Shown here: positions 1 through 64,000 of the stretch, in pieces
Layout: every line of letters begins with the position of its first letter
How positions within the stretch are numbered: the stretch's first letter is position 1
Notes under the pieces: model-generated
Told to the model about the DNA's origin: nothing
Seen by the model: the letters and a program-made list of their open reading frames with translations, nothing else
Databases searched by the model: none
Origin: Macrostomum lignano
Taxonomy: Eukaryota
Direction: 5' to 3'
DNA: 64,000 nucleotides
Assembly (NCBI GenBank): GCA_002269645.1
Contig: NIVC01002257.1
Span: forward strand, 125,353 to 189,352
Made by a program: the position numbers and the translations under genes

Positions 1-1280
1 ACACGAAAACAGCAACAAATGAACTAAAAAACGACTACAAGTGCTCAAAATACTCTCCACCGGCATTGATACAGGCTTGCATCCTGTGAAACCAGCTGTC
101 GAAGCACTGCCGCCAATCCTCATCCCGGAGCTCCTCGATGATGTTTTTAAACTCATTCACAGCTTCTTCCGGTGAAGAAAAGACCTGGCCCTTCAGAATT
201 TCCTTGCACTTCGGAAACAGAAAAAAGTCGCACGGTGCCAGGTCTGGACTGTAAGCAGGGTGAGTCATCAGCTGGACCCCACAGTCAGCCAGAAACTCCA
301 GAGTTTGAGCCGCCGTGTGCGCGCTGGCGTTGTCGTGGTGCAGAAGCACCCCACGCATTCCGCACCTTGGGCGCCTCTGGCTCACAGCAGAAAAGACCTT
401 GGGCAGGCAAACCGTTGTGTACCAGTCAGCGGTGACTGTCTGGCGATCTTCAAGTGAAACGGAAGCCACATGCCCAGTGCGCATGAAGAAACAGGCCACC
501 ATCTGCTTGCCGACACTCCGGCTGCGTCGAAACTTGGTGGGGCTGTCCTCGTCTCCAAAGGTCCACATGGCTGACTGGCGCTTGCTTTCGGGGTCGTATT
601 GATAAATCCAGGTCTCATCGCCCGTGAGGATGTCCCAGATACGCCGGCTGGTCCCGGATTCGAATTTCTGCAGCATGAATCGGCACCAAGCCACCCTGGT
701 GTCCTTCTGCACGTCCGACAGCTGATGGGGGATCCACCGGGAAGCCAGCTTCCGCACTCCAAGGTGTTCGTGCATAATGGCGTGCACACTCCCCGATCCA
801 ATACCGATCTCCTGCTGGATCTGCTGGTAGGTCACTCGCCGGTCAGCGGCAATCATGCTGGACACAGCGCAGATATTTTCTGGAGTCACTGCGTCACAGG
901 GTCTCCCGGATCGATGTTCATCTTCGAGGCTTTCTCGACCTCGGCGAAACTCAGCGAACCAGTTTTTGACGGTTGCGTATGAAGGACATACATGGGTGAA
1001 AACGTTCTGTAAAGTTTGATACGATTCGGCCGGCGACTTGCCTTGCTTGAAGTGCAGGTACATCATTGCTCTGAAGTCGCGATTTTCCAGCTTCATTGTT
1101 GAATTGAAGATCTCAGGGGGTGAACTGACTTTAACTCGCTGCAGTGGACTCAAAAGTGGCTGCTTCTGTTTGAAATTTTTGCTGCGATACTTTTAAAAGT
1201 TGGTCTTTACCATAGACAAATTTCATGCTTCTACGTCTCGTGGATCCTACTCAGGCTAAAGACTTTCTGAGTGACCCTCG
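1..1280 (-). mobile_element. Tc1/mariner DNA transposon (mariner DD34D family); 3' end lies outside the window
   Basis: Contains the transposase ORF. The upstream end reads TA|CGAGGGTCACTCAGAAAGTCTTTAGCCT on the minus strand (TA at 1281-1282), a typical mariner terminus with TA target site. The partner TIR is not in the window. Confidence 0.88.
35..1153 (-). CDS. mariner transposase, intact ORF (probable ATG at 1096, MKLENRDFRAM...)
   Basis: Motifs WIPHQL (WVPHEL), TGDETW, HHDNASAH, HPAYSPDLAPCDF. There are 34 residues between the 2nd and 3rd catalytic Asp (DD34D). N-terminal HTH region with RSGRP. Confidence 0.95.
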   Translation of the reverse strand: MSPLQRVKVSSPPEIFNSTMKLENRDFRAMMYLHFKQGKSPAESYQTLQNVFTHVCPSYATVKNWFAEFRRGRESLEDEHRSGRPCDAVTPENICAVSSMIAADRRVTYQQIQQEIGIGSGSVHAIMHEHLGVRKLASRWIPHQLSDVQKDTRVAWCRFMLQKFESGTSRRIWDILTGDETWIYQYDPESKRQSAMWTFGDEDSPTKFRRSRSVGKQMVACFFMRTGHVASVSLEDRQTVTADWYTTVCLPKVFSAVSQRRPRCGMRGVLLHHDNASAHTAAQTLEFLADCGVQLMTHPAYSPDLAPCDFFLFPKCKEILKGQVFSSPEEAVNEFKNIIEELRDEDWRQCFDSWFHRMQACINAGGEYFEHL

Positions 1281-3906
1281 TATGTACAGACTTAGTACAG
1301 ACTACAGACAAAATTTAACTTTGTATCTCCATTGAGGCTTCTCGAAATATGAGCGGGAAACAATATTATAATAAACCAAAGTGCATATGGCTGTACGGCA
1401 TTGTGAGACCAGCCAGATTTCATTACCTTAGCAAAGGAGAAGCAAAGTTTCTGATTGCTGGGTATGAACTTGCTCTCTATGCTTTCTGCCGCGTAGATTC
1501 GTAGCAGTTTTCTTTCCAACCATTTCTTGATTAGTTGTTTACTGTAGAGATGCCATTAAAATAAGGGACGAATAATAAATAGCATTGTACATTTGATAGA
1601 TAAAGTTCTCTTTTCCGTATATATGCGGTGCACAATGGGGCACAATGCACTGAAATATTAAGCAAACTACTGCTACAATTTACGTAGTGTCAAAAAACAG
1701 TGAAGACCGAATTTCAAAACATTTTTTCTACAGGTAGTGAGTGAGCGCTTTAAGGACGAGAATGGGTTAGCAATAAGCAATGATCAGTACCCAATCAATG
1801 ATTAGCAACGGAAAAGACAGGATTTTGCAGCTCGTATAGATGATGCAAGCTATCAGTACATGTAGTAAAATCTACTCTTCACTGATCGTTGTCTACTAGT
1901 ACTCATTATCTAAGACGAATTATATACTCAATGCTCAAACTTGTCACTTGGAAATATAAATAACGCGTGTAAGCCAGGTTCTCTCTGAGGCAGATTGATG
2001 CTGGTTCAAGAGAAGTCCTTGGTTCAAGAGTTGAAAATTCTATGATTGGGTACTCAGACGCTTGATATCCCAATTGCTACTCAATAGGGGAAAAACCTGC
2101 AACCATTTTGGTACCATTACTGAATTTCACACCCAAACAGTTTAGTGTACGCTGTATACTGCTTGAGACAGGCTGCAAATACAAAAAGAAGGCAAAAAAT
2201 GTGAAAAAACACTCTGCCTCATACGTAGTGTTTTCGTTGTCCTGGCCATTACGAGCTATGCACTGTACGTAACCTATACGTACATGCAAATGCCCATCTA
2301 TCTAACTACTGCTATGAGCATTGGCGAAAGACACTCGAGACAGGTGAGACAGACAATAAAGACTTCGTACGATTCAGCTCTTAAAACTCGCTAGGGTAGG
2401 GCGTTGATAAACTTATTGTCACTGTACATCCAGTTAAATGATGCGCGTACATTGGACGAAGTTCCGTTTATTTTCGTACAGTTGATTTATGATTGTTTGT
2501 CTATCATAAATCATCCCTAGTGTCTTGCAATTGTGCCAACAACATTAAGTTCGATGATAAGTATAATGACGTTCTATATAACTGTCGTAAGTTAATATCT
2601 AGAGCCATTTTCGCTCATCGCTATACATTTTACAGACTTTTGCTCATGCTCGAATTTCCCTGCTTGAGGAAGTCTAGAAGAGTTTAATATTTGCAGAAGG
2701 CGCAACGCCTCCCACGACATCATTCCACAACCAGTGCCGAGGCAACCCTGCCCATTCCGCTGGCTCCTGAGCACATGCAGGCGCGCCAATACTGTAAGCA
2801 GGCACAGCACTCATGCACACGCTCACAAACTTTCTAATCGTCAAGCATTTACACTCTCTGAGCCAAAACACCCTTAGTGCACTTTTCTTCTCCCATCTAA
2901 CTTGGCACTACTGATGAATTTGCTGTGCTGTTGTGTCTCTCGGTTGTCTCTGTATATATTGGCATTTTTCTCTATCTCGCGGGGGTCTTCGAAGAATCGA
3001 AACTTTCGAGTTGACAACCTGCAGAAATTGAATACAGCGTATTTCAACGTATACCTTACTGGATAAATTTAGGAAAAAAACTTAAGATATGCAGTAAAAT
3101 TGAAGTGTATACTCGTATTTCTGCGAAACTCCTAAACTGCAGAAGCTCTGTACTGTTCTCTGGTGTGAGGTGGCTAGAGTAATCTGTTTACTCAAAATCG
3201 TACATTGGAGGAGACAAAAGGGAACTTCAAATTCGACTTGCTGTACAGAATACCAAGGAATGAGCTCTAATGTTGTACGGGGCTCATCTGTGCATCTCGG
3301 CTCTATCTTTTCTCAATCCGTTAAGCCTTCGAAGAATGCGTAGCTAAGCTAAAGGTGGCAATCTGCAGCAGTGGTTGAGAGAGCCCAGCCGCTGTACAAT
3401 GGCTTTACTTTATTGGATGAGGTTACGCGTGAAACGCAGGTATAGAAGCTCGCAAAATATCTCTACCACATGAAGTTCCCTTTAACTGTGCGCAGTCCAA
3501 ATTTGCATTAGGAGCAACAAGTACACTGAATTCAAGTACTCAAATATCATCAAATGCAATCAAATGCAGATTAAGTAAGAAAATTCTCTCCATGACTGAG
3601 TCAGTGAACATAGTAAGTGTTCACCCAGTACAGGTAGCTAGATGAACCCCCTTTTCTGTACTCGGATTGCTTTTGGTAGGAATCACGCGCAAAAATTGGA
3701 TTTTTGGCCTGGCGGGCCAGTCTCTATGCTTGTTAATACCCATTGACACATTAACGCTTGAAAATTGAGCACTAGAGAAAGCACGAAAACATGGACCCCT
3801 ATACTAGAAGTTACCATTGTACAACGATTTGTCTGTAGCCAAAACTCTATATTACATGTAAAATAGTCTACGGTGGTGGGTGGGGCTTTGCCACCAAACC
3901 CCCGTC

Positions 3907-4075
3907 CAAGGAGTTCTATAATTGGCAATCTGGAGTGGAAGCGAGTTTTACCTCATGAGGCCACGCCAATTGTAGAGATAAGGAGCCAGCACTGAATGTC
4001 TATGCTAGTCTGGCCTCATGAGGTAAAACTGAAAAACTCGTTTTCACTTCAGGTTGCTAATTATAGAACTCCTTG
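3907..4075. repeat. imperfect inverted repeat (arms 3907-3963 and 4011-4075) of a ~96-bp dispersed element also present at 59519-59614
   Basis: caaggagttctataattggcaatc...cctcatgaggcca versus tggcctcatgaggtaaaact...gctaattatagaactccttg. The reverse complement of 3907-4002 matches 59519-59614. Confidence 0.8.
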
Positions 4076-5923
4076 CCCCGTCCCTCACTCTTAAAGTGTA
4101 GCTTAAAACAAATATCTTTGGTACAATGCAGCACAATATCGATGTAAACTTTTGTTCATAGCTGGTATGCCGGTTTATTGGTAATTTATAGATTAAAAAT
4201 TAATTGTAGTCCATAAACTGCAGCTTAAAATGGTACAAATTCTTAATTTTTTTCTGCCGCTACAAGCTTTGATGTCTACAGTTTCCACTCATAATATCAT
4301 CGAAGAAAGTTAGCTAGTAAAGTTTGCAAAACACTGGAGAGAAAGTGTGCAATGGCTCGCGTCATTCTATCCCGGGCCAACAGTGTCAATGCCATAATGA
4401 TGCAACCAGGGACTCAACCAGGCGATTCACTCAGTCCATGTTGCCGCTAAGTACGGGTGTCGCATCGGGCAGTCTGCTGTTTGGTCGCAAATCAATATCA
4501 CTGTTCTGAGCCTTCAGCACTCGCGACCCCGCCATCAGCAATCAGGATCGCCAGTCTGAGAGGATTTACGAGCTAAACGACATATTGAGACGGACAGACC
4601 ACGTCATTCTGACAGCAATCACCACAATCACCATGAAAGACCGACGCATTTGAAGAGTCGGCTCCGTAGACCATATTAGGGGTGGGGAGCACGTCCGAAG
4701 TGCATGGGGACTCGCTGGTCATGCATCGGGGACGGCACCAGACGCCAAGCGACTGCCCTAGACGTCAGAGCAGCTCAAAAGACAGCCAATGGCAGCCGAA
4801 GGACGGCAAAAAGAGCTACAAGGAGATGGTTAATTATTAAGGACTGAGCTGACAAACTGACGCTTCCATTATTGAAGTATTTTTCCCAGATTTTTACCTT
4901 CCTATTTTTAATTTTAAGGAAGACATTGTTAAATATTGTGCCACCGGCCATAGCCCATCGATGCATCAGTGAAATCTTTCTCCATAACGCACCATTATAA
5001 ATCAATGTACATCCACTACTCATTTACAACATAACAATCTCCTGTAAGTCGGCTTAGCACCAAAATATGCTCTAAATTTCGAGGGCTATGCGCTAGCCAA
5101 TTCTATTATTTCTGCTTCAAGCCAAACCTTCCTGGAAAAATGGGCATCAGCGCACAGCGCACCCTGTCTCCAATGCCGTCTTGGATAATTCCATAGGAAA
5201 ATAAAAACAAACCAAATATCCACATCCTCGTTGAAGTGGAGAAAAAACTATGAGTTTTATGCTATGAGCTATGAGAAGCTATGAGTAAGTGAATTTCGGA
5301 CGAAAATTTCTAAGAACAAGTGCTGCACTCTCATTGGACAAGAACTTCATGTAAAATAGTAAATACATGTAAACGGCGCGCACACAATGTCACATGAGTG
5401 TACGTACCTTTAACACTATAAATAATAAAGAACGGGAGTTCTACATACGATCAAAATTAGCTCGAGATCCTACGCTAAAAGCAGACTTGTAGTATTTTTT
5501 GAGACAAAGAATAACAAACAGGATCAAAACAATGTCGCAAAAAAAGACAGGCGCAGCCACGAACGTTATGAACATGATGAGCAACCTAACGACAGCGACT
5601 GAAGCTGCTAGCAAAATAGCAAGCACTGCAAGTAGCATCTATGATACTGTATCAGCTGTCACACAACAATCGCACGATATTCTGACGGAATTGACCAAGG
5701 AAGCCGCCAGCATCGCCCAAGCCGAGGTCAGTGATTTTCGAGACGCAATGCGAGACACAAATGCTTCTGGAGAAGATCTGAGGTCAAGATGTCTTGAGCT
5801 GAGAGAAAAGTGGCAGTCCTTTGAAAATTACATTTACGAGACCTTTGAACGAAAGGAAATTAGTCGCGCTGAAGTTCAAAATTGCATTCAGCTGCTGCAG
5901 TTAATGCTGGAGAGTGCCGGCAA

Positions 5924-6164
5924 CACAGCACCCATGGAACATCTTTTAGGGAGAAAAAAAGTACGAAGCAATCCATTCAACTTTTCTTGTTCCATAGACA
6001 CCTGTAGATGAAAAAAATGAAAAACAGAAAAAAATTTGCGATAGCTTCATGTTTTATTGCACTTTTTGAATTTTCATGTACTTTTAATTGGCAAAACAGG
6101 AAGACATTCCATAAAAACTGCCATTTCAGCTTACAGGTCATTAGCGAAATAAATTCAGCTACCT
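5924..6164 (+). repeat. left terminal inverted repeat of the Chapaev-type element
   Basis: Reverse complement of 8965-9205. Confidence 0.93.
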
Positions 6165-6668
6165 TTCTATCCCATACAGCCAAATAAATAACTAAAGACT
6201 TGTTTACATTGAAGCTAGTATCTCTGCGAGTCACACACTGTTCAAATTAAAGTACCACTAGTCTTGCACAAAGTCTAGATTGATTTGAGTATTCAATGAT
6301 CTACAGAGTAACTAAACCTTTATTTCTGGCTCACATAATCGATAGCATTTGATTGGCCAAATCGTTGTACACGCAGCTAAGCTGAATGAAATCAACCAAT
6401 CGATTGCTTAACTTTAGGCGGCCAGTTTTTAACTTAACAGATGTACATCCACCAGACATTTACAATGCTGCACTCGTCTGAAAATTTCATGCCCGCAAGC
6501 AGGCCAACTATAAGGTTCAATGAAAATGTACAATCATGCACTACAAACTCAGTAAACATCTCACAGTGATAGAAAAATCCACTCTATCCTAGCATAAAAC
6601 AACGCCAACAAACTTCAAATAAAGTTATATTCTATCATCAGTTTTATAGCACTTTTGATAGCTCTGCA

Positions 6669-8774
6669 ATGCCTTCAACGGCTTTAACTCATTCGGAGAA
6701 TCGATTGAAAGTATGCCTGATCTGCTTTAAAAAAGGAGCATCTCATGAACCTATTCGTGACGCAAATCTACAACGCATCAATCGAAATTTTATCGAAGAT
6801 ATTGACATCACTGATGAAAGTCTTCCAGCATCTTTGTGCGCTCGGTGTCGCAAACTTCTTCTTGATGTCGACAGTGGTAGAAAGCCAGTGGATGCTCTGC
6901 CCCAACCATATGACTTCTCAAAAGTGAAGCAGACAGCAGTCACACGACAGAATCCCCTGTGCCATTGTGATCTGTGTGAAGTCGCCCGGATGACTCCGAT
7001 TGGTCAGGGGCTTGGCTCTGCCAAAGTTCCGGCTCACCCGATTGGCCGGCCGAAGAAATCCAACGACCAGCTGCCTGTAGCTTTGCCAGCTAAAATCTGC
7101 CGACGCTGCCTTTGCATCCTCCGGCGAGGAGTCAGTCACTGCTGTACCATCACTCAACGCAGGGAAAACCTGTGCACAGAGTACTCTGTGGACCAGCGAG
7201 GGGCTGAGATGCACGCAGCCAAAGTAATCAAAAGAAAAGCTGTCGATGCGCACGGTGCTGCTCCAATTCAACTGGCAACTCGTGGGCGTAATCTAACACT
7301 CAGTCTCCTAGCCCCATCACAAGCTAAAAACTCGGCTGCTTTTTACGATTCGCCGATCTCAGCATCTGAAATGAGCTGCTTTCAGCAGGCGCTGAGTCTA
7401 AGCAGACGGCAAACGAGGACTGCAGCGCAATTCTTCCGTAAGTGGAAAGGGCGGAAGTCAATTGAAGCAGGCCTGGAGTCGAAGTTGCAGCAGCTGGACA
7501 GCAGCCTCAGCGAGTATTTTTCGGTGACCGATGCAGAGTTTGAGATCAGCGGCGGTCAGAAGAAGCGCTGCTCCGTCGTATTCTGCAGGGACCCAGCAGG
7601 TCTCATTGATTACATGCTGCAACACCGGAGGGCGCCTTTTGGTTCTGAGTTCGTTGCAAAAGTTGGAATGGACAGTGGTGGTGATTTTCTGAAAATCTGT
7701 CTCAGCCTCATAGTTGACACATCAACTGATGCAAGTGACTTCGAGACTCAGGCTGCCGATGTCTGCTCAAGCCACTTTGCCGAAGGAGGTGTCAAGAGAC
7801 TCATGCTACTAGGAATTGTTCAAGGAGTGAAAGAAACGTATGCCAACCTTAAGACCATGCTGGATCTTTTGAATATGAAAGGCGTCCGATATTACTGCTC
7901 GATGGACATGAAGATGGCCAACATCTTCCTTGGGCTTCAGGCATGCAGCAGCTTGCATCCGTGTCCTTGGTGCGAGTGCAGGCGGAACCTTTTTGGTGAT
8001 GCGCATCGTGACATCCAGCTGCGGACGCTCGGTGCCATTCGAAGAAATGCAGCCCAGTATCAGCAGGCAGCTCGGCAGCATCGGGGCAGTTTGCAGCTTG
8101 GAGCTGCCAACTTCAAGAATTGTGTGCATGATCCACTAACAGATCTGCCTGACGACACCGAGGTTCTAACGATCGTGCCTCCAATGGAACTGCACCTGAT
8201 GCTGGGAATTACCAACCGGCTGCTGGAAGAACTGGACACGCGACTCCAAGCGACAAATGACTGTTCGGTGCGCATTGATGACTGGCTTGCTCGACTGGGA
8301 GTTCAGCGACAGCCTCAGCATGGCAGGCAGATAAACGGCAATGACTGCGCAAAGGTGCTGGAGTCAGTAGATCAGTTGGAGCAGATGGTCCGAGACTGCG
8401 ATGCTTGCCTGGGAATGCCCGTTGTGTTTGCTCTGCGGTGCTTTCGAGAGGTAAAGAGAACCTGCTTCAGCCTTGAACTGCGCGATGGCTTCGAGACCGC
8501 CGTGGCTCACTTTGCTCAGGCTTACGCGGATCTCGGTATTAGCACCACGCCGAAGGTGCACGCGCTGATTGACCACGTGGTGCCTTTCCTCTCAAGCGCT
8601 GACAACAGGGAAGCCCGACATGGACTAGGCTTTTGGTCTGAGCAAGCTGGCGAAGCTGTGCATCGCGATTTCAACAGCCTGTGGTGCCGCAGCTACAAAG
8701 TTAGTCCTACAAATCCTCAGTATGCACAACAGCTGCTGAAGTGCACTGTTGCGTACTGCTCGCGGCATTTGTGA
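6669..8774 (+). CDS. Chapaev/Transib/RAG1-like DDE transposase, 701 aa, intact
   Basis: N-terminal H-x7-C-x2-C...P-x3-C-x2-C...C-x2-C...GRPKK zinc finger (Chapa/RAG1-NTD-like). Core motifs: KVGMDSGG (D1), SMDMK...HPCPWC (D2 + CxxC), PMELHLMLG, TPKVHALIDH (HxxxxH), GFWSEQAGEAVH (E). Confidence 0.9.
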   Translation: MPSTALTHSENRLKVCLICFKKGASHEPIRDANLQRINRNFIEDIDITDESLPASLCARCRKLLLDVDSGRKPVDALPQPYDFSKVKQTAVTRQNPLCHCDLCEVARMTPIGQGLGSAKVPAHPIGRPKKSNDQLPVALPAKICRRCLCILRRGVSHCCTITQRRENLCTEYSVDQRGAEMHAAKVIKRKAVDAHGAAPIQLATRGRNLTLSLLAPSQAKNSAAFYDSPISASEMSCFQQALSLSRRQTRTAAQFFRKWKGRKSIEAGLESKLQQLDSSLSEYFSVTDAEFEISGGQKKRCSVVFCRDPAGLIDYMLQHRRAPFGSEFVAKVGMDSGGDFLKICLSLIVDTSTDASDFETQAADVCSSHFAEGGVKRLMLLGIVQGVKETYANLKTMLDLLNMKGVRYYCSMDMKMANIFLGLQACSSLHPCPWCECRRNLFGDAHRDIQLRTLGAIRRNAAQYQQAARQHRGSLQLGAANFKNCVHDPLTDLPDDTEVLTIVPPMELHLMLGITNRLLEELDTRLQATNDCSVRIDDWLARLGVQRQPQHGRQINGNDCAKVLESVDQLEQMVRDCDACLGMPVVFALRCFREVKRTCFSLELRDGFETAVAHFAQAYADLGISTTPKVHALIDHVVPFLSSADNREARHGLGFWSEQAGEAVHRDFNSLWCRSYKVSPTNPQYAQQLLKCTVAYCSRHL

Positions 8775-8964
8775 CCTGCTTTAATAGTAAGAACATTTTC
8801 TTTTTCTAAGTCTTTTTTTGTTTGCAATAGCAGATAGAAAAAATGTGTCTTTAAGCTATCTATAATATTTGTTTATGGTAAAAACTTATTTAAAAAACAC
8901 TATTTAAAGTAGCCTAATGCACTGCATATAAGTTTTTTTATCGGCCTGATAGTTTAAGTTAAGC

Positions 8965-9205
8965 AGGTAGCTGAATTTAATACGCTGATGACCTGCAAGC
9001 TGAAATGGCAGTTTTTATGGAATGTCTTCCTGTTTTGCCAATTAAAAGTACATGAAAATTCAAAAGGTGCAATAAAACATGAAGCTATCGCAAATTTTTT
9101 TCTGTTTTTCATTTTTTTCATCTACAGGTGTCTATGGAACAAGAAAAGTTGAATGGATTGCTTCGTACTTTTTTTCTCCCTAAAAGATGTTCCATGGGTG
9201 CTGTG
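8965..9205 (-). repeat. right terminal inverted repeat of the Chapaev-type element
   Basis: Reverse complement of 5924-6164. Confidence 0.93.
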
Positions 9206-11078
9206 GCAACTGTGGCAAGTGCTACAAAGAGTTCAGAGAGAAACTGAATCGTGCTGTTGACGTAGGGTCTCGCCTCGCAGAGCGGTGCAGAGTCGCAGCC
9301 GCGGAAAGCAGGTCCGAAGCCTCGACCACGAAGGCTCGCGGATATGGCGCTGCAGGAGTTCTAGGCGCTGCCGCTCTTGGCTTTCTCACCTTTGCTACAG
9401 GAGGCGTCGCTGCGGTTGGAGCTGCTGCAATGGGTGCAGCCGCGGCTGGCGCGGGAGCCTACACCTACGATAAGGCGAAAAAACTGGAAAAACTGGCTGG
9501 TGAGTTTGACGACCAAAGAGGAAAGCTTGATGATGCTCTGCGGGATCTGAACAGCTTGGGAGATTCCATCACTGGTCTGTTTACCGTCACCGAGAAAATG
9601 GTCGAGAACATGGAGATTGCCCTGAGGATCTTCAAGGAGCAGGAACGCCTGAAGCAAGAGAACGAGGACAATCGAATCAAGAATGAGAAGATGGCTCTGG
9701 AAAACGAAAAAATGAAGGAGGAACAGGAAACTCTAAAGCAGGAGGCGGAAAGAAGGAAGCAAGAAAATGATGAGATGAAGCAACAACAAGAAAGCATGAG
9801 ACAGAGAAATGAAGAATTGGAAGAGCGGCTCAAGAAGCTGGAAATCGAAAAAAATAAGAAAAAAAGCAAGGCTTGCCGCAACATGTGAGGAGCAAGCAAG
9901 ACTCATAGGTACAATTAACTGACACTTGTGATGCGGTTTTTTTTAAAGTTAAGACTTTAATTCTGGCTTGACAGTTACAGCACTGGCTTGCAGTTTATAA
10001 TTAAAAGTACTCACTCCTATAAACTTTTTGAGGCCTTAGTTAAAATGGCACCATCTTAGCTAACTAGCCGACTATTAAGCTATATGCTATTACTGTTTTT
10101 ATTTTTAAGTTTCTCTTACAGTAGCTAGATACGCTAAAGTACGAGCATATGTGTTGCAGGTCTTTAATGTAAGCCTTCTCAAACGGAGTCGTAATGCTTC
10201 GATTCACTTGTAGCTGATTAGCTCGTATTCTTCAAAAACTGTCATTTATTATAATTTAAAAACTTTATTTATCTATGCAATTTTTTTCATCTTTTTTAAC
10301 GCAATTAATATTACGGTAATCTTTCTGCAATAATTTTCCTGTACAGTATGTCAGAAAGAATCATGTTATACCAAAGTCGAAAGGCGAAAATGTATCTTGT
10401 GAATTATTGTTTCAATCGTTTGATTCCAAAATTGTGTCTTCACGTCGAAGTACATTTCTGTAGTTTTAGACGAAATGTAATAGTGGTAGTTATATACTCT
10501 TACTAATATACGCTTGTATCTTTCTGCAATCGATTTTACCAAACCGCCGTCCATTTTTTGTAAGCTATTTTTTTGTCATAGTTCTGCTCCTTTATCAGAG
10601 GAAAAGGAATGCAAAGACTCGGAAGCAGCAGGCAAAGAAAGAAACAGCAAAGCAGACGAAACAGTACAGAAAATAGAAAAGGAGAACTTTGTCTACATGT
10701 ACACTCGCTGACTCAGTGTTTAAAAGAATTCTCTCACTTGAGCTAAAAAGAGCTGCATTTCAATGCACATACGCTCGTATAACGTACTATTTACAGGCTT
10801 ATAAACCCAAGAAGAATATAGAAACGAAATAACCCTGTTTAATGAGTTTGGAGATAGATGCGAATCGAACTTCGAGGAAAAAAGTTTGTCGTCACCAATT
10901 ATGTAAATTAATAATGTATTAAAGCATTTAACACTGCCAAAATCAAGCTTTCTGTGTTTTCAAGTCTCTGCTACTTATATGCTGGAATCGGACATAATAT
11001 ACTTTCTTATGGTTGCAGCATTGGAGGTAGAAATTGATTGCTACGAGCGTAGCGCCTTTTTATCCAACTGCGAGTAGG

Positions 11079-11157
11079 TCTGCAGTGCGATGACATCACA
11101 GCTTGACATTACATCACATCACGCTCGGCGTAAGCTGTGATGTCATCGCACTGCAGA
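11079..11157. other. perfect 26-bp inverted repeat (hairpin) with 27-nt loop
   Basis: tctgcagtgcgatgacatcacagctt (11079-11104) and aagctgtgatgtcatcgcactgcaga (11132-11157) are exact reverse complements. Confidence 0.9.
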
Positions 11158-11169
11158 AGGTGTCTATCT

Positions 11170-12805
11170 TCTGCAGGCTCAAGACTTCTTCGAGCAGCTC
11201 TCGGTACAGGTGAGGGCAACGGCGCAGCGTGACATCCTTGTGATCATCCTTGGAGACCTGAACGCGGTTTTAAGTAGGTCCGAGCCGTCACTGTTCGTTA
11301 CACCGCGTGAGAACGGCAACACCGGAGCGCTGGAGGACTTCCTAGAGAGGCAATACATGGTGTCGGCCAACATCCGCTTCCGCAAGCCGCCGGGCAGGCT
11401 CGCAACTTTTCTGGAGCAGCAAGCGCAGGCGGCGGAATGCGCGTGGTCAGAACGCAACACGCTTCCGCGAGCGCCGCCACGTAGTCAATTGCCACGCCAT
11501 CACGCCGCTGGCTCTGCGGTCCGATCATCGACTCCACGTCTGCAACCTTCGTATTCGCGGTCCGCTCTACCGTCCGCCAAAGCGGCCACCGCGGCGCTAC
11601 TACCATGCGCTCAGGGACGCCAACACGCACAGCCGCTTTGCTAGCGCTTTCATCACTGCGATTGGCAGCAAGCGTGGAGGTGCCGAGTGGTGCCGAGAAC
11701 GCGGAGATGTGTGACTGCAGTTCGAGCCGCCGCGGAACAAGCAGTCCCGCTAATGCGACCGGCCCAGCGGGGGCAGCCGGTATGGCAAGACGACCTCGCG
11801 ATTCGGCAAGCGAGGGAAGAGCCGGAGAAGCTCCGTTTGAGCAGGCAACCAGCGAGGCAGAGGAGGCCTTGGCGGCTGTCTATCTGCAGCGCCAGCCGGC
11901 TGCTGTTGATGACGCCATTCGGGCCGTCTCTGCCGCTGGGCCCAATGACAGAGGCCGCTTGGCCTTGTCGGCTATCAATGCTCTGACGGGGCGAAAGCAG
12001 CGCATTACGCTAAACCTGGCTGGCGACTCTTCGGACGAGCGCAGGTACGAGCTGCATGAGTTTTTCGCCGAAATTATCAACGAGCCGCCACCCCCGCTAC
12101 TTGACCGCTCTTCCTACCAACGACGACGGCTTTCTGTTGCGGCGGGTCGACGTCAACCGGAGAGGCGGCTCAGCGTGCTTGGCTACGCCGATGATCTCGC
12201 CCTGCTGTCCTTAACTATCGAGGGCGCCCAGTGACAACTGGACAAGCTAGTTGCTGTCGCGGCGAGTGTCAGCCTGGTGGTCAACACGCAGAAGACCGTC
12301 GTGCTCTGCGTGCCGGACGACTTCGAAGCTGCGATTTTGTGCCGAGGCGCTGATGAACAGGCGACAGAGCTTCCGCGTTGTCAGCAGTTCGTCTACCTCG
12401 GCGGTCTGGTTCCCGGCGTCCGCGAGGATTTGAGGCGTCGGGCTGCCTTTCGTTCTGTGAGGGCTGTCATGCAATCCGAAACCCTACCTGACCGCCGGAG
12501 GGCGGCGTTGTTCCAGGCGGTGATCGAGACCTGTACAACGCCGAGACCTGGACGCTGCCGGAGTCGCTCGAGCAACAAGTTGACGCGGCGCATGCTAGCC
12601 TGCTGCGCGCCGCCTTCAAGATTGGCTACGAGCGAGTGACCAACGAGGCTTTGTATCACCGCGCCGGCCTGGTCCGTCCAAGCGACCTGTTGAGCCGTCG
12701 GCGACTCCAGCTGGCAGGCCACATCATCCCCGCCGAGTCGTACTGACCAGAGCCGGTGCAGGAGGTGCTGCTGCTAACGCTGGCTGACGCTGGCGCCCCA
12801 GATTA
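11170..12805 (+). mobile_element. degenerate RTE-type non-LTR retrotransposon (APE endonuclease + RT fragments, internal deletion, frameshifts)
   Basis: Endonuclease-like IILGDLNA, ANIRFRKPPGRLATF, IDYV. RT motif VLGYADDLALLS at ~12175-12210, followed by VVNTQKT and FVYLGG. Homologous to 57920-59420. Confidence 0.85.
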
Positions 12806-14687
12806 GGCCGCCAGCGAGGTAGCGGTGGATCTTAAACTGCGGTCACCTTCTCCATCAGTGGCCCCAGGCCACGATGGCCCCAGGCCACGATAGCGTGTCG
12901 GCCCAGACGAATACAAATATTGCACATACCATGCATCCACAGGTCCCCTTTTTTGTGCTCCCAGGATTTCGACCTTCTTACTCTCTAGTTGACAAGTTAC
13001 CGATTGCATTTGGTTTTGTTCAGAGCTTTTTATTATATGTACTTCGGGCTCCGTTTTGGCTCTGAATTTGACGTCTTTACAGTACGCTCGTTCAAAAAGC
13101 CCACACAAAAAGGCATTGCGACGTTGAGATGGATATCAAAAGGCAGATTTTATGATCAAAGCGTGAAGCGCTTAGGAAAACTGAAACTCTATATTTATTA
13201 GTAAATATTGGACACAAGAATTGTGTGCCCCAGAGAAAACGGAACAAATAAAGCTGTAAAATATTTCAGGAAAAAAAGTAAACATATGGAAAAAAACTTC
13301 AATAGATGTCCGCGTATAAACGTTCGCGTTTAGATAGATGTCGTACATAGATACGATCGCTATTTATAACAGACAAATTTCAGCAGTTCATGCGCATCAC
13401 AATACGATTTAAGTAGCGATGTAACAGAAAAAACAATACCATAATTAAAAATAGGTGGTCCTGCTGTCCATGAAGCTTGGCAATGGCAATACGCACGTAG
13501 TCTTGGAATAAAAGTTTTATAGCTTGCGTTCGAGAAAAAGCTTATGCATGTTTGAGAATTCTACTGGATAGCGAGGAAAAGTTTAAAAATGAGAAAGTTC
13601 GATGTTGATTTTTTCAACAATGATCAGTTGCGTGTTCGGCTTAGAAAACCTGTAGTAATTGAACTTTAGCTTAAAAAGTACTGTACTAGACAGAAAAAAA
13701 AACAAATTACAGCGGTACATCTTAGGGAATTACAGAGAAAAACGAGGCACCACGAAAGTTAGGAGGACTGTAAAGGAAGAAAAATATATATGCTTGAATT
13801 ACATTTTAACAGCAAGAACTGCTAAGGGGCGTTCTGCGCGCAGAGAGCTACAGGCGCTTCATGAAAACTGTCAGTTCGAAATCTTGTTAAATACGTTATT
13901 CATTACTCGATATTCGATCGCTATTTACGGTATACTGAGTATTTCTAAGAACGTCTAATTTTCATATCAAAGATCATAGTCATAGTCAAAAAGCATTAAC
14001 ATCGATGAATTTGCAAATGTTCAGAGTCAAAATAGAAATAAGAACCTGGAAAAACGGTCTGGTAGTAATACCGTCAAAATTAGCAGCATTTAACCCAACC
14101 AATTATTGCGAAAATTCGTGAACTTTTAGACTTAAAATTCGAATAGTATTTTGTAAGTATGAATGGGCGCTAAAATTACTCGGAGATTACACGTGAAAAT
14201 CCCAACTGTAATCTGATCCTAAAATTAGCAAGCATAATTTTTTACTCGGTGCAGCTAAAAAACTGCTTGTAATTTTTCCGGACTTCATAAGTTTTAAGTG
14301 AGGGTATATAAAATTATCTTGTAGAAGCGGAATAGATTGCATGACTAGCTAATTGGTATAGTATATTTCACCGAAATAGACGAGTGTATCGCATGGTAGC
14401 ATTTCAAGAATCAACTTTTTATTTTGAATTCCCATTTGAATTCGTTTATTAATCAAGAAACTCAGTGTTTTTCAACCCAAGAAATTTATGCTTCTAAATT
14501 AGAAATTTAAAGCCACAGAAAGGGCTGTCTAATAGCTATTTACAATCTTATAAGCTAAATATATATGATATTGGTATTTGTATTTGTATAATACTTGTGT
14601 AAGTATACGCTCGTATGCAGAAAAAATCTTTCAAAAACTTTATTTCGAGTGTCAAGATGCCTTAGATATTGTACATTAATAACTTCC

Positions 14688-17600
14688 TTACTGAGAGACA
14701 GTTTTGAAGATTTTATTTAGACTCTCCAGAGCTTTCTCCAGAGTGACTTCCTTCCACGCATCCGGTATTCTGGCGTACTCCTTTGAGGTTTCCATCAGAG
14801 AGTCTCGATATTTCCAGGCGATCCATTTCCAGTAGTCTGGCACTGGTGCCCAGAAAGTTGGCTCGATGTCCCAGTCCGGAAAGCATTTTTTGTATTCACA
14901 GCAATGGTGCAATTTTCTTTCCTTTCTCCCAGTACCAGCTACTGCAGCCTCCTGATCACCTTCTTCTGTAGTAGATAAATCAACCTCGGCGGAACATTTA
15001 TGACACTTAAAATTTTTGTTCCTGAGACCTGGAAACAATTTTGCGATACGGCTCTGGCTAATTCCTGTGGAAAAGTAGCCACAAGCGTACGGTGCGAACT
15101 CATGTCGAGACTCAAGCTTTTCTCCAGTCAGGCCCATTGGTCTGTGCCCAATACAGCGGTGCTTGCATGAAGCTTTGTCTTCGGTAACATGGTCAGCTTC
15201 CATCCGAATGCAGGGCTCATTGCAGAGCGGGCAGCAGTGATCACAGCCCCAGAAGTAGCTTATCGCGTCTTGATAAGCCTTCTTCATACCTGGGATATTA
15301 TCATAGTCTTGTCTGCCCTCTACAGTTTTTTCACAAAAGGACTCAATCAACTCAAAAGCTTTTTTGTCAGTAAATGATTCTAAAAATTCTTTCAAATCCA
15401 CTTCTGAGTTTTGCAGTAGGCTTGCATCAAGCAGTTCAATTGACAAGGGGAATTCAAACTCATTGCAAATGTCGCAGAACACTTTCAGCCATTCTGTCAC
15501 TGATGTATTATCATTCTTGGCTTTATTGGCTGCAGTAAAAGCATTTTGAATGGTGTTTCTTGACGGCTCAAAAAATTCAGCATCAATAATCAATATATAG
15601 AGCGAATCGTGTCCGTTTTTGTCAAAAAGCACCTCTTGTACTTGCATTTTCAAAAAATCAGCTGCTGCTTGTTTCGGAGAGAGAATGTAAGAACAAAGGA
15701 GTTGCTTACCATCGCTCTCCATCCCATACACAAGCAACTTCTTTATCAATGCTGCTTTGTTACCTATGGATGCCTGTAAGTGCTCGAGACACTTACCTGG
15801 AATTTTGTCGATAGTTTCTTCAAATGATCGCGTTAGCACTTTCTTCAGCGCGTCAAGAACATCATCAGCAGCCATGATTGAATGTCGCAACTTTGACACA
15901 TGGCCTTTGAAGATTTTTAGCAATTGTTCTTTCTCTTTTTCAAGCTTTGACTTTAGACTGAATCGCTCTGCAAACCGGGTTTCCATTTGTTTGAACGTGG
16001 GGTATGCCAAACGACATGCGTACACTACCACAGCTTCTTTTAATTTATTCGTGAGAACGATTTGCCCTGACAATCGGCCTGAAGTTTTTTCAAACTCGCA
16101 GCAAACTGTTTTAACCACTTTTTCCGCATCCGATTTCCAGAAGGATCTGTTCTTCTCTGAAAGATCTCTGAGAATTGGACCAATCGAAGACAATATGCAT
16201 TTAACAGCATCCAAAACGACATTTTGGTACTTGCTATGTCCTCTGTCAATAAGACCCCTAACTAGACCTTTGACCTGATAGAGCTCATCAGTGCTACTAT
16301 GGGGCATGACTTCAGATAGATTTGTTAGTTTCTCAGGCTCAGAAGGTTTCAGTGTGATTTTGGCAGTCCAAGAGCAATCTTGATTGAACTGCAAAGCTTC
16401 CATTGCACAATTCCTCACAATTTTTTCAATGGGCTCTGAAGGGACTGCTGAATCCTCACTAATGGTCAATGCCTCAGTGGTCCAAAACTTGTCAAAGTGT
16501 TTCTGAATCTGTTCGTCAGAAAGTAGCTGGCTTTGATTTGTCATATTTAGCTCATCTGCACTTTCCTTTAATTTCTTCTTTACTGTCTCGATCTTCGCAT
16601 TCTGATTTATTCTGACATTTTGTACCTTCACAAACTCCCTCAAGCGGTCGGAGAGTTCTTCATCTAATGCCTCTTTTTTAGTTACAAGAGCACTCATTCG
16701 ATCACAGTGGTGTTGACTGATATACTGCTTGCGCTTACTTTCTTCAAAGTATTTGTCGAGCTTTTTCTCAGCCTCCTTAAAAGCTGACTGTATCGCTTTG
16801 GGCATTTCATCACGAATTTCCTTTTCGCTACGATCTAAATCTTTTTGAGAATGAATATTCGACTCTCGTGATGTGACACGCTTTCTTGAAAATTCGTAGA
16901 CTTCCTTTTCAAACTCGAAGGCTATCTTCTTAAATTCGACTTCAAGTTTATCGAAAGCCTTCCTTTCAATGCTATTTCGATAGCTAAATACAAAGTTTTG
17001 GGTTAGAACGGCGTTCCAAATGTCTTCAATTCGGCAGGCAAAGTCTTCAAAAGAGAGAAGCGGTACATGAGGATCTCTCGATAACTGAATAAGATGTTGC
17101 TTTAAAGCCTGAACTTTTTCTGAATATACTGTGTTCACAGGATCAGCAGGTGGGTTGCCAAGCCATACACCAGGCAACAGAAATACGTCGGATTCAGGTG
17201 AAAACGAAATAATATCACAAAAGCTTTTTTCTCCGAGACCTGCATTGCCTGATTCAGTCTTAGTGAATTCGTCAAGTTTCTCCTGCCTTGCAGCAATACC
17301 ACTCTGCAGTTTATGAGCTGCTGTTGCTTCACCCACATGCTGATGCGTGAAGATGCAATGTCTTTTTAAGTTTAACTCTTTGTTGACTTGCATCATCTGA
17401 ATAAACGCTTTGATGACAATCGGTAAGACATTTCGCATCTCAGGGGAGTCCTCTCCGTTCACCGTAATTAGAGTGACGTCTGCCAATCCAATCACTAGTG
17501 TGGCGAATTCGCTATCTCGGAAGTTATCTGAACTTTCTTCAACAGACATAATGCCTTCAGTGTCAATGACAGCAAGGTAGTCAAACGGAAGCTTTGAGCT

Positions 17601-20312
17601 CTGATGTGCGTGCACAAGCTGTGAGCTGTGAGCGTGCACAAGCTGCAGAAAAGCTCCTCGAGTGCAGCGACCTGCACTCACTGGGAGTCTCATGCCAAAC
17701 ATTGTGTTCAGCAGAGTGGACTTTCCTGAGCTTTGAACTCCGAGAACTGACACGACAAATATCTTTTTGTCACCAGCTTGCCGCTTGCACTCGAGCAAGA
17801 CAGCTGAAATCCATTTCATGGGAATGTTTCCGAGAGTTCCATCTAACAGTTCAATGGGCATTCCTGACAGCAATAGGGACGCGAATATGCCTGGCAGGCG
17901 TTGAATCTGATGCGGCATTTTTGTCTCACTGATCTGAGCATAGGATTCAAATAAAAGGCCAACTTCTCTAAGTAGGCAATTCAAATCAATCGATGCTTCA
18001 AAATAAGCCTTCTTTGCTTTTTCTACATATTCTTCCAGACGTTTTTTCTTATTAAAATCGCTATCAGGGCACCTTTTTAGTTCTTTCTCCGCTTCTAAGA
18101 GCTTTTCGTTTTGATTGAATGAGTGCTCATCCAGCGCAAATTTTAGTGAAAACAAACTTATTTTGACAAACACTGCTTTTGTTCTGTGGAGCTCGTGCAG
18201 TTGCGTCACAAAATTGGCTAAGAAAGTACCATTGGTTTCATAGGCGGTTACTTGGGATTGGTACAGCTTCTGCTGAGCTGTCAAAACTGACTCAGGATCT
18301 TTTCCACTGGTAATTAGCTTTGCCATTAATTTGAAGTAACGAAAAACTTTCTTTCCGTCTGTATGCGCATGCGATTCAGCTAAAGATTGAAGTGCAAGGA
18401 TATTTTTACGTCCAAATTTTCCACTCATCACGTAGCTAAATACTTCTCTTGCGGAATTCATCACAAAGTCAGGAAAATCTTTAAGCTTTACGGCGTCCTG
18501 AACTCTTGGCATTTGCTGAAAATCGCCTGCAGGTGAACGAATTTTGTCCAGAGCGGAATGAACAGTTGAGCAGATTTCTGCAACGGAGGGAGAGTTATTC
18601 AATAAAAACTCTGTCTTCAAATGTAGATCTTCGTACCTTTGAAAAGCGTCTCTGTTTTCCACTTCTTTTAATGACTCGAGGACAAAAAGCAGAACTTTTT
18701 TTGCTTTGTGGTGAAGTGTCTCCACAAATTGGACGGTTTCGGGTTTAGAAAATTCGTCTAAATAGCCAAACAAGACACAGCACTGTGACAGCTTTGCCAT
18801 TTTTTCTGTCTGCGCATTGTGTTTTTTGGCATCTCCTCGCAAGTTTAACACCAAGTATGGTGTTGCTTTGTGGTGCTTGTCACCCACAGGTTTTTTAAAC
18901 CAAACAGCCGCTTCCACTAGTCCACTTGAACAGATCCGCAATGCCTTTCCGTTTGTGCACTCTCGGTGGAAGAATACATGCATATCGAGTGTTTCGGAGC
19001 TCAACAGTTTGCTTAAAATCTGAGACTTCGAAACTTTTAAGTCTCCAGTTCTTAGGAAGGATATTACTGGAAGTTGCTTGTTGTTGCTTGTGCTTGTGCT
19101 TGTGTCATCAACAACAGGTGCTTGTTGTTGAGGAGCTAAACTGTCTGTGATTGATTGCTTCTCGATTTGCATTGCAAAAGCAGATCCAAGACAAATTCGT
19201 TTCAGCTCTTTATCAAAACCTTCAAATTCCAAAGCGATATCGCCCAGAATCCAGTCACTCTGAACGAGCTCGTTGAACTCATTCGCGTAAAGAAATGGAA
19301 AAGCCAGCTTGCATTGGAACAGCCGCTGGCACAGAAACTGTTTCACTTCCGCATCACAGCACAAGAAACTGGCAAAGAGTACATCGACTGGATGCAACTG
19401 TTTAGCATTGCTTTTCTGGGCATGAGCAAAGGAACTTGTTTTCTGCAACGTTATCCAGGACACTTTTTCTTTTTCTTTTGGTCGGATCGCATCATGCACT
19501 TCTGTCGAACCGCCGATTGTATTTCGAGCTCTTAAGTCGAAAACAGCCAAAGAGCTCAGCATTCTCAAAGCTGGAGATACTGCAGGTCGGCCGTCAGTGC
19601 ACCTGATCTCCGTGATTTTGCTAATGCAAATTTTATCAAATACATATTCCAGCAATCCTGCCTCTTTGAATACTTGTACGAGATCTTCTCGAATCGGTAG
19701 CAAGGCAGGACTCAGTTTTAACAGAGCTGCAAAAATATCGAATAATTCGAAATCTAAACTGCACCAGTCCGGTAATTCCTTCATAGACTGGTGAAATTGA
19801 TGCAAATTTTGCAGACCTCGAATTGACTTTTCAAATTTTTCATGGTCGTTGATGGTCAACTTCAGTTTTTTTAGAATTTCTACGAGTCGTTTGAGCAGCT
19901 CGATTTTGCTCTTTGTGTCGCGGCCGGAAAGCAACTCCAATAGAATTGCTTCTACATCTTCTATACATCCAAGATACTTGACTTCGTTGAGGTACTGAAA
20001 AAAGAACTGCCTGAGGGCTTCCTTTGTTTTCTCATTGTCTGTAGTAGGGAGAATCTGTGATGTAGCAACTTCAGCGTCAACGCTAAGAAGATCCTGGTCT
20101 TCTGTTAGCTTCAGTTTGTCTATTATAGTACTGCTCCATTGGTCCACTGGCTCCAGCCCCTCTCCATCCTCTTCATGCTGCTGGTTGAAGCATTCCAGTG
20201 TCTGCTCGATTTCTTTTTTGCCAGACACGGAAACTGTGGAAGAAGCCCTGAAATACAGAAAACACATCCTCATGTTAGACATCGAGTTGTACATGAACAG
20301 TAGAAAGACCAT
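14688..20312 (-). CDS. GVIN1: interferon-induced very large GTPase (GVIN/URGCP family)-like protein; one giant exon, probably 20247-14688, likely with an unseen upstream exon
   Basis: 1874-aa ORF with G1 GVQSSGKSTLLNTMFG, SAGRCTRGAF, G3 VIDTEG, ATLVIGLADVTL and FTHQHV. GVIN-type C-terminal CDHCCPLCNEPC...H...GHRP Cys/His cluster. Splice acceptor tttctgtatttcag| at 20248. The symbol is a family-level call, not proven orthology. Confidence 0.9.
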   Translation of the reverse strand: MVFLLFMYNSMSNMRMCFLYFRASSTVSVSGKKEIEQTLECFNQQHEEDGEGLEPVDQWSSTIIDKLKLTEDQDLLSVDAEVATSQILPTTDNEKTKEALRQFFFQYLNEVKYLGCIEDVEAILLELLSGRDTKSKIELLKRLVEILKKLKLTINDHEKFEKSIRGLQNLHQFHQSMKELPDWCSLDFELFDIFAALLKLSPALLPIREDLVQVFKEAGLLEYVFDKICISKITEIRCTDGRPAVSPALRMLSSLAVFDLRARNTIGGSTEVHDAIRPKEKEKVSWITLQKTSSFAHAQKSNAKQLHPVDVLFASFLCCDAEVKQFLCQRLFQCKLAFPFLYANEFNELVQSDWILGDIALEFEGFDKELKRICLGSAFAMQIEKQSITDSLAPQQQAPVVDDTSTSTSNNKQLPVISFLRTGDLKVSKSQILSKLLSSETLDMHVFFHRECTNGKALRICSSGLVEAAVWFKKPVGDKHHKATPYLVLNLRGDAKKHNAQTEKMAKLSQCCVLFGYLDEFSKPETVQFVETLHHKAKKVLLFVLESLKEVENRDAFQRYEDLHLKTEFLLNNSPSVAEICSTVHSALDKIRSPAGDFQQMPRVQDAVKLKDFPDFVMNSAREVFSYVMSGKFGRKNILALQSLAESHAHTDGKKVFRYFKLMAKLITSGKDPESVLTAQQKLYQSQVTAYETNGTFLANFVTQLHELHRTKAVFVKISLFSLKFALDEHSFNQNEKLLEAEKELKRCPDSDFNKKKRLEEYVEKAKKAYFEASIDLNCLLREVGLLFESYAQISETKMPHQIQRLPGIFASLLLSGMPIELLDGTLGNIPMKWISAVLLECKRQAGDKKIFVVSVLGVQSSGKSTLLNTMFGMRLPVSAGRCTRGAFLQLVHAHSSQLVHAHQSSKLPFDYLAVIDTEGIMSVEESSDNFRDSEFATLVIGLADVTLITVNGEDSPEMRNVLPIVIKAFIQMMQVNKELNLKRHCIFTHQHVGEATAAHKLQSGIAARQEKLDEFTKTESGNAGLGEKSFCDIISFSPESDVFLLPGVWLGNPPADPVNTVYSEKVQALKQHLIQLSRDPHVPLLSFEDFACRIEDIWNAVLTQNFVFSYRNSIERKAFDKLEVEFKKIAFEFEKEVYEFSRKRVTSRESNIHSQKDLDRSEKEIRDEMPKAIQSAFKEAEKKLDKYFEESKRKQYISQHHCDRMSALVTKKEALDEELSDRLREFVKVQNVRINQNAKIETVKKKLKESADELNMTNQSQLLSDEQIQKHFDKFWTTEALTISEDSAVPSEPIEKIVRNCAMEALQFNQDCSWTAKITLKPSEPEKLTNLSEVMPHSSTDELYQVKGLVRGLIDRGHSKYQNVVLDAVKCILSSIGPILRDLSEKNRSFWKSDAEKVVKTVCCEFEKTSGRLSGQIVLTNKLKEAVVVYACRLAYPTFKQMETRFAERFSLKSKLEKEKEQLLKIFKGHVSKLRHSIMAADDVLDALKKVLTRSFEETIDKIPGKCLEHLQASIGNKAALIKKLLVYGMESDGKQLLCSYILSPKQAAADFLKMQVQEVLFDKNGHDSLYILIIDAEFFEPSRNTIQNAFTAANKAKNDNTSVTEWLKVFCDICNEFEFPLSIELLDASLLQNSEVDLKEFLESFTDKKAFELIESFCEKTVEGRQDYDNIPGMKKAYQDAISYFWGCDHCCPLCNEPCIRMEADHVTEDKASCKHRCIGHRPMGLTGEKLESRHEFAPYACGYFSTGISQSRIAKLFPGLRNKNFKCHKCSAEVDLSTTEEGDQEAAVAGTGRKERKLHHCCEYKKCFPDWDIEPTFWAPVPDYWKWIAWKYRDSLMETSKEYARIPDAWKEVTLEKALESLNKIFKTVSQ

Positions 20313-20829
20313 GGGGGTGGGTGTATTTCAAATACACACATTTTCCCTTTGTCTGGATCTCCAAAAATATTCAACCAGTTGCCATGAAAATCCAGATCAC
20401 TAGCTAAAATTTTCCGCTCTATTCGATGAAGCAACTTCAAAAATCACGGAAAATCGGCACCGTCGAGATATTCAACAATTCTCCTCATGGTGCCTGGTGG
20501 CAAAAACCACCAAAATTGGCAAGATTTTTCTGCTCACGAAATCTCATCATGAAACCACGTCGGCTCAACAAATTTTGCATATCAGTCGCAGCGACATTTG
20601 CTCTCAGCATCCCAGGCACCAGGGTCCCCTTCATCACCGTCTGGAGCATCGGCGGCGACCGTCAAGACCTTCAACAAAAGCATCCGATCGGCATCTCAGA
20701 GACGGCTGCGTTCCCAAAACTGAAATGGAAGAATCCTCTTTCTTCTGCATGCAGCATTCAGTCAGTAGACATAATCAGTGAATGAAATGGACAATGGCGA
20801 CCCTCTAGGCTGACCTGTAGACATACAGG

Positions 20830-21250
20830 CGACCTTCGGGACCTTCAACGGAGTGCCACCACGCGGCCCCGACGAGCTGCACCCCCAACATCGTGATTTT
20901 TCTATCAAGGCAAAAAACCAGGCATGTTTGCGTATTATACAATGGTCCTGTTCCATGTTCAGCATTCAGCTCTGTCTGGACGACCTTCGGGACCTTCAAC
21001 GGAGTGCCACCACGCGGCCCCGACGAGCTGCACCCCCAACATCGTGATTTTTCTATCAAGGCAAAAAACCAGGCATGTTTGCGTATTATACAATGGTCCT
21101 GTTCCATGTTCAGCATTCAGCTCTGTCTGGACGACCTTCGGGACCTTCAACGGAGTGCCACCACGCGGGCCTGATGAGCTGACACCGCCAACATCGTGAT
21201 TTCTTCATCAAGGCACCAAAACCAGGCATGTCTGCGTATTATACAATGCT
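20830..21250 (+). repeat. 151-bp tandem repeat (2 full + 1 diverged copies); 1 full + 1 partial inverted copy at 22627-22904
   Basis: Unit starts cgaccttcgggacc at 20830, 20981 and 21132 (period 151). Inverted ends at 22753 and 22904. Confidence 0.9.
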
Positions 21251-21403
21251 TTTGCACTGTGTTAAATCGGAGAGTTACAGATTTAATTGGCGACCGAAAA
21301 ATATAAAATCTTCAATTTGTCAAAAATGATATTACAGCAAATTCAGAGCGGAAGGATCTGAACACCGACACATAGACACAAAAGCGGAGTCAATTGTCAC
21401 TGT

Positions 21404-23130
21404 TTACTCGTAATTTGGTGCACAACGTGCGCAGTAATGGTGACTCACTGTCATTTCCATCGCAGTGTGTCTTCGGCAAATTCCTTCGTCACATATGCAA
21501 CACTTCCTTGTTGTCCCACTCAAGGCACGCTTCTCGTCCTTTGACTTTTGTCTCGCGCATGTTACACAGCTTTCTGCCACCAACTGACACCACAGCCACC
21601 GCTTCGCGTGCCTGTTCCTTAATCATTTGCTCGTCGTTGATTTGACAACCTGCGAGCTGGAACATGAGCCGGTGATGATTGGACAGGTTCTGAAGAAGAG
21701 CGGCCGATTACGAGCGCTCCTCGATCAGAGGTTGCAGAAGTTGCGCAGCTGCCTTGCACTGGAACTCGTTGCGATAGTTCGGCGAGGCGCAGAGCTCCGG
21801 GTGCGCCAGTCTCCAAATGGCAGCGGCATTCACAGCTGCTATGTTGAGTACGCCGCCGGAGAAGATTGCCTTCTCGCATGAGTCGGACTTTCGCTTGCAG
21901 TCGGATGTGCGGAACATCCTGTTGCAGGCGTCCGTGCCACTCTTGGTAGAATTGTAGTACGTGACTATTGCTACCGGCTTGCCATTGGGAAGCAATTGTC
22001 TGTCGTGGTGCATGGTGGACAGCAACATCACGTTTCGGCCCGCCTTGGGGCAGTAGTACACACACGTGAGCTCCTCAGAAAACCGGAATTCGCTCGTGTG
22101 TGGAGCCACGTTTTGAGTTGAATTCTTGATATCGGCTGGCAGGCCACCACGAGTGCGCACCACTGTTCCAAGAAACGTGAATCCCATTTACTGTACCAGT
22201 GTCGTCTGAATGGATCAGCCATGCGGCAAACAACTTGCTCACCACTCAACACCTCTGAGCCCTTGGCCACCCGAGCATCAGATTCCTGTGATGCAAAAGT
22301 AGTAGACAGCAGTGTTCCTTTACCAGTGCAGATTTCCGCATTGAACACATAGCGGATGTCCTTGTCATCCTGAATCTCTGGATTCCCAGCCGATGTCAGC
22401 AGGAACAGCTTTTCACCATTGCGACCGGGCTTCTCCTTCAGAAAGACCGTGAAGTCACAGTTCACACCCCAGTAGACAACCAGAGTTTCGTCGACGCAGG
22501 GGTATGGCCCAGAAAGAACAGGATGGCGCAGCTGACTGAAAAAGGTGTCCTACAGGCGTCGGATGCCGCAGAGCTTGTCCGTTGTGGCAGTCCGCTGACG
22601 ATGTTCGGCAGTTTCAAATTTAACATGGTGCAGGACCATTGTATAATACGCAGACATGCCTGGTTTTGGTGCCTTGATAGAAAAATCACGATGTTGGGGG
22701 TGCCCGCTCGTCGGGGCCGCGTGGTGGCACTCCGTTGAAGGTCCCGAAGGTCGTCCAGACAGAGCTGAATGCTGAACATGGAACAGGACCATTGTATAAT
22801 ACGCAAACATGCCTGGTTTTTTGCCTTGATAGAAAAATCACGATGTTGGGGGTGCAGCTCGTCGGGGCCGCGTGGTGGCACTCCGTTGAAGGTCCCGAAG
22901 GTCGCCTGTATGTCTACAGGTCAGCCTAGAGGGTCGCCATTGTCCATTTCATTCACTGATTATGTCTACTGACTGAATGCTGCATGCAGAAGAGGATTCT
23001 TCCATTTCAGTTTTGGGAACGCAGCCGTCTCTGAGATGCCGATCGGATGCTTTTGTTGAAGGTCTTGACGGTCGCCGCCGATGCTCCAGACGGTGATGAA
23101 GGGGACCCTGGTGCCTAGGATGCTGAGAAC
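21404..23130 (-). mobile_element. decayed piggyBac transposase pseudogene (frameshifted)
   Basis: Fragments in order: TDKLCGIRRL...CVDETLV...FLKEKPGRNGEKLFLL...RYVFNAEICTGK; FLGTVVRTRGGLP; VMLLSTMH; KPVAIVTYYNSTKSGTD; and the C-terminal cysteine-rich domain RKCCICDEGICRRH...CARC ending at a stop at 21404-21406. Confidence 0.85.
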
Positions 23131-24447
23131 AAAGGCCTCTACGCAGATGGACCCAGATTATTGAGCCAATATGGATTCACCATAAAGGTTTATACAGTGT
23201 AGTGTTGGTTGTTCTTGCCACGAGTGTCTTCGACAAGAATCGCTGAATATCTCGACGATGCGGACGTCGGGTGACTTTGAAAGTTAGTTCGTCGGAAAGG
23301 GCGGAAAATTTTGATCCACATGGTGGGCTTTTACGAAAATCGGTGGTCTTTCTACTGTGAATGCTTCTATAGAAGTGAGGTCCCGAATCAAAAATACACA
23401 TTCCGTACAAAAGGCTGTTTTAATTGGCATTCTTGGGTGAGACTGAGACTTTCAGTGCGGAGATAGCGAGAATGTCACTAACTTTTTCCAGAAATAATCT
23501 ATCAGCTTCTTGCACTCCCCAAGACAGAATTGAATGCGGCCCTTATTTGAAGTATTAACTAAAATGGTTGATTTTGACAAGGTCTTTACTGTGATATTGT
23601 TCAGACCCGGTTTGTTTAATTCTTGAAACCCAGATGCTAACAAGTGGTTACGAGTAAACGATAACGAGTTAAACGAGTTGAGTTCCTTTTTGTAAGTGTC
23701 GTGAATTATTTTCTATTTCATGAGAAACTGGTAAAAGATTTTTATATTCAGGGAAAAAACTCCTTAGAATTTCGAGTATGAAGAGAAGCTGTGTATACTT
23801 AATTGAAAACAATTTAAAAGCAATATGCGAGCATTGCGAGCAATATGTAAAAGCATTGTAAATACAGACTGCCTTAACTTACTCGGCCTCGGACTACAAA
23901 GATCATGGCTTCAAGTAGATGACGGTCAGAAACTTCTTGAAATTTAGACTGTTTATACTCGTATAAATACTTGGATTACAACTGTGTAAATATTATTTTT
24001 TCATTAGTGGTCCTTAGTTTTCACTCATAGTATCTTAACTAAAAAATTACTACTTGTAGAATGTACATACACACAAGTTTGAGCATTAACAAGCTTTTTT
24101 ACTAAAACTCGTTATAAAAATTATAAAAATATAGCACGACACTGGCTGCACTTACATATCTCCGTTGCCGCTCGTAGCGGCGGCAGCAACCAAATTTTGA
24201 CTGCTGGCTTGACTTGAAACGATAACTTGTTATGTCTCTAGCGCTAAATCTGTAAGAGAGAGAAGAATGGATTGATATTCATAGGAAAGATAAATTGTTT
24301 GGAGTAGTACGTGTACAATACATCATTGTCTAATAGCGGTAGTGCCTTTGGAAGTGGTTCTAGTGTCGAGTTGTGAGTTATTGTGTAACTAAAGAGCTAT
24401 TATTCCAAGTAGCTTTGCTGCAGCAGCAGCAGTAGGAAGTATTAGTT

Positions 24448-24935
<488 letters not shown>

Positions 24936-25709
24936 TTATAATCCTGAGACTTACACACTAGAGTAGCGTTTGTAGTGGCTCAAACTTACAAAATGTAAGA
25001 GCTTGAACTTGGTCGTACCGCGGACACTACTTGATTTTCGAGACGAGCTGCGACTTTAATAGCAATTTATCAAAAGGAAGTTCCCTTTTCATTGTACAGT
25101 TACTTACGGAAAAACCCGGGAAAATTCTCGGGTATTCTATCGTTCGAATACAATTGCCTGACTGCTTCTGACTGGATCCGCCACTGCTCTTGAACATGGA
25201 TATTGAGCGCCCACTGCTCTTAGGGTAGAGTAGACTGCATGCGGGTGAAGAAGGATTAATCATTTTTCGTTCTATTGATTTCTACTTTATCCAATGCAAT
25301 GAAATTGGCCTGGGCTTATCGCCACAACCCTTGACGGCCAAATCCTACAAGGGCCAAACTGGCATGTGCAAAGTTTTCAAGGGATTTTAAATTGACGAAG
25401 TTCCCTTTATTTTGTACAGTGGCTGGGTGTACATTAGAAAACAAAACAAATGAGATTCCACATCGTTTTACTCTCATAAGCTCTTACATTGAATACGAGT
25501 ATTTTACTCTGAATAGATTAGTTATGCGACGTAAGGACGAGAATCACGAAATCGAATTCTTTAGACATTAAAAGTACATGTACATGTAGAGCATATGCTA
25601 CTTCTAAGGTAAATGTGAATAAAAAAATTAAAAACAAATAATAAAATCCTCGAACAATGGACAAAAATGGACAAAAACAATGCCTTAAATATGCATAAAA
25701 AGTCAGGTA

Positions 25710-25956
25710 GGTGAGTTCGACGGCATAGGAGGAGAACTCGACAATGCTCTGGATAGTCTGAGCGATTCGGTGATATACATGTACAGTCGCCGGTTTATTC
25801 ACGGTCGCCGAAAGTATGGTTAAGAATATGGAGATCGCGATGAAGTTCGTCAAGGAGAACGATAGGCCGAGAGAGGAGCAGGAAAGCCTGCGAAAAAGAA
25901 ATGGATAGGAGCTAGAAAGACATCGTGCTTCTGGCGATGCAGCTCCCAAGAAGTAG
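25710..25956 (+). pseudogene. pseudogene fragment paralogous to the C-terminal half of the 5532-9888 gene
   Basis: Translates GEFDGIGGELDNALDSL...(frameshift)...VAGLFTVAESMVKNMEIAMKFVKE...EQESLRKRNG*EL versus GEFDDQRGKLDDALRDL...ITGLFTVTEKMVENMEIALRIFKE...QESMRQRNEEL at 9499-9830. Confidence 0.82.
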
Positions 25957-27469
25957 GGCTGAGTGATATTCTGGCGGCGACACATGTTTACTGATAAGAT
26001 TTGGCTTACAAATTTATTTTTAATAAAATTTCTCAAGACTGTATACGAACTATTAATTAGTTTTTACGTGTTTCTGGAGGCTTTTGTTTCTGCTGTGCTG
26101 TTATTTGTATCATGCATCATGAACCAGCTGAATTTTATTTTTACTGATTTTTTTCTTGCATGCGTCTTGAAAAACACTGTATTACAATGAGTACGAGTAT
26201 AACAGTGACGGTTCCCTAAAACAGTTCAGCCCCCAAAACTGTTATTAGTTAGTTTTTTTATATTTTCGCATGTGCCTGCAAAGCTTAATGAAATATAATC
26301 CTCATTTAATTGATAGGTTGGAGTAATTAATGACAAACCTTTTTGCTCGTCAGTATATGAAGGCTAACCACAAAAGTTAAGGCAAAGCAAAGGTTGCAAC
26401 ATGGATAGCTCAAAACCATTAATGCAACATACAAAAAGCGGATTATCAGATCTCAAGCGTCAAACTGCCATTAGTGTCATAGTAACATTAAAAATATGAA
26501 GAATTGACTTGTGACAGAAATTGGTAGAAAATTTGATCTATAAACTGATTATGAAGTTAAAGCTTTTAAAAGTGACCGACCATCTTTTTCTGCCATGTGA
26601 AACTTCGAGCTAGAGTTAATTAGGTCGAGCTTGTGTCGTATGTAGTTTTGAGCCTGTACTGTGTGAAGCTTTGAGCTAAGGAATTTTACTTCGGCGATGT
26701 GAAATTTTCAGCTTGTGAAATCAACATAAATTCATAAGTTGTAATTTCCAGAAATTTTGTAATTATACATTTAAACCCAACAATCAGCTAACACGCAACG
26801 AAAAAGGGGAATGGCATCTGACTGCTCGATTAATTAACAAATTGGTCGAGCTAATGTGTAAACCCATACATGCTTGGTCGAAGTTTGAACCTCAATATTA
26901 TTAACGAAGCAGCCGTAACCAAGACAGATAGGACCGCAGTAGTTGCGCCACCGACCGTGCACGCTTGCGCACACTTTGGACTTACAGTTTAAAAGCTTTA
27001 TCTTTAAAACAAAGTAAACACTTTTCTGCTTCGGAGTTTAGAATACTTATTTATTATTTCAGTAATAAAGTGGATTTATCATGTATTCACTTGCGATTAA
27101 TAAGGCGTATTGAAATTTAAAGGTTCAGCATTAAAAAGTAAGTTTTTTTAAAACGAAGCTTTCATCGAAATGATCCCACCTCATGGAGTCATGGGCCACG
27201 CGTGCGTGACATAATACATGTAGTCACAAACCTAGATTGTAAACTGCGACTCTGCACCACACGCTAAGACTGCCACCTTTCTTACTGTACTGCTGTGCAG
27301 CCGTACTGACTATTCATGTATTGAGAAAGGCTTCCACGTTCCACTCTTATTATACGGAGTTCAGTGGCTACTGGCTGTGGCCCAGCACCAAGCAGTCGCA
27401 GACAACAGTGGCAAGCAAAACAAAATCGAGAAAGAAACTTCATAACATACAAAATATTACTATTCAACG

Positions 27470-30400
27470 GATATAGTGACCTTCAGTATTTCAGTTAAAA
27501 CATTTTATCCCCAGGGACCTGGGATTCTTTGCTTAACTTCCTAAATAAGTAATTTATTTACTATATACACCTATGCTATGACTATATAAATAACAAAGCT
27601 GTAAAAAGCAAAATGGCTATATTTTATGTTTTTACAGTCATAAGAAAATATTTCATTAATGAATTGATACTGAGTTTTAGTTAGTTATAAATGGTGTATG
27701 CAAGGGAAGGGGCCAAGGCCAAGGGGCTATGCTATGCCTTTTCCAATTGCTTAGGGGATAAGAAAGGTTTGTGGTATGGCAGCCAGCAGGCTGAGTACCA
27801 CTTTCCACTGTTCTCCACCTTTTACTGTCCTGCCAGTACATGAAAAAAGCTCTTTTATAGTTGCACCTCCCCAAAAGTCCTTTATTGTTGTATTAATAAT
27901 GGTCTGGTCTTCCAATGGAAAATCCTATATATACCAACATATTAAATTGTTTTTTTAATTTTAATTAATATAAATATTTTTATAGCCTCATGATGAATAA
28001 AGCAAGAAGATGGCTTTTTTGTTATATAGCAGATAATTGGATTAATCTATGATCTAGCAGATTAGTAGCCAATTTCACCCTTAGCATAAATTTGCAGATC
28101 TAGTTATATAGATTGATACTTAATTTGATGTACCTTGCAAAGGCCAACCAGGATTCAATTGATTGGTTGGCAGGTAGGCCTAGGCCAAGGTAGACAGTAG
28201 AAAGGTTGAAGGCAAGGAGGCTAAATAGCTAAGGGGCCTGCAAGCTTAGAGTAAGAAAGTGCAGGGTTTTCTTTTTGTCCAGACAAAGATAAGATGCAAA
28301 ACCACACCCTATGCTCACTTTCATGGTGCAATTTTAAGACTCAGAGTGCAATTTCTCTTATTTTATAAAGGCAGTACAAATAAGACTTCAGTGGAAAAAT
28401 AGGTTATGAGTGTATATGCACATTCTGCGCGCAAAAAATAAACCTAAATAAAGTGAGAAGTGCAGCAAAGAGGCAAAGGGAAAGAGCAGCTGCTGACTGC
28501 TTAAAGAATATAAGTAATGGTATATATGTGAGATAAGGAGATACAATGAATATGCTTCTACAAATGACATTGCCATAGCTTTTTGTTACAGGCATCTTTA
28601 TTCTCTGATTATAGATCCCACTGATGTCACCAGCTGTTACAGGTGTCTTTGTTCTCTGAAATCTTATAGATCCCATTGATGCCACTAGCTGTGATAGGTG
28701 TTATTTCTATCCTCTAAAACAATCCTATACCAATTTAACCACCAAAGTTGGCCTACTATTAATGTGTCTAATTATTTTATTTCTTAGAATCAGTTGGCTT
28801 AGTGCATTTCTGGGTAGCATTCTATGTATAATTCTGGTAGCATCTAATGTCTAATTCTAGAAGCATCTAATGTATTAAAGGGTCTGAGCAGTCTAGTACT
28901 GGTATAGATATATGTCCAATTGGGCATTACCAAGATCAGAGTGTCACAGCAAAAACTCTCAGTATTCCTTTGTATAATTCTCCAACTCCTACTCTTAATA
29001 ACCCTTCTATACTATTCTTAAGTTGGGCTTTGAAATAAAAAACACTTGACTTTGAACTCTGAGTATTTGAATTGAACCACTAGAGACTTTTAGCTCATGA
29101 ATAGGTTGCTTTATTTGTTGCAAAAAGCACTCCCATAAATAGCAGATTTTCCTTTACTCATTAAAACAAAAAATAATTCAGCTTTTTATTCAGAAAGTCT
29201 AATAAAAAAACTTAATTTTGGTATCATGCACAAATTCAACTTCCTAATAAAAAGTAGAATATTATTAGTGCTACTTAAAAAATTCTATTCTAGACTAAAA
29301 ACTAAGTGAAAAAGAAATTTATAAATATCAACTAGTGTATAGTCTAAACTATTTTAGCTAGCTGACTAAGATGCAAAATTATACTTTTAGTTGCCTTCAA
29401 ACTTGCCTTGCTCTATCTTTTTTTTCTTTACTATGCTTTTCCCTATCATACTATGCTGTTTTACTGCTAAATTGCACTATACCATTCCATACTACTAGAT
29501 ATACTATACTATATTGTATTGTTACTAGGCTGCTATACGCTAGATATATCAAAACTGCCTATGTATATACACTGCAATTGTGCTTAAATCTTATTTGTGC
29601 TTTTAAATTAATGTTAAAATATCTTGTTCAATGACTAGGAACTAAGACTTTTATCTCCCTTAGCAAAAATGATCTATAGTGCCTAATCATATTAATATTA
29701 TTGATTTTGGATATTGAAGTTCTGGCTTATGATCCCATAAAAAATACATCAACTATTCTAACTATGTTAAGCTATTCATGGCCACACTAGTTTGAAACTA
29801 AAATAGTGTCAAAGCTTATTGCCCAAAATAGTTATATAGATTGATGACATTAGCCCCCTTAGTATGTTATCTATGGCATAAGTTTTTTATATTCTATTTA
29901 TATAGGCTCAATAATTTAGTTTTATTGTCAACTCCAAAGTAAAAAAGGCTAATGAACTAGCATAATTCTAACTAATATATCACTTTTAAATTTAATTAAT
30001 TCATTATAATAATTTTCAATAACTTATACAATTGTCCCTTATAGTTATGAACAATTTTTTGCCTATTTTTAGTAGCCTTTTAAATTTTTTAAGAATGTAT
30101 GAGCTACAAGTATCAAGTGCATTTATAATGCACTTCATGTCCCCCTTCAAATGGGAGCCGCAACAAGTACATGTATAGTAAAACAGTTTAAATATCAATA
30201 AACTATTTATATAAACAGTATGCTTCAGCTCTAATGCCAGTATTGAAAATTTAAAGCCTTTGCAAACTTTCCAATTATATACTCTATTTTTGTAGATACA
30301 TTCTAGACATTCTAGATTATAATATTCTAGATAATTAAAAATAAGCATAAGCTTATTTTGTTTTAATATTCTTAGAAAGTCCTTTTAGGTTAAGGACTTG

Positions 30401-30977
30401 TGCAAAAATATTTTTGCTACTATGTATATGCTATGTGTTTGAAATAATTGGGGCTGAAGACTAAAATTAAGATAAATATTTTCACTTCCAATGCAAGGAA
30501 CTCTCAAGTCCCTAGGGTCAGAGACTCCAGAAGCAGAAATTTTCTATGCCATATGCACATGGTATGGTTAGGGTGGTAGGGTAAAGTTATGAATCCTTGG
30601 AAAACTTAGGATAAATGCAGTCTATCTGCAATGTCTTCTTGTACAACAGGGCTAGCTGAGTGTTGGTTCAGTCACTTCCAAGTACTGAGCATCTAAAAAG
30701 GGGATGAGTAGCTTGTATTGAGTAACAAGTACTTTTCAAGTCTTTTATACAACATATATTGCACAAATACAATACAATAAGCAAAATCAAAAAGTTTACT
30801 GAGCTGTATAGCTATTTTAAAAATTTTCAACTTCACAGGAAAAATCACTTCTTTTGAAAGTAGATTTCCTGCCTTTTCCAAGGAACAAAAACTGTGAAAT
30901 TTACTTTTGGAAGTTTCAATTCTTTTGACATCAAAACTTGTTGCAAATTGATTATAATTAATTACTCATCTAATACT
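27470..30977. other. CpG-depleted tract (CpG desert)
   Basis: By-eye scan finds only 4 CpG (28428, 28430, 29538, 30159) in about 3.5 kb. GpC is common, and similarly AT-rich flanks contain frequent CpG. Confidence 0.85.
28580..28700 (+). repeat. short ~52-55-bp tandem duplication (~2.3 copies)
   Basis: gttacagg..tcttt.ttctctga...ttatagatccca.tgatg.cac.agctgt repeated. Confidence 0.65.
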
Positions 30978-31227
30978 CGTCAAAACTCTATTATAAACAA
31001 GCACCAAGTATCCCAAGTACCTAGTACTGAGTACAGGTGAAGGTCTTCTTGTGGAATTAAGACACATTTAGAAGCTCAATACATGTGCGTATATAAAACA
31101 ACAACAACAAATAAAAGTTAATTGAGAACATTTTTACAACTAAAACCCCGCGCACTTTACAGCAGTTCAATAGCGCTATTCAGAGCCTGCTCAACTAAAT
31201 AATAATAACAATAGTAATAATATCCAA

Positions 31228-34200
31228 ATGGCCAAAGCGCACCAGCTTGACGCAAAGCTGCGCACTCAAGACGTTGCCCAGGGCGACGCGGCCAACTTTG
31301 CCGATTTGCTACTGTCCGAGCCTGTGCTGGCCGGCCTGTCCGAGGCTGGCTACCGGACACCGTCGCCAATCCAGCTGAAGGCCATCCCGCTGGGCCGGTG
31401 CGGCCTGGACCTGGTAGTGCAGTCCAAGGCGGGCACCGGCAAGACCTGCGTGTTCGCCGTGTTGGCTCTGGAATCGCTGGCGCCAGATTTTGCTAACAAC
31501 CACCGCCAAGGCGAAGTTGTCGCTGGCGTGCGAGTTCTGGCTCTGTCGCCCACTCGCGAAGTGGCTCTGCAGAGCCGGCGGGCTATCGAGACCATCGGGC
31601 AGCGTCTGGCTGGACTGCGCTGCGGCCTGTTCATCGGCGGCCTCGGCGCCGGGGTCAAGGAGGCTGAGGCTGAGGCGGCGGTCTGTCAGGTTGCCGTGGG
31701 CACGCCCGGCCGCGTACGGCAGCTCATTGAAGCCGGCTGTCTGAAGACTGACAGAGTCCGCATGCTGGTGCTCGACGAGGCGGATGCACTGCTTAATGAG
31801 TCTTTTCAGCAGGATATTAAGTGAGAGTTGCTTATTTGCTACTTGTTAGTAGGCTAGCATTTCTTGATAGGGTAACTTGATTCATGGATCTTGATGTAGC
31901 ATACTTGGAGAATCCGCCTCCCCTTCCTTTGGGGGGGGGGGTATAACCCCCAAAAAGATTTTAAGATGGAAAATTCCCTCTCAGATCAGATGAAGAATCC
32001 CCCAGATTCCCAGATGAAAAAAACCCCCAGATCCCAGATGAAGAATCGCCCCAGCTTTCCAGATGAAGAATCTCCCCAGATTCCGCAGATGAAAAAATCC
32101 ACCAAATAGACCTAACAGATAAAGAAATCCCCCGATTCCAAGATAAATAATCGCCCTAGATTGCCAGATGATGAATCTCCCCAGATTCCCAGATAAAGAA
32201 TCACCCCAAATTCCCAAATGAAGAAATCTCCCAGATTCCCAGATGAAGAATCATTCCAACTTTTCGAGCACTGCATTCCCACCTTCCTCCCACTCACTGA
32301 TTGCCAACCCCCACTTGCCCTTGTTTGCAGCTGTATCTACTGGAAGCTGCCGCAGAACAAGCAGGTGCTGGCCCTGTCGGCCACCTACCCGGACTCCATG
32401 GCCCAGCAGCTGTCGATGTACATGCGCGATCCAACGCTGGTCCGTCTAAGCGGCGGCCAACTGCTTGGCGTTCGACTCTACTGGCACTCCGTGCCGGACA
32501 GCCACCTGCCTAATCTTGTGCTCGAACGGAAAGCTCGAATACTTGGCGACTTATTAGCCCAGGTGCAGTTCGGCCAGTGCCTGGTGTTCTCCAACTATCA
32601 GGAGCGGGCTAGGGAGCTGTGCCAGCGGCTTGAGGCAGCCGGCTGGCCGGTGGCCTATCTGGCTGGCCGGCTGCAGCAGTCCGAGCGAATCGGGGCCTAC
32701 GATCGGCTGCGCGACTTCCGCTGCCGAGTTCTGGTTGCCACCGACGTGGCCGCCAGAGGCGTCGATGCGGAGAATGTCGATCTGGTGGTTAATTTGGATC
32801 TGCCAAGGTAAAATACAAGTGCTTGTGTAATATCTGACTCACTTTTCTATTGTACAATAGTTTAAGGCAAAGATCCATATTCATACTACTTACGTCGTAA
32901 TTAAGTCGCTTAAATTCAAACCCCAAAAATGATCTTTTCAAAACTGTTTTGAAACTGTAATAAAATCTGGAGAGTTCTCCATTTTAGAATCTATTTAAAG
33001 AGGATTCTCCATCTGTTAATCTAGGGGGAATTCTTCATCTGGAAATCTAGGCGATTCTCCATCTGCGAATCTAGGGGGGATTCTCCATCTGGGAATCTAG
33101 GGGGATTCTCCATCTGGGAATCTAGGGGGTTTCTCCCTCTGGGATCTAGGGGGTTTCTCCATCTGTGAATCTTAGGGGGTTTCTCCATCTGGGAATCTAG
33201 GGGGTTTCTCCATCTGGGAATCTAGGGGGTTTCTCCATCTGGGAATCTAGGGGGGATTCTCCATCTGGGAATCTAGTGAGATTATTCATCAGAAAAACTA
33301 GGGAGATTATCTATCTGAAAATCTAGGAGGATTCTTCCTAGGAGGGATTCTCCATCTGGGAATCCAAGGGTGATTCTCCATCTGGGAAGCTTAGGGTGAT
33401 TCTCCATCTGGGAATCTTAGGGTGATTCTCCATCTGGGAATCTAGGGTGATTCTCCATCTGGGAATCTTAGGGTGATTCTCCATCTGGGAATCTAGGGTG
33501 ATTCTCCATCTGGGAATCTATTGGGATTCTGCAATAGGGAATCCGTAAAGCACCGACATAGTGAAAGTCTAAGGTGTACTTAACTGAAAGTGTTGAACAC
33601 TCGCTCCAACAACTAAAGCTACATGTACTGAAGATACTTCTGATACTAGCTTAACCCATTTGGCCGCCAGGGACCACCGCACTCTGTTGCACCGGATCGG
33701 CCGGGCTGGCCGCTTCGGCAGCTACGCGGCCGCCGTCAGCCTAGTCGGCGACGGTCCCGAGCTCCGGCAGCTGCACGAGTTCGAGCGCCTCGCCGGCCTC
33801 CGCATGTCGCCGCTGCCGGAGCCGCCGCCGTCGGATTTGGCCAACGCCCCGCCTGTTGGCGACTCGGCCGCGGCCGCTGCCAGCTTCATTGAGGTGGCCG
33901 CCGACTCTGACGACAACGGCGACGACGTTGTGTCAGTGAAATCCGCCGCTCCGACCGATCGGTCGATGTTCGAATCCGACTCGCCAATCAGACCGCCCAG
34001 GCCGCAGAAGCAGTCGGGCGGCAGAAGTGGCAAAGGAAAGCAGAAATTTAAGCGCGGTCGTCAGCACCGACAGGAGGCCGAAGAATTGCCGCAGGCTGAC
34101 GATGCGGACGACTGGGCCGCCTTCGAGGCGTCGGCTGGGGCTGCAGCAGCTTCGTCGGCTGAGGATGCCGAAGTGCTTCGACTGCGAGCTTTGCTGCACG

Positions 34201-34892
34201 GCGGCGCTGGAAGCTCGAGCGAGACGGCTCCGCAGCCGCAGGTTGCACCGCCGGCGCCACAGCCGCAGGTGGCACCGCCAGCGCCGCAGCCAGCAGCACC
34301 TGCGCCCATAGCGAGCGCCGACTTTAGTTGGATTGCTGAAGAATCCAGCGCGCTAGCCGGCCTGCTGAGTGACTGGCTTGATGGTGCGTCGGGCCGTCGG
34401 GATTCTGCGGCTAAGATGCCGGCTGATATGCTAGAAGCCCGGCGCATCATCGACAAGACGGCAGCTGCTAATAATAGAACCCAGAAGTTGCCGCTGGAGC
34501 TGTTGCTATTTCCAGATTCAACTGCAGCTGACTGCCTGCCCGCTGATCGGCTGCTGGCACTCAATAAGCAAATTCAATGCCTTGCGTGCCGGTCTAGTGG
34601 TCATACTGCCGCCCCTACTGAGCCTACTTCCGCCCCTACTGAACCTGCATCCGCCCCTGCTGTGCCTGCATCCGCCCCTGCTGTGCCTGCATCCGCCCCA
34701 GCAACAACAACAGCAGCAGCAGCAGTCTCTAGCGATCCGCTGTCCCCTAGCGATCGTCAGCTGCTGCACGAGTTGCTGGCCGCTGATGCCGAGCTGGAGC
34801 AGCTCAGGCAACTTGTTGACTGGCATCGGCAGAGCTGCGAACGGGAGTGGGCGCTTATGGAGCACCTGCGACAACAGCTTTACGAGTATTAA
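31228..34892 (+). CDS. DDX20: DEAD-box RNA helicase DDX20/Gemin3, 3 exons: 31228-31820, 32331-32807, 33671-34892 (763 aa)
   Basis: DDX20-specific PSPIQLKAIPLGRCGLDLVVQSKAGTGKTCVF, plus PTRE, GG, TPGR, LDEAD, SAT, VATDVAARGVD and HRIGRAGRFG. GT-AG introns restore a continuous frame (DIN|CIY, LPR|DHR), totalling 2292 nt. Long low-complexity C-terminus. Confidence 0.95.
31984..32255 (-). repeat. ~24-25-bp minisatellite in DDX20 intron 1 (cagatgaagaatcccccagattcc), ~11 diverged copies
   Basis: Direct reading. Reverse complement of the intron-2 array. Confidence 0.9.
33000..33530 (+). repeat. ~25-bp minisatellite in DDX20 intron 2 (ctccatctgggaatctagggggatt), ~21 copies
   Basis: Direct reading. 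Confidence 0.93.
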
Positions 34893-35299
34893 GATTATCT
34901 AGTTTTATAAAATTTGCATTTATAATGGACAAGGCATTTGCTAATTATTGGTTTTGATTACAAAAACAATAAATGAAACGGAAATGTAGTGGACTTTTGT
35001 AACTATATAATTCATATCGTCTCTTTGTTGCTACCTAGTGGTGAAACTTTTCATAGAATTTTTATTGTCGAAGTTCATATTGTAGAAAAAATTTCTAGGA
35101 TATCTGTTACCATAACGAAGGTTGGATTCGACTTTGATTAGCTTTTCTAGGGTTGGAGAGAACCAAAAATGTCTGTTGACCTACCCTATTCGAGTGTTTC
35201 GTAGTGCAATCAAAGTTTTTGCTGTCAAATCTTGAAATCCAATTAGCTAGTTATTACGAGCGTACAGAGTTAAAAACACAACACAATCGTAGTTTATCA

Positions 35300-35620
35300 T
35301 TAATTATCAGATCCATAGCCCATTTCTCGACCGTGACTCTCAACTTCCTTCAGATTGCCTGTCCATTCACCTTGTGCCCTGTGTCTGCCCCTTCGTCCTT
35401 CAACACCACCTTCGACCACAGCCTCCAGCACTCCATCACTTCTCGCAACATGCCAGAAGAAGCGGAGAATTTCCTTCTCCGCATATTCTTTTAATTTCCA
35501 TTTTTAATCCTGTCGTTAGTCGTTAGTCGTTCCTTTCAGGAAATGTCCAGCATCCCACTGTAGGTCTTCATCTCGAAGACTCTCGAAAGCAAAAAATGCT
35601 GCTAATGAAATCGGTAGTCA
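35300..35620 (-). mobile_element. 3' fragment of an RTE/BovB-like LINE ORF (different family from 11170-12805)
   Basis: Minus strand translates VFEMKTYSGMLDIS*KER... and EILRFFWHVARSDGVLEAVVEGGVEGRRGRHRAQGEWTGNLKE, matching the RTE C-terminal pattern FEM..YRRMLRISW / LRYFGHV.R...EG.VEG.RGRGR...W..NIKE. Confidence 0.7.
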
Positions 35621-37150
35621 TGACAACTCTTCTCTATGGTAGTTACAGTTTACAAATAAGTGTTTTGAGTTCTTCAGATTCTATACTATATTGAAAACGT
35701 TATTTTAGTTTGTGTCTTATCTTAATTAATATATTTCTGCAACTTTGCTCCGAGCCTTCTAATCTGACATAGAAATACCAATTGAGCTACTACTATTAGT
35801 AGCACTAGCTGTCAGCCTGGTCCCTGTTATGCTACTGAATCTATCTGCCTAATGCCTGGACTTCTGTAGTTGGCTATCGCAGTGGACTCGAGATGATGAG
35901 CATTATGGGCCCTCTGAGTTGCCCTGTGGAATGGACAGCTGATGTCCGAGTTGGTTATGACGCGTTCAGATCAGACTAGTTTAAGCCCAGTGCTAAGATG
36001 GCAATTGCTGCGTTTTACAAGATGTCTTTGCGACCTTGGCTAGGTGAGCTGTGCTGCGCTTGTCTAAATTATATCGGCTTATAACCACAGATACTAGAAT
36101 AACTGGATGTCACTGGCAGAAAATGCCTTTTGCCTTTATTACAAGTAAAACAAAGAGCGATGAAATTCAACTCGATATTTAAACTTTGTATATATAGCGA
36201 GCAAGAGAGAAAACCCCAGCCAGGCGATAAACAGTTGAGCTTTCTTCATCTTGCCCGCTGGTGTCTGACTTTGACCTCTGTCCTTACTGCTCTCTCATTG
36301 GCTGAGCTAGATTGGGCCTGCCTCCTAGACTTAGTTTCCCACTGAGATTCAGTATAGGGGATGGGAAACTACAAATTTAGGTTTTACCTACTTACCTACC
36401 GACAGACCATTTTTAGTATATGGGACTTGTTATTGCTTTTGATAGTAGGCAGACCAAATGTTCATCTTTTGATATACATGTATATTGCCTTTTTTGTAGC
36501 TCTATTGATTTTAATAGAGCCTTTTGTTTAGAAAATTGGGATTATACGAGTGTATCTTTATTTTATATCCTGTGCCTAAAAATAATGGCACAGCTCGACT
36601 CATTGGTATTATGAATCTATGAATCTATGTACTCCATGTGTAAGTGTGTGTATTTACGACTATGTACACGGAGCAATAGTTGACGTAGCAGCTAAATTAA
36701 AATATCGGTTGATTACCATCCTTATAGGGGTACAAGAAGAACCACCAACACAGCTGTCTTGATTTTTTTAAGGCAGCAGCCTCCTGCTTCTGAAGGGCGA
36801 AGCTGGGCACTCTCATCCCGGTGATCGGGCGCACCTTGAACTCGTAGATGATGCGTCTGCATGGCCACCAGCTGCAGACTGTCAGGCTCAGTCTAGCCGT
36901 GCCAAATCTGCAGCTTGCACTGAGGCTTCACCTTGTTTGCGAATTTAATACAAGCCATTTGGCTTTGGTGCTGTTTAACTTTACTAATTGCTATTGTTAG
37001 ATATTGGTTTTATTTATTACCAAATAAATAATAGATCACTTTTGGTCAGTTATTTTAACGTGACTTTTAATTATACACTTTTAGGAACACTTGTTTTGGT
37101 CTTTTAATTCTTAAATCGCTCTAGCATTTTTCGGATTGTTACTAGCAATA

Positions 37151-37680
37151 TACGCCCCCCTTGGGGAGCAAGCAAAGAATGTAATAAATTTTTTATTAAA
37201 TAAACTACATTTAGTTTCCGATCTCCGCCTTTATATCTTAGCAATTCGCCCCAAGCATTGCCATCTCGAAAATTTCCCCCGTAAGCCTTGACATCTCAGC
37301 GATTCCCCTCCCTCCTCTGAGACTTGACGTCTCAGCAATCCCACCCCAAGCCTTGCTATATCATAAATTCCCCAAGCCTTGACATCTTAGCGATTTCCCC
37401 AGCAAGCCTTCTATGTCTTCTATGATGCTTCTTCTATGTCTACATGACGCTTCTTTCGTGTATTGCATGATGCTTATTTTAGTCTGACGTGACGCTTCTT
37501 TTATGTCTGACGTTACGCTTCTTTTATGTTTTACATGACGCATTTATGTATTACATCTACGCCCCCGTTGGGGAGCAGACAAAAAATGTAGTATAATATT
37601 TTAAATAAACTACATCTAGCTTCTGGCCTCAGCCTTATATCTTAGCGATTCCCCGTGAACCTTGACATCTTAGCAATGCC
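37151..37680 (+). repeat. ~100-bp direct repeat (37151-37250, 37558-37655) followed by degenerate ~27-bp ccaagccttgacatctcagcgattccc units
   Basis: tacgcccc..ttggggagca...aatgta...aataaactacat.tag...gcct.tatatcttagc.attc occurs twice. Confidence 0.65.
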
Positions 37681-37730
37681 CCCCATTAGCCCCTTTCAAG
37701 ACCCCTTTACTCCTAACACTGGATTAGAAG

Positions 37731-38798
37731 TTGTCAGAAACTATAAGCTTTATAAGGTGCAATAAACTATTAAATTGTCTTAATGCATTCAATTTCTATT
37801 TCATTTCAGTATTAACTAAACCGCCGTCCTGTGCATCATATATGTGGCCTTTTGACAGTCAAGAAGTTCACTATGCCGTCCATGCGCTCTGCTGTTGGAT
37901 TATCTGCGGCTTAGCTTGGGAGATTTACGTATTTCGCGGCCAGATCAATGCACTACGGACGGAGTGTGCAGATATTGAGAAGAAAAACGAAAAATTGGAA
38001 CAGCGAAATGAAGTATTGGAGAAACGGTCTGACGTAGTTGGGGAGAAAAATGACGAATTGACTGCTGAGAACAACACGTTAACAAAGGAGAAGTATAGGC
38101 TTCAAAGTGAGAATAGCTCGCTTGAGTTAGTAAAGCAAGCATCGGATTCCAACTACGAATTTTTGAACAAGAGACTGTCAAAGCTCGAGCTTAAGAACTC
38201 TCAACTTAAAGCAAAAAATAACGCATTAGAAAAGACCAATTCAGCCGTAGAATTCTCCGTTACTCCACCAATCAACGGACAATACAACGCCAGTGCCAAC
38301 GATGTCTCACTGCGGGAAGAGTTCGAGACATTGGAAAAGGAGAATCAAGAATTCAGGACTCAAATCGCTTTGCACGAGAAAGACAGAAGTCTATTTGAAG
38401 AAAAGCTGGACAATATGAGCCTGACGGCAAAGGATTACGAAACCAAAAACTCCGAATTGCGCATGGAAGTAGACCGATTAAAAGATAAAAACAAAGTACT
38501 GAAAGACAAACTGGCTGCTTTGCGCAGAGAGTGCTCTGAGCTTGAAAATAATCAAAACGCTCTGCAGAGAAAGTATGGCAATGGAAACGGGCGCCAAACC
38601 TGCTCCGTGAATGTGACCCATGTCGGTCAGATGGTGCTCAACACACAGGTGCCGATTCCTTTGAGTTCACCGAAGCATAATCCGGTAGCTTCAGCTGATG
38701 TCCAGGAAACTTCTGCTGATGAAGCAGCTGGTGGCAGCTGGACAGATGTGCCACGGAGGCGCAGGAACAAACGGCGTGGTTTGAATCGGCTGCAATAA
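37731..38798 (+). CDS. single N-terminal transmembrane + long coiled-coil protein (probable ATG 37842, MWPFDSQEV...)
   Basis: Hydrophobic HYAVHALCCWIICGLAWEIYVF followed by heptad-rich E/K/N/L helices and a basic tail. The first ~37 codons look like intron/UTR. No family recognised. Confidence 0.72.
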   Translation: MSETISFIRCNKLLNCLNAFNFYFISVLTKPPSCASYMWPFDSQEVHYAVHALCCWIICGLAWEIYVFRGQINALRTECADIEKKNEKLEQRNEVLEKRSDVVGEKNDELTAENNTLTKEKYRLQSENSSLELVKQASDSNYEFLNKRLSKLELKNSQLKAKNNALEKTNSAVEFSVTPPINGQYNASANDVSLREEFETLEKENQEFRTQIALHEKDRSLFEEKLDNMSLTAKDYETKNSELRMEVDRLKDKNKVLKDKLAALRRECSELENNQNALQRKYGNGNGRQTCSVNVTHVGQMVLNTQVPIPLSSPKHNPVASADVQETSADEAAGGSWTDVPRRRRNKRRGLNRLQ

Positions 38799-40447
38799 GT
38801 CCAACTTTGATATTCGGTGTCTGCAGTGCTTATATGCTGTTGCATTTCTATCAAATCAATATTTTTACACAATTCACCATGCTCAAAATTACTACAACTA
38901 GAGCTAAATTAAAGCAGCTGCTCCGAAAGAACTCATTTACGGAGGCCAAAGTCACGAACTCGCATCTTATTTTTTTCGTTTTTGTGGTCCATTCTCGACG
39001 AAGAAAGTCTGAGCCGGTTCCAGACAATTTTGAGGATTCTGCCGTCTCCATTATCTTCTATTTCTCCCTGACTCGGCTCTGAAATTATATTTAGCTGACT
39101 TGACTGTCGCCGGCTGCCTGTGCACCTGATGCTGTGTTATGCTACATCATTTATTCAAGAATCTTATACACTTTTTAAGCCTTTCTTTAGCAGTCTAAGT
39201 CCGTGCTCCTGATTTTACTGTAAAAAATGACAAGCAGGCAGTGTGTTAAGTAAGGCGTTTGCGGTAGGATTCCAGGCAGATTGTCTCTGATTCTGAAAGA
39301 CATCAATATGTGCTGAAAAATCTAGCCAACTCAATATGTAACTGTTTATCTGCCACAATCCATGTCACATTGAAATGGCGAAGGTTGAAGGATCTGGTTG
39401 AATTTACGAGTGTATATATTTGTAGCGCGTATAATAAAATGCTGCTCGTACTTAAACTTGAATTCAAAAGTGCACTTGACTGTACTGACTATTTACTTAA
39501 AAGTTATTTGAATAACAGAAGAAACACTCATTCTCAGTGATGTTAGAACGAGTAGCAAGTCGTTCGAGCACCAATTAAGACTGCGAGCAGTATTAAGAAA
39601 CACTGGTTATTAACAGAGTCTTGAGACCGATTTAATGAACTACCAATAATAGATACAAGTCCATGTCTATCTAAAGTAACCGCTGTCAAAGTCTCATAAA
39701 CGGCTAATGGATTTTCTTGCTTTTATTGACACCTCTATTCTAGGCAATTGCAATTCTCTGGTCTGTAACCTGTTATTCCTGTTAAGGACATTAAGGACTA
39801 AGGACATTTTTTCCTTGTAAAGAATAATTTTAAAAAATCGGATTATGAATTCTAAAAAAACTTACTTTCCAGTTGATTTTTATCTATGCGTCAAAGGTGA
39901 AAACACCGTTTCCAATGAAATGTTTTTGTGCGATTGCTATCTGAGCTCGATCTATACGTTCTGGTCTTTTTATTGGCTTCGTTTGATTGCAGAAATTATC
40001 GTATATTTTATGCGGGTTCATATCTACAATTATTTATTGTTATTTGTTTTGTTTTAGGCTGTACTAAAATACAATTTCATTGCTTGATATTTGCTTTTAG
40101 AAGGAAAGATTCTGATAATTTACAGTTTATTTATTCTCACTAATGACCAAGAAACCTTGTCACTTCGAATGCCAAAGTCTCAGCGTTTCAGTGCTAGCCC
40201 GCCTTTTTTGTTTGCAAATACAAATATGAATATTTGCCCATATTGTTCTGCTTTCTTGCTTAGCTGTAATACTCGTAATTGTGCCTAAATTATCCGTATT
40301 TAATTATGTACAAATGATTTGCTTTAATAAATATTAAGCATTACTTTTTGTCTTCAATCCTTGATTATTATGGCTTCAGTGTTTTCTGGGTATTTTCTCT
40401 AATGACTAGTAGCTTAGTGGAATCATTACTCTTTGCAGTCTCTGTTG

Positions 40448-40675
40448 TAGCATAGGTTGTAGCATAGGCCTACTGGTCAGAGCATCGGACTCATGACTTG
40501 AAGGTCGAGGGTTCGATTCCCGATCCCACTGGAACAATTGTGTGGCGACCCCCCAGTCCTTGGACTTGAACAGCCGAACGCAGCCTTCAGATGCGCCGCG
40601 CAATAGCTGCGGCTGAGCTGTCGGTTGCACATTTGGCCCAATTGAGGCAGGTGTAATCAATTATTATTATTATTA
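40448..40675 (+). mobile_element. tRNA-derived SINE (short variant lacking the central domain), (TTA)n tail
   Basis: A-box-like aggcctactgg, tRNA-Met-like ggactCATgacttgaaggtcgag, B box GGTTCGATTCC at 40510-40520. The 3' body is shared with 44790-44885. Confidence 0.75.
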
Positions 40676-40793
40676 AGTCTTTGTAACTTAAAAGTGACTT
40701 ATTTGATAATAAAACTAAAAATTATTTGAATTGTTAGTTTCTTTTCAAATCAGTGAAATTGAATTTTAACTGCCCAATATTTCAGCCGCCACA

Positions 40794-41105
40794 ATGTTCC
40801 GCTGTTATTTTGACCTCTGCGGCAGTGCGGCATGCCTGCTGATGATGCTCAGCAGCATGGCAACAGTTTCCTTCGTTGCTATGGAAATTTCTCGCGAATA
40901 TCGCTTACAATCGACGCTGGCCCGTGCTAGCTGCTCCGATGATTGGTTCTGGTGGCCAAGTGAGCGCAGCCAATCAGAATGCTCCGTTGGGCCGCTAGCA
41001 ATTTTGTGGCGAATTTCATTACCAAAAATGCTAATATTTAGCCTGCGGGATCTACTTGTGCTTCCGGTGGAATTTGGTGGCCTCATTGCTGGCAGGTGTG
41101 TATGA
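40794..41105 (+). pseudogene. CLCC1/MCLC-like membrane protein paralog 1, C-terminally truncated
   Basis: EISREYRLQSTLARASCS...SQSECSVGPLAILWRISLPKMLIFSLRDLLVLPVE aligns with the ORFs at 42392 and 45039, but stops before the last TM helix. Confidence 0.65.
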
Positions 41106-41461
41106 ATTCGTTCTTCATATGTGTAAACTTGTTCCTGAAGGCCATTTTATCTGGCTTAAATGGAAGTTTCCTTGTTCGCTTCCCTTACCAGAAATTATGG
41201 TCCAGATTTCTGTTGTGAAAACAGAAACAAGCTATGACGATGAAGCTTCTCTATCCGGCCCTCGGGTCCTTTGAAACTTCACAATAGCAGTCTGGTTGGG
41301 TCAGGGTTTGTGTCTCTTCTCTCTTTTCTCCCCTCTCCTCTCCCTGCCCTCTCTCGTCTCTCCTCTCCTCTTATCTTCTTTTTTTATCTCTTCTCTCATC
41401 CAATCTCTCGCCTCGTGTCTTCTCTCATCTCTCATCTTCTATTCCCTCTCTTTTTTACTCA

Positions 41462-42369
41462 CATCTGGCCCGCAGCCATGAGCTGGATTCTTCATCTGGC
41501 CCGCAGCCATGTGCAGGATTCTTCATCTGGCTCGCAGCCATGCGCAGGATTCTTCATCTGGCCCACAGCTATGAGCAGGATTCTTCATCTGGCTCGCAGC
41601 CATGAGCTGGATTCTTCATCTGGCCCACAGCTATGAGCTGGATTCTTCATCTGGCTCGCAGCCATGAGCTGGATTCTTCATCTGGCTCGCAGCCATGAGC
41701 TGGATTCTTCATCTGGCCCACAGCTATGAGCTGGATTCTTCATCTTGCCCGCAGCCATGAGCTGGATTCTTCATCTGGCCCACAGCTATGAGCAGGATTC
41801 TTCATCTGGCCCACAGCTATGAGCAGGATTCTTCATCTGGCCCACAGCTATGAGCTGGATTCTTCATCTGGCCCACAGCCATGAGCTGGATTCTTCATCT
41901 GGCCCACAGCTATGAGCTGGATTCTTCATCTTGCCCGCAGCCATGAGCTGGATTCTTCATCTGGCTCGCAGCCATGAGCTGGATTCTTCATCTGGCCCAC
42001 AGCTATGAGCTGGATTCTTCATTTGGCCCACAGCTATGAGCAGGATTCTTCATCTGGCCCACAGTCATGAGCTGGATTCTTCATCTGGCCCACAGCTATG
42101 AGCTGGATTCTTCATCTTGCCCGCAGCCATGAGCTGGATTCTTCATCTGGCCCGCAGCCATGAGCTGGATTCTTCATCTGGCCCGCAGCCATGAGCTGGA
42201 TTCTTCATCTGGCCCACAGCCATGAGCTGGATTCTTCATTTGGCCCACAGTCATGAGCTGGATTCTTCATCTGGCCCGCAGCCATGAGCTGGATTCTTCA
42301 TCTGGCCCACAGCCATGAGCTGGATTCTTCATCTGGCCCGCAGCCATGAGCTGGATTCTTCATCTGGCC
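41462..42369 (+). repeat. 31-bp minisatellite (catctggccc[a/g]cagc[c/t]atgagctggattctt), ~29 copies
   Basis: Direct reading. Head-to-tail units with no unique spacers. Confidence 0.95.
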
Positions 42370-42391
42370 ATTGACCCCTGGGCTCTGAAAC

Positions 42392-43141
42392 TTGCCTTTC
42401 ATTGGTAAGCAAAACAAACGAAAAAGCAAAGAGCAGCTTCTCTGGTTAAGCTCACAATATGCTTATAATTTCAGACCCATTTACCAGTGGCTAAATGGGC
42501 CTGTCATCAAGGCAGAATCTGCAACAGTCTTTTCCGGTGCAGATATCTTACGGTGCAGCTTATACGCATGCTTTACTGTTGGATTGATTTTCTATATTCG
42601 GTTTTGTAAGCTGGATTATCGGCACCTGCACTATGAGGCCTTCCTACTTGCGATGGTTTTCGCCTTTGTATTTCTAATTGTTCCTGTGGAATTCTACCGA
42701 GAATACCAATGGCAAAGGGAGCTTGCTCAAGCCCGCTGCTCTGATTGGTCAGTGACAAGCTTGCTGTCTAATTGGTTGTTTAGTGTTAGCCAATCAGAGT
42801 GCTCCGTTGGCTTGCTCACCATTCTGTGGCGTGTGTCTATTCTTCGCGTGCTGCTGCTCTGTGCTTGGGATCTGCTGGTATTTCCTGTTGAGGTTGTCAC
42901 CAATGCGGCTGGAAGTTTGCTATCGGTGATTGTTGCTTTTGCGCTGTGGCAGCCGTTGGTAGCTGTTGCTACGCTGGTTGTTGCTCTAGCAATTCTGGGC
43001 TACGGGCTACGGGCTCGAAAGCGACGCCTAGAGGTGGCGCGGAAAATTGAAGATTATCAACAGATGCAGCTTCGTCAGTCTCTGGCTTCCTCTGGCTGTA
43101 AGTTTGCTCAAGGCAACAATATCTATTATTCGAGGTACTGA
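42392..43141 (+). CDS. CLCC1/MCLC-like multi-pass membrane protein paralog 2 (probable acceptor ttcag| near 42474; true start likely in an upstream exon)
   Basis: TM-TM-EFYREYQWQRELAQARCS...SQSECSVGLLTILWRVSILRVLL...FPVE...AG...LWQP-TM. This pattern recalls the CLCC1 core (Y..A...C...W...C...P.W...L....P....G....P...P). Family call made from memory of CLCC1, not a search. Confidence 0.68.
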   Translation: MPFIGKQNKRKSKEQLLWLSSQYAYNFRPIYQWLNGPVIKAESATVFSGADILRCSLYACFTVGLIFYIRFCKLDYRHLHYEAFLLAMVFAFVFLIVPVEFYREYQWQRELAQARCSDWSVTSLLSNWLFSVSQSECSVGLLTILWRVSILRVLLLCAWDLLVFPVEVVTNAAGSLLSVIVAFALWQPLVAVATLVVALAILGYGLRARKRRLEVARKIEDYQQMQLRQSLASSGCKFAQGNNIYYSRY

Positions 43142-44637
43142 TATTTTTTTACTTCAAAAATTTATTTTGGTTTTTGGCTCATTTTATCTGTTAATTCACT
43201 TAGCTGTGATTTTTCAAATACATTCGATGATTCGAACAATAAGTTTTAACTTTACATTTTATTATCACTAATGCTTGTTATAACTATTTACTCCACTTTA
43301 AAACGAGTGAAAACGAGTAAGCAATCCTGGTTTCAAAGCAAGTCTAAATTGATGCTTCACCACTCGCTTAAAACTCGCCTGTACTTTTTTGCTCTGACAA
43401 CTTTAACAGATCGAACTTGGAAAAAGACAGAAAAGTATGTAATCTCGATAAATTGCGATGTAGGTGTTTTATTCCAATATCCAGCTGCATTTCCTCTCTT
43501 TCTCCTCTACTCTCTACTCTTTACTCTTCTCTTTCCTCTCCTCTCTTCTCCTCCTCTGTCCTCTCTCCTTTCCCCTATTCGTTTTTAAGGCAAATCAATC
43601 CAATTGAAACGAATCTAGGCTGCCAGAAGTTTTTTATTTTGTGATTTAGGTTCAATTACCGTTCAAAAGTTAGTGAACTTTTAAAGAGTTATGATTTTTA
43701 TTTGTAACAGAACACTGTCGGTGAAATATAAAGCGAGGTTAAGATTAAAAATACTGTTTTGATTATTATGATTGATTACATGACACGTACTGGTAATTTA
43801 GTTGTTTGAAAAAAAAATCGGTTCAGGCTTTCAGGCCTGAAAGGTTAGTATATTGTGATGATTTAGTTGTTTTGTATTTAGTTGTGATACCCGGATAGGA
43901 GTTCTGGCCACTCGAGCAATAAACTTGAAACTCTAACTATGACTGAGATTTTTACTATCAATTTAACTCAAAATGCAAGTTTATACACATTCTTGTACTT
44001 TTATTTATTAATGTTTACTGTTTTATTTTCTATCGGTATTTATTACTTATTGTAGCTATATTGGCTATTCTTTTTATTTATCTACTTTTGCACATTTTAA
44101 AGCTTGAAACAGCGAATATTTTTTTAATCTTTTGATTCTTTTGAGCACCGTTTTCGTTTTTGTTTCGCTCGATGATAAGCTCTGAAATACTCGCTTATCT
44201 TTCGTTGGAAAATAAAGATTATAATTTTTAAACACTTTTTACTACTTAATATCATTGTGTTCTATTCATTTGGGGTTCACTAAAGTTAGACTTTAGTAGT
44301 TTGTTGTTACTATTGGTATAACCCTTTTGCCTACAATACTTAATTAAAATTTCAATAATTACACATGTACGTGTTGCTCACAGATTATCAAAGTCATTTC
44401 TGTTACTCTGTTCTGTCAGCTATAAACAGGATATCTAATAGTCTTTCATTCTCGATTTATAATGTTTCATACTTCACACTGGCTAATTGATAGTAACAAA
44501 TTGCCAGCTTATACATCGATGAATTGGCCACATATGCTCATGCAGCTCAGACAGGCTCAGGTCTTCTCTCTCCTTTCCTTTCCTTTCTTCTCTCTCTTTC
44601 CCTCTTCTCTCCTTCCCTCTCTTCTCTCCTTCCCTAA

Positions 44638-44900
44638 AGCATCAGACTCACGACTGAAAGGTCTGGGGTTCGATTCTCGACCCACACAGAACAATTTTTG
44701 TCCTTGAGCAAGACACTTAACTCTGCATTGCTTCAGTTCACGTTCAGTTGAAGGGAATATGTGCGAGCATTAGCTATGGTAATTGAGGGTGTGTGTGGCG
44801 ACCCCCAGTCCTTGGATTGAACAGCCGTAAGCAGCTTTCAGATGCACTACGCAATAGCTGCGGCTGAGCTGTCGGTTGCACATCTATTGTTATTATTATT
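44638..44900 (+). mobile_element. tRNA-derived SINE with CORE-like central domain, (TTA)n tail
   Basis: B box GGTTCGATTCT. The central tgtccttgagcaagacacttaactctgcattgcttcagt resembles the MIR/CORE consensus tgaccttgggcaagtcacttaacctctctgagcctcagt. The 3' body is shared with 40535-40630. Confidence 0.75.
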
Positions 44901-45038
44901 AACTTCACTTGATTTCGACTCTTGCTTCCCTTTACCCTCCTCGTCCTCTAGATAATTTATGCTTAGGTTTCATGGGTTTTCGTGTAATCTATACCGCAAA
45001 ATTTAACTGATTAGCCATGCCATAACACTGCTTCCAGA

Positions 45039-45776
45039 GTGATGCTTCAGTGGCTATCCAGCCACCTCAACGCCGGATCTGCTGCCTCTCCCGCCAGTAG
45101 CTCAGGCAGTCACGCCTCAGCCGTTATCCTATTCGCCTGCGCACTGGGCACCCTCATGTACTTTCTGTGGGTCTCCGGCCTCGCCTGCCCCGGCTGCGCC
45201 TACTTAAAATTACGTCGGCGTCTCAGACTGTGGCTTCTGCTTTTATTCATCTTCGCCTTGATGACTTCCATCGCCGTGGAGCTGGTGAAAGAGTATCACA
45301 GACAGCTGGATTTTCTGAGGAACGACTGTTCCAGCTGGTCTATAGCCGGTCTCTTGAATAGTTTGGTTAGCTGGCGTTCAGAATCCAGTCAGGTTGATTG
45401 TTCAGCGAGCTTGTTGAGTCCACTGTGGCGGATTTCACTACTGCGGGTGCTGCTGCTAAGTCTGCAAGATCTGCTAGTGCTGCCTGTTGAGATTGTTTGC
45501 AGAGCGGCTGGAAGAGGCCTGACCGCATTTATGTCCTCTGTGCCTGTGCTATGGCAGCCGGTTGTACTTGTAGCTCTCGTGCTTCTGTGCTGCATCTGTC
45601 TGTTCTGCTTCTTTGGCTACCACTTTCGAGCTCCGCTGATTCACGTTGGACCGGTAGCTCCTGCAGCTAGAGCAGTCGACAATGATAGAGGCAGCGACAG
45701 TGTCTGCAGTATCTGTGTCCGTCGGCGAGAACGACGTCGAATGCAGCGCCCTCCGAGAGTGGGTCGGCGAGTTTGA
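45039..45776 (+). CDS. CLCC1/MCLC-like multi-pass membrane protein paralog 3 (ATG 45042)
   Basis: ELVKEYHRQLDFLRNDCSSWSIAGLLNSLVSW...VDCSASLLSPLWRISLLRVLLLSLQDLLVLPVEIVCRAAGRGLTAFMSSVPVLWQPVVLV...FFGYHFRAPLIHVGP. This is the closest of the three to the recalled CLCC1 core. Confidence 0.72.
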   Translation: MMLQWLSSHLNAGSAASPASSSGSHASAVILFACALGTLMYFLWVSGLACPGCAYLKLRRRLRLWLLLLFIFALMTSIAVELVKEYHRQLDFLRNDCSSWSIAGLLNSLVSWRSESSQVDCSASLLSPLWRISLLRVLLLSLQDLLVLPVEIVCRAAGRGLTAFMSSVPVLWQPVVLVALVLLCCICLFCFFGYHFRAPLIHVGPVAPAARAVDNDRGSDSVCSICVRRRERRRMQRPPRVGRRV

Positions 45777-47884
45777 ATTTTTGAACTGCTGGGTATTCGG
45801 TAACTTCTAGCAATTGATGTGTTTTGGTTAGAGGCAGGGGGTGGACTTTCAAGCGAAATTGTCCCAATTAGCATTACTGCCCATTCCGCCGACTCCCCTG
45901 AGCAGCGCACAGAAGCGCGCGGATACGTACGCAGTCATACGCACAGGCACACACTTAGGAATGTCACACAGGAGTGTACAGCGACCCTAACTTTATTTAT
46001 CGTTATGCATGTACACTTCCCTGTGCCCTGGGGGTTGGCCCTCAAAGGCCTTAATTGCACGAGCAGAGCCAAGCCGAGCACATCAGAGCGCCGCGCTAGA
46101 CCGATGTATTATTCGATGAAATTTTTCTCATGATCATAGCTTACTGAGCACCATATTACGAGTATCCAGTAAAGGTTAGCCCACGAAGCCTCTTTTACCG
46201 ATTTTTAGGTCCTTTGAAACTCACCACAGCAATTCGGCCCACTCAAGTCAAGGTTTGTGTCTCTTCTCAGCTCTCTTCTCTTCCCCCCTTCATCTCATTT
46301 CCTCTCCTCTCTTCTCGACTTTCCTTTCAACTCTCATCCCATCTATCCTTAAATCTACTCTCCCGCCTCTCTTCTCATATCTAATCTATTTTTTCCTCAC
46401 CTCTCTCCTCTATTCTCTCCTTTCCCCTCTCGTTTGGCCCTTGGACTAAAAAAGATTGCCGAAAAGAATCAAATGTTGGTTTGGATTTTACCGAATATAC
46501 GTACTCGAAATCTGTTGCAATTCTTTTGAACCCATTGATACTATATAAAAACTAGATAGTTCACTTTGAAATTATGTTGGATCTTTGTTAATACTGAAAT
46601 GGAAATGCTGATAACAAATTTCTTTAAAAAAGAATAATTAAACATGCTCGTTCAAGCTACTAAATCAAGAGTAGCTTAAATGAGTATTACTATCGGAATG
46701 TGAGTAAACTAGCTAGGGTTTTGGTATCTTTTAATTAGAAGGAAATTTACTTAGTGCATGTATTTATATCGATAAGCTGCTTTTATTCCCAATATAAATG
46801 AAATCATATTTTTATTATCCAGCAACTTTGATCTCTATGTTTCTCTTTCAACGTCTTTCAGTCACTAATAGGATATTTTCTTGCTCCTACAAGTTTTACT
46901 AATAAATAATGAGGTGTCGGTAATGCAATAAAAGTTTTCATGCGTTGAGCGCTTTTAATAAGCACAGTAAGTTTTTAGGTTTTCTAATCCTTCAAGTGCG
47001 AGCGAGTACTTATTGACAGACTGAGTCTCCATGCACCTATGCTGAATTGTGCTTATTATTGATTGACTATAACACGAACTTTAAACTTGAACATGTCAAT
47101 AAACGATAGTCCTCTGAATGTATCAATATAATGTGTTTTACTTGTGATTTTGGCATTGGAAATTTATTTTTTGTAAATATTATACTTATATTTACTCGAA
47201 TATTCCATTTTTTGTACATACGCATTTTAATACATGAGCATGTACTTGGTAACTGGCTGGCATGGCCGAACTATAATGTCTTAAGTTCTCATCGTTTGCT
47301 TGTTGCATAATTAATCGAACAGGAACTTTTCCTGGTGGAAATCGGATATGATCAATAGAATCTCTGACTTTGATTCATTTTGTAATAGTGCTGTTGCTAC
47401 TCCATGCACATGTTTGCTCTTAAAACCTTTGCTAGTTAACTAAGTTTATACGTATAGGCGGGGGGCTTCAGGCACTGCCGCATCTCACGCAGTCATACGT
47501 ACGGAGGCAGCATGTACATTCTCTGTGCCTTGGGCATCGGCCTTGATGTGAATAAATCGCATGGCAAACTCCAGGTGTAGGCCAATATTTTCGCGTACAC
47601 GAGATTAGCCCAAAAAATGAGGAATGACACGGGAATAAAAGTTTAAAATAGAAAAATAGCTGTTAACTTCGAAGACGGCCACTCAAATTTTCAAATATTG
47701 CGGAATATTCGAATAGTTCGGAAAAGGTCTCTATTGATTCTATTGGTAATAATTTTCGTTTCTAGCGATAAACTAGAATTCAATATTGACAGCCAGCAAT
47801 GCTCAAAATGTTTCTTTGGATCAAAGCTCAGCGTATGGCGCTTGAGAAAATGTCATATTAAATAAATGGTTTTGTCCGCGTCGA

Positions 47885-50604
47885 TCAACCGCAGTAGGCA
47901 GCTATTGCCGCTTCGATCTCGGCCGGTGACAGGGCCGCAGCGGCTGCGCCGAAGCAGCCGATGACGCCGCCGAAGCCGTCGCCATTAGGCGGCGCAGCGC
48001 CAAGCCAGAGACGCGGCCGGTCGGTTGGCAGCGCGGCGGCCGGACTAGCGGAATCCACGGTCGCGTCGGCGTCGAAGCCAGCAGTCAGCGGCCTGCCGTC
48101 GAGCACAAGCGCGCCAATCGGGCTGATCACAGCGACGCTATGCCAGGCTCCTGGCAGTATAGCCGAGGTCAGCGCCGTGTAGCTGGCAACGGATTTGAGG
48201 TCTCCAAACTTCGGTGCTGCAGACGAGCGTTCCGATGCGAGCACCGAGGCCAGGCGGCTGGCCCCGACCGACAGCTGGACGAGTCGACGGCTGCCGGAGT
48301 TCCAGAAGGTCATCAGGGGCCGAGGCAGCGGGCTGGCGGTTTCCGTCAGCTTGAACTTGGCGAAAAAGGTCCAATCTGTGTCTTCCTCGTCCATTAGATC
48401 TATAAATGGTTAAGTAAAATGTGGTACAACTTTTAACAAACGGCTAACTACAATAGTTTTCAGAACTTTAAAAAGCATTGGTATGCCGTTGGACGGGACA
48501 CATGTTACAAGCCATGTGACCACACAGAAATAATAGCGCTGTGAAAGAGTATCAGGTCGCCAAATCTTACCGCTCATCTCTCCGCCAGTCTCATCCGTTA
48601 CAACCAGACCGGCGTTTACCAGCTCAGAGAATCTGGCACCGTCCGATCCCAGCAGTCCGACAGCCGCAGATTTTGGCTCCGGCCGGGCCCGCAGGCGTCG
48701 ACTATCCAGCAAGCTGTGCGTCCGGCCGCCCGCCAGGCTGTACACCGCTCGCAGAGCCAATCGGTGCCTCAGTGGCTCGGTCGCCGACAGTCCTCGCAGC
48801 TGATCCAGCAACTTGGTCAAGTTTGCAAGCAGCGCGGACGTCGTCGAGGCCGATGGCGGCAGTCGATCACAGGCGGCGCGGGCCCGGCGCAGAGCAGCGG
48901 TCAGAGCCGGCGAGTAGCGGCCCTTCTCCAGACGGGACACGTCGCAAGCTAGTCCGGACAGGTTCGAAGCTACAGAGTTCAACTCCCGAGCCAGCGTCCC
49001 CTGCGTCGGGGGCTGCCATCGTCGACAGTCGCTGCCGGTCACGCCGCCGCCGATGTTGATCCCATTGTCCGGCGGCACCGGCAGGACGGAGCTCTCGGTG
49101 ATGTTGGTAGCGTTAGCATCGCCAGCGATTTCGTCGGGACCGGCGTCTATGCTGAGGCTGCTCAGGCAGATGCTGCAGGGCACGCTCATGTCCGGGTCGT
49201 CGATGAGGCGCTTCTCAAACAGCGAGCGGGACTCGCTACCAGGTGGTGATTTGAACTCCACCTGACAAACCAAAGGGAGTGCCGTCAGCTTTATAGTACT
49301 TCAAAGGCTATGATAAAGAGCCCAGCTCCTCCCCCATTAAGTCGTCACCTTCAGCGGGAAGCGATCGAGTCTCGACGGTGCGCCAGTGATTTTAACGGAG
49401 CGCCTGTCGGTGTCGCGCAGGTCCATGACGCAGGTCAGCTTAGACAGCAGCAGGTGCCGCACCTGGCTTGGAGCAATTGGCAGTCCGTATTTTAGCACGG
49501 CTCGTTTGGCTAGCAGTTCCGAGTCCTCCTTGGTCTTCAGCTGCATCATCATGTAGAAGCCGGTGTCAGTGAAGTGGAACACCTTCTTGCTGGTGTTGAA
49601 CCCCGTGGCAGACAGAGCTTCGGACTTGATTATGCGAGGATCGCCAACCGTTGCCCATAGCAACTGGGGCGCGATATCAGACCTAGGGGAGTATGTATTG
49701 GTCTAGGAAGTAGAATCCTTGATCTTGTAAGACTTGAAGGACTATAACAAAATTTAAATTCAATGGAGCCCAGTAAATTAATCCCAGTTAGAGGATTTTA
49801 GAAAGCCTGAGAGGTACGAGCGTACCAGCGTGTTTGCAAATTATCTATCTAGATATTTCTCTGTCCGCTCCATGAAGTCTGTTACTGCACCCGTTAGGCT
49901 TGTGACCTGACATCACCGCCATCGAATGGATTGTATGAAAAAAGACGTTTTGCTTTATCTTCTACCCATCTGCCGCGAGTAATATCAAAATCATTGAATC
50001 GAGTAAAAACAAAAACAGGCCAGTGTACTTCGGAGCAGGATTGGAAAGGGTCAGAGTGTCTTCTCTGCATCTTTCATTCTATCTATTCAACTCAATGGAT
50101 GAGATTGTCTTTCTTTCAGCTCTCACTCTCTTCTGCGTACTGTTGTCAGGCAACGGCTACGGGTCGGGGGGGGCCTCAGTGGCGCGATTTTCTCGTCTCA
50201 TCCAAGGCACACACGCAGTGGGCTCGTGCTGCAGCACTTCGTTGTCAAATTTTGCAGTAGCGTATCACTGCATATCATATCTACTAAGATATCTATAGCT
50301 AAACAAGCGCAGTTAGGAGCAGTAGAAAGAACAGAGTAATTAGAATGGAGCGAAGTCTAAAGGAAGTGCATTGCAGTTGAGACCAGGACATTAGATTTGC
50401 TCATTGCAATAATACCATTTACCTGTTAGTAGCCAACAAAGCCTCATTGGTCGTGGCCCTGTAGCCTTTGATAGTGACCTCGCCGTCCTTTGTCCGTTTA
50501 GTCGCTATTAGGTCGGGCAGGCCCAGCTCAAAGTGCACAGCCAGGCTGGCTAGAGGGCCGCTAAGCAAGAGCAGCAGAGGTAAAACAGTGGTTTCAATGG
50601 CCAT
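47885..50604 (-). CDS. secreted protein with C-terminal LamG/concanavalin-A-like domain; 4 exons 50604-50423, 49682-49349, 49261-48571, 48399-47885 (573 aa)
   Basis: Signal peptide MAIETTVLPLLLLLSGPLASLA. GT-AG introns join four track ORFs in frame (1722 nt). The last exon has LamG hallmarks: WTFFAKFK, GAWHSVAV, LVLDG, LWLGA, GFGGVIG, ALSPAEI. Confidence 0.8.
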
Positions 50605-51728
50605 TGCACACCTGCCGTTTTCCTCCTGCCTCTGTTGCTGGTCAACATTTTTACTTTATCACTTTTCGCACCGAGTTTCAATGGCGATTTTAACTGTACT
50701 TGGCATCGTGACTGAGACCGGAAGTTAAAAATTAGATTAAATGTGCATTAATCGCGAGCCTTAATCAGCTTTCCATCGACAAACAAGCATGCATCTTCTA
50801 TATGCATATGTACAACTTTACAGTTCTTAGAATTTTATGGAGTTTATCACGCTTTGGCCCTTAAGATTTTCGTTACGCGCTTCACTCATTTCAGCTTCGC
50901 TTTCAGGCGCACAATTTTGTCTAGCATTTGGTAAATATCGTTTGACGCAAATGAACAGCGAGGCTTTCAAGTTTTATGCATTGTATCCCAAAAAACAACT
51001 TGAACGTGTGGCGCCACTTGAGCTGCAGTAGATGACAGTTTCAGTAGTTGATTATTCTTTCGGAAAAACCGCGCAGCTCAGCAAAATTTTCTGTCCGAGG
51101 GCTTAGAAACTCCATGCATAGAGAGACACTACTAGATGTAATCTAAGAATTCTTACAGTGCGTCTGGTCGTAGTGCTGGCAAACAGAAGCCTTTCGTTCT
51201 CGTCTCAGTAAGTCGCGCGCAGTTTAACTGTCTTATTGAGCATAAAAGCACCAATCCAGTCTCTACAAGTATAAGGAAGATTTCTGCTTGAGGCTAAACA
51301 GAAAAGTAGCGAAAGAGCAACTACTGATGAAGTCTTGTGGGCCCTGCTGTTACTCGTAATTGTCAGTTTGTTACTTAAGTCACACCAGTCGCTTTTTTTA
51401 ATTGATACATTGAGCTTTACGAAACGAAATCAAATTTCCATGCAATTTCACAGTGTACTTTGTACGAGTTTCTGAGATCAAAACATTAAATTCTTTGTTT
51501 TAACTCATTCCTCTCGAATCTCGAAAGAAATTTTCATTATCATTTATTTCTCCAAGGACTACTAAAAAGTTCCATTTGGCTTCTTTAATTTGTTGTCGCT
51601 AAAATTTTCGTTTATCCTTTCTCTATTCTATTTCTATTTTTCTATTTCTTTTCTATTCTATTTCTTAAAAAATCTTAATACTATCAAGTATGCTCGTAAT
51701 ATTGATAACAGACACTATTTTGTATCGC

Positions 51729-52633
51729 CAGGGGCGCCATCGCTACACAAGGGGCGCGATTGCTATCCAAAGGGTGCCGTCGCTTTTCAAGGGACGCGAT
51801 TGCTATCCAAAGGGTGCCGTCGCTTTTCAAGGGACGCGATTGCTATCCAAAGGGTGCCGTCGCTATTCAGGGGGCGCGATTGCTATCCAAAGGGTGCCGT
51901 CGCTATTCAGGGGGCGCGATTGCTATCCAAAGGGTGCCGTCGCTATTCAAGGGGCGCGATTGCTATCCAAAGGGTGCCGTCGCTATTCAAGGGACGCAAC
52001 TGCTATCCAAAGGGTGCCGTCGCTATTCAGGGGGCGCGATTGCTATCCAAAGGGTGCCGTCGCTATTCAGGGGGCGCGATTGCTATCCAAAGGGTGCCGT
52101 CGCTATTCAGGGGGCGCGATTGCTATCCAAAGGGTGCCGTCGCTATTCAGGGGGCGCGATTGCTATCCAAAGGGTGCCGTCGCTATTCAGGGGGCGCGAT
52201 TGCTATCCAAAGGGTGCCGTCGCTTTTCAGGGGGCGCGATTGCTATCCAAAGGGTGCCGTCGCTATTCAGGGGGCGCGATTGCTATCCAAAGGGTGCCGT
52301 CGCTATTCAGGGGGCGCGATTGCTATCCAAAGGGTGCCGTCGCTATTCAGGGGGCGCGATTGCTATCCAAAGGGTGCCGTCGCTATTCAGGGGGCGCGAT
52401 TGCTATCCAAAGGGTGCCGTCGCTTTTCAGGGGGCGCGATTGCTATCCAAAGGGTGCCGTCGCTTTTCAGGGGGCGCGATTGCTATCCAAAGGGTGCCGT
52501 CGCTTTTCAGGGGGCGCGATTGCTATCCAAAGGGTGCCGTCGCTATTCAAGGGACGCGATTGCTATCCAAAGGGTGCCGTCGCTATTCAAGGGACGCTAT
52601 CCAAAGCGCGCCATCGCTATTCAAGAGGGCGCC
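51729..52633 (+). repeat. 40-bp minisatellite (cgctattcagggggcgcgat tgctatccaaagggtgccgt), ~22 copies, built from two related 20-mers
   Basis: Direct reading. Confidence 0.96.
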
Positions 52634-54057
52634 AGCCCAGAAGCACCTTTCTAGGTTTTCCTTATTGCTTTGGTGAATTTAGTAACATATTAGAGATTTA
52701 GTATATTGTGAATATATGTAAGTTCAATAGAAATACTCAACAGGTGAGCAGCAGAGCTCTCAGACTAAAGTAACATATGGCAGAATACAAAAATGAAGAC
52801 CTTTTCTATTAAAAATACAACAGTGACAGGATCGGGAATTTTCAATAAGCCAGACAAAGTTAATTAAAATAACTCACTGAAAGAAAAAGAGGGTAACGAC
52901 AGACGCGCAATAATTACTCAAGAACACTAAAGTCGTGCTTGTAGAAGCAATGAAGTGATTGATATCCAGAGCTTTTACGAGCAATTCTATGTGGGTAACC
53001 AGCTGTGTGCTTTAAAATACAACTACTTGCTCAGTAAAAGTATTAGAAGTATTATCCCTTAATTTCCCAGATCCGCTATAGTTTTAACAAAGGCAGTTAA
53101 CAAAATTACTGCTGCATGAGCATCAGAACGTGAATAAATAGCAATAGAAGTTTCAGTTAGCAAAGTTAAAAATATTAATGTCATTACGCTCGTAAAAAAG
53201 ATTAAAACACAGACATATATTCTTTGCATATTACTGCGAACAACTGTCGCTGCAGATAAGTTACAGCATTGGAGCAGAGCAGCCTATCGGTTAACAGTCC
53301 TAGTCCTAGCTCTAAAGCCACACCAAATTGGCCCAGGGCTTTTTGTCGCGCGAATCACAACCACGAGGGCCAAACCCCAGGGCACAAGACTGTACATGCC
53401 TGATGATGAGAAAGTCAGGACCGCTGTAAACCCTGTGTGAGAGTGTGTGAGTGCTTTCCTGATCGCGTATGCATTTTGCCCAGCGCAGATATCATTCCAT
53501 TATACTGTTCCGCCTATAATAATAATTGTGGTAGAGCAGTCACATGACGAAATTTGTATACAGGGTAGATTTACACATTGGGAGCGATTGGGAAATAATG
53601 GTGAAAAATACTTGCTATCTTGTCTGGGTGAAAGTACGTATTATACAATGCTGGTTTGGGACAATGTCTTCGAAGGCGTCGCCCTCGTGCAAATATTATT
53701 AATGAGATACATAAAAAGAAATAATTTTTTAATCAGCGGATTATTGCGGATTTAAAAAAGCCTTACCACCAATAAACAAAGATTATAAGTAATAATGTGA
53801 GGGGCTATACAGAGCTGAGCAGGAAAACGTTGACACGATCTGTGCTTTCTGTAGATTTATGTAGATTAGGGCCTAATTCAGCCTACTGGGAAGAAAAATA
53901 TAAGCATAAGTTGTTATACTAATGTATATTATTTTTAATAAGGCGCGCAGTATTTTCAAATAGGAGATTTATGCTGACCAATTATGTCCACAAGCCTGAG
54001 TGTTACTGGCCTTCCGATGTTTGTTTGGCTTTCTGGAAAAATGCGAAATTATTACAT

Positions 54058-56562
54058 TTAGTCAGTGTTACCATTTTTTCGCAAGAATATATCAAATACT
54101 TCGAATAATCCTTTGCTCACCTTTATGGTAGGAGCAGATTCAGGAGTATTTTCTGGGTTAGTACAGAAGCACGCCAAGTAATCTTGAATATGCTTTCTGA
54201 TAGCGAAACTCCTGGGAATGTAAGTTGGCTGAAAGCTTTGCATGGCAGCCCTGACATCGAAGAATATATGGCCAACGACGAAGATTCCTTTGTAGGCGTC
54301 TTTTTCAACACGAGCTCTTTGCTTGATTCCCTCGCAAAGAAATTTCTTCCTTTCGTCACAAGTGCACGCCATTGTCCTGAATATGTCATACTCATTGACT
54401 CCTGTCGACTGCATGCCACTCGAGCACCAAAACTGCACTCTTTTCTCCTTGCAGCGTTTCCCATCGCAGTTGTAAATAATTGCTGTCAGCACTCTTCCCT
54501 CCGTCGGTTGACACGGCTGGCACTTTTCCGCTAAGCCTTGAAGCATTACTGAACTTGATGCGGGGCTTGAGTCCATGGAGCTGTCGCCTCGCGAGTAGTG
54601 TAAGATGTCGCTCTGCCTGTCCGAGTAAGTTTTCACCGACGCTAGCAGAGATTTCCGGTTTTTATAGCGATCCGATTCCGATTCATGCAGCGAGAAGTCA
54701 AACTGTATCTCGATTTGCTTATACCGCTTGTATCTGAAGCCGATCGGAGCCACCTCATTTCCTGTGTCATCACTAAATGGAATACGCTCGTGGCAGCACG
54801 TTTCAATGAGGCACAGATACTCGCTCAGTAGTGTTTCTGGGTTGAGTTTTGCCTTTTTATTACGGCTAGATACTTCAGAAACTTTTCGCTTCATAGCAAA
54901 GAACTCCACCAGGCATGGAATTTCAATGCATGCATTGGCTTTCACAACTGAATCAAGTGAGCCAGCTGCGTCACAAAGGGTCAGGTAGAGAAGCGCATTG
55001 TGCACAGGCTCGTTTTTCAGTGCCCGCGACGGCTCCAAGAAAATTTTTCCCAATTCTGCATCGGGATCAACAAAAATTTCCCAGGACTCCTCCTTCGGTG
55101 ATTTTGATACTCGGTGTTTAGATGTCCGGTTTGGTCCTGGCTGTGTTTCTGAGCTCGGTTCGCAGGCAAAGCGCAGTAACTCATAGATGCAGTCTGAGTA
55201 GCGGTCCTTGCCTTCTAAGTTCAGCCCACTGTAGCACAGTATTGTCAGCAGAGCCAGCCGCAGCCTCAGCCGATGCAGCTGACTCGGCAGCAGGCTCTGT
55301 CTGATGCTCACTTCTTTGGTTAACTTTGTCAGAAAGAATTCGGCGATCCAGTTTTGGAGTTCCTCAGCCTGAAAATATTTACAAATTCATGGATTTCAAC
55401 ATGCACAGAAAATTTTATTCCACCTGAACTCATGAACCTTCTGCACTGCAGTGAAGCTGAGCACTTACCTGTTTATTAGGTTCCGTGTGTTCTTCGTTGT
55501 AGCTGAAACGTTAAGATATCAAAATTTTTCAGTATGCATGATTTCTTAATTGCATTCTAATTTTCAGTATGACAGCAATTGCTGTGTTGCATTTATAAAT
55601 CAGACTTACCTGAAGAAACAAAGTGTAGCAGCGCAGGGAATGAGAACGAACTGAACAATTTCTGTTTGATCTTCTGTCGACTGATTTTCCTTGCTCTTGT
55701 CATCAAGAAGTTTCACAACTTCAATTAAAGGTGCTCCATAAAGCTGCTCAGCGGGCAGCTGGTGTATTTTTAGTGATTCGGAGTAGAGATGCTCTTCGGC
55801 TCGTTCTTTATAGGTTTTAGCCAAATCGATATAGGTGTCTGTCTCGTCATAGAGCAAGCAGACCGGCATTTTGTACAGAGCAGGCAGTTTTTTAGGTATT
55901 GCTCTGCTGCACTCAATCATGGTACCAAAGGTCAAGAAATTCCCGTGATTTACCTTCTGTGGTTCATTCGACTGCATGAGCTTTGCACAGAACAGGCCGA
56001 ACCAGGCCAAAAACTTCTTCATTGTTTCACCATTTTTTCCAGAGAAAATGTCGACAATAGAGTCAGGTTTGCAATTTATCACAATTTCCTTACATTTTCC
56101 TGCGTAAAAAAGCCGCAACGCCAAGTTGCACAGATCGTTGAGCAAAACGGTGGTCTTGGCTCGGTCTTTTTCACTTGTCCTGTCGTAGTTATTTACACTC
56201 AGTGTATATATGCATAGTGGATGGAGGGGAGCCATCCAGTGAGTCGCGAAAGTTTTAGATTTAGATCCTGGGAAGAAAGTTTGCTTAATCTTCTCTTTAG
56301 TTTTGCATTGTTTGGCCTTACCATTTTCAGGAGACTCGCAAGCAATAATAATAATCATGTCGTCAGCAGCTCCTTGATCGAAGGAAACTTTCAATGGATC
56401 AGCTTTAATTCCGGTAGCATTCCTTGTTCGGTTGCACACTGCATTTCCGAGTGCTAGCAGTGATCGAATTCTCAATTCTTGGGCTCTCCGTATCTGTTCT
56501 GAGGCTCTTTTGCTGTCAGCAACTTCTTTTGATTCAGCCATGAACTGTTTACGCCTATTCAA
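54058..56562 (-). CDS. uncharacterised ~758-aa protein; exons 56541(or 56562)-55610, 55502-55469 (34-nt microexon), 55368-54058
   Basis: Two long ORFs joined by canonical sites (ag|gtaagt at 55610 and 55469; ttcag| at 55503 and 55369) into one 2277-nt frame from ATG 56541. No recognisable domain. Confidence 0.78.
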
Positions 56563-56952
56563 CTACATGTATTTCTATTGCTTGAATTTCTAAACCTGCA
56601 AATACTTGAAGCTTTAAAGTGTTTTAAGATGCTGGGTTTTACGAGCTAATTGCCTGGCAGGAATATGTGCATGTTTGGATGGATGGAACTAGCTTTCATT
56701 GGATGGATTCCGTGTTGACTGACTGGATTGATTCTGCCGAATTAAACCTGGCAAGAAAGCATTTTCGAATATACGAGGCGTATTTCAAGAAGACTAGCTC
56801 ATAGTTTCCTCCAGTCTAGGGGTGGACATGCAGTGCATTCTTACTTGGACAGGAAATTTAATATTAATTTAGCCAGCAACTTCTACACCCATCATCTATC
56901 TCTGGTAGTTCAGTGCGCTATTCCACTGTATTTTGACTAAAATTTTCGGTTC

Positions 56953-57633
56953 ATGGCATCCGCAGATAGTACCAGTGCTGAAGCCGACGTTTCAAATGTT
57001 GAAGCAGAATCAAAGAGAAAAGCCGAACTAGAAGCCGTGTGTGTGATGGCAGCCGAAGGGTCTCTCAGAGAGCTGAAGTTGAAGATTGAAAGCGGAGCGA
57101 CGATCGACCGCTTCATGAAAGAGTCGATCGATGGAAGAACGGCGCTACACTGCTGCGCAGCAGCATCGGTGACAGAAGTTCTGGTGAGCACTCAGCTGCA
57201 CACCCGAATTGCAGAAATTCTGCTCCAAAACGGTGCTGACGCTTTCGCCAGAGACAAGGATGGCCGATCGGCCCTACACCTGGCAGTGATGTCGTCCAAC
57301 CCGAGCCTGGTAGACCTGCTACTGACAGCACGTCCTGGCAATCCGAACATCCAGGACATTCGTAGATCTTGGACTCCATTGATGTATGCTGCCAAATGCA
57401 AATCATCGACAATAACAAAACTTCTTCTGAAGAACGATGCGAGACACGACATCGCCGACAAGGACGGAAACACTGCTCTCATCATCGCGGCAGAGAACCG
57501 CAACACGGAAGTTTTTAAACTGCTCGTGAAGCGCGGTGCAGACTTGGATCACCGCAACAACAGTGGCGATTCAGCAAAGAGCATTGCCTCCGATCAAAGA
57601 TGGGAACTCATGAAGAAATGGATTCAAGAGTAA
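56953..57633 (+). CDS. ankyrin-repeat protein, 226 aa (~5 repeats)
   Basis: DGRTALHCCA, DGRSALHLAV, SWTPLMYAA, DGNTALIIAA, GADLDHRNNSGDSA. Confidence 0.92.
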   Translation: MASADSTSAEADVSNVEAESKRKAELEAVCVMAAEGSLRELKLKIESGATIDRFMKESIDGRTALHCCAAASVTEVLVSTQLHTRIAEILLQNGADAFARDKDGRSALHLAVMSSNPSLVDLLLTARPGNPNIQDIRRSWTPLMYAAKCKSSTITKLLLKNDARHDIADKDGNTALIIAAENRNTEVFKLLVKRGADLDHRNNSGDSAKSIASDQRWELMKKWIQE

Positions 57634-57919
57634 GTTAAAAAGGACTCGTGTGCTTTTTAGACCACAAAGACAAACAAAACTAAAACTCGGAAAACAATTT
57701 ACTTTTCATGCAGGTATCTTCGTCTCGCTAACAATCAGGAGATGGTAAGTTATCTATCATGCCTTTTCAAGTGAATATTAAACGCAGAAGGCAAACAGAC
57801 TATATAGGATAAGAAAGAGAGCCTTAAAGCGTTTGGCTTTAAGCTACTCTTCCTCTAATCGACTACATAAGTAATCGTTTAGCTGGGGTACGAACAACAA
57901 CAACAAAAAAACAACAGCG

Positions 57920-59420
57920 AGTTATAACAGGCAAAGATAATGCTGCAGAGCACGTTTCAGGGCCTGGGTGCGAACGTACGAGCTAGTCCGGGGGATCGGC
58001 ATCAGCCAGAAGGCACGGCGCGGATGATGCGGCCTGCCAACTGGAGTCGCCGACGGCGCAAAGGTTTGCTCGGACCAGACAGGTCGGTGCGGCTGTGTCC
58101 ACTGGTGGCGGTGACTCGCTCGTAGCCGATTTTGAAGGCCAGCTTGCGCCGCATCGATCTCCTGTTCGAGCAAGTCCGTCGGCGTCCAGGTTTCGGCGTT
58201 GCACCAGACCGCTGAGGTATACGAACTGCTGACAGTGGGGAAGCTTTCTGACCTGCCCGTCAGGGCCTGGCAGAAAACTGCAGTCTTGATGTCGTCTGGC
58301 ACACAGAGCACGACGGTCTTCTTCGTGATATCCATCAGACCGACGCCCGCCGCAACGCTCACCAGCTGGTCCAGCTGTCGCTGGGTGCCATCGACGGTCA
58401 AGGAAAAGCATGCTGAGCCGCCTCTCTGGTTTGCGTCGACCCACGCATCGCTGCATCACTGCAGCAGGAAGCCGTCGTCGTTAGAAGGGAGAGCAGTCCG
58501 CAGCACCCAGTCAAGCACCAGGACGTACAGGAACGGCGCAAGCGTATCTCTCTGAAGCATCCCAGAGGATGTCTCAAAGAAATCTGACGGGCCTTCCGGT
58601 GTCAGCACAGAAGCGCTGGTGTGTCATATAGCGCCTTGACACAAAAAACCTGCTGTTCTGGCACTTACAGCCCTCACGACCGAGTCGAAAGCCTTCCTGA
58701 AGTCAATAAAGAGAGTAATCAGGTTTGACTAGTGTGTCTGCACCCTTCCTCGATAATTCAGCGAAGAGCCAGGATATGTACCACTGTGCCGCGATGGAGT
58801 TCTGCTCAGGCCGCAAATACGGATCCAGCACGGGGCTGAAACCGCGATAGCATCATTCGGTCGAACAGCTTCGTATAGCACGAGGCAGATGCCTCGGTGC
58901 TCCTCAATCCGTGCGGTGCCCGGCTTCTTCGGAATAACGACAATGTGCGCTGTGGTCCATTCGATATGTGCCGCCTCGCCGAAAAGCAGGCGGTTCATCA
59001 CACTGGGGACCTCGCTGGCCACACAGTGGAGTCGCAGCACCTCGTTCGGACCCAGCGCTTTGCCGCCTGGAGTATCACAACGTCGGCTCCTTTTTTGCGG
59101 GCAACGGCGTCCCCGGCGGCAGTCTCCGATCGTTTGGCAGCAGGGGCGATGGTGCGTTGATAATGACGGCGAAGAACTCTCGCAGCTCATTTGGAGTGTC
59201 GTCAGCCAGGTTGAGCGGGATGTGCGGCTTCCTCACGGTCAGAGCGTTGATGACAGACAAGGCTACGCGCCCTTTGGCGTCGGGTCCAGCGGCGTGTTGG
59301 TGCGGCAGTTGACGGCGCTCACGAAGACGCACAAGCACGTAGTCGAGCTTCCTCCTGCAGCCCGCGAAGGTCGGAAGTCTGTCAGACTTGAGTTGAGCTT
59401 CGCTCGCCTCAGGACCATTA
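57920..59420 (-). mobile_element. degenerate RTE-type non-LTR retrotransposon, same family as 11170-12805
   Basis: GPDAKGRVALSVINALTVRK (cf. GPNDRGRLALSAINALTGRK), KALGPNE, IVVIPKKPG, LFIDFRKAFDSV, LTVDGTQRQLDQLV. The GYADD motif is deleted. Confidence 0.85.
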
Positions 59421-59518
59421 AATGCACCTCAGACATTCTAACCACAGAATGTAAATTAAACGGCATTTATTATTTACAGATCCTGTGCCTGTGGCAAAGA
59501 CAGAGTCAGACAGAACCT

Positions 59519-59614
59519 TAGGCATTCAGTGCTGGCTCCTTATCTTTACAATCGGCGTGGCCTCATGAGGTAAAACTCGTTTCCATTCCAGATTGCTAAT
59601 TATAGAACTCCTTG
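59519..59614 (+). repeat. ~96-bp dispersed element, copy of 3907-4002 (reverse complement)
   Basis: taggcattcagtgctggctccttatctttacaatcggcgtggcctcatgaggtaaaactcg...attatagaactccttg. Confidence 0.8.
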
Positions 59615-61364
59615 ACATGGAGTCTCGTGTTGGTTGACTAAAGTATGGAGTGCATGTAATTTCCTCCATGGACTAAAGTCGCATTTAGATTGTCAAAAGC
59701 GATACTAAAGCATCACAAGCTGGAATATAGAACTGATGATTATTGCGCTCCTTTACATGCTTTCAGCCTCTTACGGTATGCTAAAACACAGAAAAGTTTA
59801 TTTTACGAGCTACGAAAGCACGTGCTAACTAAACAAAATTAACGTAAACAAATCTGAACGAATATGATTCATTGTACGAGTACAAACCAGGAAAAATGCG
59901 CTAAAGTGAAAGGCACAAATGGGAGGAGAGAAATTCCTTATTTGGAAATTTGTTATGAAATGAAGGGCACAGGAGAGTTGCAAATTTTAGCTTAACAAAT
60001 TCAGACGATAACAGCTATAGCAAAATTTTATTGCATGCTGCTGATGCGATATCTTTCCATGGTTGTGATATACAAGCACCATGTGTTTTATAACTCTACG
60101 TAGCAACTACTACAATACAAAAGTAGCAGAATTACGCCCTTAACAGTACGACAATTTATTCTATCATCTTGTCGAACTTTTTGCTGCACCAGAACGGAAC
60201 AACGCATGCAGACCCTTTCCCCCGCCAAAACAGCAAGCATTAATAGATTATGCCAGAATGATGCGGAATGCAATTTTTCTTTAGCAATACAGGCATTTGG
60301 ATTTTACGTCTATGCGCTCTACTGCTAGTAGAAGCACGAATCGATTTTCTTTTATTTCTCAACTGTCTCTCAATCCCTCAATCAGTCCATGAATTCAGTT
60401 AGCCAGATCTGCATTCTAGTTGTACACCAGGTAGCAAGCGGTGAATTTCTTAATACAAGCTACAATGATTTTAATGCAACGTCTATTGTTCTGTACCGTT
60501 ATAGGCAGCGCAGTGTTTGGCGACACACACAAAAAATCGGTTTAGAAAATCATTCGGAGACATCTCCGTGTATCTGAGTTTCTTCAATTAGGCGGGCGCG
60601 GGGCGCCATGGGCGCCGCCGATCTCTGTGTGTCCTCAATCTCTAAGGCGAGGGGCCCGCATATTCCATATATATATAGATATAAATATAGCCGCATGCTC
60701 CCAGTCTTTGAAATCGGAGATTCACAATTGAACCTGCATGCTGCGCCACGGTCGGGTTGCTCTTTGGTAGATCGAAAGATCGCCGACTTAAAGACCTCTC
60801 GGAGGGGAGCCCGCATGTGGGAGGTGGGGTGGACAGGATTCGATAGAAAAAATCGGTGAACAGCATCATGGGGTATTAAGCTGGCATGCATCGAAAAACA
60901 CAAACTGTTGCCTTGATGAAATAGCCGCTATAATGTGCCGCAAGCAACCCACCCCCCGCGGTGCGCCACTGCCGCCTCGTTTGAGTTGCTTCTTCGTTCG
61001 CGCCACCCGCTGTCGGCCTTCCCCAATTTCGTTTCTTCCCAGATTTTAATCGGGGATCTTAGTCTTAAGCTCATTAAACCCGAGCCGGTGCACTGACAGT
61101 TTAACAAATTTATCATTGGAAGACTGAAGAAGCTTTATTTTAGCGAAATCTTTTAAGAACCAAAGCGTGGAGATTTAGTGAATTGGGCGGACGTGCATCT
61201 CTTTTTGTTATTATTGTATAGTTACGGTTGCTATGCCAACGGTACTTCCATCTATATTTCCAACTGGGAGCAGGCATGAGGGGAGAATTATTACAAAACT
61301 ATGAATTGCGGTAGAAAAATTGTTTGCAAAGCAAAAACTAACTTAACACACAGGGCGCACACGC

Positions 61365-62864
61365 ATGAGGTGCATAAAAATCACACTATACATACTCGCA
61401 GTACACTCTGGCGTTTGTTTTTCCCCATTATTTCAGGCAGACACAAAACGCTTGTGCAGATTGGCCAGCAAAGGCGAACACGAAGCTATGGGAAATTTGC
61501 TCCGAAACAAGCCGTCAATTGTAAGCAGCAAATACCCGCTTTACTCAGACCGCAGCGCTCTGCTGTGCGCCGCAGCAGCTTCAAAGCGCCACTACTCCCA
61601 GGGCGGTGAGGATCACACGAAATGTGCTGAAATCCTAGTCAGGTTTGGAGCTGATCTGAACGGCCAAGACTCCAAGTCTAACACGGTCCTGCACCTCTCA
61701 GTGAAGTCCAAAAATGATTCTTTGCTCAAGTTTCTACTTGGAAAAGATGTCAGAGTTGCTGACAAACGGAATAGTGACAGCAGCACTCCGCTTATGCTTG
61801 CCGCCGAATTCGACTACGAACAGCACGCGGAACTCCTGCTTGAGCACGGTGCGAGAACTGGCTCTGTAGACGAATTGTTTTATCACGCAGCAAAAGAGAT
61901 TGCAGAATCTGAAGGAAGCGAACGGGTGCTTGAAGTCATGCGCAACTTTGACCAAAGGCAAAGGGAAAAAGAGAAAGTGAGGGACAGAGAATATTTTTGC
62001 GGAGCACAAGTACCTCGATTTGAAAATATTTTTGCTGGCATTCAAGGATGCATTCATCAGATCACACATGAAGCAAATACAATTCGAAACAGCGTAAGCC
62101 ATGCAGTGCAAGAAAGCTATGAAATCTATATGGAAATGCCAGCATATTTCGACCACAATGCACAGCCACTTCGGAATGTTTTGACAGAAGCAGAAAGGCT
62201 GGGAAATGTGTTTCACGAGAAGTGCGAACGCTTGTCACAGCGGTGGGCACCAGTGGAACAGAAGGTGCTGCAATTGCTCGGACGTCCGCAATTAATCAAC
62301 AAGACCGATGTACTGAAGTCTATCAGTGACCTGAGAGAATGCATTCAATCGGCCGATGAGTGCAAACACAGCCTCTCACAACTGAAAGAAAAACTGTCAG
62401 ACGCCGCTCGCCTCAGTCGAGAACTGGCGGAAAAGTGTCGAAAGGAAAGCAGTGATGTTAACAAGCGGAGAGAGGAAAGGAATCAGGAGATCAGGAATCA
62501 GGAATCAGGAACCAGGAATCAGGAGAGAGGAATCTGGAAACAGGCATTAATTGCCGGCGCAGTTGGTGGAGCTGTAGGAGGCCCTTTAGGATTAATTGCT
62601 GGGCTGTGGTTAGGATCTGAAGATGCTGCTACGAGTGCTACGAGTGTGAGTGCAAGACATGTGGATGCACAAAGTTCAAACGAAGATCGAGATTTAGACC
62701 AGAGAAGACTTGAAGCGCTAAACAAATGCGCAGAACAAGCCGACCAACTCGAAAGAGACTTACGGTTCTCGATAAACGACCTATCCGAAAGTACTGCTCC
62801 AAACATCACCAGCAAGTGCTCTGAGGCCCTAGAAGTGTTGGAACAGCTGGCTTCAAAGTTTTAA
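61365..62864 (+). CDS. ankyrin repeats fused to a helical-bundle/hydrophobic-hairpin domain homologous to the 5532-9888 gene (probable acceptor ttcag| at 61436)
   Basis: N-terminal ANK repeats (DRSALLCAA, GADLNGQDSKSNTVLHLSV, STPLMLAAE). The C-terminal domain aligns with the rejoined 5532-9888 protein and carries ALIAGAVGGAVGGPLGLIAGLWLG. Confidence 0.85.
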   Translation: MRCIKITLYILAVHSGVCFSPLFQADTKRLCRLASKGEHEAMGNLLRNKPSIVSSKYPLYSDRSALLCAAAASKRHYSQGGEDHTKCAEILVRFGADLNGQDSKSNTVLHLSVKSKNDSLLKFLLGKDVRVADKRNSDSSTPLMLAAEFDYEQHAELLLEHGARTGSVDELFYHAAKEIAESEGSERVLEVMRNFDQRQREKEKVRDREYFCGAQVPRFENIFAGIQGCIHQITHEANTIRNSVSHAVQESYEIYMEMPAYFDHNAQPLRNVLTEAERLGNVFHEKCERLSQRWAPVEQKVLQLLGRPQLINKTDVLKSISDLRECIQSADECKHSLSQLKEKLSDAARLSRELAEKCRKESSDVNKRREERNQEIRNQESGTRNQERGIWKQALIAGAVGGAVGGPLGLIAGLWLGSEDAATSATSVSARHVDAQSSNEDRDLDQRRLEALNKCAEQADQLERDLRFSINDLSESTAPNITSKCSEALEVLEQLASKF

Positions 62865-64000
62865 ATGACAAAAATTGATGAAAAAACCATTAAAAAACAA
62901 TACGAAGTAAAAATCAAGCAAGTAAAAATCAATTACTTTTTTCTATAAAAATTACATAAAAATTATTTATGTAACAAAAATATTACATAACTATCAATAT
63001 TTAATGACTAATTTCCCTAATTATATTTCCCCAATAAAACTTCATATTTACAATATACTCTGATAAATCTTAAATTCGCATATAATTTTTTTTGGATAGA
63101 CCTTTGACAAAAAACTATGCTAATTAGCTAATTTATTTCATTTATACAGGTGAATCTTAATTTTTAAAACTTCAAGTAGTATTTTACTTTGTAGTAGTAT
63201 TCTGTACTTTACTCCAGAGTTTTCAGAAATTTTCTGCGTGTAAACCCTATTCGATTTTCAAACTTTTGACTCTCTCGTAAACTCTCGTGAAATACACCTG
63301 AAAATTGTTATTATACAAATACACAACTTTCACGTATAAATAATAAATATGGAAAAGTACAAATCAACAATAGATATAAATGATTATTTATATCAATAGA
63401 TGGACGTTAATGACTTATTCTTTTACTCCATCATCAGCCTAAGAGCCATCAATTTGCATTATTTAATCAAGTTTATTTTCACCAACCAGAGTTATGAGAA
63501 TTCTATGAATAGACCAAATTATGTTTATGCAATGCAACATGCGAGGACAGTGCCATCAAGCAGTATATAAGTTCAATAGTCCTTGATGCAGCAATTTGAA
63601 AGGGTTGATAAAAACAGCATTTTCAGGGCCAATAGTTTGTAGACATTTTTTGGGAATAAAAAATCCCCTTATGAAAAAAGCATTGTTTTTTATTGTGAAG
63701 CAACTTAAAATCAGGCATTACTACTGAGCATCAGGGGCGAGTATAAGTAGTATGATGATTGCAAAAATCTCCACTCAACCAGCTTTCGGATTAAAGGAAT
63801 CCTTAAACATACTTTGAAGCAAAATATTTTTGTATTGGCGCTGATAAATTTGAAAAAAGACAACAGATGGATAGAGCAGGACATTTGCGAAGCAGCAAGC
63901 AAAGGTATATAGGAGACGTCCCATGTTCGATTCCCTAGAGAGGCCACACAGACTATATAATGAGACAAAATTAACACAAAGATTTTTCACATTCGTAAAA

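What the first reader, a model, noticed from the sequence alone, without database searches (positions are those of the whole stretch)
5532..62864. Unrecognised protein family with alpha-pore-forming-toxin-like architecture, present three times in the window
Seen: the rejoined 5532-9888 protein, the 25710-25956 relic and the C-terminal domain of 61365-62864 share aligned blocks: ASSIYDTVSAVTQQSHDILTE/ANTIRNSVSHAVQESYEIYME; C..L...W...E; SA..C........EKL..A......LAE.CR; and L.K.A...D.....L......DL. In the two long members these flank a long Gly/Ala-rich hydrophobic segment (GAAGVLGAAALGFLTFATGGVAAVGAAAMG / ALIAGAVGGAVGGPLGLIAGLWLG). Known: amphipathic helical bundles with a Gly-rich hydrophobic hairpin typify ClyA/Hbl/Nhe/YaxAB alpha-PFTs and apolipoprotein-L proteins. 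Inference: a lineage-specific cytolytic or cell-death effector family undergoing birth-and-death evolution. There are no signal peptides, suggesting intracellular action.
Basis: partly seen in the sequence, partly recalled or inferred. Interest (0 to 1): 0.75.

Follow-up and report, generated by a model that had tools for sequence, protein, structure and literature searches.

The report
Orphan flatworm helical membrane-hairpin protein family
The window holds three copies (one split by a transposon, one short relic, one fused to ankyrin repeats) of a real, unnamed protein family so far seen almost only in Macrostomum flatworms; it is a long helical bundle with a glycine/alanine-rich membrane hairpin, and it may be a pore-forming effector, but nothing here shows that.

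Summary
The gene 5532-5924 + 9211-9888 is split by a 3.28-kb DNA transposon and rejoins in frame to 356 aa. Its residues 28-158 align with residues 232-359 of the ankyrin ORF 61365-62864 (26% identity, E 2e-11), and the alignment runs straight across the junction. The stretch 25710-25905 is a frameshifted fragment of the post-hairpin helix. An HMM search of 1.84 billion proteins found only seven true relatives. Two are Macrostomum lignano 'hypothetical proteins'. All are 267-323 aa where the gene call is clean, and all have the same layout.

No Pfam or PDB sequence match reaches significance, so 'unrecognised family' is fair. AlphaFold predicts an elongated four-helix bundle. Helices 3 and 4 are joined by a 40-45-residue uncharged Gly/Ala hairpin of low confidence.

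Foldseek lists many ClyA/Hbl/Nhe/AhlB/MakA toxins among its top hits. None is significant (E >= 0.05, TM <= 0.39), and generic long-helix proteins score equally well. hhalign against ClyA gives 0.4% probability.

The pore-former reading is therefore a reasonable analogy, not a demonstrated relationship. A constitutive hairpin-anchored scaffold is about as likely. I also found a polybasic-CaaX C-terminus in one subfamily, tandem paralogues with dN/dS of about 0.6, and a neighbouring very large GTPase gene. Interest is moderate.

The parts
5532..5924 (+). 5' part of the family gene (aa 1-131: helix 1, helix 2 and the start of helix 3), cut off by the transposon
   Evidence: ORF and junction read directly; family HMM E 9e-43 on this piece
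5924..9205 (+). Inserted DNA transposon. It has 241-nt terminal inverted repeats (5924-6164, 8965-9205, 98%), a target-site duplication of GGCAAC (or GCAA, depending on where the ends are drawn), and an intact 701-aa ORF at 6669-8774 with N-terminal CxxC fingers and no Pfam or PDB match
9211..9888 (+). 3' part of the family gene (aa 132-356 plus stop): rest of helix 3, hairpin, helix 4, charged tail, CaaX
   Evidence: In-frame rejoin; family HMM E 4e-60; the alignment to relatives has no gap at the junction
9340..9468 (+). Uncharged Gly/Ala-rich hairpin, aa 175-217 (GYGAAGVLGAAALGFLTFATGGVAAVGAAAMGAAAAGAGAYTY). The central TGG holds G195, the only invariant column in the 9-sequence alignment
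   Evidence: AlphaFold pLDDT below 50 for aa 179-206
9655..9852 (+). Highly charged helical tail, aa 280-345 (56% D/E/K/R), either a coiled coil or a single alpha-helix
9853..9888 (+). Polybasic stretch plus C-terminal CaaX-like box (KNKKKSKA-CRNM) and stop codon
   Evidence: Read directly; relatives P0003 and P0004 end in CVCSVL and CVCAIL
25710..25905 (+). Frameshifted relic that covers only the post-hairpin helix (GEFDGIGGELDNALDSLSDSV / AGLFTVAESMVKNMEIAMKFVKE...)
61365..62864 (+). Open 499-aa ORF: ankyrin repeats (aa ~45-170) followed by the family domain (aa ~214-488). The true start is probably in an upstream exon, because a 3' splice-acceptor-like tttcag lies at 61431-61436
   Evidence: Pfam Ank_2 E 2.9e-17; family HMM E 2e-78
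62544..62618 (+). Single 25-residue Gly-zipper segment with a central Gly-Pro (ALIAGAVGGAVGGPLGLIAGLWLGS). It replaces the two-armed hairpin; the region aligned to arm 2 is polar
   Evidence: weak Pfam C19orf12 match on these residues, E 0.016-0.033
56953..57633 (+). Context: ankyrin-only ORF (226 aa), 32% identical to the ankyrin part of the fusion protein. It is a possible donor, or a sister, of the fused N-terminal module
14688..20312 (-). Context: intronless 1874-aa URGCP/GVIN-type very large GTPase gene, lying between the disrupted copy and the relic
   Evidence: Pfam URGCP_GTPase E 3e-88

Best explanation
These are three loci of a fast-evolving orphan gene family with a narrow taxonomic range, found in Macrostomum flatworms and in at least one other unidentified eukaryote. 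Its stand-alone genes are intronless.

The products are made in the cytosol, with no signal peptide. They are predicted to fold into a four-helix bundle of 44-79-residue helices, estimated at about 7-8 nm. Helices 3 and 4 continue at one tip into a 40-45-residue uncharged, Gly/Ala-rich, marginally hydrophobic helical hairpin.

My preferred mechanism is inferred, not shown. The protein would be a conditionally membrane-inserting effector. It would be soluble or peripherally bound at first; in the window's subfamily a polybasic-CaaX lipid anchor at the end of a long charged helix would do the targeting. It would then bury the small-residue hairpin in a cytosol-facing membrane. There, Gly/Ala faces and the bundle or coiled coil would drive oligomerisation and disturb or permeabilise the bilayer. 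This is functionally analogous to ApoL, Bcl-2-type or ClyA-type proteins, but it is not homologous to them.

In this window one copy has recently been knocked out by a DNA transposon and one has decayed to a fragment. The third has been joined to an ankyrin-repeat module, plausibly a sensor or regulatory domain, and has a shortened ClyA-tongue/C19orf12-like Gly-Pro zipper.
For: Shown:
- Family membership of the three loci.
- Seven full-length relatives among 1.84 billion proteins, E 3.5e-19 to 6.5e-4, all with the same layout. Two further unannotated members lie next to known ones.
- The stand-alone genes are intronless.
- AlphaFold core model from a 9-sequence alignment: pLDDT 81, pTM 0.72, helices 2-57, 63-106, 112-185 and 201-279.
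- Every member has exactly one long uncharged G/A-rich stretch at the same relative position.
- Approximate Hessa-type insertion energies of the best 19-residue window in that stretch are +0.4 to +3.8 kcal/mol. That is close to the ClyA tongue (+3.2) and mostly above two ordinary TM ORFs of the window (about -5 and 0).

In favour of an effector role (inference):
- The marginal hydrophobicity.
- CaaX or Cys-rich C-termini in one subfamily, which make little sense on a protein already locked in a membrane.
- Tandem duplication, with dN/dS 0.62 at only 58% identity.
- Pseudogenisation and domain fusion within 57 kb.
- A neighbouring URGCP/GVIN-type GTPase gene.
- ClyA-superfamily toxins recur among the non-significant Foldseek hits.
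- The ankyrin member's AGAVGGAVGGPLGLI matches ClyA's AGAAAGVVAGPFGLI at 10 of 15 positions, with 0 of 2000 shuffles reaching that score.
Against: - There is no significant sequence, profile or fold match to any pore-former.
- Generic long-helix proteins match the model as well as the toxins do.
- The hairpin is modelled with pLDDT below 50, so its packing in a soluble state is unknown.
- The ClyA-like 15-mer occurs in one member only and is not recovered by an unbiased PDB search.
- The CaaX of the window gene (CRNM) has non-aliphatic middle residues, and most relatives have no CaaX.
- No expression, localisation or activity data were found.
- The GTPase neighbour may be coincidence.
Confidence: 0.4

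Rival explanations
1. The family is a constitutive hairpin-anchored membrane scaffold or tether. The Gly/Ala hairpin would be a permanent monotopic or two-pass anchor in the ER, mitochondrial outer membrane or lipid droplets. The bundle and charged coiled coil would project into the cytosol as a structural or tethering module. In the CaaX subfamily the far end could reach a second membrane. No lytic function is involved.
For: Most cytosolic proteins with a central hydrophobic hairpin and coiled coils are of this kind (general knowledge). Both termini lie on one side of the hairpin, and there is a ~10-nm charged helix followed by a lipid-anchor motif. The ankyrin member's Gly-Pro zipper weakly matches C19orf12, a non-toxic organelle membrane protein. 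A perilipin gene lies 2.7 kb from the M. lignano member P0006. Foldseek hits are equally good to non-toxin bundles.
Against: The arms are only marginally hydrophobic by the approximate insertion scale. Rapid sequence turnover, tandem duplication, pseudogenes and a very narrow taxonomic range are unusual for core structural proteins. A CaaX anchor seems redundant on an integral membrane protein.
Confidence: 0.35
2. The family consists of soluble helical-bundle proteins whose Ala/Gly-rich segment is never in a membrane. That segment would be a buried or flexible linker, and the family would act through protein-protein interactions, for example as an adaptor with coiled-coil and ankyrin modules.
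For: Hydrophobicity is marginal, Ala/Gly content is very high, and AlphaFold confidence in that segment is low. The second arm is polar in the ankyrin member.
Against: A 40-45-residue stretch with no charged residue is conserved in position in all 11 members despite 20-30% overall identity, with an invariant central Gly. Kyte-Doolittle 19-residue means of 1.75-1.78 exceed the usual TM threshold.
Confidence: 0.12
3. The family is a true but very remote homologue of the bacterial ClyA/Hbl/Nhe/AhlB/MakA alpha-PFT superfamily, by ancient descent or horizontal transfer into flatworms.
For: The order of elements matches: long helices, a hydrophobic tongue at about two-thirds of the length, and a return helix. 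About half of the top-50 Foldseek PDB hits for the core model are members of this superfamily. The stand-alone genes are intronless. The ankyrin member carries a ClyA-tongue-like 15-mer.
Against: All those hits have E >= 0.05, TM <= 0.39 and rmsd of 12 A or more. hhalign probability against ClyA is 0.4%. There is no Pfam HlyE or HBL signal. The 15-mer is absent from the other members and is not found by an unbiased search.
Confidence: 0.08

Closest known systems
ClyA/HlyE - Hbl/Nhe - AhlB/SmhB/YaxB/XaxB - MakA alpha-pore-forming toxin superfamily (bacterial)
   Same: Both are elongated antiparallel helical bundles of about 280-350 aa, with one Gly/Ala-rich, marginally hydrophobic hairpin ('tongue' or 'head') at about the same relative position, followed by a return helix. 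These toxins recur among the top, non-significant Foldseek hits. The ankyrin member shares a 10/15-identical GxxxGxxxGPxGLI motif with the ClyA tongue.
   Different: There is no detectable sequence or profile relationship, and TM-scores are at most 0.39. This family is eukaryotic, cytosolic and intronless. Some members carry a long charged tail and CaaX, and one is fused to ankyrin repeats. The predicted bundle has four helices, not the five of the ClyA tail domain. Pore formation is untested.
Apolipoprotein L family (vertebrate APOL1-6)
   Same: The coarse layout is shared: an N-terminal helical bundle, a hydrophobic helix-loop-helix and a C-terminal zipper-like helix. Like most APOLs, these proteins are intracellular and lack a signal peptide, and the genes are fast-evolving and tandemly duplicating. 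This rests on established knowledge of APOLs.
   Different: The Pfam ApoL model is not among the matches returned for the members. No APOL chain appears among the PDB sequence or fold hits. The taxonomic range is different.
C19orf12-like proteins (Pfam PF20721) and other glycine-zipper hairpin proteins
   Same: The 25-residue segment of the ankyrin-fused member (GAVGGAVGGPLGLIAG) aligns with the C19orf12 Gly zipper (E 0.016-0.033). Both are cytosol-facing membrane-association motifs rich in small residues.
   Different: The match covers only 27 residues and scores 15 bits against a cut-off of 30. The other family members do not match, and the flanking helical bundle has no counterpart.

Membership tests
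ClyA/Hbl/Nhe alpha-PFT superfamily | Sequence or profile similarity to the HlyE, Bacillus_HBL or related Pfam models, or to solved members | tested here: not met
   No such family appears in the hmmscan match tables for the window proteins or the members scanned. A PDB profile search found none. hhalign of the family alignment against E. coli ClyA gives probability 0.4%.
ClyA/Hbl/Nhe alpha-PFT superfamily | Fold: a long helical tail bundle plus a head carrying the hydrophobic tongue or hairpin | tested here: inconclusive
   Foldseek against PDB returns MakA, HblL1, ClyA, SmhB, Hbl-B, AhlB and NheA among the top 50, but with E 0.055-0.3, TM 0.22-0.39 and rmsd of 12 A or more. Designed bundles and chemoreceptors reach higher TM. 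The viral library gives similar scores to tape-measure proteins. The hairpin is modelled at pLDDT below 50.
ClyA/Hbl/Nhe alpha-PFT superfamily | Switch from soluble to membrane-bound form, with oligomeric pore formation | not testable with these tools
   This needs recombinant protein, liposome or bilayer assays and EM.
Apolipoprotein L | Match to the Pfam ApoL domain (PF05461) | tested here: not met
   ApoL is not listed for the window proteins at E <= 1-10, nor for the members at E <= 0.05, and it is not among the recurrent weak families.
Apolipoprotein L | Bundle, then hydrophobic hairpin, then C-terminal zipper layout; intracellular | tested here: inconclusive
   The layout is similar at the level of element order. 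No APOL structure appeared among the Foldseek hits. I compared only with my recollection of APOL anatomy.
C19orf12-like (PF20721) | Pfam model at or above its gathering score | tested here: not met
   14-15 bits against a cut-off of 30, covering 27 residues, in the ankyrin-fused member only.
Ankyrin-repeat proteins (N-terminal module of ORF 61365-62864) | Pfam Ank/Ank_2 above the gathering score | tested here: met
   Ank_2 E 2.9e-17 (63.5 bits against 27.3); Ank E 8.4e-12.
CaaX-prenylated proteins (C-terminus of the rejoined gene) | Cys at position -4 from the C-terminus, with a suitable X residue and often an upstream polybasic stretch or second Cys | tested here: inconclusive
   The rejoined protein ends ...KNKKKSKACRNM, where X = M fits farnesyltransferase but the two middle residues are not aliphatic. 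Relatives end QSCVCSVL and QSCVCAIL, which are canonical. Prenylation itself cannot be tested here.

The most novel reading that the evidence does not exclude
Flatworms possess their own class of intracellular alpha-helical membrane-permeabilising effectors. Each would be a soluble four-helix bundle that is delivered to a target membrane by a prenyl/polybasic tail, or regulated by fused ankyrin repeats. It would then insert a glycine/alanine hairpin to form pores or lyse pathogen-containing or organelle membranes. This would be an independently evolved counterpart of ApoL/GBP-type cell-autonomous immunity or of MLKL-type cell death, encoded beside a very large GTPase gene.
Probability: 0.2. 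Interest if true: 0.75.

Novelty: new variant of a known kind. Interest (0 to 1): 0.42.

Why it matters
If the effector reading is right, this would be a new animal family of helical membrane-inserting proteins with no detectable relatives. It would give a handle on cell-autonomous defence or regulated cell death in flatworms, where innate-immune effectors are poorly known. It would also add another independent case of the 'helical bundle plus small-residue hairpin' design for attacking membranes.

If the scaffold reading is right, it is simply a lineage-specific membrane protein family, of local interest for annotating Macrostomum genomes.

Either way the locus is a clean example of gene turnover: a precise and apparently recent transposon knock-out, a decayed fragment and a domain fusion within 57 kb. 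It also defines a family that the databases available here (Pfam 2025, PDB) do not describe.

Tried and rejected
1. Three word-indexed searches with the search for homologous proteins. The rejoined protein aa 1-278 gave nothing. The full 9-sequence alignment gave nothing, probably because poly-Ala/Gly and E/K words swamped the candidates. The alignment of N-terminal domains returned only P0006. The single exhaustive HMM search was what found the family.

2. The two top-scoring or repetitive hits of that search, P0001 (6458 aa, beetle) and P0007, are artefacts. They sum 27 and 6 repeats that score only 4-10 bits each.

3. Pfam scans of the window proteins and members gave only sub-threshold coiled-coil noise, with no family recurring convincingly: RPW8, SLATT_1, DUF948, DUF677, IMD, Baculo_PEP_C.

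4. PDB sequence and profile searches gave only heptad-repeat noise such as coronavirus HR1, GCN4 and designed bundles.

5. hhalign against ClyA was negative.

6. I tested the ClyA-tongue-like 15-mer of the ankyrin member as possible homology evidence. It beats shuffles, but it is confined to one member and an unbiased phmmer search of PDB does not recover it. I therefore treat it as a recurrent Gly-zipper motif.

Repeats shared with M. lignano loci at 76-97% identity place it in or near Macrostomum.

8. Literature searches for the M. lignano locus tags and for flatworm pore-formers found nothing relevant.

9. The transposon's 701-aa protein could not be assigned to a superfamily.

Full report
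**Setting.** The window is metazoan DNA, rich in transposons. It contains:
- an intact mariner transposase ORF (35-1153, minus strand);
- a piggyBac-type relic (21708-22187);
- an intronless 1874-aa URGCP/GVIN-type very large GTPase ORF (14688-20312, minus strand; Pfam URGCP_GTPase E 3e-88);
- DEAD-box helicase exons (31.2-34.9 kb);
- an ankyrin-only ORF (56953-57633).

Non-coding repeats in the window match Macrostomum lignano contigs at 76-97% identity. The window is therefore from Macrostomum or a close relative. Its own proteins are not on record in the public gene collections.

**Checking the observation: the split gene.** A 241-nt inverted repeat, 98% complementary, lies at 5924-6164 and 8965-9205. 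It bounds a 3.28-kb insert that carries an open 701-aa ORF (6669-8774). The flanks read ...GCC GGCAAC|ACAGCACCC... and ...GGGTGCTGT|GGCAAC TGT.... This is a target-site duplication of 6 bp, or 4 bp if the termini are drawn as CACAG...CTGTG. Under either parse, removing the element and one duplicate joins 5532-5924 to 9211-9888 in frame. The result is a 356-aa protein with no other lesion. The transposon has no second copy in the window.

**Checking the observation: similarity between the copies.** BLASTP of the rejoined protein against ORF 61365-62864 aligns aa 28-158 with aa 232-359 at 26% identity, E 2e-11. The alignment runs without a gap across the transposon junction at aa 131/132. That independently validates the rejoining.

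**Checking the observation: the relic.** The third locus is a fragment only. Bases 25710-25857 align to 9499-9639 at 68% identity with indels, E 1e-8. After a frameshift its translation matches the post-hairpin helix at 50% over 40 aa. A family HMM run over all six frames finds nothing else in the window.

**Is it a family?** An exhaustive HMMER search used a two-sequence profile against 1.84 billion representative proteins. It returned nine hits. Two of them (P0001, P0007) are sums of many weak repeat matches and are artefacts. The other seven are single, near-full-length matches with E 3.5e-19 to 6.5e-4. Six are 267-323 aa. The seventh (P0004) is a 1171-aa prediction in which an unrelated N-terminal region is fused onto a family domain of about 325 aa.

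Two hits are M. lignano 'hypothetical proteins', PAA87463.1 and PAA60121.1. The rest come from unnamed sequencing runs, a metagenome contig and a UniParc record. In their genomic loci the genes are intronless. The family HMM also finds unannotated neighbours. One is a 325-aa paralogue 5.3 kb upstream of PAA87463.1 (E 8e-48). The other is a distant member 6.4 kb from P0008 (E 7e-6). The two M. lignano tandem paralogues are 58% identical, with dN 0.30 and dS 0.49, so dN/dS is 0.62. This is weak constraint and fast protein evolution.

**Is it known?** No Pfam-A model reaches its gathering score on any member. The weak matches are scattered coiled-coil noise: RPW8, SLATT_1, DUF948, DUF677, IMD and others. 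ApoL, HlyE and Bacillus_HBL never appear in the match tables returned. PDB sequence and profile searches give only heptad-repeat noise. 'Unrecognised family' is therefore justified for these libraries.

**Anatomy: the predicted fold.** AlphaFold2 on the core (aa 1-280) with the 9-sequence alignment gives mean pLDDT 81 and pTM 0.72. It predicts four long helices at 2-57, 63-106, 112-185 and 201-279. The single-sequence model of the full length agrees. It extends helix 4 to residue 354 as one continuous helix. Helices 1, 2, 3 and the first part of helix 4 are amphipathic and 16-41% charged.

**Anatomy: the hairpin.** Between helices 3 and 4 every member has exactly one long uncharged stretch at the same relative position. 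It is typically 40-46 residues and 40-65% Gly+Ala, with a central T/S-G-G turn. G195 is the only invariant column of the 9-sequence alignment. This stretch is modelled at pLDDT below 50.

I computed position-independent insertion energies with my recollection of the Hessa scale, so they are approximate. The best 19-residue window in this stretch gives +0.4 to +3.8 kcal/mol across the members. The ClyA tongue gives +3.2. Two ordinary TM ORFs in the same window give about -5 and 0. Kyte-Doolittle 19-residue means of 1.75-1.78 are nevertheless in the TM range.

**Anatomy: the tail.** The window gene, like relatives P0003 and P0004, continues into a ~70-residue tail that is 56% charged. It ends in KNKKKSKA-CRNM. 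P0003 and P0004 end in QSCVCSVL and QSCVCAIL, which are canonical CaaX boxes with an upstream Cys.

**Anatomy: the ankyrin fusion.** The ankyrin-fused protein differs. It has a single 25-residue segment, ALIAGAVGGAVGGPLGLIAGLWLGS, and the region aligned to arm 2 is polar. Its first ~24 codons end in a polypyrimidine tract and tttcag|GCA (61431-61436). This is a probable 3' splice site, so an upstream exon probably supplies the start codon.

**Fold comparison.** Foldseek against PDB gives no hit with E <= 0.001 for either model. For the core model, about half of the top 50 are ClyA-superfamily toxins:
- MakA (7p3r)
- HblL1 (7nmq)
- ClyA (4pho, 4phq)
- SmhB (7a0g)
- Hbl-B (2nrj)
- AhlB (6grj, 6h2f)
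- NheA (4k1p)

All of these have E 0.055-0.3, TM 0.22-0.39 and rmsd of 12-24 A. TTYH channels, F-BAR domains, chemoreceptor sensor domains, ExbB/TolQ and designed maquettes fall in the same range, and the designed maquettes reach the highest TM, 0.49/0.64. Against the viral library the same model hits tape-measure and tail-fibre proteins at E 0.002-0.5. Scores of this size therefore say 'long helices', not 'toxin'. hhalign of the family alignment against E. coli ClyA gives 0.4% probability.

**A ClyA-like motif in one member.** The ankyrin member's AGAVGGAVGGPLGLI matches the ClyA tongue AGAAAGVVAGPFGLI at 10 of 15 positions. The score is 51, against 24 +/- 5 in 2000 composition-preserving shuffles. 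None of the other ten members shows this. A phmmer search of PDB with the peptide does not retrieve ClyA. The same residues weakly match the C19orf12 Gly zipper. I read it as a recurrent Gly-Pro zipper motif rather than as homology.

**Interpretation.** The following are shown:
- a real, narrowly distributed, fast-evolving, tandemly duplicating family;
- stand-alone genes without introns;
- a product made in the cytosol;
- a predicted long four-helix bundle;
- a conserved small-residue hydrophobic hairpin at one tip;
- optional add-ons: a charged tail with polybasic-CaaX, or an N-terminal ankyrin module.

It is inferred that the hairpin enters a membrane from the cytosolic face, which leaves both flanking domains in the cytosol.

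Beyond that, two mechanisms are about equally defensible. I favour conditional insertion with membrane perturbation (0.40). The reasons are the marginal hydrophobicity, the lipid-anchor motif on an otherwise 'already anchored' protein, the evolutionary dynamics, the ankyrin fusion and the GTPase neighbour. The alternative is a constitutive hairpin-anchored scaffold or tether (0.35). It is the commoner fate of such architectures and is not contradicted by any result here. A purely soluble role (0.12) and true remote homology to ClyA-type toxins (0.08) are less likely.

**Novelty and verdict.** The family is undescribed in the libraries searched and has no detectable relatives outside a handful of sequences. 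Its design belongs to a known kind: a helical bundle with a small-residue hydrophobic hairpin. I file it as a new variant of a known kind with unproven function. Interest is moderate (0.42).

Noticed in passing
window 5924-9205: A complete DNA transposon, apparently inserted recently: 241-nt TIRs at 98% identity, CACAG/ACAGC termini, and a 4- or 6-bp target duplication. Its 701-aa ORF has N-terminal CxxC zinc-finger-like motifs but no significant Pfam or PDB match (only DUF1280 at E 0.018), so the transposase superfamily is unassigned.
   Followed up: partly
window 9853-9888; P0003 and P0004 C-termini: One subfamily has a polybasic stretch plus a C-terminal CaaX-like box (KKKSKACRNM; QSCVCSVL; QSCVCAIL). 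This predicts prenylation, with or without palmitoylation, of a protein that also has a hydrophobic hairpin.
   Followed up: partly
window 14688-20312 (-): Intronless 1874-aa ORF of the URGCP/GVIN 'very large inducible GTPase' type (URGCP_GTPase E 3e-88, URGCP E 2e-33). It ends in a Cys/His-rich region and lies between the disrupted family gene and the relic.
   Followed up: partly
window 61431-61436: Inside the 61365 ORF there is a polypyrimidine tract followed by tttcag|GCA, which looks like a 3' splice acceptor. The ankyrin fusion gene probably starts in an upstream exon, and its first ~24 codons are probably intron.
   Followed up: no
window 56953-57633 (+): Stand-alone ankyrin-repeat ORF (226 aa), 32% identical (E 1e-11) to the ankyrin part of the fusion protein 4 kb downstream. 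This suggests the fusion arose from a local duplicate.
   Followed up: partly
window 42392-43141 and 45039-45776 (+): Two paralogous ORFs of 245-249 aa that are predicted multi-pass membrane proteins and share motifs (e.g. LWR[VI]S[IL]LRVLLL). They have no Pfam match and are separated by repeat-rich DNA.
   Followed up: no
window 51732-52634: A 40-bp tandem repeat of about 21.6 copies (97% matches) that stays open in all three forward frames, producing spurious ORFs of 313-354 aa.
   Followed up: partly
window 41462-42369; L001 6994-7035: A 31-bp satellite of about 29 copies whose unit also occurs in a Macrostomum lignano contig at 95-98% identity. This is one of the clues to the window's origin.
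   Followed up: partly
window 20830-21248 and 22622-22904: 151-bp tandem repeats in inverted orientation flank a piggyBac-type transposase relic (21708-22187, DDE_Tnp_1_7 E 8e-7). They are probably sub-terminal repeats of one decayed element.
   Followed up: no
window 24438-24936: An (AGT)n microsatellite of 166 copies lies about 0.8 kb upstream of the family relic. It explains the GC-skew spike in the 24-26 kb bin.
   Followed up: no
window 35-1153 (-): An intact-looking 372-aa mariner/Mos1-type transposase ORF (HTH_48, Transposase_1, DDE_3).
   Followed up: no
window 54058-55311 (-) and 55606-56562 (-): Two long ORFs (417 and 318 aa) with no Pfam match, just upstream of the ankyrin genes. 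They were not examined further.
   Followed up: no
L001 13523-14867: In M. lignano a perilipin-domain gene lies 2.7 kb downstream of family member P0006. This may be coincidence, but it bears on the rival idea that the hairpin is an ER or lipid-droplet anchor.
   Followed up: no
L002 3694-4671; L003 17362-18324 (-): An unannotated (L002) and an unrecognised (L003) family member lie next to known ones, so the family is tandemly arrayed in at least two genomes.
   Followed up: yes
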